A stretch of DNA of 45,013 bases, filler included, from an uncultured virus (IMG/VR IMGVR_UViG_2049941000_000291) (taxonomy: Duplodnaviria; Heunggongvirae; Uroviricota; Caudoviricetes). It is 11 parts of one record of this genome, joined end to end, with 100 filler letters (N's around TTAATTAATTAA, not from the genome) between each part and the next. Parts side by side here need not be neighbours in the genome. Positions count along the whole stretch, not along the records: positions 1 to 2,498 come from IMGVR_UViG_2049941000_000291; positions 2,599 to 5,608 come from IMGVR_UViG_2049941000_000291; positions 5,709 to 6,476 come from IMGVR_UViG_2049941000_000291; positions 6,577 to 25,367 come from IMGVR_UViG_2049941000_000291; positions 25,468 to 31,093 come from IMGVR_UViG_2049941000_000291; positions 31,194 to 33,597 come from IMGVR_UViG_2049941000_000291; positions 33,698 to 34,602 come from IMGVR_UViG_2049941000_000291; positions 34,703 to 35,949 come from IMGVR_UViG_2049941000_000291; 3 more parts are not named here. One strand, 5' to 3'. Positions 1 through 45,013 of this stretch are shown one piece after another. The notes beneath the pieces were generated by a model. That model made no database searches, was not told where the DNA came from, and was given only the letters and a program-made list of their open reading frames with translations. The translations under genes were made by a program, and so were the position numbers. How positions within the stretch are numbered: the first letter of the stretch is position 1; every line of letters starts with the position of its first letter.

Positions 1-1
1 C

Positions 2-160
2 GGCGAAATAAGCGTGTTCCGTGTTCCCAAGGGCAAGACATTGGTAGTACAAGACCGAGAAGACAAACAGCCGCCCAAAAGCGACTACTGCCGAGGGTTG
101 TACTTGTCCACTGGGTTCAAGACGTACAACGCCGAACACGAGATCGTCTATCAAGTGTAA
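2..160 (+). CDS. Hypothetical protein, 3' part; paralog of 20509-20811
   Basis: Open frame ending ...GFKTYNAEHEIVYQV*; shares FKTYNAEH with 20509-20811. Confidence 0.7.
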   Translation, partial: GEISVFRVPKGKTLVVQDREDKQPPKSDYCRGLYLSTGFKTYNAEHEIVYQV

Positions 161-161
161 T

Positions 162-209
162 ACTGGTTCTGATCCGGCGGGGCTGCCTCGCCGGGTTATT
201 CCTTTTATA
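162..209 (+). promoter_or_regulatory. Element copy, strong hairpin
   Basis: ACTGG 162, CCGGCGGGG-CTG-CCTCGCCGG, TATTCC; directly after TAA. Confidence 0.8.
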
Positions 210-226
210 CAACCAAGGAGTTAAAC

Positions 227-742
227 ATGAGCGTTATCTACAAGAACATCCACAATGCAACATTTGACACCGCGAACGCATTCCTCGAATGCCGCGCTCG
301 CGAAGCTGGTCGCCAGAATTTCGAGTTCGACAAGGCGTACACCTATCTGAACACTGAAGTCGTCAGCGAAGGCAAGACTATCGAGTGCGTGTACTTTGAG
401 CACAAGGCGAGCCGCCGCAGTATCGGCGTGACCGTCGAGGACGGCGAGGTCACGAAGGTAATGGTATACGACACGAACGGCGACTGTCTGAACGTCAAGC
501 TTAACAGCGCAGACAAGATTCGCAAGAACCCCAAGGACTTCTTCAAGCAGACCTTGACGCCCAAGAAATACAGCGCGTCGGCGAGCATTAACTTCACTAT
601 CGACGTCGAGTGCGAAGCCTACGACGAGGACGAAGCTCGCGAGAAGCTGGAAGAAGCAGCTTACAACACTTATCTTACTGCCGACCACGACGGCGTTGAC
701 GCTACTATCGAAGACATCAACGAAGACGGCGACGCAGAATAA
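227..742 (+). CDS. Hypothetical protein (171 aa)
   Basis: Complete ORF, AAGGAG SD, flanked by two element copies. Confidence 0.85.
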   Translation: MSVIYKNIHNATFDTANAFLECRAREAGRQNFEFDKAYTYLNTEVVSEGKTIECVYFEHKASRRSIGVTVEDGEVTKVMVYDTNGDCLNVKLNSADKIRKNPKDFFKQTLTPKKYSASASINFTIDVECEAYDEDEAREKLEEAAYNTYLTADHDGVDATIEDINEDGDAE

Positions 743-743
743 G

Positions 744-779
744 ACTGGCGACAACCCGGCGGGACTGCCTTGCCGGGTT
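744..779 (+). promoter_or_regulatory. Element copy, strong hairpin (cut by gap)
   Basis: AACCCGGCGGG-ACTG-CCTTGCCGGGTT after TAA. Confidence 0.75.
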
Positions 780-805
780 NNNNNNNNNNCACTGGATCCA
801 GCTGG

Positions 806-853
806 ACTAGACCTACTGCGGCGGGGTCAACCTCGCCGCTTATTTTTTATTTG
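806..853 (+). promoter_or_regulatory. Element copy
   Basis: ACTAG 806, GCGGCGGGG-TCAA-CCTCGCCGC, TATTTT, TGAACC. Confidence 0.8.
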
Positions 854-875
854 AACCTCAACCAAAGGAGCAATT

Positions 876-1141
876 ATGGGCGTACTAAAATCTTCTCAAG
901 AAATTAACAAGGCTTTCGGAGCTTACCATAACAAGTTCTATCCACGCCGGAAGATGTTGCCGTATGCGGCAAATGACCGAACCGGTGCAATATGGTTCTG
1001 CCAGATCGCCGTCAAGACCCATGACGAGGGTCTGAAGTGTCCGTTCTGCGGCGGAGCACCCAATCCGGATGACTGGTACAGCAAGGTCGAGTTCAGAGGC
1101 TATGACGATAAACGCCACCTCAACCTAGACCCGTACATCTT
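876..1141 (+). CDS. Hypothetical protein with CPFCGG motif (Lar-like zinc-ribbon half), truncated by gap
   Basis: SD plus ATG; LKCPFCGG resembles the N-terminus of the Lar restriction-alleviation family. Confidence 0.6.
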
Positions 1142-1312
1142 NNNNNNNNNNNNNNNNNNNNNNNNNNNNNNNNNNNNNNNNTATCCAGCTGGAAATCACC
1201 ACGGAACCAACCAAGGATCTGGAACTCTGGCANNNNNNNNNNGTGGTCATGTACGACGAGCCTCGTTCGGCCCATGAATACCACCCAGTCATCGAGGAAG
1301 AACTCAAGTAAG

Positions 1313-1360
1313 ACTGACCATAACCCAGCGGGGCCGACCTCGCTGGCTATTTTTATTTTG
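1313..1360 (+). promoter_or_regulatory. Element copy, strong hairpin
   Basis: CCAGCGGGG-CCGA-CCTCGCTGG, TATTTT, TGAACC; after TAA. Confidence 0.8.
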
Positions 1361-1381
1361 AACCTAAACAAAGGAGTTGAC

Positions 1382-1453
1382 ATGGGTGCAAGAATAATTT
1401 TTCAAGTCAAGCATAGAGGCGAAACCAGCAGCAAGTGCCTCGCCTACCTTTTC
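1382..1453 (+). CDS. Hypothetical protein, 5' fragment
   Basis: AAGGAG plus ATG (MGARIIFQVK...), runs into gap. Confidence 0.6.
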
Positions 1454-2624
1454 NNNNNNNNNNNNNNNNNNNNNNNNNNNNNNNNNNNNNNNNNNNNNNN
1501 NNNNNNNNNNNNNNNNNNNNNNNNNNNNNNNNNNNNNNNNNNNNNNNNNNNNNNNNNNNNNNNNNNNNNNNNNNNNNNNNNNNNNNNNNNNNNNNNNNNN
1601 NNNNNNNNNNNNNNNNNNNNNNNNNNNNNNNNNNNNNNNNNNNNNNNNNNNNNNNNNNNNNNNNNNNNNNNNNNNNNNNNNNNNNNNNNNNNNNNNNNNN
1701 NNNNNNNNNNNNNNNNNNNNNNNNNNNNNNNNNNNNNNNNNNNNNNNNNNNNNNNNNNNNNNNNNNNNNNNNNNNNNNNNNNNNNNNNNNNNNNNNNNNN
1801 NNNNNNNNNNNNNNNNNNNNNNNNNNNNNNNNNNNNNNNNNNNNNNNNNNNNNNNNNNNNNNNNNNNNNNNNNNNNNNNNNNNNNNNNNNNNNNNNNNNN
1901 NNNNNNNNNNNNNNNNNNNNNNNNNNNNNNNNNNNNNNNNNNNNNNNNNNNNNNNNNNNNNNNNNNNNNNNNNNNNNNNNNNNNNNNNNNNNNNNNNNNN
2001 NNNNNNNNNNNNNNNNNNNNNNNNNNNNNNNNNNNNNNNNNNNNNNNNNNNNNNNNNNNNNNNNNNNNNNNNNNNNNNNNNNNNNNNNNNNNNNNNNNNN
2101 NNNNNNNNNNNNNNNNNNNNNNNNNNNNNNNNNNNNNNNNNNNNNNNNNNNNNNNNNNNNNNNNNNNNNNNNNNNNNNNNNNNNNNNNNNNNNNNNNNNN
2201 NNNNNNNNNNNNNNNNNNNNNNNNNNNNNNNNNNNNNNNNNNNNNNNNNNNNNNNNNNNNNNNNNNNNNNNNNNNNNNNNNNNNNNNNNNNNNNNNNNNN
2301 NNNNNNNNNNNNNNNNNNNNNNNNNNNNNNNNNNNNNNNNNNNNNNNNNNNNNNCAAGGGCTACGACAATGAACGTCAGCTGAACACCCAGCCGTACATC
2401 GTCGGCGAGGGAAGCTGCTCGAAGTGCGGCAAGTACTGGGTAGTGACCGATAACGTCGTCAAGGACGGCGCTGTCGTCCGCTTCGAGCAGCCGAGGACNN
2501 NNNNNNNNNNNNNNNNNNNNNNNNNNNNNNNNNNNNNNNNNNTTAATTAATTAANNNNNNNNNNNNNNNNNNNNNNNNNNNNNNNNNNNNNNNNNNNNAA
2601 TCGCTTGCAAAGGCCCTTACCGCC

Positions 2625-2843
2625 ATGTTCGACCTTTACGACTACCCAAAGACCGACGCTGACCTTGAAATGCTGAAGGTTCCAGTCGCACGGCTTTGGG
2701 CGGCCCTCGACATCGTGAACGATGTCATGAAGAAGGTTGAAGATCCCAAGTGGCCGCACGGGCCGGACAACTTCGACCACATCTTCGAATACATGACGAG
2801 CAGAATTTCGTTAGAAATCGTCGATTATGCTGAGTTGGATGAC
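2625..2843 (+). CDS. Hypothetical protein fragment
   Basis: Open frame between gaps. Confidence 0.55.
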
Positions 2844-3030
2844 NNNNNNNNNNNNNNNNNNNNNNNNNNNNNNNNNNNNNNNNNNNNNNNNNNNNNNNNN
2901 NNNNNNNNNNNNNNNNNNNNNNNNNNNNNNNNNNNNNNNNNNNNNNNNNNNNNNNNNNNNNNNNNNNNNNNNNNNNNNNNNNNNNNNNNNNNNNNNNNNN
3001 NNNNNNNNNNNNNNNNNNNNNNNNNNNNNC

Positions 3031-3366
3031 ATCCAGCTGGAAATCACCACGGAACCAACCAAGGATCTGGAACTCTGGCACGTCGGCTGGGGCGAATTCG
3101 ACGGCTGGGAATATGAACTGTACAGCGGTTCAGAAGTATTCACCAGCAAGGAAGCCGCCGTCGAATGGCTCAAGAATGACTACAAGCAGCGAATGGACGA
3201 CTTCTTCGGTCAAGATCCGGATTCTGATGTCAAGACCGAGCTTGAACTCGACGCTGGCGACTTCGACGACAATTACCAGTTGAAGAGTCCGGACTGCGAA
3301 AACCGCTACGCCAAGTGGACAATCAACCGCACGGTGCTCAAGGACTTCTTCAAGAAAAAATCTTAA
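3031..3366 (+). CDS. Hypothetical acidic protein, 3' part
   Basis: IQLEITTEP...FFKKKS*, followed by terminator. Confidence 0.7.
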   Translation: MQLEITTEPTKDLELWHVGWGEFDGWEYELYSGSEVFTSKEAAVEWLKNDYKQRMDDFFGQDPDSDVKTELELDAGDFDDNYQLKSPDCENRYAKWTINRTVLKDFFKKKS

Positions 3367-3391
3367 TCTGTATTTTCATGAGGATAGCTCC

Positions 3392-3422
3392 AGGGGAGCT
3401 GGCTCCGGCCAGTTCCCCTTTT
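3392..3422 (+). terminator. Intrinsic terminator
   Basis: AGGGGAGCTGG-CTCCGG-CCAGTTCCCCT-TTT. Confidence 0.7.
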
Positions 3423-3443
3423 ACGTCCGTAAGCCACCGTGCT

Positions 3444-3466
3444 ACTGGCTCGTGACTGGCGGGGCC
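3444..3466 (+). promoter_or_regulatory. Element copy (cut by gap)
   Basis: ACTGGCTCGTGACTGGCGGGGCC. Confidence 0.7.
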
Positions 3467-3476
3467 NNNNNNNNNN

Positions 3477-4122
3477 AAATTTACAGAAGACCAGTATCAT
3501 GGCTACATAGTTGCGACCGAGTTCCGCTTCCCAGAGACCTCTGGTTGCGTCAAGGTCGGCGAGACCGACACCACGGCAGAAGGCATCGAGTTCAAGGTCA
3601 CTCTTGAAGGCCGCGAGTTCAAAGTCGGACTGTTCCCGTTCCCTGACCACATCCACGTCAGCATCTTGACCCAAGCTGGCACGAACCAGTACGACACTGC
3701 CCAGTTCTCGATCAAGCCGTCTGGCGAGACCGAAAGCGAGAAGGCCGAGAACGTCGTCAAGGTCGTGATTCAGCAGTGCCAAGCCTACCTCGACACGCTC
3801 AAGATGATCCAGCAGTCTGCACACGAGACGATCAAGGCCGAACTCTGCAACGATCTGGAGCATATTGTCGGCTCGGATGCCGAGAAGAAATCTCTCATGG
3901 ANNNNNNNNNNCTCATGGACAAGGTAGAAGGCCACATCCGTACCGAACTTGAAAAGTTCGGCTTAGTGAGCAAGTGCAAATTTGAGCAGTTCGACGCGGA
4001 CGGCTTGTTCATTGTATCGGCTGCCATCGGTGAAAACATCATAGCGAAGGCTATTGTGAAGTACCACGATAAAAACATGCAGTCGTGGATTCATGTGAAC
4101 GAAATCACGGTAGCCACGAGGC
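3477..4122 (+). CDS. Hypothetical protein(s), internal fragment with 10-N join
   Basis: Open frame KFTEDQYHGY...EITVATR. Confidence 0.6.
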
Positions 4123-4252
4123 NNNNNNNNNNNNNNNNNNNNNNNNNNNNNNNNNNNNNNNNNNNNNNNNNNNNNNNNNNNNNNNNNNNNNNNNNNNNNN
4201 NNNNNNNNNNNNNNNNNNNNNNNNNNNNNNACCACTAACAAGGAGTTATCCT

Positions 4253-5224
4253 ATGCCTAAAATGCTTTCTACTGCCAACACCACGCTTGGTATCATCCCG
4301 CGTAACATCTACCAAAACGTTCCTGGCTTCTGGATCGTCCCGACTGTCCAAGAAGGCTCCTACATCCATTATCCGGCATACTTCTGTCAAGAAGCTGAAC
4401 AGTCATGCTTTGGTGATCTGACCTTGGCCAATAACGTGAAGTGCTGCACTGCCGAAAAAATGACCGAACTCATCACCAACACTGTCAAGTCTGAATACGG
4501 AACCATCTGGCTCGTGCTGGATCCTCGCAAGAGCCAGACGAACTCGTGCAATGCCCAGCAAGCGGCGATCGTCGCCATCAAGCTGGACAAGTACGGCAAG
4601 GTCAACGTACCGACCAGCATACGCAGCTGGGAGAACGTCGATATTCCGGAAAATGGAACCGAGTGTAGCAAGGTTTTCTACGATGAAACTACGATGAAGG
4701 GCAAGTACTACTGGAGTCTGATGGACGCCGTCAACGCAGCCCGCGCTATCGCCGACGACATCGCCACGATTATCAAGCAGCACTGCAAGAAGCTGGAAGA
4801 CATCGAGCAAGCAAAACTTGACGACGCCAAGAAAGTATTCGACAAACTTCACGCATTCCTCGACCAACGCGCCGCCGAACAGCAGAAGGCAGCCGACGAA
4901 GCCGCGAAGGAAGCTGAAAAGGCCGCACAGCTCGACGCCGAATGGAACGAACTGTCCACCAAGGACAAGGCAGCCGCCCTCAAGCAGCACAAGGCCAGCC
5001 TTCTGACGCAGCCGACGACGAAACGCGGCAGACCGCCCAAGACTGATAAGAAGGTTCAGCCGCTCAGAGTCACGCTCAAACGCGNNNNNNNNNNTGCCGC
5101 CCTCAAGCAGCACAAGGCCAGTCTCCTGACGCAGCCGACGAAACGCGGAAGACCGCCAAAGACGGATAAGAAGGTTCAGCCGCTAAAGGTCACGCTCAAA
5201 CGCGGCAGACGTCCGAAAAAATAA
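4253..5224 (+). CDS. Protein with Ala/Lys/Glu-rich helical segment and C-terminal AT-hook-like motifs; paralog of 32081
   Basis: SD plus ATG at 4253; KRGRPPK and KRGRRPKK motifs. Confidence 0.8.
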   Translation: MPKMLSTANTTLGIIPRNIYQNVPGFWIVPTVQEGSYIHYPAYFCQEAEQSCFGDLTLANNVKCCTAEKMTELITNTVKSEYGTIWLVLDPRKSQTNSCNAQQAAIVAIKLDKYGKVNVPTSIRSWENVDIPENGTECSKVFYDETTMKGKYYWSLMDAVNAARAIADDIATIIKQHCKKLEDIEQAKLDDAKKVFDKLHAFLDQRAAEQQKAADEAAKEAEKAAQLDAEWNELSTKDKAAALKQHKASLLTQPTTKRGRPPKTDKKVQPLRVTLKRXXXXAALKQHKASLLTQPTKRGRPPKTDKKVQPLKVTLKRGRRPKK

Positions 5225-5296
5225 TTTTTANNNNNNNNNNTAGCCGTACTGCCCTCGCTATGCTAGCTATCCATGCGGCGGCGTATATCCAGTTCC

Positions 5297-5608
5297 TCAG
5301 TGCCATCGGCCCTTCCTCATCCGTCTCGCCCTTTCCTCTATGCGCGAGTACTCGGCACGTATGTAGTCAAGGTTCTGCTCGACCTTCGACGCTGCGGACA
5401 GGCTGAGTATGGACATGTAGCCGAGCTTTCCTCCGATCCTACGGACGGTCTTGTCCAGTATCTCGTCCCTCTCGTATATCTCCGACACCACTTCCGGCGG
5501 CAAGTGTGAGTTATCCAGCAGTTTCGTGTTGATGTCGTCTTGCTTGTCGAGAACCCTGTCCTCCGTCACCACGATCACCGAGTATGTACATGTCTTGTGG
5601 TGATTGCT
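5297..5608 (-). CDS. Hypothetical protein, 3' part (on a small, possibly foreign contig)
   Basis: Open minus frame ending ...RMRKGRWH*; the only substantial minus-strand candidate. Confidence 0.45.
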   Translation of the reverse strand, partial: SNHHKTCTYSVIVVTEDRVLDKQDDINTKLLDNSHLPPEVVSEIYERDEILDKTVRRIGGKLGYMSILSLSAASKVEQNLDYIRAEYSRIEERARRMRKGRWH

Positions 5609-5897
5609 NNNNNNNNNNNNNNNNNNNNNNNNNNNNNNNNNNNNNNNNNNNNTTAATTAATTAANNNNNNNNNNNNNNNNNNNNNNNNNNNNNNNNNNNN
5701 NNNNNNNNCTGTGCCAGTGAACAGCCCAATTTTTTATAAGGAACTCACCCAATGAATCAACGCAACAAGAATAGAATAGTTAAGCCAGCCATTACTAAGC
5801 GTATCGGAGGCCGTTAAATGCTGCTTTACTTTCTACCTCGTCCCCAGCTGGTACAGATCAAGCTCAAGCCGATGAAACGAGATCGCTGGTTTCGCTG

Positions 5898-5945
5898 ACT
5901 GGCTCGTGACTGGCGGGGCTGACCTCGTGCCCTATCTATTCTATG
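5898..5945 (+). promoter_or_regulatory. Element copy, weak hairpin
   Basis: ACTGG-N6-ACTGGCGGGGCTGACCTCG, TATCTA. Confidence 0.8.
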
Positions 5946-5982
5946 TCCAATTCGTTTCACCCATCAACCAAAGGAGTTATCT

Positions 5983-6432
5983 ATGGGTATTGGAAAGCCT
6001 TTCGGTTCCTATCATAAGGGAGCCAAGAAGAACACTCGTAAGCGTAAGTGCAACATTCCGAGCTTTGACAACAAGCCGAGCCAAGTCCGCTCGCACAGTG
6101 ACTCTCACACTGACCGTGTGCTTGAAGACAACCGCAACCTCATCGCGGCTCTCGCCCAGCTCGACAGTCGCTCGATGGCTNNNNNNNNNNGTAACGAACA
6201 AGATAGAGTAATTTGCTCGTCTTATTTGACGAAAGAACGCCATAAAGAACTTATGCGGAACGCTGAACCTATGGACTATAACGAATTAAAAGGAATAGTC
6301 AAGGCTGAACTACCAAATTTGTATGAACAACTTTGTTTGTCATTCCCTAACCCATACGGCTCGAATAGCAAGCAAACAAAGACTCATTACATTCTTGCTC
6401 ACTCGATGAAAGAGTATTTCATCAAGAAATAA
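5983..6432 (+). CDS. Hypothetical protein(s); probably two fragments joined by 10 N
   Basis: SD plus ATG, basic N-terminus; the part after the gap is more AT-rich. Confidence 0.55.
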   Translation: MGIGKPFGSYHKGAKKNTRKRKCNIPSFDNKPSQVRSHSDSHTDRVLEDNRNLIAALAQLDSRSMAXXXXNEQDRVICSSYLTKERHKELMRNAEPMDYNELKGIVKAELPNLYEQLCLSFPNPYGSNSKQTKTHYILAHSMKEYFIKK

Positions 6433-6576
6433 ACCATCAACCAAAGGAAAACAATGAAAAAACTAATACTTCTCGTNNNNNNNNNNNNNNNNNNNNNNNN
6501 NNNNNNNNNNNNNNNNNNNNTTAATTAATTAANNNNNNNNNNNNNNNNNNNNNNNNNNNNNNNNNNNNNNNNNNNN

Positions 6577-6868
6577 TCAAAAGAAGATTTATGTAATCGT
6601 CCACAAACAATACGGAAATGAAGCTGAAGCGTTTAAGAAAATTTATCTGTTCTCTTCTCGCCTAAAGGCGGCTAAGAAAATGGTAAAGCTCTATAACGCT
6701 GCTAATAAGGCTGAAAATTATGTTTCACCAGTCCATTACGGCTCGTTTGGTCGCTTTACAACATATAATCCGTTGAACATTGATTCATTCCATGTATCTT
6801 GTAAGCACTGTAACGAACAAAGTGTTGAACTTGTAACCAAGTCCGAGGGCGAACCGCTGGACTTGTAG
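6577..6868 (+). CDS. Hypothetical protein, 3' part
   Basis: Open frame with CKHC, ends at terminator. Confidence 0.6.
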
Positions 6869-6887
6869 GGGCGTAAGCCCCTTTTTT
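6867..6887 (+). terminator. Intrinsic terminator
   Basis: AGGGGC-GTAA-GCCCCT-TTTTT. Confidence 0.8.
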
Positions 6888-6899
6888 ATTGAGGTTATT

Positions 6900-7226
6900 A
6901 TGGCTAATAAGACTAGCGGTGACCGTCACCATGAGGGCTACTTCGAAGAGTACGCCCAGAAAACTGGTAGAAAAGATCGACATCGTGAGGGCTACTGGGC
7001 AGACCGTGCGAAGACCTTGCGGAACCGTCGTAAACGGCACCAGCGAAAATATAACAAGCGTATGCGTGAAGCTGGCTACACGCTCGAAACTGAAATGAGG
7101 AACGGCAAAAAAGTTCTCGTATGGGTCAAGCGTGAAGTCCGCACCGTGGACGCTGTGTTGTTTCACCTAACAAATAAAGAAAATCAGTATGACTTCGAGG
7201 CGGCTATGACCGTGTGCGGAGACCGT
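6900..7226 (+). CDS. Basic hypothetical protein with DRHxEGY repeat, truncated
   Basis: GAGG SD; DRHHEGYF and DRHREGYW. Confidence 0.7.
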
Positions 7227-7352
7227 NNNNNNNNNNCGACAGAATCCTCGACAAGATGGGGCTGCACAGACGGATCCACGCCATATTTGACGATGCTACG
7301 AGTGCAGAAACCTACATGGAAGAACATAAAAAATTGTGCATGGCATAGCACT

Positions 7353-7372
7353 GGGGCGAAAGCCCCTTTTTT
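7353..7372 (+). terminator. Intrinsic terminator
   Basis: GGGGC-GAAA-GCCCC-TTTTTT. Confidence 0.85.
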
Positions 7373-7391
7373 GTTTGTCCGGATCCGGACG

Positions 7392-7439
7392 ACTGGCGTG
7401 AGACTGGCGAGGCTGATCCCGGCGACTATTCTTTCTATG
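7392..7439 (+). promoter_or_regulatory. Element copy, decayed hairpin
   Basis: ACTGG-N6-ACTGGCGAGGCTGATCC, TATTCT. Confidence 0.8.
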
Positions 7440-7873
7440 AAGTTTAACCGCCACCATAAAGGAGTTTNNNNNNNNNNGCCAGCTTTTGCAAGTATCTATC
7501 CCTATGAACGGCGTCGATATGACTATCCGCGTTCGATACAGAAAATTAACTATTGTCGCCAATAATAAAGTCGATGCTAAAGAGGGCTTCTGTCGTTACA
7601 TTGTCGAAGAGGACAAGCTGGACAAGACTATCCCAGCTAAAACACTGGTCTTTTGGGTGAGCCAGCTGATAGAATACTGGAGCTTTATCCGTACCAGTTT
7701 AGACGACNNNNNNNNNNNNNNNNNNNNNNNNNNNNNNNNNNNNNNNNNNNNNNNNNNNNNNNNNNNNNNNNNNNNNNNNNNNNNNNNNNNNNNNNNNNNN
7801 NNNNNNNNNNNNNNNNNNNNNNNNNNNNNNNNNNNNNNNNNNNNNNNNNNNNNNNNNNNNNNNNNNNNNCACA

Positions 7874-7921
7874 ACTGGCTGACGACTGGCGGGGCTGACC
7901 TCGACGACTATTTATTCTATG
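7874..7921 (+). promoter_or_regulatory. Element copy upstream of radC
   Basis: ACTGG-N6-ACTGGCGGGGCTGACCTCG, TATTTA. Confidence 0.8.
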
Positions 7922-7948
7922 CAACCACTTAACGAAAAGGAGTTTAAG

Positions 7949-8415
7949 ATGAGCAACGTATTTAATTTAATGACAACTATTCTCGGCGATGAAAACATAG
8001 CTTACGATGTATGCAGATACTTAGAGGGACGTCAAACTAAGCCCACGGTAGCAGAACTTACTCGTATTCACGGTGTAGGGGAAGCAACCGCCAATAAAGT
8101 GTTGGCTTGCATGGAATTGTCCGCGACCTATATGGTCGGCACGAATTCCACTGTGTTCAGTGACCCTGACGAGATCGCCCGTCGCTTCTGTAACCTCAAG
8201 TATGAGAACCAGGAACACCTGTATGTTCTCACGCTCGACTCGGCTAACCACGAGATAGGCTGTCACGAGGTCACTTGTGGGCTGGTTAACCAGACACCGT
8301 TCCATCCTCGTGAGGTGCTGCGTTACGCCCTTATGGATAATGCTGTAAGCGTGATTCTGTGCCACAACCATCCTAGCGGCTCGACTGACCCGTCACCGCA
8401 AGATATGAGCATTAC
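7949..8415 (+). CDS. radC: RadC-family JAB/MPN domain protein (3' end in gap)
   Basis: HhH-like IHGVGEATA; QEHLYVLTLDSAN; HPREV; JAMM motif HNHPSGSTDPSPQD. Confidence 0.93.
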
Positions 8416-8644
8416 NNNNNNNNNNNNNNNNNNNNNNNNNNNNNNNNNNNNNNNNNNNNNNNNNNNNNNNNNNNNNNNNNNNNNNNNNNNNNNNNNNNNN
8501 NNNNNNNNNNNNNNNNNNNNNNNNNNNNNNNNNNNNNNNNNNNNNNNNNNNNNNNNNNNNNNNNNNNNNNNNNNNNNNNNNNNNNNNNNNNNNNNNNNNN
8601 NNNNNNNNNNNNNNNNNNNNNNNNNNNNNNNNNNNNNNNNNNNN

Positions 8645-8905
8645 ATTGGCACGGATATGATTGAAATTCCGACCTACCGTGTAGGCGGCAAGGCGTTCGA
8701 CTTTATCTGTGACGAAGAGGGCTTGCTGAAAGATAAGCCCATCACAAGCGGCTTCGACGAAAACGGCAAGCCGATGCTCGTGGGCAACCTCATCATCACC
8801 GGCCCTAACGGTCGCAACCTCACCGACGAGACCATTGCCCACTTGCGTAAGCACGTGGTCAACACGACGGCTGGCTGGCGACTCGTGGGCATTGCCTACT
8901 GCTAG
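8645..8905 (+). CDS. DUF3846-like protein, 3' part
   Basis: IE...ICDEEGLL...LVGNLIITG...LTDE pattern recalled for DUF3846. Confidence 0.6.
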   Translation: MGTDMIEIPTYRVGGKAFDFICDEEGLLKDKPITSGFDENGKPMLVGNLIITGPNGRNLTDETIAHLRKHVVNTTAGWRLVGIAYC

Positions 8906-8922
8906 AGTTTAGTCAACTCCGC

Positions 8923-8956
8923 ACCCAGCGGGCTTCGGCTCGCTGGGTTTCCTTTT
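8923..8956 (+). terminator. Intrinsic terminator
   Basis: ACCCAGCGGGC-TTCG-GCTCGCTGGGT-TTCCTTTT. Confidence 0.8.
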
Positions 8957-9680
8957 AGCCGATCGANNNNNNNNNNNNNNNNNNNNNNNNNNNNNNNNNN
9001 NNNNNNNNNNNNNNNNNNNNNNNNNNNNNNNNNNNNNNNNNNNNNNNNNNNNNNNNNNNNNNNNNNNNNNNNNNNNNNNNNNNNNNNNNNNNNNNNNNNN
9101 NNNNNNNNNNNNNNNNNNNNNNNNNNNNNNNNNNNNNNNNNNNNNNNNNNNNNNNNNNNNNNNNNNNNNNNNNNNNNNNNNNNNNNNNNNNNNNNNNNNN
9201 NNNNNNNNNNNNNNNNNNNNNNNNNNNNNNNNNNNNNNNNNNNNNNNNNNNNNNNNNNNNNNNNNNNNNNNNNNNNNNNNNNNNNNNNNNNNNNNNNNNN
9301 NNNNNNNNNNNNNNNNNNNNNNNNNNNNNNNNNNNNNNNNNNNNNNNNNNNNNNNNNNNNNNNNNNNNNNNNNNNNNNNNNNNNNNNNNNNNNNNNNNNN
9401 NNNNNNNNNNNNNNNNNNNNNNNNNNNNNNNNNNNNNNNNNNNNNNNNNNNNNNNNNNNNNNNNNNNNNNNNNNNNNNNNNNNNNNNNNNNNNNNNNNNN
9501 NNNNNNNNNNNNNNNNNNNNNNNNNNNNNNNNNNNNNNNNNNNNNNNNNNNNNNNNNNNNNNNNNNNNNNNNNNNNNNNNNNNNNNNNNNNNNNNNNNNN
9601 NNNNNNNNNNNNNNNNNNNNNNNNNNNNNNNNNNNNNNNNNNNNNNNNNNNNNNNNNNNNNNNNNNNNNNNNNNNNNNNN

Positions 9681-10010
9681 ATGGTTGAAGTCAATAAAGA
9701 ATACAAACTGAATCTCACCAAGCTCGTCGAGAAATATGGTATAGGCGAGGATGTAGGCAATGGGCTCAAGGTCGTCGAGAGTGGCGTCCGTGACTTTCAA
9801 GGTCGCCTGGTGCCGAACGAAAAGACCTACCAGCTTGTTACCGACGACGAACTAGAGAACGTGGTCAGCTCCGACGAAGCCGTGCTGGAAGTCGCCGACA
9901 TCGACCAGTGGGACAATGTGACCCTCGAAGATGTGTACGACCACGACACCTTTGAACTGGATCTTGAAGTGGCTGAACTTGCCCTTGAAGAGTACAAACC
10001 ATCCAACTAA
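9681..10010 (+). CDS. Acidic hypothetical protein
   Basis: 109-aa ORF; true start may lie in gap. Confidence 0.75.
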   Translation: MVEVNKEYKLNLTKLVEKYGIGEDVGNGLKVVESGVRDFQGRLVPNEKTYQLVTDDELENVVSSDEAVLEVADIDQWDNVTLEDVYDHDTFELDLEVAELALEEYKPSN

Positions 10011-10023
10011 AGGAGATACACCA

Positions 10024-10179
10024 ATGAAGAAGCTCTTGCTCATCTTGCTCACGCTCGCCGTCTTTGCGACGGCTGGCGAACTCAACTGTGAAGATATGCT
10101 CCGCACCGCCGATAACGCTGGTGCGAAGATACTTCCCAAGACATTCGACGCCATCGTTACTAATCCAGACGGCTGGCAG
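10024..10179 (+). CDS. Secreted protein with signal peptide, 5' part
   Basis: AAGGAG; MKKLLLILLTLAVFATA. Confidence 0.7.
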
Positions 10180-10419
10180 NNNNNNNNNNNNNNNNNNNNN
10201 NNNNNNNNNNNNNNNNNNNNNNNNNNNNNNNNNNNNNNNNNNNNNNNNNNNNNNNNNNNNNNNNNNNNNNNNNNNNNNNNNNNNNNNNNNNNNNNNNNNN
10301 NNNNNNNNNNNNNNNNNNNNNNNNNNNNNNNNNNNNNNNNNNNNNNNNNNNNNNNNNNNNNNNNNNNNNNNNNNNNNNNNNNNNNNNNNNNNNNNNNNNN
10401 NNNNNNNNNNNNNNNNNNG

Positions 10420-10752
10420 CGTCTAATGAATGTAGGTGAAACAAAAATGTTCTACTGTGTGGAACTCGGATTTTTTATCCGTATATATCGCTCGGCAAAG
10501 ACCACTTATGCGGTCGCCAAGCTCCGCTTAGGCGATGTTAAAAGCCATTCGCTTGACTTCTGTCACGCCTTTACAATGACCAATAACGCCAAGCTGAACC
10601 TTAACGGAGTAATCAAGGCTGCCATCGACCACTGTGTGCTTCCGTTGGTGGTCAAGGACGACCGTGGCTACGAGGTAATCCCCATAGCGGATTCGAGCAG
10701 CAGCATCAGCAAGAACCCGTGGCCCCTGGGCCGACCCACTACCACGGCGTAG
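10420..10752 (+). CDS. Hypothetical protein, 3' part
   Basis: Open frame ending at TAG just before an element copy. Confidence 0.6.
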   Translation, partial: RLMNVGETKMFYCVELGFFIRIYRSAKTTYAVAKLRLGDVKSHSLDFCHAFTMTNNAKLNLNGVIKAAIDHCVLPLVVKDDRGYEVIPIADSSSSISKNPWPLGRPTTTA

Positions 10753-10753
10753 G

Positions 10754-10801
10754 ACTGGCGATGAACCGGCGAGGCTGACCTCGTCGGTTATTTGCTATAT
10801 G
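10754..10801 (+). promoter_or_regulatory. Element copy, strong hairpin
   Basis: AACCGGCGAGG-CTGA-CCTCGTCGGTT, TATTTG. Confidence 0.8.
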
Positions 10802-10823
10802 CACCCAACAACAAGGAGTTGAT

Positions 10824-11243
10824 ATGATTCAGAATACACACGAAGTAATTGTCAAGTTTAAGGAAGACGGCGTAGAACAGCAATGCTTTATCGCCATCGG
10901 TAACGCCGACGGCGTTGATACGGCAACAGACGAAACCATCTTCTTCTACTGTGAAACCGAGGACGACTTCCGCAAGCTGTTCTTGGGTCGCAACGGCGAA
11001 GACTTCAGGGTCTTGCGTGAAGTCAACAGCAACGACCCTAACGTCTACAGCTGGTGGCGTCTGGGTTGCTCGTCGGTGCTGACCAAGAGCGAGCTCGACC
11101 GTCTGAACGACGGCGACAGCGACTTGCTCGTGGAGCTGTTCAAGGCTGGACGCTTCACGCTCGACGGCGAGAGCTACATCCCTGGCGACTGTGACTGTCT
11201 GGGCGAGAAGCTGTATAACGACGAAGTCACGGTAAATGTCTAA
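10824..11243 (+). CDS. Hypothetical protein (139 aa)
   Basis: Complete ORF with SD. Confidence 0.85.
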   Translation: MIQNTHEVIVKFKEDGVEQQCFIAIGNADGVDTATDETIFFYCETEDDFRKLFLGRNGEDFRVLREVNSNDPNVYSWWRLGCSSVLTKSELDRLNDGDSDLLVELFKAGRFTLDGESYIPGDCDCLGEKLYNDEVTVNV

Positions 11244-11629
11244 CAAGTTCACAGCCCAGTCGTTCGACTGGGCTTCTTTTATGGAGGNNNNNNNNNNNNN
11301 NNNNNNNNNNNNNNNNNNNNNNNNNNNNNNNNNNNNNNNNNNNNNNNNNNNNNNNNNNNNNNNNNNNNNNNNNNNNNNNNNNNNNNNNNNNNNNNNNNNN
11401 NNNNNNNNNNNNNNNNNNNNNNNNNNNNNNNNNNNNNNNNNNNNNNNNNNNNNNNNNNNNNNNNNNNNNNNNNNNNNNNNNNNNNNNNNNNNNNNNNNNN
11501 NNNNNNNNNNNNNNNNNNNNNNNNNNNNNNNNNNNNNNNNNNNNNNNNNNNNNNNNNNNNNNNNNNNNNNNNNNNNNNNNNNNNNNNNNNNNNNNNNNNN
11601 NNNNNNNNNNNNNNNNNNNNNNNNNNNNN

Positions 11630-12065
11630 GGCTAAACTAAAAATTTTCGCAAACCCGGACTACGGTGACGAAATGTGCCCAGTATGTACCTGTGAATTTA
11701 CAGCACCGTTTGGACTGGCTGTGTGCCGGACCTGTGGCTTTGTAAGCTGGGGCTGTAATATGTGCCCGCTCGACAAATCTAAATGCTGTGGGGACAGCAA
11801 GAAGTGTCCAATTAACCATAACTTCGAGCTGTACGCCGTGTTCAGCCAGAAAAAATTCGACTCGTTGCCGGATGGATATAAAATTTCTGTGCCGACCAAG
11901 GCAACTAATTACGCTATCCTGATGGTTCGCAACCGGGTTAGCCATATCTACACCGAACGGCGTCTGGTAGGCTTCACGACTATCGACATGGATGAATGGC
12001 GTAAAGGCAACCACAGCCTCGACAAAGTGCCTAAGATCGAGGAAATAACCTTTTGCGAACAGTAA
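11630..12065 (+). CDS. Cys-rich putative zinc-finger protein (start may be in gap)
   Basis: CPVC, CRTC, CNMC, CC, CP cluster. Confidence 0.7.
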
Positions 12066-12069
12066 ACCG

Positions 12070-12090
12070 AGCCCCGAAAGGGGCTTTTTT
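12070..12090 (+). terminator. Intrinsic terminator
   Basis: AGCCCC-GAAA-GGGGCT-TTTTT. Confidence 0.85.
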
Positions 12091-12100
12091 GTTTGTACGC

Positions 12101-12134
12101 TTTACAAATCACTGTTCACGAGCGATAATATAGT
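12101..12134 (+). promoter_or_regulatory. sigma70-like promoter
   Basis: TTTACA-17-GATAAT; shares TTTACA-N14-AGCGATA with 17644. Confidence 0.55.
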
Positions 12135-12139
12135 AGACG

Positions 12140-12187
12140 ACTGGAACGGATCCGGCGGGGCTGACCTCGGCGCGTATCTATCCTATG
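12140..12187 (+). promoter_or_regulatory. Element copy, decayed hairpin
   Basis: ACTGG...GCGGGGCTGACCTCGG, TATCTA, TGAACC. Confidence 0.8.
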
Positions 12188-12207
12188 AACCTAACAAGGA
12201 GTTGAAT

Positions 12208-12603
12208 ATGTCCAAGGAAACTGAATTTATTGCAAATGCACAGAAGATTATCAAGAACGCTTGTGCCGACTCTATCGCCAAGGTCGAGAGAGGCGACACC
12301 ATCGTTATCGACGACGCCTTTAAGTATGACTACGGCGACGGTCACGTCTACGTTGCTGGTGATGAATTTGTCGTCAAAACGATCGAACGCGACGAGGCTG
12401 CTGGTCTGACACGGTTAGGCGTTACGGTCGTCAAGGCAGACGCCGACGGAGGCTATCCGATTAGGGCAAAGGTGGGCTGGGACGCGGAGTTCAGCAACCA
12501 AATGCCACTGTTCCGCTACCTCAGACGCACGGACGACGACACGGTGCGTCAGAAGCTCCGTGAACTGTGCCGTGACTATCTGAACGAAACCAAGGAGGAC
12601 TAA
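12208..12603 (+). CDS. Hypothetical protein
   Basis: SD plus ATG at 12208. Confidence 0.85.
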   Translation: MSKETEFIANAQKIIKNACADSIAKVERGDTIVIDDAFKYDYGDGHVYVAGDEFVVKTIERDEAAGLTRLGVTVVKADADGGYPIRAKVGWDAEFSNQMPLFRYLRRTDDDTVRQKLRELCRDYLNETKED

Positions 12604-12605
12604 CT

Positions 12606-12893
12606 ATGTCTATGATGGGAATTGCTGTATGTATCGGTATTGTTGCGGTAGCCTTTTACGGTGTTACTCGCCTCGAAACTTGCTTGCTCTACGAGAAGTG
12701 GAAAGCAGCCTATATTCCAGTGTTCGAAGAATTTTCTTCGGTAATCGACCAAATGAAATTTTATGATAGCTTGCCGAGGATTAACGAGGTTCAGCTTCAC
12801 GAATTTCTCCAACTGCGGCAGAGGGCTTTAGCCTTGCAAGCCGAGGTAGAACGGCTTTGGTCGCTTAACCCACGTCGTCAGAAAAAGAAATGA
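12606..12893 (+). CDS. Small membrane-anchored protein
   Basis: AGGAGG SD; hydrophobic N-terminus. Confidence 0.7.
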   Translation: MSMMGIAVCIGIVAVAFYGVTRLETCLLYEKWKAAYIPVFEEFSSVIDQMKFYDSLPRINEVQLHEFLQLRQRALALQAEVERLWSLNPRRQKKK

Positions 12894-12913
12894 ATTTGTT
12901 GTTNNNNNNNNNN

Positions 12914-12960
12914 CTGGTCACATACCAGCGGGGCTGACCTCGTCGGTTATTATTTCTATG
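12914..12960 (+). promoter_or_regulatory. Element copy
   Basis: CTGG...GCGGGGCTGACCTCG, TATTAT, TGAACC. Confidence 0.8.
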
Positions 12961-12983
12961 AACCTATAGCAAAGGAGTTGAAG

Positions 12984-13397
12984 ATGGTTGCTAAGATTTT
13001 TATTAAGATGAAACGCGAAACTTGGGAAGCTATCGAAAGCGGATTCAAGACTGGCGAGGTGTTCGACTACCCAATCGAAGAGGTCGCAAGCCTCTTGGAC
13101 GGTTCCGTAGGCGACGAAGACCATAGCTTGTACGCCGTCCTCGGTGACCGTGTTGGCGAGATTACGGAGTTCGAATTCCCTCGCTCGTACAATGACTTCT
13201 ACGCCCTTGCTGACGACGGCACGGATAACTGCATTGATGTGTTCGTACCGAACGGCAACAAGGCGACCGTGTGCCCAGACCTCGGTGCGTTGCTTGACGC
13301 TGCATACGAGGCGTTCAGTAGTGGCAAGTACAAGTCGGTTACTGTGTTCAGCTGCCACGGGCCGAAGACCTTTAAGCCAGTCTACAAGTTCTCATAA
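12984..13397 (+). CDS. Hypothetical protein
   Basis: SD plus ATG at 12984, followed by terminator. Confidence 0.85.
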   Translation: MVAKIFIKMKRETWEAIESGFKTGEVFDYPIEEVASLLDGSVGDEDHSLYAVLGDRVGEITEFEFPRSYNDFYALADDGTDNCIDVFVPNGNKATVCPDLGALLDAAYEAFSSGKYKSVTVFSCHGPKTFKPVYKFS

Positions 13398-13400
13398 CAC

Positions 13401-13419
13401 AAAGGGCGTAAGCCCTTTT
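13401..13419 (+). terminator. Intrinsic terminator
   Basis: AAAGGGC-GTAA-GCCCTTT-T. Confidence 0.75.
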
Positions 13420-13441
13420 CTTGTCTGTGCCGATCACGAGG

Positions 13442-13489
13442 ACTGGCCGACGACTGGCGAGGCTGACCTTGTCTTTTATTCTTTCTATG
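13442..13489 (+). promoter_or_regulatory. Element copy, weak hairpin
   Basis: ACTGG-N6-ACTGGCGAGGCTGACC, TATTCT. Confidence 0.8.
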
Positions 13490-13512
13490 AACTCAACAAC
13501 AAGGAGTTGAAT

Positions 13513-14463
13513 ATGGAATTGGAAGAATTTAAATCCATTTGCCAGTCCAACGGACTGGTTTGCGTTGAAAACGATAACGACGAAATCGTTACATTTTCGT
13601 ATATGCTTGACCAGCGTATCGGTCTGGTCTATGCGAAATGGGATGCTTGCGACGAAGACGACTCGACGAATGTCTCTGTATCTTTGTCTGAATTTCATTC
13701 GCTCTTTTCGAGCTTCGAAAGTCAAGATACCTCGTGTAGCCGTGCGACTGCTGAATGGCTTGACAACGCCCTTAAGGAAGCTATTGCCGAAGCGACAAAG
13801 GCGGACAATGCTGGCAAGCAAGGCGACATTAGCTTGCTCGAATTGCGTAAGCTTTTAAGTCTGTTCCGTTACGGTTCGGACAATTTGGACAAGTTGCTTA
13901 GTGAAATACGGCTGCCGATTAGCTTACTANNNNNNNNNNAATTCTACGCTAAAGTTCTTGAATTGCCCACAACTATTCAAGACTATCGTTTTAACTGCCC
14001 ACAGTTTAATGTTCGTCTGGGCTACATCCATAACGACCACAACGGCAAGGTAGATTATAGCCGTGTGGCGGAGATTAAGAACAAGAAGCTTCGAAGCCAG
14101 GCTCGTGCCCTGTATGAACTGGTGGAACAGACGGCGGCGATTATCTGGACGCTTCTCGATATGCCTCTCAAGGAATACGGACTGACCGTCAAGAAAGCCA
14201 TCGAGCTTATCGAAACGGAAGAGTATCGCAAGTGTGCTTTGGCTACTTGGGACGAATGGGAATCCTATGCCAATCCACGGCTTACCGTGGATATTAGGAC
14301 GCGTATCTTGTCTATGCAAGTCATTCCTAAAGGGCTTGAATTTAGCAGCAACATGACCCAAGCAACGGTTGATAAATGGTGCAAGAAGTTCGGTTTGACT
14401 ACTTGGTATGAATGGACGCCACGCAAGGTCAAAGACGAGTACGGCAACACCATCTATCAATAG
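13513..14463 (+). CDS. Hypothetical protein(s); 10-N join at 13930
   Basis: SD plus ATG at 13513; may be two genes. Confidence 0.65.
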   Translation: MELEEFKSICQSNGLVCVENDNDEIVTFSYMLDQRIGLVYAKWDACDEDDSTNVSVSLSEFHSLFSSFESQDTSCSRATAEWLDNALKEAIAEATKADNAGKQGDISLLELRKLLSLFRYGSDNLDKLLSEIRLPISLLXXXXFYAKVLELPTTIQDYRFNCPQFNVRLGYIHNDHNGKVDYSRVAEIKNKKLRSQARALYELVEQTAAIIWTLLDMPLKEYGLTVKKAIELIETEEYRKCALATWDEWESYANPRLTVDIRTRILSMQVIPKGLEFSSNMTQATVDKWCKKFGLTTWYEWTPRKVKDEYGNTIYQ

Positions 14464-14499
14464 TACACCGACGGCGGGTCTGATCCCGCCGGGTATTTT
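14459..14499 (+). promoter_or_regulatory. Variant element copy with hairpin, overlapping a stop codon
   Basis: CGGCGGG-TCTGAT-CCCGCCG, TATTTT at the conserved offset. Confidence 0.65.
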
Positions 14500-14554
14500 N
14501 NNNNNNNNNCCAGTGCGGTCTGGTTCCCCTTTACCGCGTTCAGGCACTCCGGCT

Positions 14555-14602
14555 ACTGGTTCGGATCTGGCGGGGCTGACCCGGTTATCTATCTTTACTA
14601 TG
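14555..14602 (+). promoter_or_regulatory. Element copy, decayed hairpin
   Basis: ACTGG...GCGGGGCTGACCC, TATCTT, TGCACC. Confidence 0.8.
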
Positions 14603-14635
14603 CACCACTTAAACACTTAACCATAAGGAGTTACA

Positions 14636-15215
14636 ATGAAGATTAAAGTCTATGTTCTTTCTCGCACTGAAGAAGTCCGTGATAGCGACGAGGGTCGCCG
14701 TATCCTTGAGGGCACTTATGCTACCCACGAGGAAGCGGAGGCTGAACGCCAGAAGCTCATCAAGATGTTCGCACACCGTCCGAGCTTGCTCACTGACACC
14801 GAAATCGAGGAGTTCGAGGTCGATGTGCCGCTGTTCGTCGTCGCTCGTATGGACGCGGACTGCCGTGAGCTTAGCGTGTCGCTGCATACCGAGCGTGACA
14901 AAGCCGTCGGCGAACTCAAGGCTAACGCGAACGACGACGCTCGTGACGGCTCGCTGGTCGAACGCTGTGAGGTGGACGGCGACGAGANNNNNNNNNNTCA
15001 ACGCTCGAAAGGCTGGCTGTTGCCACCACGAGGTGGCCACAACGGACGGAGGCACTACGCTCTACATTGTCGTCGGCTGGGGCAACGGCTTCGAGGAAGC
15101 TCCGGACGGAACGCCGAACGCCGACGGCACCNNNNNNNNNNGCGTGGACTACCTCAACGAAGCCGCTAAGCGTGTCTGGAACGATTGGAAAGATACCCTT
15201 GACAGTTTGGGATAG
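14636..15215 (+). CDS. Hypothetical protein interrupted by 10-N joins
   Basis: SD plus ATG at 14636; last segment ends at 15215 before a terminator. Confidence 0.6.
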
Positions 15216-15221
15216 AATGAG

Positions 15222-15253
15222 GGCTGGTGGCGAGAGCCGCCAGCTTCTTTCTT
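15222..15253 (+). terminator. Intrinsic terminator
   Basis: GGCTGGTGGC-GAGA-GCCGCCAGCT-TCTTTCTT. Confidence 0.7.
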
Positions 15254-15272
15254 AACCTGTTAGGAGCCGATC

Positions 15273-15320
15273 ACTGGCACACTTCCGGCGGGCCTGACCT
15301 CTCTGGATATATTTTATTTG
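15273..15320 (+). promoter_or_regulatory. Element copy, imperfect hairpin
   Basis: ACTGGCAC...GCGGGCCTGACC, TATATT. Confidence 0.75.
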
Positions 15321-15347
15321 ACCCTCAACCACAACAAGGAGTTATCT

Positions 15348-15671
15348 ATGGTTAATATTCCGCAAAACAATTCTGCTGACCTTGAAGCTAAGCAGAAAGC
15401 CAAACACCAAGAAGAAATTGATTTTATCGTCAACCAGTTCTTGTACGGATTGAAAAATAGCAATGAATCTATCGTTAAGTGTACCGAGCACATGGTTGGC
15501 TATCAAGGTAGTCGTGAGTATCACCACCTTTGCGACGCCAAGGAAGCCGCTATGCAGTTCAAGAAGCAAGGCTACTATTGCTACTACTATGACGGCTACA
15601 ACAACCACGGCGTCAACCAGCGAGCCGTATGCGTCCGCAAGACACCTATGCTTGAAAGCGATATCCACCGT
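15348..15671 (+). CDS. Hypothetical protein, 5' part
   Basis: SD plus ATG at 15348. Confidence 0.75.
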
Positions 15672-16336
15672 NNNNNNNNNNNNNNNNNNNNNNNNNNNNN
15701 NNNNNNNNNNNNNNNNNNNNNNNNNNNNNNNNNNNNNNNNNNNNNNNNNNNNNNNNNNNNNNNNNNNNNNNNNNNNNNNNNNNNNNNNNNNNNNNNNNNN
15801 NNNNNNNNNNNNNNNNNNNNNNNNNNNNNNNNNNNNNNNNNNNNNNNNNNNNNNNNNNNNNNNNNNNNNNNNNNNNNNNNNNNNNNNNNNNNNNNNNNNN
15901 NNNNNNNNNNNNNNNNNNNNNNNNNNNNNNNNNNNNNNNNNNNNNNNNNNNNNNNNNNNNNNNNNNNNNNNNNNNNNNNNNNNNNNNNNNNNNNNNNNNN
16001 NNNNNNNNNNNNNNNNNNNNNNNNNNNNNNNNNNNNNNNNNNNNNNNNNNNNNNNNNNNNNNNNNNNNNNNNNNNNNNNNNNNNNNNNNNNNNNNNNNNN
16101 NNNNNNNNNNNNNNNNNNNNNNNNNNNNNNNNNNNNNNNNNNNNNNNNNNNNNNNNNNNNNNNNNNNNNNNNNNNNNNNNNNNNNNNNNNNNNNNNNNNN
16201 NNNNNNNNNNNNNNNNNNNNNNNNNNNNNNNNNNNNNNNNNNNNNNNNNNNNNNNNNNNNNNNNNNNNNNNNNNNNNNNNNNNNNNNNNNNNNAACAATC
16301 CGTACACTGAATGACGGCAACTATACCAAGACCGCC

Positions 16337-16618
16337 ATGGCGAAGTACGACAAGCTCTACCGCGACCATGACGGCAAGGACGCGACTGACCGCTTTATGG
16401 AATGGCCGGGTTCCTACGAGTGCCACGTCGTTCTGTTGGGCGTAACCAAGTGGGTCGCCGTCCGCAAGGTTCGCAAGATCGTGAACCACCACGTCAAGGA
16501 AGTGACTGAACGCCGTACCTACAAGAGCCGTCCGAAGACTCCGCTCAAGGGTTCTACTTTGTATGCGGTAGGAAAGTTCATGGTGAGCTTTGATGGTCGC
16601 GTTATCGACGACGCCTTT
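16337..16618 (+). CDS. Hypothetical protein fragment
   Basis: Open frame between gaps. Confidence 0.55.
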
Positions 16619-17130
16619 NNNNNNNNNNNNNNNNNNNNNNNNNNNNNNNNNNNNNNNNNNNNNNNNNNNNNNNNNNNNNNNNNNNNNNNNNNNNNNNNNN
16701 NNNNNNNNNNNNNNNNNNNNNNNNNNNNNNNNNNNNNNNNNNNNNNGGCGTATCTGTGGCAAGATTGGCTATCAACACGCCAACAACGCCATGCAAGCGG
16801 ACTACGAGGTGGACTTCTACATGCCCTACGACCCGAAGACTGGCGACGTGGACGACACGGACACCGAAGTCAGCTGTAGTCNNNNNNNNNNNNNNNNNNN
16901 NNNNNNNNNNNNNNNNNNNNNNNNNNNNNNNNNNNNNNNNNNNNNNNNNNNNNNNNNNNNNNNNNNNNNNNNNNNNNNNNNNNNNNNNNNNNNNNNNNNN
17001 NNNNNNNNNNNNNNNNNNNNNNNNNNNNNNNNNNNNNNNNNNNNNNNNNNNNNNNNNNNNNNNNNNNNNNNNNNNNNNNNNNNNNNNNNNNNNNNNNNNN
17101 NNNNNNNNNNNNNNNNNNNNNNNNNNNNGC

Positions 17131-17580
17131 TTCGACAAAACGCCGTCCACCTGTTCCGTCGATAAGGACGATGACGACTACATCGCCACCGTGACAGTCA
17201 ACAGTGAGCTGTTCAGCGAGCTTGACGACGGCGACGGCCACCTCGACGAAGCGTTCACCACCATCACCGAAGCCCTTGAGTGCGACGAGCTGCTTGAGGT
17301 AGGCACGGTCGAGGAAGATGGCTGGTATGAGCCGCCTCACTACAACTACGCCGACCCAGCAGNNNNNNNNNNGACGACCTCGGCCACGGCCAGCGTGGAC
17401 TACACGGAAGAGCAGCTCGCCGAAGCTCTCACGGCGTCGCTCGACGCTCAAGAGAAGTGGGATAACATCACCCAAGAGGAATACGATGTTATCATGGCCC
17501 TCGCTCGCAAGGTCGCTGAAAAGCTTCCGTCCATAGTCATCGCCGAGCTTGACAAGTTCGACGGCGTGGATGTGCTGTAA
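17131..17580 (+). CDS. Acidic hypothetical protein, 3' part
   Basis: Open frame ending before a terminator. Confidence 0.7.
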   Translation, partial: FDKTPSTCSVDKDDDDYIATVTVNSELFSELDDGDGHLDEAFTTITEALECDELLEVGTVEEDGWYEPPHYNYADPAXXXXTTSATASVDYTEEQLAEALTASLDAQEKWDNITQEEYDVIMALARKVAEKLPSIVIAELDKFDGVDVL

Positions 17581-17597
17581 AATTTCTTTGTTGGGTC

Positions 17598-17632
17598 GTT
17601 GGGCGGTTCGAGAGGGCCGCCCAACATTTTTT
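17598..17632 (+). terminator. Intrinsic terminator
   Basis: GTTGGGCGGTTC-GAGA-GGGCCGCCCAAC-ATTTTTT. Confidence 0.8.
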
Positions 17633-17643
17633 CACTTTTTTGG

Positions 17644-17674
17644 TTTACATTTCAATTTTTAAAAGCGATATAAT
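17644..17674 (+). promoter_or_regulatory. sigma70-like promoter
   Basis: TTTACA...GCGATATAAT in AT-rich DNA; the downstream gene lacks the repeated element. Confidence 0.6.
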
Positions 17675-17705
17675 AGGTAGAAACCTTTAGCCCATAGGAG
17701 TAGAT

Positions 17706-17984
17706 ATGGAACAAGAAATCGTCCGCAACATTAACCGCCAGCTTGAAGATTTAAATTTTGACCTCATCGAACACAAGATGAAAGTCTATGAGGACACTCA
17801 AAGAGCCCTTTTGCGGAGTGCCAAGCGACTTCCAATGCTCAAAAAAATTCGTGCTCCACGATCGATCATTGACGGCGAAGTGAGGCTCTTTGTCCGCTTG
17901 TCGAGCAGATTTTTCCGTCTGAAACGCTGGGCCGAAGCTCCAGCGACTGACGATTTCATAAACACAATGCTCACGGCTGGCTAA
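17706..17984 (+). CDS. Hypothetical protein (92 aa)
   Basis: AGGAG SD, complete ORF. Confidence 0.8.
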   Translation: MEQEIVRNINRQLEDLNFDLIEHKMKVYEDTQRALLRSAKRLPMLKKIRAPRSIIDGEVRLFVRLSSRFFRLKRWAEAPATDDFINTMLTAG

Positions 17985-17985
17985 A

Positions 17986-18033
17986 ACTGGCTGTCTGACG
18001 GCGGGGCCTACCTCGCCGTCTATTCTTTATATG
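17986..18033 (+). promoter_or_regulatory. Element copy, strong hairpin
   Basis: GACGGCGGGG-CCTA-CCTCGCCGTC, TATTCT, TGAACC. Confidence 0.85.
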
Positions 18034-18787
18034 AACCTAAAACAAAGGAGTTATCANNNNNNNNNNNNNNNNNNNNNNNNNNNNNNNNNNNNNNNNNNNN
18101 NNNNNNNNNNNNNNNNNNNNNNNNNNNNNNNNNNNNNNNNNNNNNNNNNNNNNNNNNNNNNNNNNNNNNNNNNNNNNNNNNNNNNNNNNNNNNNNNNNNN
18201 NNNNNNNNNNNNNNNNNNNNNNNNNNNNNNNNNNNNNNNNNNNNNNNNNNNNNNNNNNNNNNNNNNNNNNNNNNNNNNNNNNNNNNNNNNNNNNNNNNNN
18301 NNNNNNNNNNNNNNNNNNNNNNNNNNNNNNNNNNNNNNNNNNNNNNNNNNNNNNNNNNNNNNNNNNNNNNNNNNNNNNNNNNNNNNNNNNNNNNNNNNNN
18401 NNNNNNNNNNNNNNNNNNNNNNNNNNNNNNNNNNNNNNNNNNNNNNNNNNNNNNNNNNNNNNNNNNNNNNNNNNNNNNNNNNNNNNNNNNNNNNNNNNNN
18501 NNNNNNNNNNNNNNNNNNNNNNNNNNNNNNNNNNNNNNNNNNNNNNNNNNNNNNNNNNNNNNNNNNNNNNNNNNNNNNNNNNNNNNNNNNNNNNNNNNNN
18601 NNNNNNNNNNNNNNNNNNNNNNNNNNNNNNNNNNNNNNNNNNNNNNNNNNNNNNNNNNNNNNNNNNNNNNNNNNNNNNNNNNNNNNNNNNNNNNNNNNNN
18701 NNNNNNNNNNNNNNNNNNNNNNNNNNNNNNNNNNNNNNNNNNNNNNNNNNNNNNNNNNNNNNNNNNNNNNNNNNNNNNNNNNNNNNN

Positions 18788-18832
18788 GGCAGCCCTACTG
18801 CGGGGCCGATCCCGGACGATATATTTTATATG
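18788..18832 (+). promoter_or_regulatory. Element copy, decayed hairpin; near-duplicate of 19900 copy
   Basis: GCGGGGCCGATCC, TATATT, TGAACC. Confidence 0.7.
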
Positions 18833-18861
18833 AACCTCAACCAATCAACAAAGGAGTTGAC

Positions 18862-19172
18862 ATGAAAACTATTTTCTGCATGGTACGGAATGTACCGCGT
18901 TATGTGTATATTTTCAATATTATCATGTTCGTCGTTATCGGCTACATCTGTGTTAGCCGATGTGAAGTCAACATGGGCAGCCTCGTTCTGATGGTCTTCC
19001 TCTTTATGGTATGGACGGTACTGAGCGTCTTGATGTTCCAGCCGACCGACGACAGCTGCGGACTGTCTCGACTGCTTGACTGCCGTGTAAAGTTCACCTA
19101 TCTTGGCCGCAAGTACGATGTAATCTACCACTTGGACGCTGGATGGCTGCGTAGCAAGGCCGTCGTCCGTCA
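18862..19172 (+). CDS. Membrane protein with two hydrophobic segments, truncated
   Basis: SD plus ATG; YVYIFNIIMFVVIGYICV and LVLMVFLFMVWTVLSVLMF. Confidence 0.75.
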
Positions 19173-19353
19173 NNNNNNNNNNGCCGCGACTATCAAGCCA
19201 CGGTCACGAGGGAATACATCTACGAAGTTCCCAAGCGTGTCAAGAATGTTGAAGCCTACATCAAGCGTACTGGGCTGGCTCCGAGCGAATCGACATTTGT
19301 CCAAGACCTCGCTAATGACATGGATGTGTACAAGCGAAAGAAAGATTAACCCT

Positions 19354-19373
19354 GGGGCGAAAGCCCCTTTTTT
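19354..19373 (+). terminator. Intrinsic terminator
   Basis: GGGGC-GAAA-GCCCC-TTTTTT. Confidence 0.85.
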
Positions 19374-19393
19374 ATTTTGTTCTGGTCTGGACT

Positions 19394-19441
19394 ACTGGAT
19401 CGATCCGGACGGGGTTGACCTGGCCAGATATATTTAATGTG
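19394..19441 (+). promoter_or_regulatory. Element copy, decayed hairpin
   Basis: ACTGG...ACGGGGTTGACC, TATATT, TGAACC. Confidence 0.75.
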
Positions 19442-19464
19442 AACCTAACAGCAAGGAGTTATCC

Positions 19465-19830
19465 ATGAAAAAGTCTAAAGAAGCTGCTGCTAAGCAGAAA
19501 GTGTATGTGTTCATCAATGTATGGGAAGACCGTCACGGCGAAAGCGGTTCTGATGTGCGTGTGTTCAGCACAAAAAAGAAATTGGATGAACACTTCGCCG
19601 AGGATGTACGTTCCTACATCGGCATCCAAGGAGCTCTTGGCACCACGAAAACTGGCAGAGAGGTGATTGACCATAACGAGGTTAGTTCTATCGGTTACGA
19701 CAGCCTAACGCGTAACCGTTCGTTACGAAGCGTCATCCAGACAGCACTCAAGGAACGCTCGCTGGAAATCAATATCGACGACAGCGGAACCAATGCCAAA
19801 TGGAGCTTGGAAGAACAGGAAGTCTTGTAA
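19465..19830 (+). CDS. Hypothetical protein (121 aa)
   Basis: Complete ORF with SD and terminator. Confidence 0.85.
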   Translation: MKKSKEAAAKQKVYVFINVWEDRHGESGSDVRVFSTKKKLDEHFAEDVRSYIGIQGALGTTKTGREVIDHNEVSSIGYDSLTRNRSLRSVIQTALKERSLEINIDDSGTNAKWSLEEQEVL

Positions 19831-19833
19831 TCT

Positions 19834-19854
19834 AGGGGCGAAAGCCCCTTTTTT
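19834..19854 (+). terminator. Intrinsic terminator
   Basis: AGGGGC-GAAA-GCCCCT-TTTTT. Confidence 0.85.
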
Positions 19855-19899
19855 ATTTTATCAACAACTTATCAACAGTTGTGAATAAAGTGCCGGATG

Positions 19900-19947
19900 A
19901 CTGGCAGCCCTACTGCGGGGCCGATCCGGGACGATATATTTTATGTG
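19900..19947 (+). promoter_or_regulatory. Element copy, decayed hairpin
   Basis: ACTGG...GCGGGGCCGATCC, TATATT, TGAACC. Confidence 0.8.
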
Positions 19948-20027
19948 AACCTCAACCAATCAANNNNNNNNNNAATGGTGTTCGAGACGCACCCAAATGC
20001 GGTCATCGAGAGCTGCGAAATCATCTA

Positions 20028-20075
20028 ACTGGTCATGATCCGGCGGGGCCTACCTCGCCGTCTATCCTTTATATG
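20028..20075 (+). promoter_or_regulatory. Element copy with hairpin
   Basis: TAACTGG; CGGCGGGG-CCTA-CCTCGCCG, TATCCT. Confidence 0.8.
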
Positions 20076-20099
20076 AACCTAAACCAAAGGAGTTACAAT

Positions 20100-20473
20100 A
20101 TGGGTTACACAAATCACTGGGACATCGAACCGTCTTTCATCGCACAAGAGCAGCCTGAGTTCGACCCTCAAATGTTGGCGATTATGAAGCGTGTCGTCAA
20201 GTGCTACAACGAGCAGCAGACGAACAAGGATATGCGTCTCAAGTCTCGCCTCACTGCCAAGCGTATCCAGCTGTACGGCGATCCGGCTACTTACGAATCC
20301 TTTGACATCACTCTCGTCAAAGACCCACGGCTCGGACGCCTTGGCATTGACAGCTTCGACTTCTGCAAGACTGCTCGCGAACCGTACGACCGTGTCGTCA
20401 AGGTGTTCCTGAACTTGCTCAAGTACTTCAAGGTCATCAAGTCTTGGCGGCACGAGGACAACTGCCGCTGTGC
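20100..20473 (+). CDS. Conserved phage-type hypothetical protein (MGYTxxW...FCKTARxPYD family)
   Basis: MGYTNHW start and FDFCKTAREPYD motif, recalled from uncharacterised phage proteins. Confidence 0.75.
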
Positions 20474-20508
20474 NNNNNNNNNNAATCTTTAACCTCAAGG
20501 AGCTATCT

Positions 20509-20811
20509 ATGGCCACTATCCTCGACGACGCACAAATAAAATTCATGAAACGCTGCCAGCCCAGTCCGGCGGCCAGCAAGGAAATCAACGCCGCTGTTGA
20601 AAATCTGAAAAAGGTTCTGGAAAAGAATAAGTGTACTGCCTATGTTGACCAGGTCTGCGGCAATCTGGCCGTGTTCAAGCAAGATTCCGGCGTGAAGTGC
20701 CTCGACGGCGACGAACGAATTCCGGCTGGCCTCAAGCAAGTCTTGCCGCTGCATGTAACCACGCCGTTCAAGACCTACAACGCCGAGCACGACTTGTTCT
20801 ACTCGAAATAA
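20509..20811 (+). CDS. Hypothetical protein; paralog of 2-160
   Basis: SD plus ATG; FKTYNAEH. Confidence 0.8.
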   Translation: MATILDDAQIKFMKRCQPSPAASKEINAAVENLKKVLEKNKCTAYVDQVCGNLAVFKQDSGVKCLDGDERIPAGLKQVLPLHVTTPFKTYNAEHDLFYSK

Positions 20812-20818
20812 TCCGGAC

Positions 20819-20845
20819 ATCCCCAGTATCGACTGGGGATTTTTT
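20819..20845 (+). terminator. Intrinsic terminator
   Basis: ATCCCCAGT-ATCG-ACTGGGGAT-TTTTT. Confidence 0.8.
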
Positions 20846-20866
20846 AATTTTTATACATCTGAGCAC

Positions 20867-20895
20867 TTGCTCGCCAGTCGATAAAGTGCTATATT
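20867..20895 (+). promoter_or_regulatory. sigma70-like promoter
   Basis: TTGCTC-17-TATATT; the downstream gene lacks the repeated element. Confidence 0.55.
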
Positions 20896-20928
20896 AAAAT
20901 CACGCTCATCTAAGAAAGGAGAGAAACC

Positions 20929-21999
20929 ATGGCAAAACAACAGAAAATTTTCAAACCGTCCAAGAAAAGAGTAGGAGGCNNNNNNNNNNNNNNNNNNNNN
21001 NNNNNNNNNNNNNNNNNNNNNNNNNNNNNNNNNNNNNNNNNNNNNNNNNNNNNNNNNNNNNNNNNNNNNNNNNNNNNNNNNNNNNNNNNNNNNNNNNNNN
21101 NNNNNNNNNNNNNNNNNNNNNNNNNNNNNNNNNNNNNNNNNNNNNNNNNNNNNNNNNNNNNNNNNNNNNNNNNNNNNNNNNNNNNNNNNNNNNNNNNNNN
21201 NNNNNNNNNNNNNNNNNNNNNNNNNNNNNNNNNNNNNNNNNNNNNNNNNNNNNNNNNNNNNNNNNNNNNNNNNNNNNNNNNNNNNNNNNNNNNNNNNNNN
21301 NNNNNNNNNNNNNNNNNNNNNNNNNNNNNNNNNNNNNNNNNNNNNNNNNNNNNNNNNNNNNNNNNNNNNNNNNNNNNNNNNNNNNNNNNNNNNNNNNNNN
21401 NNNNNNNNNNNNNNNNNNNNNNNNNNNNNNNNNNNNNNNNNNNNNNNNNNNNNNNNNNNNNNNNNNNNNNNNNNNNNNNNNNNNNNNNNNNNNNNNNNNN
21501 NNNNNNNNNNNNNNNNNNNNNNNNNNNNNNNNNNNNNNNNNNNNNNNNNNNNNNNNNNNNNNNNNNNNNNNNNNNNNNNNNNNNNNNNNNNNNNNNNNNN
21601 NNNNNNNNNNNNNNNNNNNNNNNNNNNNNNNNNNNNNNNNNNNNNNNNNNNNNNNNNNNNNNNNNNNNNNNNNNNNNNNNNNNNNNNNNNNTTGAACAGT
21701 ACGGCTTCGCCGTCGAGAACAAGCAGTATGTGAAGCATATCGCGATTCCCAGCAAGCGGGCACTGGACAACCGTGAAATCCGCGTCATCGTCACGCCCAA
21801 GTACAAGACCGAAAAGACGAAGCTCTTGACGACCTTGACAATGGCTACGCTCAAGTACAAGATCCAGCTCGTCGATCTGACTGGCAACCGCAGCAAGGCA
21901 CTCGTTTCGAACGCCGTCACCGTGCGTATCCTCGAAGACCAGCTGGGCGACATCCTCTCGGCAGCCGATAGCTTTGTGAAAGGCTTCGCGGGCGCGTAG
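20929..21999 (+). CDS. Hypothetical protein(s), mostly gap
   Basis: SD plus ATG at 20929; 3' segment 21694-21999. Confidence 0.5.
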   Translation: MAKQQKIFKPSKKRVGGXXXXXXXXXXXXXXXXXXXXXXXXXXXXXXXXXXXXXXXXXXXXXXXXXXXXXXXXXXXXXXXXXXXXXXXXXXXXXXXXXXXXXXXXXXXXXXXXXXXXXXXXXXXXXXXXXXXXXXXXXXXXXXXXXXXXXXXXXXXXXXXXXXXXXXXXXXXXXXXXXXXXXXXXXXXXXXXXXXXXXXXXXXXXXXXXXXXXXXXXXXXXXXXXXXXXXXXXXXXXXXXXXXXXXXXXXXXXXXEQYGFAVENKQYVKHIAIPSKRALDNREIRVIVTPKYKTEKTKLLTTLTMATLKYKIQLVDLTGNRSKALVSNAVTVRILEDQLGDILSAADSFVKGFAGA

Positions 22000-22047
22000 A
22001 CTGGAACCGTGGCGGCGGGGCTGATCTCGCCGCTTATCCTTGCAGTG
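22000..22047 (+). promoter_or_regulatory. Element copy, strong hairpin
   Basis: TAGACTGG; GCGGCGGGG-CTGA-TCTCGCCGC, TATCCT. Confidence 0.8.
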
Positions 22048-22070
22048 AACCCACAAACAAGGAGTTATCT

Positions 22071-22166
22071 ATGGGTAATAGAGTTCATGTAATCAAGAAA
22101 CACGCTCAATACGGTAGTACCGAAGCATTTAACTGGCAATCGCAAGACTTTCGCTCGCTCCTCAAC
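22071..22166 (+). CDS. Hypothetical protein, 5' part; probably continues at 24469-24763
   Basis: Ends QDFRSLLN; the same 24 nt begin the segment at 24469. Confidence 0.65.
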
Positions 22167-22364
22167 NNNNNNNNNNAGCCGAACACTTACATTGTTAGCC
22201 GAGTCAGCGACGGCATGAAGATTGCCGAAGTGACATTTGGCAGCCAAGAAGAATTTAATACTTACCGCGACCGACTTCGAGCCGAACGCGAGCTGGGCAC
22301 AAGCCCTTGTCCGTTGGACATCAACCCTAAAAAATTTTAATCCACAGTCAACCACGAGGTAACT

Positions 22365-22688
22365 ATGCATATTGTTGAACTGAATCATTATTTCGACGGA
22401 ACTTGTATTGAAACTAAGGTCAGCGTTACTCCAGTAGCCAACATTGAAGTAGCCCAGACTGCACTCCAGAACCGCATGAAGAACGCCCTAAAAGAATTTG
22501 AAGTTGAACTGGAGCCAGTCTGTTCTGGCCATCACTTGAGCCTCGAAACCAACGAGGAACTTGACGAAGATGACAACGACGACTATTACCGTCTGGACAA
22601 ACTGAAAGGTACTAGCGACAAAGACATTGTCGCGACGGCGTACATCAACGCGGGCGAAACTACTATCGACTGGTATCTGGTCGATTAG
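22365..22688 (+). CDS. Hypothetical protein (107 aa)
   Basis: GAGG SD, followed by terminator. Confidence 0.8.
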   Translation: MHIVELNHYFDGTCIETKVSVTPVANIEVAQTALQNRMKNALKEFEVELEPVCSGHHLSLETNEELDEDDNDDYYRLDKLKGTSDKDIVATAYINAGETTIDWYLVD

Positions 22689-22692
22689 CTCC

Positions 22693-22711
22693 AGGGGCTT
22701 CGGCCCCTTTT
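22693..22711 (+). terminator. Intrinsic terminator
   Basis: AGGGGC-TTCG-GCCCCT-TTT. Confidence 0.8.
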
Positions 22712-22735
22712 CGCGTTTGCGGATCACGCCGGACG

Positions 22736-22783
22736 ACTGGCGTCGAGCTGGCGGGGCCGACCTCGCCGTCTATCTTTACTCTG
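22736..22783 (+). promoter_or_regulatory. Element copy
   Basis: GGCGGGG-CCGA-CCTCGCC, TATCTT, TGAACC. Confidence 0.8.
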
Positions 22784-22805
22784 AACCCAAACACAAGGAG
22801 TTATT

Positions 22806-23372
22806 ATGGGCTGGACAAGTTCACCAAGATATTACAATCCCACAGCTTTGCGTCGCATCTACGCCACTGAATTCAATCCGGAAAAGGTAACTGTTGTAGG
22901 CTGGTGCGGTGGATGGCTCAAGTGCATCAACAAGCTCAATGACCGTCCGTTCCTCGTCTGCGTCCTCGTGCGCCGCGTCAACAAGAACGAATACGCCTAC
23001 AAGGATATGGACTCTTCCGAGGGGCCGTACTACTTCAACATTAACGCCGTCGAGTGGCTCAAGCGAGAGCTCGCCAAGCGCAACATGGAGCCGTACAACC
23101 AGTACGAGGCCGACCTCATCCTCCGTCACGATCGCAAGGAACGCCAAGACAAGTACATCAAGTCGCTCACCCGTGGCCACGAGCTTACAGTGATCGACGA
23201 CTTCAGTTGTACAAACGGCGCGGAGTTCCATGTAGGCGACAAGTTCATCTTCGAGTACTTCGACCGTGGCTTAGTCCATGTAAGAACGGCCACTGGGATG
23301 CGGTACAGACTAAGCAAGGAATGTTTTTTCCGCTCGCCGCTCGACGACTATCCATTGGCGGTCGTCGCCTAA
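22806..23372 (+). CDS. DUF6927-like protein
   Basis: MGW start and YAYKDMDSSEGPYY, resembling the YKDMxExxGP motif recalled for DUF6927. Confidence 0.6.
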   Translation: MGWTSSPRYYNPTALRRIYATEFNPEKVTVVGWCGGWLKCINKLNDRPFLVCVLVRRVNKNEYAYKDMDSSEGPYYFNINAVEWLKRELAKRNMEPYNQYEADLILRHDRKERQDKYIKSLTRGHELTVIDDFSCTNGAEFHVGDKFIFEYFDRGLVHVRTATGMRYRLSKECFFRSPLDDYPLAVVA

Positions 23373-23622
23373 CCTTCTGAAACTGGGGGCAGGCNNNNNN
23401 NNNNAAGACTCTGGAAAGATCTTTCTCGATGGTATTCAGCCGTGGGAACGGTATCGTGCCGAAGTCGCCGCACACTGGGTCGTCCAGACAAATTTTCTGG
23501 GCAGTGGTCACCGAGCTTACTAACCGAAACATCTGGTACGCGCTCGAAGAAATGACGCTCGCGTGTAACAAGATTTTTACACTGCTGAATGTCACCGATC
23601 CAGCTCTTCCGGACGACGAATA

Positions 23623-23670
23623 ACTGGAACCGTGCCCGCGAGGCCGACCTCGCGGGCCATTTTTTAAATG
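23623..23670 (+). promoter_or_regulatory. Element copy, perfect hairpin
   Basis: TAACTGG; GCCCGCGAGG-CCGA-CCTCGCGGGC, CATTTT. Confidence 0.85.
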
Positions 23671-23700
23671 ACTCTTTCAACCACACAGGAGAAAAACAAA

Positions 23701-24114
23701 ATGAAAATTTTCGCTATCACAACCGCCAACAATAACACGCTCGAAAACACTTGCCAGATTTTCCTGGACAGGGATTCGGCACTCAAGCAGTTCATCAAGT
23801 GGGTCAAGGCTACCCACAAGAAGCTCAAGAAAAAGATCGAGGCACCTGGGTTCCATGCGATGCTCGTGGTCAATACTGGCGTGGCCGGGCTGAACGGAAC
23901 TGCCAACGGTCAAGCTTGCACTGCCAAGGACTTCAAGGTCGATGAACTGGACAAGGCCGTGCAGTTCGTACAGCAAGAAGCCGACCTCGCGGGCGTGTTG
24001 TTCGACACGACGGACGACAACCACGTTCAGGCGACCGTCCACACGTTCAACATCGACGACACTGCGGTTCTCGTCGCACTGGATCCGTTAGGCCACGGTA
24101 AGTCCAAGAAGTAA
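23701..24114 (+). CDS. Hypothetical protein
   Basis: AGGAG plus ATG at 23701. Confidence 0.8.
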   Translation: MKIFAITTANNNTLENTCQIFLDRDSALKQFIKWVKATHKKLKKKIEAPGFHAMLVVNTGVAGLNGTANGQACTAKDFKVDELDKAVQFVQQEADLAGVLFDTTDDNHVQATVHTFNIDDTAVLVALDPLGHGKSKK

Positions 24115-24123
24115 GGAGGATTT

Positions 24124-24457
24124 ATGATTGCCCTCACCAGAATCGCGTTCGACACGGACGACATGGAACCGTCTGAAACCGTCGTCCGCTTGTTCGACGA
24201 CAAGCACAAGGCCCATTCTGCCCTCAAGGACAGCGTGATAAATTTTATCGAAAACTGGCCCGCGAAGCTCGAAGAGCTTGACAGCGAATCGAACTTCATG
24301 CTTACGGTAAAGGGTGCGGCAGTTCCGAACGGCGAACTCCAGACGGAATGTTGCGCGACGGTTACCGTGGGCGACTTGCTCAAGGCTGAATATGTACACG
24401 CATATAACCAGAACTACCCTAATGTGACATGGCAGATCCACGAGGTCGCCGTCGAAC
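24124..24457 (+). CDS. Hypothetical protein, truncated
   Basis: AAGGAGG SD. Confidence 0.75.
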
Positions 24458-24468
24458 NNNNNNNNNNT

Positions 24469-24763
24469 CAAGACTTTCGCTCGCTCCTCAACATGATACA
24501 GCCTAACACGGTATCTGGTGAAGAGTACAGCGACGACTTCGAGCTTCAGGTGGAGGACTACAAGCAAGCCCTCAAGCTCATGGGTCGAGTCGTACGCTAC
24601 CAGAAGCATCCGGACGACGACAAGTTCGGCGACTTCAGCAAGCTGACTGCTATGCTGGACGAGCTGGGCGAGAGCTACGGCGACCTGTGCGACGGTCTGG
24701 GCAACCTGGGCGGGGCCGAGTACGTGCTGAACGCCATGGTCGGGTTCTACAGCGAGCGCGACC
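24469..24763 (+). CDS. Hypothetical protein fragment (continuation of the 22071 gene)
   Basis: QDFRSLLNMIQPN... Confidence 0.6.
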
Positions 24764-24774
24764 NNNNNNNNNNT

Positions 24775-25062
24775 CGTCAAGAGGAAGTCTGGGGCCGCGT
24801 CGTGAAGTCGCCGTTGGTTGGCGACTACGGTTGGGATCTTGAAAACACTGCCGACGGCAAGACAGAACATTTCGATGTCAACCATGTCGTCACGGACGAC
24901 GAGCCTAACCGTAAGTGCCCGCACTGCGGAGGCCCAGTAGTGCCGTCTGAAGTCGCGCCGTATCGCTGGACTTGTCCAGACTGCGAAGAGGACTTCTTCG
25001 ACTTCGAGTGCAAGGAACCAGAACAGCCCAAAACCACCAACAACGAGGTATCAAATGTCTAG
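24775..25062 (+). CDS. Zinc-ribbon protein, 3' part
   Basis: CPHCGG...WTCPDC. Confidence 0.7.
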   Translation, partial: RQEEVWGRVVKSPLVGDYGWDLENTADGKTEHFDVNHVVTDDEPNRKCPHCGGPVVPSEVAPYRWTCPDCEEDFFDFECKEPEQPKTTNNEVSNV

Positions 25063-25587
25063 CATGCCACAAGACGCTAACAAGCCGGATGCAACCCATG
25101 CACAGCAGTTCATCATCGTAGATAAGAACGACTCCGTCGAACTCCAGATCCCACTGGAAACTATCGNNNNNNNNNNCTGACTCCGAGAGCACCGACGACA
25201 TTGTCCGCTGGCTCGACGATGACGACGCCAGCTACTTGAGCGACGAAGAACTGGTGGAAACCGACGACTATCGCCGTCTGAAGACGCTGTGGACGGAGAT
25301 CATGGCCAAGGTCAAGGAAGTGACTGGCCTCAAGCTCTACATCAACTACGCTGCTGCTAAGCAGAAANNNNNNNNNNNNNNNNNNNNNNNNNNNNNNNNN
25401 NNNNNNNNNNNTTAATTAATTAANNNNNNNNNNNNNNNNNNNNNNNNNNNNNNNNNNNNNNNNNNNNCTGTGAGTGGGGCGTATCAAAAGCTTTTTACAA
25501 CAAGTACAAGAAGCTTTTTGATCTGGCCGATAAGTTCGAAAAGGAATTTCCGACGCAGTTCATGTCCAGCCAGCCCACGCGTCGATA

Positions 25588-25611
25588 ACTTGTCCGGAAC
25601 TGGCGGGGGTA
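25588..25611 (+). promoter_or_regulatory. Variant element copy (cut by gap)
   Basis: TAACTTG-N6-ACTGGCGGGG at the conserved offset. Confidence 0.5.
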
Positions 25612-25828
25612 NNNNNNNNNNGAAGTTAGAGCTGCTGGTGGCGAGCTTCGCACCGGAAATATTTTATACGCCGAAGGTCGTCTGGGCGAAGACTATCTGA
25701 GGAAACATGGCCCTAAATCATTTTATTATTTGATTGTCAGTCCTAGATCTGGCGACGAATACGCGGGCTTCATTGTCAAGGGACTGGGGACTGTGCTGCA
25801 AGAATCTGAAACTGGGTTNNNNNNNNNN

Positions 25829-26154
25829 AAAGCACGGACGGCATTGTCCGCTGGCTCGACGAGGAAGACTCCAGCTACCTGAGCGACGAAGAGCTGGTGG
25901 AAACCGACGACTTTACCCGTCTGAAGACGCTGTGGACGGAGATCATGGCCAAGGTCAAGGAAGAGACTGGCCTTCACCTCTACATCAACTACCACGACTC
26001 TGAAAACAACGGTTCGAGCTACGACGATGTGAACGGCGTGTTCTTCGACTTCAACCACGATGCGCTGTACCAACCGACAAAGGCGTTACTAGATATGCGT
26101 AAGAAGTTCGGCGACGGCATTGTCACTCGCCACTTCTACACGGAGTTTGGATAA
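25829..26154 (+). CDS. Hypothetical protein, 3' part; near-duplicate fragment at 25190-25350
   Basis: LSDEELVETDD..RLKTLWTEIMAKVKE in both. Confidence 0.7.
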
Positions 26155-26159
26155 CTCCT

Positions 26160-26179
26160 GGGGCTTCGGCCCCTTTTTT
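26160..26179 (+). terminator. Intrinsic terminator
   Basis: GGGGC-TTCG-GCCCC-TTTTTT. Confidence 0.85.
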
Positions 26180-26199
26180 ATTGTACTAGCTGGGCAGTC

Positions 26200-26247
26200 A
26201 CTGGCCCAGATCCGGCGGGGCTGCCCTCGACATTTATTTTTTATTTG
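26200..26247 (+). promoter_or_regulatory. Element copy, decayed hairpin
   Basis: ACTGG...GCGGGGCTGCCCTCGAC, TATTTT, TGAACC. Confidence 0.8.
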
Positions 26248-26271
26248 AACCTCAACCAAAAGGAGTTATCT

Positions 26272-26802
26272 ATGGTTAAAACTGACCCGACAAAACTTTA
26301 CACTGTTACTGGCTTATCCGTATTCGGTAATGATTCCGACGGGCCTCAAGCCGAACTCATTACATTCGACCAGCTCTATAATACCGTGGACGACGCAGCT
26401 CGTGCTGTCGCTGACGCGGTGAACGAAGTTCTCGCCGAGGAAGGCCACAAGAACCGCGTCAATGTCAAGTGCTGCTACGAAGGCTATACGCTCGTACTGG
26501 ACGCTGGACGCTGGGTGTACAAGATCGTTGCCCACGACAGACCGTACATCGTGACTTGCTTGAACTGCGACGAACGCACCGTCGAGGTCTCTACGCACTT
26601 CACTCTGGACGACGCCGAGAAGAGCGTGGCCAGTGCTGCTAAGCAGTCGCTCAAGGAAATCGGCTACGCGGAGCATATCTACGCCAGTCGTAACGGCGAC
26701 TATATGGAAATCAATAAGAAAGCGATAAAGAAGTCCGAGAAGTATATCAATATTGAATCGTCGGACGGCAACTACATTAGCATCAGCAAGCGGCGGATCT
26801 AA
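26272..26802 (+). CDS. Hypothetical protein
   Basis: SD plus ATG at 26272. Confidence 0.85.
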   Translation: MVKTDPTKLYTVTGLSVFGNDSDGPQAELITFDQLYNTVDDAARAVADAVNEVLAEEGHKNRVNVKCCYEGYTLVLDAGRWVYKIVAHDRPYIVTCLNCDERTVEVSTHFTLDDAEKSVASAAKQSLKEIGYAEHIYASRNGDYMEINKKAIKKSEKYINIESSDGNYISISKRRI

Positions 26803-26803
26803 A

Positions 26804-26838
26804 ACTGGATGAATACTGGCGGGGGCGGCCCCGCCCGG
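26804..26838 (+). promoter_or_regulatory. Element copy (cut by gap)
   Basis: ACTGG-N6-ACTGGCGGGG-GCGG-CCCCGCC after TAA. Confidence 0.7.
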
Positions 26839-28427
26839 NNNNNNNNNNNNNNNNNNNNNNNNNNNNNNNNNNNNNNNNNNNNNNNNNNNNNNNNNNNNNN
26901 NNNNNNNNNNNNNNNNNNNNNNNNNNNNNNNNNNNNNNNNNNNNNNNNNNNNNNNNNNNNNNNNNNNNNNNNNNNNNNNNNNNNNNNNNNNNNNNNNNNN
27001 NNNNNNNNNNNNNNNNNNNNNNNNNNNNNNNNNNNNNNNNNNNNNNNNNNNNNNNNNNNNNNNNNNNNNNNNNNNNNNNNNNNNNNNNNNNNNNNNNNNN
27101 NNNNNNNNNNNNNNNNNNNNNNNNNNNNNNNNNNNNNNNNNNNNNNNNNNNNNNNNNNNNNNNNNNNNNNNNNNNNNNNNNNNNNNNNNNNNNNNNNNNN
27201 NNNNNNNNNNNNNNNNNNNNNNNNNNNNNNNNNNNNNNNNNNNNNNNNNNNNNNNNNNNNNNNNNCACCACTAAGGACTGGAACAAGCGCGTCAAGGAAG
27301 CGGTCAACGAAGCGGTCTCGACCAAACGAGAAGCCTATTATGGGTGCCAGTTGCTGCCGCAGCTTTCGGCCTACTATCCGACGACTCCGCAGATGTACGA
27401 CCCTATGTGCCAGTACCGGACTATAGCAGTGTTCAATAGCAAGACTATGGGTCATGATATTNNNNNNNNNNNNNNNNNNNNNNNNNNNNNNNNNNNNNNN
27501 NNNNNNNNNNNNNNNNNNNNNNNNNNNNNNNNNNNNNNNNNNNNNNNNNNNNNNNNNNNNNNNNNNNNNNNNNNNNNNNNNNNNNNNNNNNNNNNNNNNN
27601 NNNNNNNNNNNNNNNNNNNNNNNNNNNNNNNNNNNNNNNNNNNNNNNNNNNNNNNNNNNNNNNNNNNNNNNNNNNNNNNNNNNNNNNNNNNNNNNNNNNN
27701 NNNNNNNNNNNNNNNNNNNNNNNNNNNNNNNNNNNNNNNNNNNNNNNNNNNNNNNNNNNNNNNNNNNNNNNNNNNNNNNNNNNNNNNNNNNNNNNNNNNN
27801 NNNNNNNNNNNNNNNNNNNNNNNNNNNNNNNNNNNNNNNNNNNNNNNNNNNNNNNNNNNNNNNNNNNNNNNNNNNNNNNNNNNNNNNNNNNNNNNNNNNN
27901 NNNNNNNNNNNNNNNNNNNNNNNNNNNNNNNNNNNNNNNNNNNNNNNNNNNNNNNNNNNNNNNNNNNNNNNNNNNNNNNNNNNNNNNNNNNNNNNNNNNN
28001 NNNNNNNNNNNNNNNNNNNNNNNNNNNNNNNNNNNNNNNNNNNNNNNNNNNNNNNNNNNNNNNNNNNNNNNNNNNNNNNNNNNNNNNNNNNNNNNNNNNN
28101 NNNNNNNNNNNNNNNNNNNNNNNNNNNNNNNNNNNNNNNNNNNNNNNNNNNNNNNNNNNNNNNNNNNNNNNNNNNNNNNNNNNNNNNNNNNNNNNNNNNN
28201 NNNNNNNNNNNNNNNNNNNNNNNNNNNNNNNNNNNNNNNNNNNNNNNNNNNNNNNNNNNNNNNNNNNNNNNNNNNNNNNNNNNNNNNNNNNNNNNNNNNN
28301 NNNNNNNNNNNNNNNNNNNNNNNNNNNNNNNNNNNNNNNNNNNNNNNNNNNNNNNNNNNNNNNNNNNNNNNNNNNNNNNNNNNNNNNNNNNNNNNNNNNN
28401 NNNNNNNNNNNNNCAAAGGAGTTGAAA

Positions 28428-29249
28428 ATGCTGAAAAAGCTCATTAAAAAAGCAGTTACATTATTTGACGAGGCGAAGCGGATTTTTACCGCGACCGACG
28501 GCGTGAAACGCTTCCGCTTCGGTAAACGCGAAGCTCAGAAGTTCAAGCCTCGCTTCGCTCTTGGTGGCAACATGAAGCTCGGCAAAGGCGTGGCGACGTG
28601 GTCTACCCTCATGGGTGACTACACGTTCGTCAACCTGCCTGGCGTCTTGAAAGGGATCAAGGGCACTTGTCAGAACTGTGACGGCTGCCGTACGAGCTGC
28701 TATGTACGCCATAGCTACTTCAGGCCGTCCGCGCCGTTCGGCCATGCTCGCAACACCTACGCCATGCGTACCGACCTCGACCGCGTTGAGCAGTCGCTGG
28801 CCGAGCAGCTTCGCCGTAGTCGTGGTATCTCGCTCGTTCGTCTGAACCAGTCTGGCGAGATCGAGAACGACGAGCAAATGGCCATGTGGTGCCGTCTGGC
28901 GTCTGGCTTCCCTCAGATTAAGTTCTACATCTACACGAAGATGTACAACATTGTCGAAAAATTTCTTTTGAACGGCCTCGTTCCGGAAAATTTCACTGTG
29001 CTGTACAGCGTGTGGGGAACTTTCGGTCTGGATGAATTCAACCGCGTCAAACATTTGTCGAATGTCAAGGCGTTCGAGTTCGACGACGGCACTGGCGAAA
29101 ATATGTTTTTAGCGACAAAACTTTATTGCCCAGCATATAAGGTTGTCGGTAAAACTGGCAAAGCCAAAATGGATCACTCGATCACTTGTGAAACTTGTGG
29201 TCTGTGCTTCAAGGGCCGAGCAAAAGTTATCGCTTGCCACGACCACTAA
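28428..29249 (+). CDS. GP88-like Cys-rich (putative Fe-S, radical-SAM-like) phage protein
   Basis: GNMKLG, TCQNCDGCRTSCY, VRLNQSGE, FYIYTK, PENFTVLYS, CP...CETCGLC pattern recalled for the phage gene-88 family. Confidence 0.75.
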   Translation: MLKKLIKKAVTLFDEAKRIFTATDGVKRFRFGKREAQKFKPRFALGGNMKLGKGVATWSTLMGDYTFVNLPGVLKGIKGTCQNCDGCRTSCYVRHSYFRPSAPFGHARNTYAMRTDLDRVEQSLAEQLRRSRGISLVRLNQSGEIENDEQMAMWCRLASGFPQIKFYIYTKMYNIVEKFLLNGLVPENFTVLYSVWGTFGLDEFNRVKHLSNVKAFEFDDGTGENMFLATKLYCPAYKVVGKTGKAKMDHSITCETCGLCFKGRAKVIACHDH

Positions 29250-29338
29250 AAAATTACTGGCGACTGCAAGGGGTTCACAAAATTCCTTGCTTTCGGTCGC
29301 AGCTCGCCAGTAACTCCGTTTGACCGAAGGCGAGGTGG

Positions 29339-29368
29339 ATCCCAGCGGGCGACCGCTGGGATTTTTTT
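29339..29368 (+). terminator. Intrinsic terminator
   Basis: ATCCCAGCGG-GCGA-CCGCTGGGAT-TTTTTT. Confidence 0.8.
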
Positions 29369-30048
29369 ATTTAGTGGAAACCTTTTAAACTGGAGTCAAC
29401 CATGGAAAAATCTACTGAACCTAAAANNNNNNNNNNNNNNNNNNNNNNNNNNNNNNNNNNNNNNNNNNNNNNNNNNNNNNNNNNNNNNNNNNNNNNNNNN
29501 NNNNNNNNNNNNNNNNNNNNNNNNNNNNNNNNNNNNNNNNNNNNNNNNNNNNNNNNNNNNNNNNNNNNNNNNNNNNNNNNNNNNNNNNNNNNNNNNNNNN
29601 NNNNNNNNNNNNNNNNNNNNNNNNNNNNNNNNNNNNNNNNNNNNNNNNNNNNNNNNNNNNNNNNNNNNNNNNNNNNNNNNNNNNNNNNNNNNNNNNNNNN
29701 NNNNNNNNNNNNNNNNNNNNNNNNNNNNNNNNNNNNNNNNNNNNNNNNNNNNNNNNNNNNNNNNNNNNNNNNNNNNNNNNNNNNNNNNNNNNNNNNNNNN
29801 NNNNNNNNNNNNNNNNNNNNNNNNNNNNNNNNNNNNNNNNNNNNNNNNNNNNNNNNNNNNNNNNNNNNNNNNNNNNNNNNNNNNNNNNNNNNNNNNNNNN
29901 NNNNNNNNNNNNNNNNNNNNNNNNNNNNNNNNNNNNNNNNNNNNNNNNNNNNNNNNNNNNNNNNNNNNNNNNNNNNNNNNNNNNNNNNNNNNNNNNNNNN
30001 NNNNNNNNNNNNNNNNNNNNNNNNNNNNNNNNNNNNNNNNNNNNNNNA

Positions 30049-30539
30049 CATCTAAGTGCTACAGAGCATACCGCGAATACTTCGATACGCACACCGTCGA
30101 AGTAACCGATTCCGGCTTCGATGTACTTCTTTCATCTGTCAGAAATATTCTGGCGCAGCGTTCTGAAAAGCTCAAGGTCGGCGGAACCTACCGCGTCGGC
30201 GTATTCAGTCGCAACATCGGAAACGAGACTGGCTGTAAGACCAAGGCCGTCGCAGCTTGCCTCATTGTTCGCGTCAAGATGACTGGAAAGACAACGGCCC
30301 AGATTATCGACGACACAGACAGCCGCGACTATCTGAATTACCTCGTGCATATCGTCCGCATTCCGAACGGAAAGACCTATCCAGACTTTGTCAATACTGA
30401 CGGCGTTATCGCCAGAAAAGCTGCGATCCTGTCCGTTTATGGCAAAAACAAGCCGTTCTCCGGCAAGCTCGCACGAGTCAACCGTTTGAACGACGAGCTT
30501 GATCGTTTGATCAAAGAAATGGGAGAAATATCGCTGTAG
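30049..30539 (+). CDS. Hypothetical protein, 3' part
   Basis: Open frame ending ...EMGEISL*. Confidence 0.6.
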
Positions 30540-30541
30540 CA

Positions 30542-30589
30542 ACTAGCTCGACGGCGGCGGGGCCTACCTCGTCGCATATTCTTTATTCG
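30542..30589 (+). promoter_or_regulatory. Element copy upstream of spoVG
   Basis: ACTAG; GCGGCGGGG-CCTA-CCTCGTCGC, TATTCT. Confidence 0.85.
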
Positions 30590-30612
30590 AACCTCAACCA
30601 AAGGAGTTCAGT

Positions 30613-30981
30613 ATGTCTGAAACAAAAAATAAAACTGTCGTCAAGTTTAAGTCTAACACTACTGGCAAAACTGAAGAATGCACCGTGGAACAGAAGCCGT
30701 TCGACTGTCTTCAAGTCACTTCCGTCCAAGTCTATCCGTTCAAGGAAGGCGCGTATAAGGGCCACATGGTAGGGCTCGCGACGGTGGTTCTCAACGACCA
30801 GCTCCAGATCCGCAGCCTCCGCATCATGGACGGCGCGAACGGTCTGTTCGTGGCCTATCCGCACGACTCGCAAGACGAGGATTTCAAATCCATCGTTCTT
30901 CCGATTACTCGCGTCTTGCGCGAGCATATCGAGGCTTGTGTACTGGAGAAGTACCAGTACGAGAAGTCGCTCGGCAACTAG
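30613..30981 (+). CDS. spoVG: SpoVG-family nucleic-acid-binding protein
   Basis: VTSVQVYP...LATVVLNDQLQIRSLRIMDGANGLFVAYP...FKSIVLPITRVLREHIEACVLEKY matches the SpoVG pattern. Confidence 0.9.
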   Translation: MSETKNKTVVKFKSNTTGKTEECTVEQKPFDCLQVTSVQVYPFKEGAYKGHMVGLATVVLNDQLQIRSLRIMDGANGLFVAYPHDSQDEDFKSIVLPITRVLREHIEACVLEKYQYEKSLGN

Positions 30982-31024
30982 CTCGACGGCGGCGGGGCCT
31001 ACCTCGCCGCCTATTCTTTATTTG
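30977..31024 (+). promoter_or_regulatory. Element copy downstream of spoVG, near-identical to 30542
   Basis: GGCGGCGGGG-CCTA-CCTCGCCGCC, TATTCT; contains the spoVG stop codon. Confidence 0.85.
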
Positions 31025-31241
31025 AACCTCAACCAAGGAGTTACTATGGCAACCAAGTTTGCTCTCGTGAAATTTAATCTTAATATTCAGGGCNNNNNNN
31101 NNNNNNNNNNNNNNNNNNNNNNNNNNNNNNNNNNNNNTTAATTAATTAANNNNNNNNNNNNNNNNNNNNNNNNNNNNNNNNNNNNNNNNNNNNGCAGAAA
31201 CCGACGACGAGGACGAGGACAGCGAGCTTCACTCCGAACGC

Positions 31242-31715
31242 ATGGCTGCCCGCGACGACATACTGTGCAAGGTCGTCGATAAGTGGGTCGCTGGCGAGTA
31301 CACCGGCAAGGACAAGCCGGAGCTGGAGCTTGCCCAAGAAGACGTGGACAAGGAACTGGCTGCCTCCACGGAGAGCATGATGTACCGCGTGGGTTCCCGC
31401 ATGACCTACATCAACCTCGACGGGAAGTCGGTAGATTATCACCGCGTTGGCAGCGATTCTGATGTTCTCGTGCTGTACAAGAAGCGTACTGTCAACCGTG
31501 ACGCAATCGAAGAAATTATTCGTCACTTGAAAGCGAACGGCGAGCCGATCAATTTCGAGCCGCACAATATGCGCTCGGTCTATCTGGGCGGGGTTAAGTA
31601 CGGCCACCTCGTGGGCAACGACGGATTTATTTTCGCTATGGGCGAGAAGATGTACGCCGAACTGTACGGCAAAATCCAGTCCGACGACGCTCTGAAAGCT
31701 CGCTGTAAAAATTAA
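31242..31715 (+). CDS. Hypothetical protein (start may be in gap)
   Basis: 157-aa ORF. Confidence 0.7.
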   Translation: MAARDDILCKVVDKWVAGEYTGKDKPELELAQEDVDKELAASTESMMYRVGSRMTYINLDGKSVDYHRVGSDSDVLVLYKKRTVNRDAIEEIIRHLKANGEPINFEPHNMRSVYLGGVKYGHLVGNDGFIFAMGEKMYAELYGKIQSDDALKARCKN

Positions 31716-31718
31716 AAT

Positions 31719-31758
31719 ACTGTAACGGCGGCGGGGCTGACCTCGCCGCTTATTTTTT
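31719..31758 (+). promoter_or_regulatory. Element copy with hairpin, upstream box degenerate
   Basis: GCGGCGGGG-CTGA-CCTCGCCGC, TATTTT. Confidence 0.7.
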
Positions 31759-32000
31759 NNNNNNNNNNNNNNNNNNNNNNNNNNNNNNNNNNNNNNNNNN
31801 NNNNNNNNNNNNNNNNNNNNNNNNNNNNNNNNNNNNNNNNNNNNNNNNNNNNNNNNNNNNNNNNNNNNNNNNNNNNNNNNNNNNNNNNNNNNNNNNNNNN
31901 NNNNNNNNNNNNNNNNNNNNNNNNNNNNNNNNNNNNNNNNNNNNNNNNNNNNNNATGATTACGCTGCTGTCCACCGACGATATTGTCAAGTAGTAACCGA

Positions 32001-32048
32001 ACTGGTCGGCTCCACGCGGGGCCGATCTTTTCCTTTATCCTTGATATG
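32001..32048 (+). promoter_or_regulatory. Element copy without hairpin
   Basis: ACTGG-N10-GCGGGGCCGATC, TATCCT, TGCAC at the exact offsets. Confidence 0.75.
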
Positions 32049-32080
32049 CACTCATTCAACCACTAACAAGGAGTTATCCT

Positions 32081-32347
32081 ATGCCTAAAATGCTTTCTAC
32101 TGCCACCACCACGCTTGGTATCATCCCGCGTAACATCTACCAAAACATTCCTGGCTTCTGGATCGTACCGACTATCCATGAAGGCTCCTACTATCCGGCA
32201 TACTACTGCCAAGAAGCTGAACAGTCGTGCTTTGGCGATCTGACTTGGGTAAATAACGTGACGCGCTGCTCTGCCGAAAAAATGGCCGAACTCATCGCCA
32301 ACACTGTCAAGTCTGAATACGGAACCATCTGGCTCGTGCTGGATCCT
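32081..32347 (+). CDS. Paralog or variant of the 4253 gene, 5' part
   Basis: MPKMLSTATTTLGIIPRNIYQN...WLVLDP, highly similar to 4253. Confidence 0.8.
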
Positions 32348-32556
32348 NNNNNNNNNNAACCTTTCAACCAAGGAGTTATCATGGAACTTACTCATGAACA
32401 ACTGGCCGAATCGTGTGCCAGAAATAACCTCACCGCGTTCATCTGCGGTCAAGACTACTGGGCCACGCTCGAAGACACCAAGGATAACGATGTCGCNNNN
32501 NNNNNNTCGTCGAGCCGGATCCGGAAAAGCCGAGCTATCCGGCTCGCTGGAACAAA

Positions 32557-32835
32557 ATGTGCCGCAACCTCATGAAAGACGGGCCGTACCAGTTCAAGCA
32601 ATGCGTCATGCGCGACGGCGATTCTGGGTCATGCGAACAGCTGCTCGCGTCTAACTTCTATGCGTATATGCACGGCATGGATGTTGCTGGCCACTACTTG
32701 TCGTCAGAGTATTGCCCAGGCGACAACGACCGCGCCGAGGAAGTCGTCAAGAAGACCATGACCGAACTGCTGGCCTACATCCGCAAGACTTTCCCAGAAC
32801 GCCAGATCACTGCACAGCTGAACATGACGCGGTAT
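32557..32835 (+). CDS. Hypothetical protein fragment
   Basis: Open frame between joins. Confidence 0.55.
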
Positions 32836-32845
32836 NNNNNNNNNN

Positions 32846-32885
32846 TCCGGTGGCGAGGCTGACCTCGTGAAATATTTATTTTATG
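32846..32885 (+). promoter_or_regulatory. Element copy (5' end in gap)
   Basis: GCGAGG-CTGA-CCTCGT, TATTTA, TGAACC. Confidence 0.7.
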
Positions 32886-32906
32886 AACCTAAACCAAGGA
32901 GTTAAC

Positions 32907-33131
32907 ATGGCTAAGCAAGCTAAAAGACTTTATAAGGCGGGCGACAAAGTCCGCATTTCCGGCCACATCAGCAACCGTGAATACAATGTACGCGTGTCGT
33001 CGAACGGCGTCGTCGTTGCCGACCAGGTGAACGCCCGCTGCAAGGTGCTGACGACCATCGACGAGATCGACGGCGACCGCAACGCGACGCTGTTGGTAAG
33101 CGACAAGCTCATGACACTGGTGAACGAATAA
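32907..33131 (+). CDS. Small hypothetical protein
   Basis: SD plus ATG; YKAGDKVRI start. Confidence 0.8.
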   Translation: MAKQAKRLYKAGDKVRISGHISNREYNVRVSSNGVVVADQVNARCKVLTTIDEIDGDRNATLLVSDKLMTLVNE

Positions 33132-33141
33132 GGGAGGAACT

Positions 33142-33429
33142 ATGGACGCACCTAAAGCAGCAACTAAACAAATGATTTCTGAAGCAAAGCAGAAGATCCT
33201 CGACGCGGTATCAACCTACAACGCCGAACCTAAGCACACGACGAAGCTCGTCTTTGCAGAGGAAGCTCCGTTCCCTCATGCGACCGAAGCGATTATCACG
33301 GTGAAGTACTTCTTCGGCGACCGTGAACTGTTTTTCGTCGGCTGCCGCACTCTTCCGTGCTTTGTCGTCGAACATCTGGACAGCAACCCGACCAAGGAAT
33401 TCATGGACGAATTCCTCGAAACACTATAA
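33142..33429 (+). CDS. Hypothetical protein (95 aa)
   Basis: GGAGG SD, followed by terminator. Confidence 0.8.
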   Translation: MDAPKAATKQMISEAKQKILDAVSTYNAEPKHTTKLVFAEEAPFPHATEAIITVKYFFGDRELFFVGCRTLPCFVVEHLDSNPTKEFMDEFLETL

Positions 33430-33434
33430 CCACT

Positions 33435-33452
33435 GGGGCTTCGGCCCCTTTT
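33435..33452 (+). terminator. Intrinsic terminator
   Basis: GGGGC-TTCG-GCCCC-TTTT. Confidence 0.8.
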
Positions 33453-33473
33453 GTTGCAGCAGATCGCTCGACG

Positions 33474-33521
33474 ACTGGCACGGATCCGGCGGGGCTGACC
33501 TTGAATAAGAATTTTTCCGTG
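33474..33521 (+). promoter_or_regulatory. Element copy, decayed hairpin
   Basis: ACTGGCACGGATCCGGCGGGGCTGACC...TGAACC. Confidence 0.75.
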
Positions 33522-33697
33522 AACCAAAAGGAGTTACCTATGTTGCATATTGACAGAACCGATTTTTGCTCGGTTTATACCGTGATGCCGCTGATAGNNN
33601 NNNNNNNNNNNNNNNNNNNNNNNNNNNNNNNNNNNNNNNNNTTAATTAATTAANNNNNNNNNNNNNNNNNNNNNNNNNNNNNNNNNNNNNNNNNNNN

Positions 33698-33992
33698 GTA
33701 CGGCGAGGAACACAAGCTGGACTTGAGCCAGACCGAGAACGCCCTGGCAGCCGTCCGGTATGCTGGCGAGCAGATGTACGGACACTGCGTCTGGAACGGT
33801 GGAACTGTAAGCGACGACGAAGACCCGAAGTTCCTCGCCGCGACGGAAGAGAACCGCCGTTATCGCTCGCTGCACCCTCAATGGACTGACTGGGGCAATC
33901 CGGAGGCCATTACATGCTTCTACGGTACTGGCGACGACTATCCGAACTACATCTACGGCTGGTGCGAGGACGCGTACGTAATGTATGTGTAA
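33698..33992 (+). CDS. Hypothetical protein, 3' part
   Basis: Open frame ending ...YVMYV*. Confidence 0.65.
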
Positions 33993-34038
33993 TGGCAATT
34001 AGCTCGCGGGGCCGACCTCGCGGGCTATTTCTTAAGTG
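33991..34038 (+). promoter_or_regulatory. Element copy, strong hairpin
   Basis: AATGG; AGCTCGCGGGG-CCGA-CCTCGCGGGCT, TATTTC. Confidence 0.8.
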
Positions 34039-34059
34039 AACCTCAATCAAGGAGTTGTT

Positions 34060-34224
34060 ATGGCTGAATCTTTAGAAGACTATGAGATGCGCATTGACCG
34101 CTGGCTCTGGAAAGCTGGCTTCGACAGTGGCGAAATCAATGACTACATTGTCGAGCATGAGGAAGAAATCAAGGCTGGCTTCGAAGCTGGCACAGATGTA
34201 GAAACACTTATCCACAGTATTTAG
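34060..34224 (+). CDS. Small acidic protein (54 aa)
   Basis: SD plus ATG at 34060. Confidence 0.75.
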   Translation: MAESLEDYEMRIDRWLWKAGFDSGEINDYIVEHEEEIKAGFEAGTDVETLIHSI

Positions 34225-34234
34225 GAGTTATACC

Positions 34235-34602
34235 ATGAAACACTATCCAGAAGGAATTTACACTTGCACTCGCGGCTGCCGTCACGGTAATTTGGGCCTC
34301 GTGTTCTCCAAGGGCAAGACCTACAAGCTGACTTACGAAACGCCCAGAAAGCTTGACTGCGACTATGTCGTCGTCGGCAACAAGAATCCGGTGCGTATCA
34401 GTCCGGAGTTCTTCGAGGAACACTTCGACGCGGAACATCCAGTCCAGATTACCGTGTACAAGCTCGTGAAGCTGCGCAAGAACGGCAACTGCTATCCGCT
34501 GTTCATCGGTAAGAAGAAACCGTTCGTCATGAACCAAGAAATGCAGTGCGAGTTCTTGCCGACCAAGGGCTTCGCTCCCAGATCCGTTGACGACGCGAAC
34601 AC
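34235..34602 (+). CDS. Hypothetical protein, truncated
   Basis: AGGAG SD. Confidence 0.75.
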
Positions 34603-34775
34603 NNNNNNNNNNNNNNNNNNNNNNNNNNNNNNNNNNNNNNNNNNNNTTAATTAATTAANNNNNNNNNNNNNNNNNNNNNNNNNNNNNNNNNNNNNNNNNN
34701 NNGACGACAACCACGAAAGCATCTGTATTCCGCTCTTCGACGTAGAGGGCGTAGGCTACGAGATCCGATAGCCGG

Positions 34776-34823
34776 ACTGGACGTGACCCAGCGGGGCTGA
34801 CCCACTGGGTTATCTTTCTTGTG
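34776..34823 (+). promoter_or_regulatory. Element copy
   Basis: ACCCAGCGGG-GCTGA-CCCACTGGGT, TATCTT. Confidence 0.8.
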
Positions 34824-34856
34824 CAACTGTTCAACCAATCAACCAAGGAGTTTAAA

Positions 34857-35164
34857 ATGGCAGAAGTAATTAAGACATATCGTATGCGTGGCGGTACGGA
34901 CGACCGTGCTGGCGAAATATCCGGCGTCGAATACCGCGATGCAACTGAACACATGAGCCTCGAAGAAACCATGTGGGCGAGCGTCTGTGAATCCGCACCG
35001 CAAGACTACGAGCAGCGTATCACTGTAAACGGAGTAGAATACGAATACTTCCAGTGCTTCGCCGATAACAAGTCGGTTGATGAATTCAAGAAGGAACATG
35101 GCATCGACAAGATCACCAGCATGTCCTATCTGGATACGCCGTGGAGCAATCTGCTCTCTGACAC
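34857..35164 (+). CDS. Hypothetical protein, truncated
   Basis: SD plus ATG at 34857. Confidence 0.75.
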
Positions 35165-35174
35165 NNNNNNNNNN

Positions 35175-35609
35175 ATATCCATGAAGAATAATCCGCATTT
35201 CACCACGCCAGTCTACGATTACTTTGACAAGTCCAAGATGTTGCGTAACAATCTGGGCAAGAACAGTCACTTCATCAGTCTGGAAGTCGTCAGTGACGCT
35301 ACGATAGTACTGCTGTTCCGTCTGAACTACGTGAACCGCAAGAACCGCCAGCCTGGGCCTACGGTCGAGCTGCACGTGAACATCAGCGCGACGACCGACG
35401 AACGCCGCGTCCGTGTCACCGTGACCAGAACCGATGACAATATGGGCATGTATGATACTGCTCGCGCCAACCCTACGGTCAAGTACGACAACTCGCTGTG
35501 GTGCGCCGACAAGGCAGACGCCCGCAACCTCGCCGAAACGGTGTCGCTCATGTGCAACCACATGCTCACCGCCGAATTCTACAATTTCAGCCTCAACGAA
35601 CTCAACTAA
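35175..35609 (+). CDS. Hypothetical protein
   Basis: Open frame after join. Confidence 0.7.
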   Translation: MSMKNNPHFTTPVYDYFDKSKMLRNNLGKNSHFISLEVVSDATIVLLFRLNYVNRKNRQPGPTVELHVNISATTDERRVRVTVTRTDDNMGMYDTARANPTVKYDNSLWCADKADARNLAETVSLMCNHMLTAEFYNFSLNELN

Positions 35610-35618
35610 GGAGCAGCC

Positions 35619-35822
35619 ATGAAGCTTTCAGATCTTTCCGCAGAACAGAAACTGGAACTCAAGCAGAACTTGCTTGAAAAGAAAAACGAAGCCAAGGGAG
35701 AAGGAACTTCCTACGGCGAGCTTGCTGACGCAGACCAGCTCGTGACCGACGCAGAACTCGAAGCCGAATACGGTAACACCGAATTTACTGGCGACGACTT
35801 CTGCTGCACGGCTGGCAAGTAA
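35619..35822 (+). CDS. Small acidic protein (67 aa)
   Basis: AAGGAG SD. Confidence 0.8.
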   Translation: MKLSDLSAEQKLELKQNLLEKKNEAKGEGTSYGELADADQLVTDAELEAEYGNTEFTGDDFCCTAGK

Positions 35823-35869
35823 CTGGAAGTGACCCAGCGGGGCTGACCCACTGGGTTATTTTTATTTTG
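35822..35869 (+). promoter_or_regulatory. Element copy, near-identical to 34776
   Basis: TAACTGG; ACCCAGCGGG-GCTGA-CCCACTGGGT, TATTTT. Confidence 0.8.
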
Positions 35870-36050
35870 CACTTATTCAAGGAGCTTGATATGGCCGAAT
35901 TTGAAAAATCTTGCTATTACTGCAAGCATTTCCACAAGCCGAACCGCGTNNNNNNNNNNNNNNNNNNNNNNNNNNNNNNNNNNNNNNNNNNNNTTAATTA
36001 ATTAANNNNNNNNNNNNNNNNNNNNNNNNNNNNNNNNNNNNNNNNNNNNC

Positions 36051-36203
36051 TGGACTAACATCCCCAACGCGTCCATCCCTGCCGACCAAGGTATCTTGCT
36101 GAAGGATATCATCGAGGACGGCGTCGTCGATCGCGAAAAGTCTCTCTGCATCACTCGCCGCTATTCTGAATGCGTCGGTTCCCAAGACTACCTCGCTCGC
36201 AGA
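36051..36203 (+). CDS. Internal fragment of a C5 cytosine methyltransferase
   Basis: WTNIPNASIPADQGILLKDIIE...REKSLC is the segment that typically follows SAQNR in phage C5 MTases. Confidence 0.7.
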
Positions 36204-36213
36204 NNNNNNNNNN

Positions 36214-36591
36214 GATACAAACCACGAACCGTACCGTATCACCAACGACTGGGAGATCGAAAACCTCGACTACTACAAGCAGAACGACAGCGACTACCCG
36301 ACGGACGAGCAGATCCGCGACTTCATGATCGAACTCAACGAAGCCCAGCCCAAGTCGGAACAGATGCCCAACAGCTTCATGTTCGAAGAAAGGCCGAGCC
36401 TCGACTCGCTCAAGGTCGGAGACAAGGTTCTCTGGTTTGACGACGTGTGGGAAACTTACAAGGAAGGCACCGTCCGTGGAAAGAACACCAGCGGTGAATG
36501 GGCCATTCATCGTTACAAGGGATCTCCGAAAGACTGGAAGACCAACGCCAACTGCTCCCTTGCAAGTATCAACTTCCGTCTGGTAAAATAA
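36214..36591 (+). CDS. Hypothetical protein, 3' part
   Basis: LKVGDKVLW...; open frame. Confidence 0.65.
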   Translation, partial: DTNHEPYRITNDWEIENLDYYKQNDSDYPTDEQIRDFMIELNEAQPKSEQMPNSFMFEERPSLDSLKVGDKVLWFDDVWETYKEGTVRGKNTSGEWAIHRYKGSPKDWKTNANCSLASINFRLVK

Positions 36592-36637
36592 TGGGAACTG
36601 TCCGGCGGGGCCGACCTCGCCGGACATTTTTGTATTG
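36590..36637 (+). promoter_or_regulatory. Element copy, 12-bp hairpin
   Basis: TGTCCGGCGGGG-CCGA-CCTCGCCGGACA, CATTTT. Confidence 0.85.
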
Positions 36638-36664
36638 CGGTTCAACCAACAAGGAGATTCAATC

Positions 36665-36865
36665 ATGAACGGTACATCATTCACGGAAGCCGAAAAACGC
36701 GGCATCATGTTCGCGAAACGGTACAAACACGCTTTTTATATCACAGCTCTCGTACAAGCTGAATCCACCGCCAGTGTCAAACTGAAGGTAGACGGTGCTG
36801 ATTTCTCCGCTACCATCACCAAAACCAGTGACGACACCGTCAAGATTGACGTAACTGGCGACATG
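36665..36865 (+). CDS. Hypothetical protein, 5' part
   Basis: SD plus ATG at 36665. Confidence 0.7.
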
Positions 36866-37501
36866 NNNNNNNNNNNNNNNNNNNNNNNNNNNNNNNNNNN
36901 NNNNNNNNNNNNNNNNNNNNNNNNNNNNNNNNNNNNNNNNNNNNNNNNNNNNNNNNNNNNNNNNNNNNNNNNNNNNNNNNNNNNNNNNNNNNNNNNNNNN
37001 NNNNNNNNNNNNNNNNNNNNNNNNNNNNNNNNNNNNNNNNNNNNNNNNNNNNNNNNNNNNNNNNNNNNNNNNNNNNNNNNNNNNNNNNNNNNNNNNNNNN
37101 NNNNNNNNNNNNNNNNNNNNNNNNNNNNNNNNNNNNNNNNNNNNNNNNNNNNNNNNNNNNNNNNNNNNNNNNNNNNNNNNNNNNNNNNNNNNNNNNNNNN
37201 NNNNNNNNNNNNNNNNNNNNNNNNNNNNNNNNNNNNNNNNNNNNNNNNNNNNNNNNNNNNNNNNNNNNNNNNNNNNNNNNNNNNNNNNNNNNNNNNNNNN
37301 NNNNNNNNNNNNNNNNNNNNNNNNNNNNNNNNNNNNNNNNNNNNNNNNNNNNNNNNNNNNNNNNNNNNNNAACGCCGGAAGGCTACTCGTTCCAGATTTC
37401 TGGCGACGGCAACGAACGCGGCGTCCGCATCATGGACGACGTTGTTTACCAGTGCCACACGATCTTGATGATGAAGAAATTAAACCACTAAGGAGATTAC
37501 T

Positions 37502-37993
37502 ATGAACTACCAGACTGTTAAGGCTATGGTGCAAGAAGCTTACGATAGCGGCGTCGCCGTCATCCATTACTCTGGAATGAACAGCGGCGGCCTCGCGTCC
37601 AGCAGCGACAACTCTATCACCGTTTTTCTAACTCGCTATCCAAAAATGGCTGACGAAAAAGAAAAGCAATCCAGATATGATGACATGGTCGCTGCCCTCA
37701 AGGCCGGAAACAAGAAGTTCAACATAAAAAAATTCTTTGACAAGATTGAGGTCAAGGAAGGCTATCTGAAAGTCACCATCAACCATCTGATGCGGCAAGA
37801 CGAATCCAACGGAGCCCTGGCGGCGACTGACGACTTGACTGCTGGCGACGAGTACTCTAGCAGATACGCTACAGACTACGTGTCGTCCGTCAAGTACGGT
37901 TACAGCCATTGCAACTATAGCACCAAAAATGGCGAACGCCTTCACTCGGTGCTGATACCGTTTGAAAATCTGCTCTACATCAACGTAAAATAA
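37502..37993 (+). CDS. Hypothetical protein (163 aa)
   Basis: Complete ORF with SD. Confidence 0.85.
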   Translation: MNYQTVKAMVQEAYDSGVAVIHYSGMNSGGLASSSDNSITVFLTRYPKMADEKEKQSRYDDMVAALKAGNKKFNIKKFFDKIEVKEGYLKVTINHLMRQDESNGALAATDDLTAGDEYSSRYATDYVSSVKYGYSHCNYSTKNGERLHSVLIPFENLLYINVK

Positions 37994-38040
37994 CTGGATA
38001 ACTGGCGGCGGGGCTGACCTCGCCGCTTATTTGTAATTCG
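37993..38040 (+). promoter_or_regulatory. Element copy, strong hairpin
   Basis: TAACTGG; GCGGCGGGG-CTGA-CCTCGCCGC, TATTTG. Confidence 0.8.
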
Positions 38041-38066
38041 GCTTCAACCAATAAGGAGACTAACAA

Positions 38067-38390
38067 ATGGAATTTTCTGAAGAACTTCTCGAAAAGCTCA
38101 ATACCAACCACGGTATCAGCTACACCCAGGAAACCGTCAACAGCGACAATGTACTCTGCTACAACGCCGCATACGAACACGTCACGGCGTACGTCAACCC
38201 GACGACAGAAGTGTTCAAGATCGTCACTACCGACGTGGACGGCAAGGAAACTGTCAACGACGAACGCAGCTTCGCTGGCAAGGATCCAGAAACCATACTC
38301 CGTGACGTGGCCGAAGCTGCTGGCGAACTCGACCAGTCTCTCGAAGATGCAGAAATCACAATCGCCGACTATCCGTCAACCAAAGACTAA
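38067..38390 (+). CDS. Acidic hypothetical protein
   Basis: Complete ORF with SD. Confidence 0.85.
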   Translation: MEFSEELLEKLNTNHGISYTQETVNSDNVLCYNAAYEHVTAYVNPTTEVFKIVTTDVDGKETVNDERSFAGKDPETILRDVAEAAGELDQSLEDAEITIADYPSTKD

Positions 38391-38406
38391 CAAGGAGAAC
38401 CAAACC

Positions 38407-38706
38407 ATGCTCAAACTCTTGAAACTCATCGTCGCAATCATCATCGTCGTGGCAGTCTACGCCGTGTTCAACCTCGCCTCTGATTCCACCAAGGAATCCG
38501 CCAAGAAGGCGACTACCGAACTCGTCAAGTCCGCCACCGATTCCCTCACCAAGAAAGCCAAGGCGACTGCCGCCGAAGCCGCCGACAAGGCTGCCGACAA
38601 GCTCAAGGAAGTAGCTACCGAAGCTACCGACTCAGCTGCCAAGACGGTCAAGGCAAGGATCGGCGACGTCAGAAAGGAAAACAACAAGAAGTTCCAGAAG
38701 AAATAA
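38407..38706 (+). CDS. Membrane-anchored Ala/Lys/Thr-rich helical protein
   Basis: MLKLLKLIVAIIIVVAVYAVF followed by low-complexity amphipathic repeats. Confidence 0.8.
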   Translation: MLKLLKLIVAIIIVVAVYAVFNLASDSTKESAKKATTELVKSATDSLTKKAKATAAEAADKAADKLKEVATEATDSAAKTVKARIGDVRKENNKKFQKK

Positions 38707-38754
38707 CTGGATCCAGACTGGCGGGGCTGACCTCGCCGGATCATTTTATTTGTG
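38706..38754 (+). promoter_or_regulatory. Element copy, strong hairpin
   Basis: TAACTGG; CTGGCGGGG-CTGA-CCTCGCCGG, CATTTT shifted by 1 nt. Confidence 0.8.
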
Positions 38755-38771
38755 TCAACCAAGGAGACATC

Positions 38772-39209
38772 ATGAAACGTAAAAAATTGTTTTTCTGCAA
38801 AGATCTGAACGAACTCGCCGACGTCGTCAGCAAGTATGTACACGATTCGCTCGGCGTTAAAAACTGGACTCGCACCACTATCCACTATCCGATCAACTTC
38901 CGCGTGGACGACACGCCGACGAAGGAAGAATGGGATAAGATGAACGCAAAGGAAAAGAAGGACGCCTTTAAGGCTGCCGCTGGGTGCTATGGCATTATCA
39001 ACATCGGCGAGCATTTCACCGCCGACACGACCAAGCTCGCTTGCTGCTATTACCTCGGCAAGACGATCGCCGTCACCGACCAGCTTGACGAGGACACCAC
39101 TGAAGCCAACTTGCATGACTACATCTACGCGATGATCGGCGAGGCTACCTTCTGTGATGCCGTAAAGAACATCCTCGTGCAGATCAACCTGGATGTCGAG
39201 AAACTGTAA
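38772..39209 (+). CDS. Hypothetical protein (145 aa)
   Basis: Complete ORF with SD. Confidence 0.85.
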   Translation: MKRKKLFFCKDLNELADVVSKYVHDSLGVKNWTRTTIHYPINFRVDDTPTKEEWDKMNAKEKKDAFKAAAGCYGIINIGEHFTADTTKLACCYYLGKTIAVTDQLDEDTTEANLHDYIYAMIGEATFCDAVKNILVQINLDVEKL

Positions 39210-39232
39210 CAACCTCAACCAAGGAGTTATCA

Positions 39233-39526
39233 ATGAGCGCAAAACAGATTTTAAAGGTGTCCGAAGTCGAACACGCCCTTGAAGCAAAATTACTCTCTAC
39301 CTACACGACGCGCACGGCACTGCGTAAGGACATCACGCAGATCTTAAAGGACGTGGGCAAGGTTACCGAGCTGGATCCACAAGTCGTGCCGCAAGAATCC
39401 GACGCCTACGAAATTGATTTCGAACTGGACTTCGGCGACGGCACACACTACTATTACATCAAAGTGTACTATACGAAGTGCCGTACAAAGAAAATATACA
39501 TCGTCGAGATCGGCGTAGGAGTATAA
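39233..39526 (+). CDS. Hypothetical protein (97 aa)
   Basis: Complete ORF with SD. Confidence 0.8.
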   Translation: MSAKQILKVSEVEHALEAKLLSTYTTRTALRKDITQILKDVGKVTELDPQVVPQESDAYEIDFELDFGDGTHYYYIKVYYTKCRTKKIYIVEIGVGV

Positions 39527-39630
39527 GGAGTTAACAATGAAAACTACAGCAATTACTGGCGATACACTTTTAACTACCGCAGCCGTAGAAAAGGTCTGCC
39601 CGACCGAATACGGCAAGTTCNNNNNNNNNN

Positions 39631-39942
39631 TTCAGACGCGCTCTGTCCGATAGACCTATCAAGACGTTGGACGAATTCCGCGACCTGAAAGAAAATATTG
39701 CCGCTGGCGACGCTGCCGACCACTACTACGCCGACCTCGCAGAAGCGTCCAATGAACTCATTGACGCTCTGAACGCTAAAGGGCTGGATGTGGTTCTCAG
39801 CTTCATAGAACGCGATGAACTGGTCGTGTTCCAGTTCGTCAATCCTCCAGTAGAGCTGGCTCTCAGACCAGAGGCTACCGAAACGTTTGACAAGCTCGGA
39901 ATCGGTGCTGAATTCATCTACATTGACAACACGGACGCCTAG
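39631..39942 (+). CDS. Hypothetical protein, 3' part; distant paralog of 41031-41300
   Basis: KGLDV...FDKLGI versus KGVDL...LDKLGV. Confidence 0.65.
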   Translation, partial: FRRALSDRPIKTLDEFRDLKENIAAGDAADHYYADLAEASNELIDALNAKGLDVVLSFIERDELVVFQFVNPPVELALRPEATETFDKLGIGAEFIYIDNTDA

Positions 39943-39951
39943 TGGCGTAAA

Positions 39952-39999
39952 ACTGGTTCCAGACTGGCGAGGCCGACCTCGCCAGTCATTTTTCCTACG
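39952..39999 (+). promoter_or_regulatory. Element copy, perfect hairpin
   Basis: GACTGGCGAGG-CCGA-CCTCGCCAGTC, CATTTT. Confidence 0.85.
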
Positions 40000-40028
40000 A
40001 CTCAACCACAATTAAAAGGAGTAATATC

Positions 40029-40494
40029 ATGAAAGTCTTATCACTATTCGACGGAATCGCTTGCGGTCGTGCTGCCCTCAACATCGCCGGAATCGGCGTG
40101 GAAAAGTATATCGCCTATGAAATCGAACCGACTGCCATCAAGATCGCCAAGCATAACTGGCCCACTATCGAACACCACGGCGACGTGACCAAGGCAGACT
40201 TCAGACAGTTCCACGACATCGACCTCGTCATCGGTGGAAGTCCGTGCCAGTTCTGGAGCATCGCAAAAGCCGGTCATGGTCGCGAAAAGGACACCAACGG
40301 TCAAGGCTGGAAGCTCTTCCAGTGCTTCGTCGATGCGTGGAAGCTCTCTGGGGCCAAGTACTTCCTCTACGAGAACAACCATTCCATCGACCAGTCCATC
40401 AAGGACAAGATCTCCGAAGTCCTCGGCGTCCAGCCGCTCGAAATCAACTCCGCTCTCGTCTCTGCTCAGAACCGCCCCGGATTCCGTCGTGCCT
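40029..40494 (+). CDS. DNA (cytosine-5)-methyltransferase, N-terminal part
   Basis: Motif I LSLFDGI, motif IV GGSPCQ, motif VI YEN, motif VIII SAQNR. Confidence 0.92.
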
Positions 40495-40506
40495 NNNNNN
40501 NNNNTC

Positions 40507-41020
40507 GATGAGCAGATTACTGACTACTTCTACAGCCTTTGCAACGCTGAGACAATACACCGCTACAAGAGCAACCTGCGCTGGGGCGAAGATGACTGGC
40601 GTTATATCAAGAACGGCTTTGACGGAACGCATTCCAGAAGCTACATGGACGAACACCGAAAGAAGCTGAAAAACATCATGCTTGACTACCGCATTGTCGT
40701 GCAGGCGTGGAGCAACTTTAAAAGCTCGGATTTTTCAAGTCGGGAAGAAATGAGCGACGACTGCTATGACTTTCTTGGAGATACCTACACAATAGCAGAA
40801 AATCTCGGTTTCCCAGTAACAAGAATTCTTCCGGAAGATAAACACGATATTTGCATTGAATCATGGCGCAATTTTGATGTGACCCTTGCGGACGGTTCTT
40901 TGTTCGCGAACATCAAGCTGTATAAGAACGGCAACCGGCACGTGAAATTCTGCGAGGAATTCATGCAGAAGCTGAACGTTGAGATGGCTCGCATAAACGG
41001 CTGGATTCAGGATAAGGGAG
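40507..41020 (+). CDS. DUF4942-like domain fragment
   Basis: IAENLGF...IKLYKNGNRHVKF...LNVEMARINGW pattern recalled for DUF4942. Confidence 0.55.
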
Positions 41021-41030
41021 NNNNNNNNNN

Positions 41031-41300
41031 CTGGAACTCATATCGGACGATGAAATCGAATCCAGTGAGTTCAACGAAAACACGGCAGAAGTCTCCAAGG
41101 CACTCGCCAAGCTCAACGTCGCAGCGTTCAAGAAGGGCGTCGATCTCACCATCTGCTCCGTCTATAACGATTGCGAGGCCGACATCAAGTTCGCACTCAA
41201 TTCCTCGGCGATCCAAATCACGCTGTCAGACGCTGGTAAGAAAATGCTCGACAAGCTCGGCGTCTCTGGAACTGTCCGCTTGGCAGATCTCGATTCCTAA
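41031..41300 (+). CDS. Hypothetical protein, 3' part (frame not in ORF track)
   Basis: LELISDDE...LDKLGVSGTVRLADLDS*; TAA overlaps the element's ACTGG. Confidence 0.7.
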   Translation: MELISDDEIESSEFNENTAEVSKALAKLNVAAFKKGVDLTICSVYNDCEADIKFALNSSAIQITLSDAGKKMLDKLGVSGTVRLADLDS

Positions 41301-41347
41301 CTGGTTCCAGACTGGCGGGGCCATCCTCGCCAGTCATTTATTTTGTG
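41300..41347 (+). promoter_or_regulatory. Element copy, strong hairpin
   Basis: GACTGGCGGGG-CCAT-CCTCGCCAGTC, CATTTA. Confidence 0.85.
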
Positions 41348-41512
41348 CATCAACTATTCAACCAAAGGAGCTTTATATGAATCTTTCCAAAATCGTCTCA
41401 GCAGAACATGACCTCAGAATCCGCGCTTGGTACTCCGAAAACGGCATCGCACTCGGTTCCTATACCAAGCAGAACTNNNNNNNNNNATCACACAAACCAA
41501 GGAGATTCTATC

Positions 41513-42070
41513 ATGACTAAAAAGAAAATTGATCCTCGTACCGCCAGCAAGAAAGCCGAACAGGACATCATGGCCGTGCGCCTCGAAAAGGTGAACAAGC
41601 TGGCAGCGGCCAAGGAAACACACGACAAGGCCGTTAAGAAAGCCCAGGAGGACGAACTGCGCGATTACCGCAAACAGCTTGACGAGTTCATGAAACGTGC
41701 CCCGGATCTGGTACAGATGGCCGCCCAGGTGTCCAAGCTTACGACTCTTCCGACTGTCAAGATGGGCAAGTTCTGGCTGGGTAAAGAAGAGTACACCTTC
41801 GGTGCAACCACATACCATACCAAAAACCACACGCAACTAACGTGCATCGGCGCGATCCGTCCGCGTGAAGGGTTCGGCAGTGCCAACTGCATTGTAATCG
41901 GGCCGGATGGACTGTGGGTCATCAACAGGGAAACTGATGAACACGGTACCTATTTCGAGATCCCTGAAAACAATATCTCCGAGAACCGGATGCGCCCGAA
42001 CGCCAAGGACTTCATGCTGGCCGCCCTGGAATGGGAAAAGCAACTGTATGCCCTGGTGGACAGTCTGTAA
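41513..42070 (+). CDS. Hypothetical protein with N-terminal coiled-coil-like segment
   Basis: SD plus ATG at 41513. Confidence 0.85.
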   Translation: MTKKKIDPRTASKKAEQDIMAVRLEKVNKLAAAKETHDKAVKKAQEDELRDYRKQLDEFMKRAPDLVQMAAQVSKLTTLPTVKMGKFWLGKEEYTFGATTYHTKNHTQLTCIGAIRPREGFGSANCIVIGPDGLWVINRETDEHGTYFEIPENNISENRMRPNAKDFMLAALEWEKQLYALVDSL

Positions 42071-42079
42071 GACGTAAGG

Positions 42080-42127
42080 ACTGGCGGCAGCCTCACGGGG
42101 CTGCTGCCTTCTTTTATTTTTATCACA
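42080..42127 (+). promoter_or_regulatory. Element copy with shifted-register hairpin
   Basis: ACTGG-N11-CGGGGCTG, TATTTT at the conserved offset; hairpin GGCGGCAGCCT-CAC-GGGGCTGCTGCC region. Confidence 0.7.
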
Positions 42128-42147
42128 CAAACCAAGGAGAATCAATC

Positions 42148-42561
42148 ATGGCTAAAAAGAAAACTTATTTCCAGGCAATCTGCTACACTACCGATCACTG
42201 TGACGGCGATCTGATCGCTCCGGCGTGCTGGGAACCTACCGTATCGCTCAACGAGGCGGCCATCCAGATCATGCAAGAGATCGAGGAATCATTTGCTGAC
42301 AAGATCCGTACCGCAAAGCAGCCGGGTCCGGACTATCTCGTGATCGAATGCAAGCACAACTCCGTCAACAGCTGCGAATGGGACTACAAGACCATCAAGA
42401 ACTGGAAACGCAACAAGAAGTACATCCAGCAGCTCCAGAACTGGCTGGCTGCTGGCGAAATCGACACAATCATGGTCACTGTACCGGCATACGTGAACTA
42501 TGCCATGGTTCAGATCGACGAACGTGCCGACGTATTCTACATCAACTCGTTCACACTCTAG
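42148..42561 (+). CDS. Hypothetical protein
   Basis: SD plus ATG at 42148. Confidence 0.85.
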   Translation: MAKKKTYFQAICYTTDHCDGDLIAPACWEPTVSLNEAAIQIMQEIEESFADKIRTAKQPGPDYLVIECKHNSVNSCEWDYKTIKNWKRNKKYIQQLQNWLAAGEIDTIMVTVPAYVNYAMVQIDERADVFYINSFTL

Positions 42562-42587
42562 GAGTAAAATCATTCCAGAATAACGAC

Positions 42588-42611
42588 AGACGGCGGTTTC
42601 GCCGTCTTTCT
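42588..42611 (+). terminator. Intrinsic terminator
   Basis: AGACGGCG-GTTT-CGCCGTCT-TTCT. Confidence 0.65.
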
Positions 42612-42631
42612 GCTGGCGTCCCTACGAGGCG

Positions 42632-42679
42632 ACTGACAGAAATCTGGCGGGACTGCCCCTTTCTGATATAATTTCTACA
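42632..42679 (+). promoter_or_regulatory. Element copy with perfect TATAAT -10, no hairpin
   Basis: ACTGA 42632, GCGGGACTGCC, TATAAT 42667-42672 at the conserved offset. Confidence 0.8.
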
Positions 42680-42703
42680 CAAGCCAACCAAAAGGAGTTT
42701 ACT

Positions 42704-43101
42704 ATGGCACTGTTTCATGAAGACACCAAAACCGTCACACCTAGCGGCCTCGATACCGTGCAGCCGTTCGACCGCGAGAAGCACACCTACGGCTTCAGCC
42801 TCGCTGGCAACATCAAGGTAGGCCGTATCGCCACCTGGTCGACGCTGCTCGGCGACTACACCTACAAGGGTCTCAGCGGACTCCTGGAAGACATCAAGGG
42901 CACGTGCAAGAACTGCGCTGCGTGCAAGAAGAGCTGCTACGTCAGAGCTTCCTACCGCTTCCCTGGCGTCGTCCAGTCCCAGGCGATCAACACGTGGGGT
43001 CTCCGTCACGAACTCAAGAAGGTCGAGGCCGACCTTGCGAAGCAGATCGAACGTCGCCACATCAAGATCGCTCGTATCAACCAGTCTGGCGAACTCGAAA
43101 A
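42704..43101 (+). CDS. Second GP88-like protein, 5' part
   Basis: GNIKVGRIATWSTLLGDYT...IKGTCKNCAACKKSCYVR...RINQSGE, paralogous to 28428. Confidence 0.75.
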
Positions 43102-43567
43102 NNNNNNNNNNNNNNNNNNNNNNNNNNNNNNNNNNNNNNNNNNNNTTAATTAATTAANNNNNNNNNNNNNNNNNNNNNNNNNNNNNNNNNNNNNNNNNNN
43201 NGCGGCCTACTCGGTTGATTCCAGGGTCGTCTCCGTCCAATAAACTGCTAACAACAAGGAGCTTTATATGAACTTCGCCGACCCCATCGCTTGGTACGCA
43301 CATGACCAAGCCCGTAGACAACAAAACCGTATCGATAATCAGAAGATCCTCTTCCGTCGNNNNNNNNNNTGGCTTTCCGGAGATGTTGGTTCGAATCCAG
43401 CTCGGCCCACTAAAAAAGATCTGCATACACGGAAGCGAAGTGGCGATAGATCTCCAACACCGTGTAGCAAGTGACTGGGAGACGGATCGCCCAGACGAGT
43501 CAGTCACAGCAGATCTTACAATTTTTTAATGCTCCCTGGTTAACAGCGCCAGTTGGCCGACGTGCTG

Positions 43568-43615
43568 ACTGGCGCTTCTCTCACGGGGCTGCCTCTCTGA
43601 TCGATTCTATATACA
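43568..43615 (+). promoter_or_regulatory. Degenerate element copy
   Basis: ACTGG-N11-CGGGGCTGCC; SD and ATG at 43634 follow. Confidence 0.6.
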
Positions 43616-43633
43616 CCACCAAGGAGATCTAAT

Positions 43634-43783
43634 ATGGCTAAGAAATTCAATGTATTCCTCGACGTAACCATCAAGGTCAACACGTCCTACGAAGTCAACG
43701 CCAAGGACGCTGAGTCCGCAAAAGAAATTGCACAGGCGGCGGCGATTGCGCGACTCCGCGCAGAACATGCCGATCTGTCGCCG
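43634..43783 (+). CDS. Small hypothetical protein, truncated
   Basis: SD; YEVNAKDAESAKEIA. Confidence 0.7.
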
Positions 43784-43821
43784 NNNNNNNNNNACTGTTC
43801 GATAACGCAGTCGCTGAAGAC

Positions 43822-44031
43822 ATGATCGAGTTCGACCATGGCTCAGTGGTAGTCAAGGCCGAACCTGGCCGAGTGGTAGCACACTTCAACCATCATCCGG
43901 ATCTGTTCCAGACTATTCCGTTCAATGCTGCTTATCTCACCAGTAACAAGAAGGCTCTCGAACGTACCCTGACACAAGCTTGGCAGTACGTCAACAGCCC
44001 TACTCGCATTACCGACATTCCCCACTTCTAA
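43822..44031 (+). CDS. Hypothetical protein
   Basis: 69-aa ORF; start may be in gap. Confidence 0.55.
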   Translation: MIEFDHGSVVVKAEPGRVVAHFNHHPDLFQTIPFNAAYLTSNKKALERTLTQAWQYVNSPTRITDIPHF

Positions 44032-44085
44032 GATTTTTTAATGCTCCGTGGTTGGAAAGCTCCAGATCCTCCGGGNNNNNNNNNN

Positions 44086-44442
44086 AAAATCAAGTCTACC
44101 CTGTGCGAACCAGACCGTGGAGTCTTCGACGACTACCCAGAAGGAACCAAGACCCGTACATTCTTTATCCGTAACGAAGAGGCCAACACCGAAATAACCG
44201 CCATGGTAATCTTCTTGCCGGACGGAAACCGTCTCTTCCGATACATCACCAGTAGGCTCGGCGAACGACTGATGGCGTACACTGCCGCCGAAGTCTGCAC
44301 TATCCACGCCTTCAACTGCTGGCTCTCTGAACACAGGGACAAGCTCTACCCGACTGGCGACCATCCGGCGGGACTGCCTCTCGACCAGATTGAAGGATAC
44401 GTCGATCAACCTACAACAAACAAACAAGGAGAAAACTCATGA
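44086..44442 (+). CDS. Hypothetical protein, 3' part
   Basis: Open frame overlapping the next ATG (ATGA). Confidence 0.6.
   Translation, partial: KIKSTLCEPDRGVFDDYPEGTKTRTFFIRNEEANTEITAMVIFLPDGNRLFRYITSRLGERLMAYTAAEVCTIHAFNCWLSEHRDKLYPTGDHPAGLPLDQIEGYVDQPTTNKQGENS
44353..44400 (+). promoter_or_regulatory. Degenerate element copy inside a CDS
   Basis: ACTGG-N10-GCGGGACTGCCTC; no TAT box. Confidence 0.5.
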
Positions 44443-44702
44443 AAGCCATTATGCTTATCATATCGTTTATAACTATGTGGTTAACCGCGTGTGATGACAG
44501 TGTGGCCAGCAGTTATGACCCATCAGTGGATTCGACCTATAGTTCGAGTAGTGTACCAGAACATGGACGCTTTCTCACGATGTCATCGTCCTCTATGTCA
44601 TTATATTTTGGAATGTCTTCGCAACGTGTATCAAGACCAGGTTCCATGGTACTTGTGGGGAAGGTGTGCGATTCCTTGATAACCAAGGAAGATTTCCTTC
44701 AT
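44439..44702 (+). CDS. Lipoprotein, 5' part
   Basis: MKAIMLIISFITMWLTAC lipobox, then DDS and Ser-rich linker. Confidence 0.75.
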
Positions 44703-45013
44703 NNNNNNNNNNNNNNNNNNNNNNNNNNNNNNNNNNNNNNNNNNNNTTAATTAATTAANNNNNNNNNNNNNNNNNNNNNNNNNNNNNNNNNNNNNNNNNN
44801 NNACGCGAAGCGTTGTCTCCATTTAAAATCTCCACAAGGAGGAAGCTAACTTTATTAACCTGGGCTAACTTAGTCGCGCCTTACTTATTACCTTATCCGA
44901 ACCCGTCCGCGCAGTCCGCACACAGCCGCCGAAGGGCGAAACGAGGCCCACACGCGAGACCCCCAAGCCGACCGATGTTTCCCTACTTGGCCTTGGCCAA
45001 GAAATGCAACATT

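What the first reader, a model, noticed from the sequence alone, without database searches (positions are those of the whole stretch)
162..44400. About 44 copies of a rigidly phased, non-canonical promoter-like element in front of many genes and short operons
Seen: ACTGG-N10-GCG(G/A)GG-CYGA-CC-N8-TATYYT-N5-YR then an AAC-rich leader and AAGGAG. Copies start at 162, 744, 806, 1313, 3444, 5898, 7392, 7874, 10754, 12140, 12914, 13442, 14459, 14555, 15273, 17986, 18788, 19394, 19900, 20028, 22000, 22736, 23623, 25588, 26200, 26804, 30542, 30977, 31719, 32001, 32846, 33474, 33991, 34776, 35822, 36590, 37993, 38706, 39952, 41300, 42080, 42632, 43568 and 44353. The bases between the boxes vary freely, but the spacing is almost invariant: core C at +16, TAT at +35, purine at +47. 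Established: sigma70-family -10 hexamers sit at -12..-7 from a YR start. This geometry fits exactly, and the 42632 copy reads TATAAT there. The -35 position holds (C/G)(C/T)GGCG rather than TTGACA, with a conserved GC box at about -31..-21 and ACTGG at -47..-43. Inference: a promoter class needing an element-encoded activator, sigma factor or RNA polymerase, conceptually like T4 MotA-dependent middle promoters. It would coordinate dozens of small genes. I do not recognise this consensus.
Basis: partly seen in the sequence, partly recalled or inferred. Interest (0 to 1): 0.88.

Follow-up and report, generated by a model that had tools for sequence, protein, structure and literature searches.

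The report
Phage terminator-promoter cassettes between small genes
About 44 copies of a rigidly spaced 60-base element separate the small accessory genes of an uncultured rumen T4-like giant phage, and each copy most likely ends transcription of the gene before it, restarts it for the gene after it, and serves as a crossover point for swapping genes.

Summary
All 44 listed copies share an ungapped skeleton: ACTGG at 0-4, CGGG inside a GC box at 16-19, TAT at 35-37 and a purine at 47. A PWM finds 41 on the + strand, 0 on the - strand and none in shuffles.

That makes it an intrinsic terminator in about 60% of copies. The weak-hairpin copies keep the motif and spacing, and most have a separate terminator just upstream. 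So the motif has a function at the DNA level that does not depend on the hairpin, most likely a promoter.

A looser pattern found the same element in a 348-kb T4-like jumbo phage record, G001: 71-74 copies, one strand, all in one 65-kb block. G001 also has canonical sigma70-type promoters, a separate late motif, a gp55-type late sigma and two full-length sigma70-family factors. It has no detectable MotA, AsiA or RNA polymerase.

Sister phages keep the skeleton but carry different GC cores. Copies are crossover points for cassette exchange.

Verdict: a PeSL-like composite terminator-promoter with a non-sigma70 consensus. Dependence on a phage sigma is inferred, not shown. No 5' ends were mapped.

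The parts
162..221 (+). element copy, strong hairpin (-21.1 kcal/mol), CTGC-type core
744..779 (+). element copy, 3' part lost in an N run
806..865 (+). element copy, strong hairpin (-18.5) plus T-run
1313..1372 (+). element copy, strong hairpin (-16.4)
3444..3466 (+). element copy cut by N; a separate terminator-like hairpin lies just upstream (about 3393-3420)
5898..5957 (+). element copy, weak hairpin (-9.5)
7392..7451 (+). element copy, weak hairpin (-8.9); GGGGCGAAAGCCCC plus T-run terminator about 30 nt upstream
7874..7933 (+). element copy, weak hairpin (-6.5); upstream is N
10754..10813 (+). element copy, strong hairpin (-19.1)
12140..12199 (+). element copy, weak hairpin (-11.5); independent terminator at 12069-12086
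12913..12972 (+). element copy, first base masked by N
13442..13501 (+). element copy, weak hairpin (-8.8); independent terminator at 13401-13418
14459..14499 (+). hairpin plus T-run variant without ACTGG (terminator-like, -17.3)
14555..14614 (+). element copy, weak hairpin (-11.1), behind the 14459 hairpin
15273..15332 (+). element copy, weak hairpin (-8.4); independent terminator at 15221-15246
17986..18045 (+). element copy, strong hairpin (-19.7)
18785..18844 (+). element copy, 5' end masked by N
19394..19453 (+). element copy, weak hairpin (-11.8); independent terminator at 19354-19367
19900..19959 (+). element copy, weak hairpin (-11.9); independent terminator at 19834-19849
20028..20087 (+). 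element copy, hairpin -14.9
22000..22059 (+). element copy, strong hairpin (-16.7)
22736..22795 (+). element copy, hairpin -15.4, also has an upstream tetraloop hairpin
23623..23682 (+). element copy, perfect 10-bp stem (-22.5)
25588..25611 (+). element copy cut by N
26200..26259 (+). element copy, weak hairpin (-8.1); independent terminator at 26160-26173
26804..26838 (+). element copy cut by N
30542..30601 (+). element copy, strong hairpin (-16.0), before the SpoVG-like gene
30977..31036 (+). element copy, strong hairpin (-22.0)
31716..31758 (+). element copy, ACTG displaced by 3 bases, strong hairpin (-19.5), 3' part N
32001..32060 (+). element copy whose hairpin forms in another register (pos 3-12 with 17-26; -18.4) while the motif stays in phase
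32838..32897 (+). element copy, 5' end masked by N
33474..33533 (+). element copy, weak hairpin (-6.5); independent terminator at 33435-33448
33991..34050 (+). element copy, strong hairpin (-20.7), AATGG variant overlapping a TAA stop
34776..34835 (+). element copy, strong hairpin (-18.8)
35822..35881 (+). element copy, strong hairpin (-18.8)
36590..36649 (+). element copy, 12-bp stem (-23.5)
37993..38052 (+). element copy, strong hairpin (-19.4); strain junctions at pos 0 and pos 37; crossed by an RNA-library contig
38706..38765 (+). element copy (-17.3); parent of the L178 chimera; one RNA-library contig starts at its +47
39952..40011 (+). element copy, 11-bp stem (-22.7), before the C5 methylase gene; second parent of the L178 chimera
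41300..41359 (+). element copy, 11-bp stem (-21.2); strain junctions at pos 0 (three forms)
42080..42139 (+). element copy, hairpin in another register (pos 3-13 with 18-28; -22.4)
42632..42691 (+). element copy, weak hairpin (-9.2), TATAAT at +35; independent hairpin at 42592-42606
43568..43627 (+). element copy, weak hairpin (-10.0); near-identical copy in G001 at 264954
44353..44412 (+). degenerate copy (11.6 bits), no TAT
17641..17674 (+). canonical sigma70-type promoter-like site (TTTACA-19-TATAAT) after a terminator, before gene 17706; not part of the element family
20864..20897 (+). canonical class-1 promoter-like site (TTGCTC-17-TATATT with TGC before it), as in G001

Best explanation
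The element is a composite terminator-promoter cassette in the hyperplastic accessory-gene block of an uncultured rumen T4-like jumbo phage. In architecture and in its role in evolution it is a PeSL analogue.

**Promoter function (DNA level; inferred).** A rigid skeleton is read as a promoter that is not the canonical sigma70 class: ACTGG at about -47, CGGG and the GC box at about -32 to -21, TAT(YYT) at about -12 to -7, and a purine start at +47 of the element.

**Terminator function (RNA level; shown by sequence statistics only).** In about 60% of copies the GC box and its flanks fold into a hairpin, and the T-rich -10 region supplies its U-tract. The promoter of one cassette is therefore also the terminator of the cassette before it. 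Where the outer stem is lost, a separate tetraloop terminator sits just upstream.

**Recombination function (shown).** The 48-bp conserved core is the crossover site by which cassettes are swapped between strains.

**What reads the promoter (inferred).** Host RNA polymerase core carrying a phage-encoded full-length sigma factor. The best candidate is the sigma shared across the clade (G001 L320:14688-15506, 272 aa). The G001-only sigma (L329:18197-18937, 246 aa) is second.
For: **The motif is real, strand-specific and phased**
- The window has 41 PWM hits on + and 0 on -.
- G001 has 74 forward, 0 reverse and 0 control pattern matches, and 71 versus 0 by PWM.

**Hairpin**
- On 73 distinct copies, 77% of cells are paired against 37-49% when the partner is slid.
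- There are 70 double-change cells against 30.7 +/- 5.1 in shuffles (0 of 500 shuffles reach it).
- 22 of 37 evaluable window copies fold at -15 kcal/mol or below, and 20 of those have at least 5 T in the next 9 bases.
- In G001, 34 of 71 fold at -15 or below, 29 of them with the T-run.
- The 11 best terminator calls in 30-45 kb are all element copies.

**The motif is independent of the hairpin**
- In the 28 weak-hairpin copies, ACTGG, GGCGGGGCTGACC, TAT, T41, T44, T46 and G47 are 79-100% conserved. The 3' arm (positions 28, 30-34) is free.
- 17 of 28 weak copies have their own upstream terminator, against 4 of 48 strong copies (p = 1.5e-6).
- This was replicated in G001: 11 of 23 weak against 0 of 34 strong (p = 7e-6).
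- 6 of 76 copies build the hairpin in another register while the motif stays in phase.

**A separate promoter class**
- G001 has a canonical TTG(A/C)CA-17-TATATT class: 20 exact TTGCTATATT sites and 42 PWM hits, of which only 3 lie in the element block.
- G001 also has a late motif, ACTGATAAACT, in the structural block.
- A sigma70 consensus scan finds no enrichment and no hit at the elements: 13 found against 9.7 +/- 2.8, and 12 against 9.8 +/- 2.8.

**Machinery in G001**
- Two full-length sigma70-family ORFs with regions 2 and 4.
- A gp55-type late sigma.
- No MotA, AsiA or RNA polymerase beta or beta'.

**Conservation across phages**
- The skeleton ACTG-N12-CGGG-N16-AT gives 64, 14 and 10 forward matches in G001, G003 and G005, and 0-1 in the 17 other relatives.
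- The GC core differs by lineage.

**Recombination**
- Contig L178 is a chimera of window copies 38706 and 39952, with the crossover inside the GC box.
- Strain junctions fall at element positions 0, 15, 37 and 54, and a 2091-base cassette deletion ends exactly at copy 41300.
- Cassette order differs between contigs.
- Only 3262 window bases align to G001, and all but one of the aligned segments fall inside its element block.
Against: - No transcript 5' or 3' ends were mapped. Only assembled contigs of RNA libraries could be laid.
- One such contig (X16 record 2, 37520-38713) runs straight through copy 37993. Only one contig starts at a predicted +1 (38753). Other contig ends fall elsewhere. 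DNA carry-over in those libraries cannot be excluded.
- The full TATYYT is present in only 18 of 42 copies.
- The sigma assignment is by elimination. The G001-only sigma cannot be required for the shared skeleton, because G003 (93% complete) has the element but no orthologue of it.
- The clade-wide sigma also occurs in 11 relatives that lack the element. Its region 2 looks like that of a primary sigma, so it could serve the canonical class instead.
- The GC core differs between sister phages. That is also what drift plus gene conversion of a mere terminator nucleus would give.
- The window itself holds no hallmark gene. Its T4-like nature rests on homology of the block to G001.
Confidence: 0.6

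Rival explanations
1. It is an ordinary early promoter read by the host's own primary sigma, as in classical PeSLs. The host holoenzyme uses the good -10 (A at 36, T at 40). ACTGG and CGGG act as an upstream or -35 substitute, or as the site of a host or small phage activator. No phage sigma is needed.
For: - In T4-like phages, PeSL promoters are host sigma70 early promoters.
- The block encodes functions expected early in infection: ArdC-like, RadC and a DNA methylase.
- Two G001 copies carry TTGACA at positions 10-15 with TATATT 17 bp downstream, and they score as canonical promoters.
- A at 36 with T at 40 occurs in 29 of 42 copies.
Against: - The same phages carry a well-defined canonical class (TTGACA-17-TATATT with TGC before it) in 19 of 20 relatives. 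The element differs from it at every -35 position.
- The consensus scans never call the elements.
- The element is restricted to one block and to one subclade.
- No match was real among 90 pattern hits in one genome each of 185,579 species.
Confidence: 0.2
2. It is only an intrinsic terminator family. The extra conservation (ACTGG, loop, TAT, leader) is kept by frequent gene conversion between copies rather than by a second function.
For: - There is strong covariation in the stem and a T-run after it.
- Crossovers inside the core are seen.
- The GC core drifts between sister phages.
Against: - Copies that are poor terminators and sit behind an independent terminator keep the motif at 79-100% while their 3' arm is free.
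- TAT stays at 35-37 whether the stem ends at 26, 29 or 36.
- ACTGG lies 7-10 unconstrained bases upstream of the stem yet is nearly invariant.
- The phasing is identical in three phages with different cores.
Confidence: 0.08
3. It is an RNA-level signal on long polycistronic transcripts. It would be either a processing site for a host or phage endoribonuclease, or a nut-like antitermination site (a linear box, a spacer, then a hairpin with a conserved loop).
For: - The layout (conserved linear ACTGG, free spacer, hairpin with a conserved loop) resembles boxA-boxB. This resemblance is recalled and comes from no call.
- An RNA-library contig crosses copy 37993.
Against: - In weak-hairpin copies the element lies between an independent terminator and the next gene. 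Little upstream RNA would contain it.
- The 3' arm is dispensable.
- No Rfam family matches at gathering score.
- 44-74 copies per genome is unlike nut sites.
Confidence: 0.07
4. ACTGG and the GC box are operator or stoperator-like sites for a phage repressor that silences the whole block. The promoter is only the -10 region.
For: The element is an oriented, many-copy intergenic motif, like the mycobacteriophage stoperators. This is recalled and comes from no call. A 17-bp repeat with more than 30 copies in Cluster O phages is on record (passages).
Against: - The spacing to TAT and to the start is rigid in 41 of 44 copies, which fits one recognition unit.
- G001 is a T4-like virulent-type genome with no integrase or repressor family among the Pfam hits.
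Confidence: 0.05

Closest known systems
PeSLs (promoter-early stem-loops) of T4-like myoviruses: RB49/phi1, T4/PST, KVP40/nt-1. Sources: PMC2839356 (passages read) and PMC4122927 (abstract and introduction read).
   Same: - Small composite promoter-terminator motifs that fill the gap from a stop codon to the next start, with the SD at the 3' end.
- Dense in hyperplastic regions full of ORFans.
- The stem-loop may overlap the promoter.
- Recombination between copies inserts, deletes and swaps cassettes. In RB49 the crossover was placed in the loop, as in L178 here.
- The host genome is a T4-like phage.
   Different: - PeSL promoters match the sigma70 consensus and have an AT-rich upstream region. 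Here there is no TTGACA and no AT-rich region, but ACTGG and a GC box in rigid phase.
- The same phage keeps a separate canonical class.
- The stem is itself part of the conserved recognition motif.
- The phage encodes full-length sigma factors.
- Promoter and terminator activity were measured for PeSLs. Nothing was measured here.
T4 MotA/AsiA-dependent middle promoters (recalled, from no call)
   Same: A good -10 hexamer plus a non-canonical box centred near -30 in place of the -35 hexamer, switching on a set of phage genes.
   Different: - No MotA or AsiA family match in G001 at E <= 1.
- The box sequence is unrelated.
- There is an extra ACTGG at about -45.
- The box doubles as a terminator stem.
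Bacterial intrinsic (rho-independent) terminators
   Same: A GC-rich stem of 8-12 bp and a 3-4-nt loop, with a T-run directly after it in about 60% of copies.
   Different: - The loop and 5' arm sequence, a box 10 bases upstream, and the exact position of TAT are conserved even where no terminator can form.
17-bp dyad repeat of Cluster O mycobacteriophages (PMC4351075, passages read)
   Same: More than 30 copies per genome, mostly intergenic, with deletions between copies.
   Different: That repeat is a perfect palindrome with no strand bias and no fixed link to a -10, SD or T-run.
N4 virion RNA polymerase hairpin promoters (recalled, from no call)
   Same: A promoter containing a short GC hairpin.
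   Different: - About 40% of copies lack a stable hairpin.
- No phage RNA polymerase was found.
- The distance from the loop to the putative start is about 24 nt.

Membership tests
PeSL (composite promoter-terminator cassette of T4-like phages) | Lies in a hyperplastic region of a T4-like myovirus | tested here: met
   G001 has gp23, gp20, the prohead protease, gp15, T4-type TerL, gp32 and PolB. Its element block at 232-297 kb holds small ORFans. The window aligns only to that block. The window itself has no hallmark gene.
PeSL (composite promoter-terminator cassette of T4-like phages) | Fills the intergenic gap from stop codon to next start, with the SD at its 3' end, on the coding strand | tested here: met
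   The upstream stop lies within 5 bases of ACTGG in 18 of 44 copies. The SD lies at +53..+73 and the ATG at +65..+85. All copies are on the + strand.
PeSL (composite promoter-terminator cassette of T4-like phages) | Promoter part matches the sigma70 consensus and has an AT-rich upstream region | tested here: not met
   The consensus scan calls no element. Positions 12-17 read CYGGCG, and the upstream part is ACTGG plus free bases.
PeSL (composite promoter-terminator cassette of T4-like phages) | Stable stem-loop acting as terminator or attenuator | tested here: met
   Covariation is shown. In the window, 22 of 37 copies fold at -15 kcal/mol or below; in G001, 34 of 71 do. A T-run follows. Activity was not measured.
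PeSL (composite promoter-terminator cassette of T4-like phages) | Recombination between copies shuffles the flanked ORFans | tested here: met
   L178 is a chimera. Junctions and a 2091-base deletion fall at copies. Cassette order differs between contigs.
PeSL (composite promoter-terminator cassette of T4-like phages) | Promoter and terminator activity in reporter assays | not testable with these tools
   Needs cloning and the unknown host.
Intrinsic terminator | GC-rich hairpin directly followed by a U-tract | tested here: met
   Met in 20 of 37 window copies and 29 of 71 G001 copies. Not met in 14 and 23 weak copies respectively.
Sigma70-family promoter (any sigma) | -10 hexamer with A at position 2 and T at position 6, 6-8 bases before a purine start | tested here: inconclusive
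   A36 with T40 occurs in 29 of 42 copies, and YR at 46/47 in 37 of 41. The start site is not mapped.
T4 MotA-dependent middle promoter | MotA and AsiA encoded by the phage | tested here: not met
   PF09114 and PF09010 give 0 matches at E <= 1 in G001, searched in six frames.
Phage-RNA-polymerase promoter (T7-like, N4-like, phiKZ-like) | Phage encodes its own RNA polymerase | tested here: not met
   PF00562 and PF00623 give 0 matches, and both controls rang in 14 of 14 genomes. PF00940 gives 0 matches, but its control was silent, so that search is uninformative.
Known RNA family (Rfam) | Match at gathering score | tested here: not met
   0 matches in the whole window.

The most novel reading that the evidence does not exclude
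A subclade of rumen T4-like jumbo phages runs its roughly 65-kb accessory-gene block on a private sigma-promoter pair. A phage-encoded full-length sigma would read a rigid ACTGG / CGGG-box / TAT promoter, whose box and -10 region are at the same time the stem and U-tract of the previous cassette's terminator. The box sequence would co-diversify with the sigma between sister phages: GCGGGGCTGACC, GCGGGRCTGCC, CCGGGYKTCCCC and CCGGGGCTCC. That would give each phage an orthogonal, insulated, plug-and-play cassette system.
Probability: 0.35. Interest if true: 0.75.

Novelty: new variant of a known kind. Interest (0 to 1): 0.58.

Why it matters
- If the promoter reading holds, this is a compact natural part in which one 48-bp sequence serves as terminator, promoter and recombination site. 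It would be tied to a phage sigma distinct from the host's.
- It would explain how a giant phage keeps about 90 fast-turning accessory and anti-defence genes individually insulated yet co-regulated.
- It would provide sets of related but distinct sigma-promoter pairs from sister phages.
- It extends the PeSL idea from coliphages and vibriophages to an uncultured rumen clade.
- It shows that the promoter half of such cassettes need not be a host-consensus promoter.
- Practically, the repeat explains why these genomes assemble into 1-4-kb fragments. It also gives a sequence tag for finding the accessory block in metagenomes.

Tried and rejected
- **Core 16-mer alone in IMG/VR.** It returned 118 or more loci. 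The two double hits were pentapeptide-repeat genes of GC-rich phages, so they are chance matches.
- **Strict 20-base pattern.** It gave 1 chance hit in IMG/VR. All 90 hits in species-representative genomes were chance: the best full PWM score was 26 bits against 38-69 for real copies, and no locus had two hits.
- **Megablast of 6 kb against GenBank phages:** no match.
- **tblastn of the GP88-like protein:** only 26-34% hits.
- **Whole genome of the window:** none held.
- **Earlier scan notes:** none, by place or by sequence.
- **Rfam and tRNA:** nothing.
- **Pfam and PHROGs on 48 window proteins:** only RadC+DUF3846, a C5 methylase, SpoVG, two GP88-like proteins and weak hits.
- **Other sigma classes.** Sigma54 (GG-N10-GC), sigma28 and Bacteroidetes -33/-7 readings of the motif were compared by eye and do not fit the spacing. 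The consensus sequences used were recalled.
- **Integron attC reading:** rejected. There is no GTTRRRY core (motif recalled), junctions are spread across the element, and each cassette has its own SD and leader.
- **RNA-library contigs.** They cannot show ends or strand. Parts without cover mean nothing. One contig starting at +47 of copy 38706 is a single coincidence.
- **Single-protein search for relatives of the G001-only sigma:** found only itself.
- **Early idea that this sigma's presence tracks the element:** dropped once G003 and G005 were found to carry variant elements without it.
- **Host.** The only lead is that the nearest SpoVG clusters in the protein atlas are commonest in Fibrobacterota and phages. 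This was not tested.
- **Motif strings in the paper library.** They occur in no phage or bacterial context: 37 papers hold at least one of the strings, and the 10 listed are all unrelated eukaryotic or viral work.

Full report
**1. What is in the window**

The window is a draft pseudomolecule. It has 9312 N in 76 runs, several of the form N44-TTAATTAATTAA-N44. Outside the N runs it is about 50% GC. It is filled with small + strand genes that have AAGGAG ribosome-binding sites. No tRNA and no Rfam family is present.

Of 48 proteins scanned, only a few have a family:
- RadC plus DUF3846
- a C5 DNA methylase
- SpoVG
- two GP88-like proteins

**2.

The 44 listed sites align without a single gap.

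| Feature | Count |
|---|---|
| ACTGG exact | 31 of 41 evaluable |
| ACTGG with at most 1 mismatch | 39 of 41 |
| GCGRGG | 36 of 44 |
| CYGA | 27 of 42 |
| CC | 31 of 42 |
| TAT at +35 | 32 of 42 |
| Full TATYYT | 18 of 42 |
| YR at +46/47 | 37 of 41 |

- A0, T2, C16, G17 and G19 never vary, while positions 5-11 carry almost no information.
- A PWM finds 41 copies on the + strand, none on the - strand and none in shuffles.
- The two halves are not found apart.
- Four listed starts are off by 1-8 bases because N runs mask their 5' ends. Four copies are cut by N. Site 14459 lacks ACTGG.

**3.

Positions 10-20 pair with 25-35. The test used 73 distinct copies, 35 from the window and 38 from related metagenome contigs:
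- 77% of cells pair, against 37-49% when the partner is slid by 1-3 columns.
- 70 cells carry a change on both sides, against 30.7 +/- 5.1 in shuffles (0 of 500 reach it) and 12-37 when slid.

Of 37 window copies free of N, 22 fold at -15 kcal/mol or below, and 20 of these have at least 5 T in the next nine bases. Fourteen are weaker than -12. The simple terminator scan puts element copies in its top 11 places in 30-45 kb. It finds 34 and 32 sites against 15 +/- 4 expected. In most copies the element is therefore a textbook intrinsic terminator for the gene before it.

**4. The motif is more than the hairpin**

Three results separate the two.

- *Conservation in weak copies.* In the 28 weak-hairpin copies (window plus relatives), ACTGG, GGCGGGGCTGACC, TAT, T41, T44, T46 and G47 are as conserved as in the 48 strong ones. 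The 3' arm (positions 28, 30-34) has lost all information.
- *Separate terminators.* Weak copies tend to have an unrelated tetraloop terminator 25-50 bases upstream: 17 of 28 against 4 of 48 (Fisher p = 1.5e-6). In the window alone it is 6 of 13 against 1 of 23 (p = 0.005). The tool's 5-bp rule and direct reading add four more window cases: 19354, 26160, 33435 and about 7349. Some rows are orthologues, so the counts are not all independent. In such copies the element lies between a terminator and the next gene, where the only plausible role is at the DNA level.
- *Alternative registers.* Six of 76 copies build their hairpin in another register, positions 3-13 with 18-28, using the conserved box as the 3' arm. 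ACTGG, CGGG and TAT stay in phase.

The fixed position of TAT, whether the stem ends at 26, 29 or 36, is not what a terminator needs. It is what a promoter needs.

**5. Where it comes from**

The strict pattern is absent from one genome each of 185,579 species. All 90 hits there are chance. It is nearly absent from IMG/VR. Sixteen of 106 metagenome hits are real, all on 0.5-4-kb contigs. The stretch is held by bovine and sheep gut runs of 11 studies.

A looser pattern hit a 348,092-bp IMG/VR contig, handle G001, estimated 91% complete. There the element occurs 74 times forward, 0 reverse and 0 in the control. All copies lie in 232,232-297,014. By PWM there are 71 copies, none on the other strand.

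The hairpin statistics repeat in G001:
- 34 of 71 copies are strong and 23 are weak.
- An independent upstream terminator occurs in 11 of 23 weak copies against 0 of 34 strong ones (p = 7e-6).

G001 is a T4-like jumbo myovirus. It has the gp23 capsid protein, gp20 portal, prohead protease, gp15, T4-type terminase, gp32, family B polymerase, a clamp loader and NrdD. Its element block holds ArdC-like, RadC, GP88, FtsK-like genes and ORFans. Only 3262 bases of the window align to G001, and all but one of the aligned segments fall inside that block. The window is therefore the same block of a sister phage, with mostly different cassettes.

**6. Three promoter-like classes and the machinery**

A k-mer census of G001 shows two more repeated motifs besides the element.

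| Class | Motif | Distribution in G001 | Across 20 long relatives (G001 included) |
|---|---|---|---|
| 1, canonical | TTG(A/C)CA-17-TATATT with TTGC before the -10 | 20 exact TTGCTATATT sites on both strands; 42 PWM hits, only 3 in the element block | 19 of 20 |
| 2, late-like | ACTGATAAACT | 11 sites, in front of genes of the structural block | Shared with the closest relatives only |
| 3, the element | ACTGG / GC box / TAT | 71-74 copies, + strand, 232-297 kb | See section 7 |

The window has two canonical-type sites of its own, at 17641 and 20864. Whatever RNA polymerase holoenzyme starts infection therefore reads ordinary promoters, and the element is a different class.

G001 has no MotA and no AsiA. 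It has no RNA polymerase beta or beta' domain. The T7-type search was uninformative because its control was silent.

G001 does have three sigma-like genes:
- a gp55-type late sigma, L325:18211-18969;
- a 272-aa full-length sigma70-family protein, L320:14688-15506, closest to primary sigmas;
- a 246-aa full-length sigma70-family protein, L329:18197-18937, closest to RpoS and group-3 sigmas.

The 246-aa gene lies behind a canonical promoter with no + strand terminator in between.

My ORF calls were crude, and 14 tile-crossing ORFs were not sent to Pfam. The six-frame family searches covered the whole record.

**7. Comparison across the clade**

The capsid protein found 64 related loci. Twenty long contigs were searched.

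| Query | Result |
|---|---|
| G001/window-type core | G001 only (64 matches) |
| Bare skeleton ACTG-N12-CGGG-N16-AT | 64 forward / 2 reverse in G001; 14/0 in G003; 10/0 in G005; 0-1 in the other 17 |
| 272-aa sigma | 14 of 20 contigs: 60% and 59% identical in G003 and G005, 26-42% in distant relatives |
| 246-aa sigma | No orthologue outside G001 |
| Sigma70 regions 2 and 4 in G003 and G005 | One full sigma each |

In G003 and G005 the matches sit at the contig ends. Read directly, G003 keeps ACTGG at 0-4, CGGG at 16-19, TAT at 35-37 and TATAC at 44-48. Its core is CCGGG(Y)(K)TCCCC; in G005 it is CCGGGGCTCC.

From this I draw three conclusions:
- The G001-only sigma cannot be required for the shared skeleton.
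- The clade-wide sigma is the better candidate, by elimination. The late motif goes with gp55 and the canonical class with the host sigma.
- This is inference, not proof. The clade-wide sigma could equally serve the canonical class.

**8. Recombination**

- Contig L178 equals window copy 38706 up to position 18 of the element and copy 39952 from position 22 on. It lacks the three genes between them.
- Contigs of RNA libraries diverge from the window at element position 0 (37993; 41300 in three forms) and at positions 15, 37 and 54. One contig joins 39208 directly to 41300.
- Other contigs show different cassette orders.

This is the behaviour described for PeSLs, where the RB49 crossover was placed in the loop.

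**9. What is shown and what is inferred**

Shown by sequence:
- the motif, its phasing and its strand bias;
- the covarying hairpin and T-run;
- the independence of motif and hairpin;
- the confinement to one block of a T4-like phage;
- the coexistence of canonical and late motifs;
- the sigma genes;
- the chimeric copies.

Inferred:
- that the motif is a promoter with its start at +47;
- that a phage sigma reads it.

Against the promoter reading:
- No ends were mapped.
- An RNA-library contig crosses copy 37993.
- Only one contig starts at a predicted +1.
- TATYYT is exact in fewer than half the copies.
- The lineage-specific core could reflect conversion of a terminator nucleus.

**10. Comparison with what is known, and novelty**

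The closest known kind is the PeSL of T4-like phages (PMC2839356, passages; PMC4122927, abstract and introduction). The element meets four defining features: T4-like hyperplastic region, intergenic position with SD, stem-loop, and recombination. It fails one, the sigma70-consensus promoter with an AT-rich upstream region. It works like a PeSL but is a variant with its own promoter consensus.

It resembles T4 middle promoters only in having a box near -30. MotA and AsiA are absent.

The motif strings occur in no relevant paper of the library. A search for repeated promoter-terminator motifs returned mainly the PeSL papers and the Cluster O repeat.

I rate it a new variant of a known kind, with interest 0.58.

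Noticed in passing
window 2499-2598, 5609-5708, 6477-6576, 25368-25467, 31094-31193, 33598-33697, 34603-34702, 35950-36049, 43102-43201, 44703-44802: Ten N44-TTAATTAATTAA-N44 linkers join separate scaffolds, yet all element copies face the same way. The pieces were therefore ordered and oriented, but the order across linkers is not proven.
   Followed up: partly
window 1182-1232 and 3030-3080; 4231-4525 and 32053-32347: Duplicated coding segments. They are either paralogous cassettes or an assembly duplication.
   Followed up: no
window 7349-7362, 19354-19367, 19834-19849, 26160-26173, 33435-33448: A second small family of near-identical tetraloop terminators (GGGGCGAAAGCCCC or GGGGCTTCGGCCCC plus a T-run). 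They sit just upstream of weak-hairpin element copies.
   Followed up: partly
window 17641-17984: The best canonical promoter-like site of the window (TTTACA-19-TATAAT, after a strong terminator) drives a basic 92-aa ORFan with no family. An element copy follows it directly.
   Followed up: no
G001 244440 and 247939 (L332): Two element copies carry TTGACA at positions 10-15 and TATATT 17 bp downstream. They look like hybrids of the element and the canonical promoter class.
   Followed up: no
G001 74-160 kb (L323-L328); G003: The late-like motif ACTGATAAACT lies before structural-block genes in G001 (11 sites) and G002 (10 sites). G003 has a variant repeated word, rc of GCAGTTTATA = TATAAACTGC, which is closer to the T4 late box (the T4 box is recalled).
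   Followed up: partly
G001 L320:8629-11619; L321:5949-7517: The T4-type large terminase carries a LAGLIDADG domain (intein or homing endonuclease). Nearby is an IS605 OrfB/TnpB-like gene, and next to it an ORF that Pfam calls TnsA-like but PHROGs calls a head closure protein.
   Followed up: no
G001 L320:16902-18038, L328:11391-12812, L330:5095-5967, L330:16826-18109, tRNA words at 163-180 kb: An RNA repair and maturation set is spread over the genome: RtcB, a TROVE/Ro-like protein, Thg1 and a CCA-adding-type nucleotidyltransferase. There is also a tRNA cluster. NAD salvage genes (NAPRTase, NAD synthase) are present too.
   Followed up: no
G001 252269 copy (L319 10001-10090): The leader of one copy holds a tandem CAATCAA run (ACAACAAACAATCAACAATCAACAATCAACAATCAAAAG) between the putative start and the SD.
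   Followed up: no
window 30613-30981: For the SpoVG-like protein, the nearest atlas clusters are commonest in Fibrobacterota and tailed phages. This is a weak lead to the host phylum.
   Followed up: no
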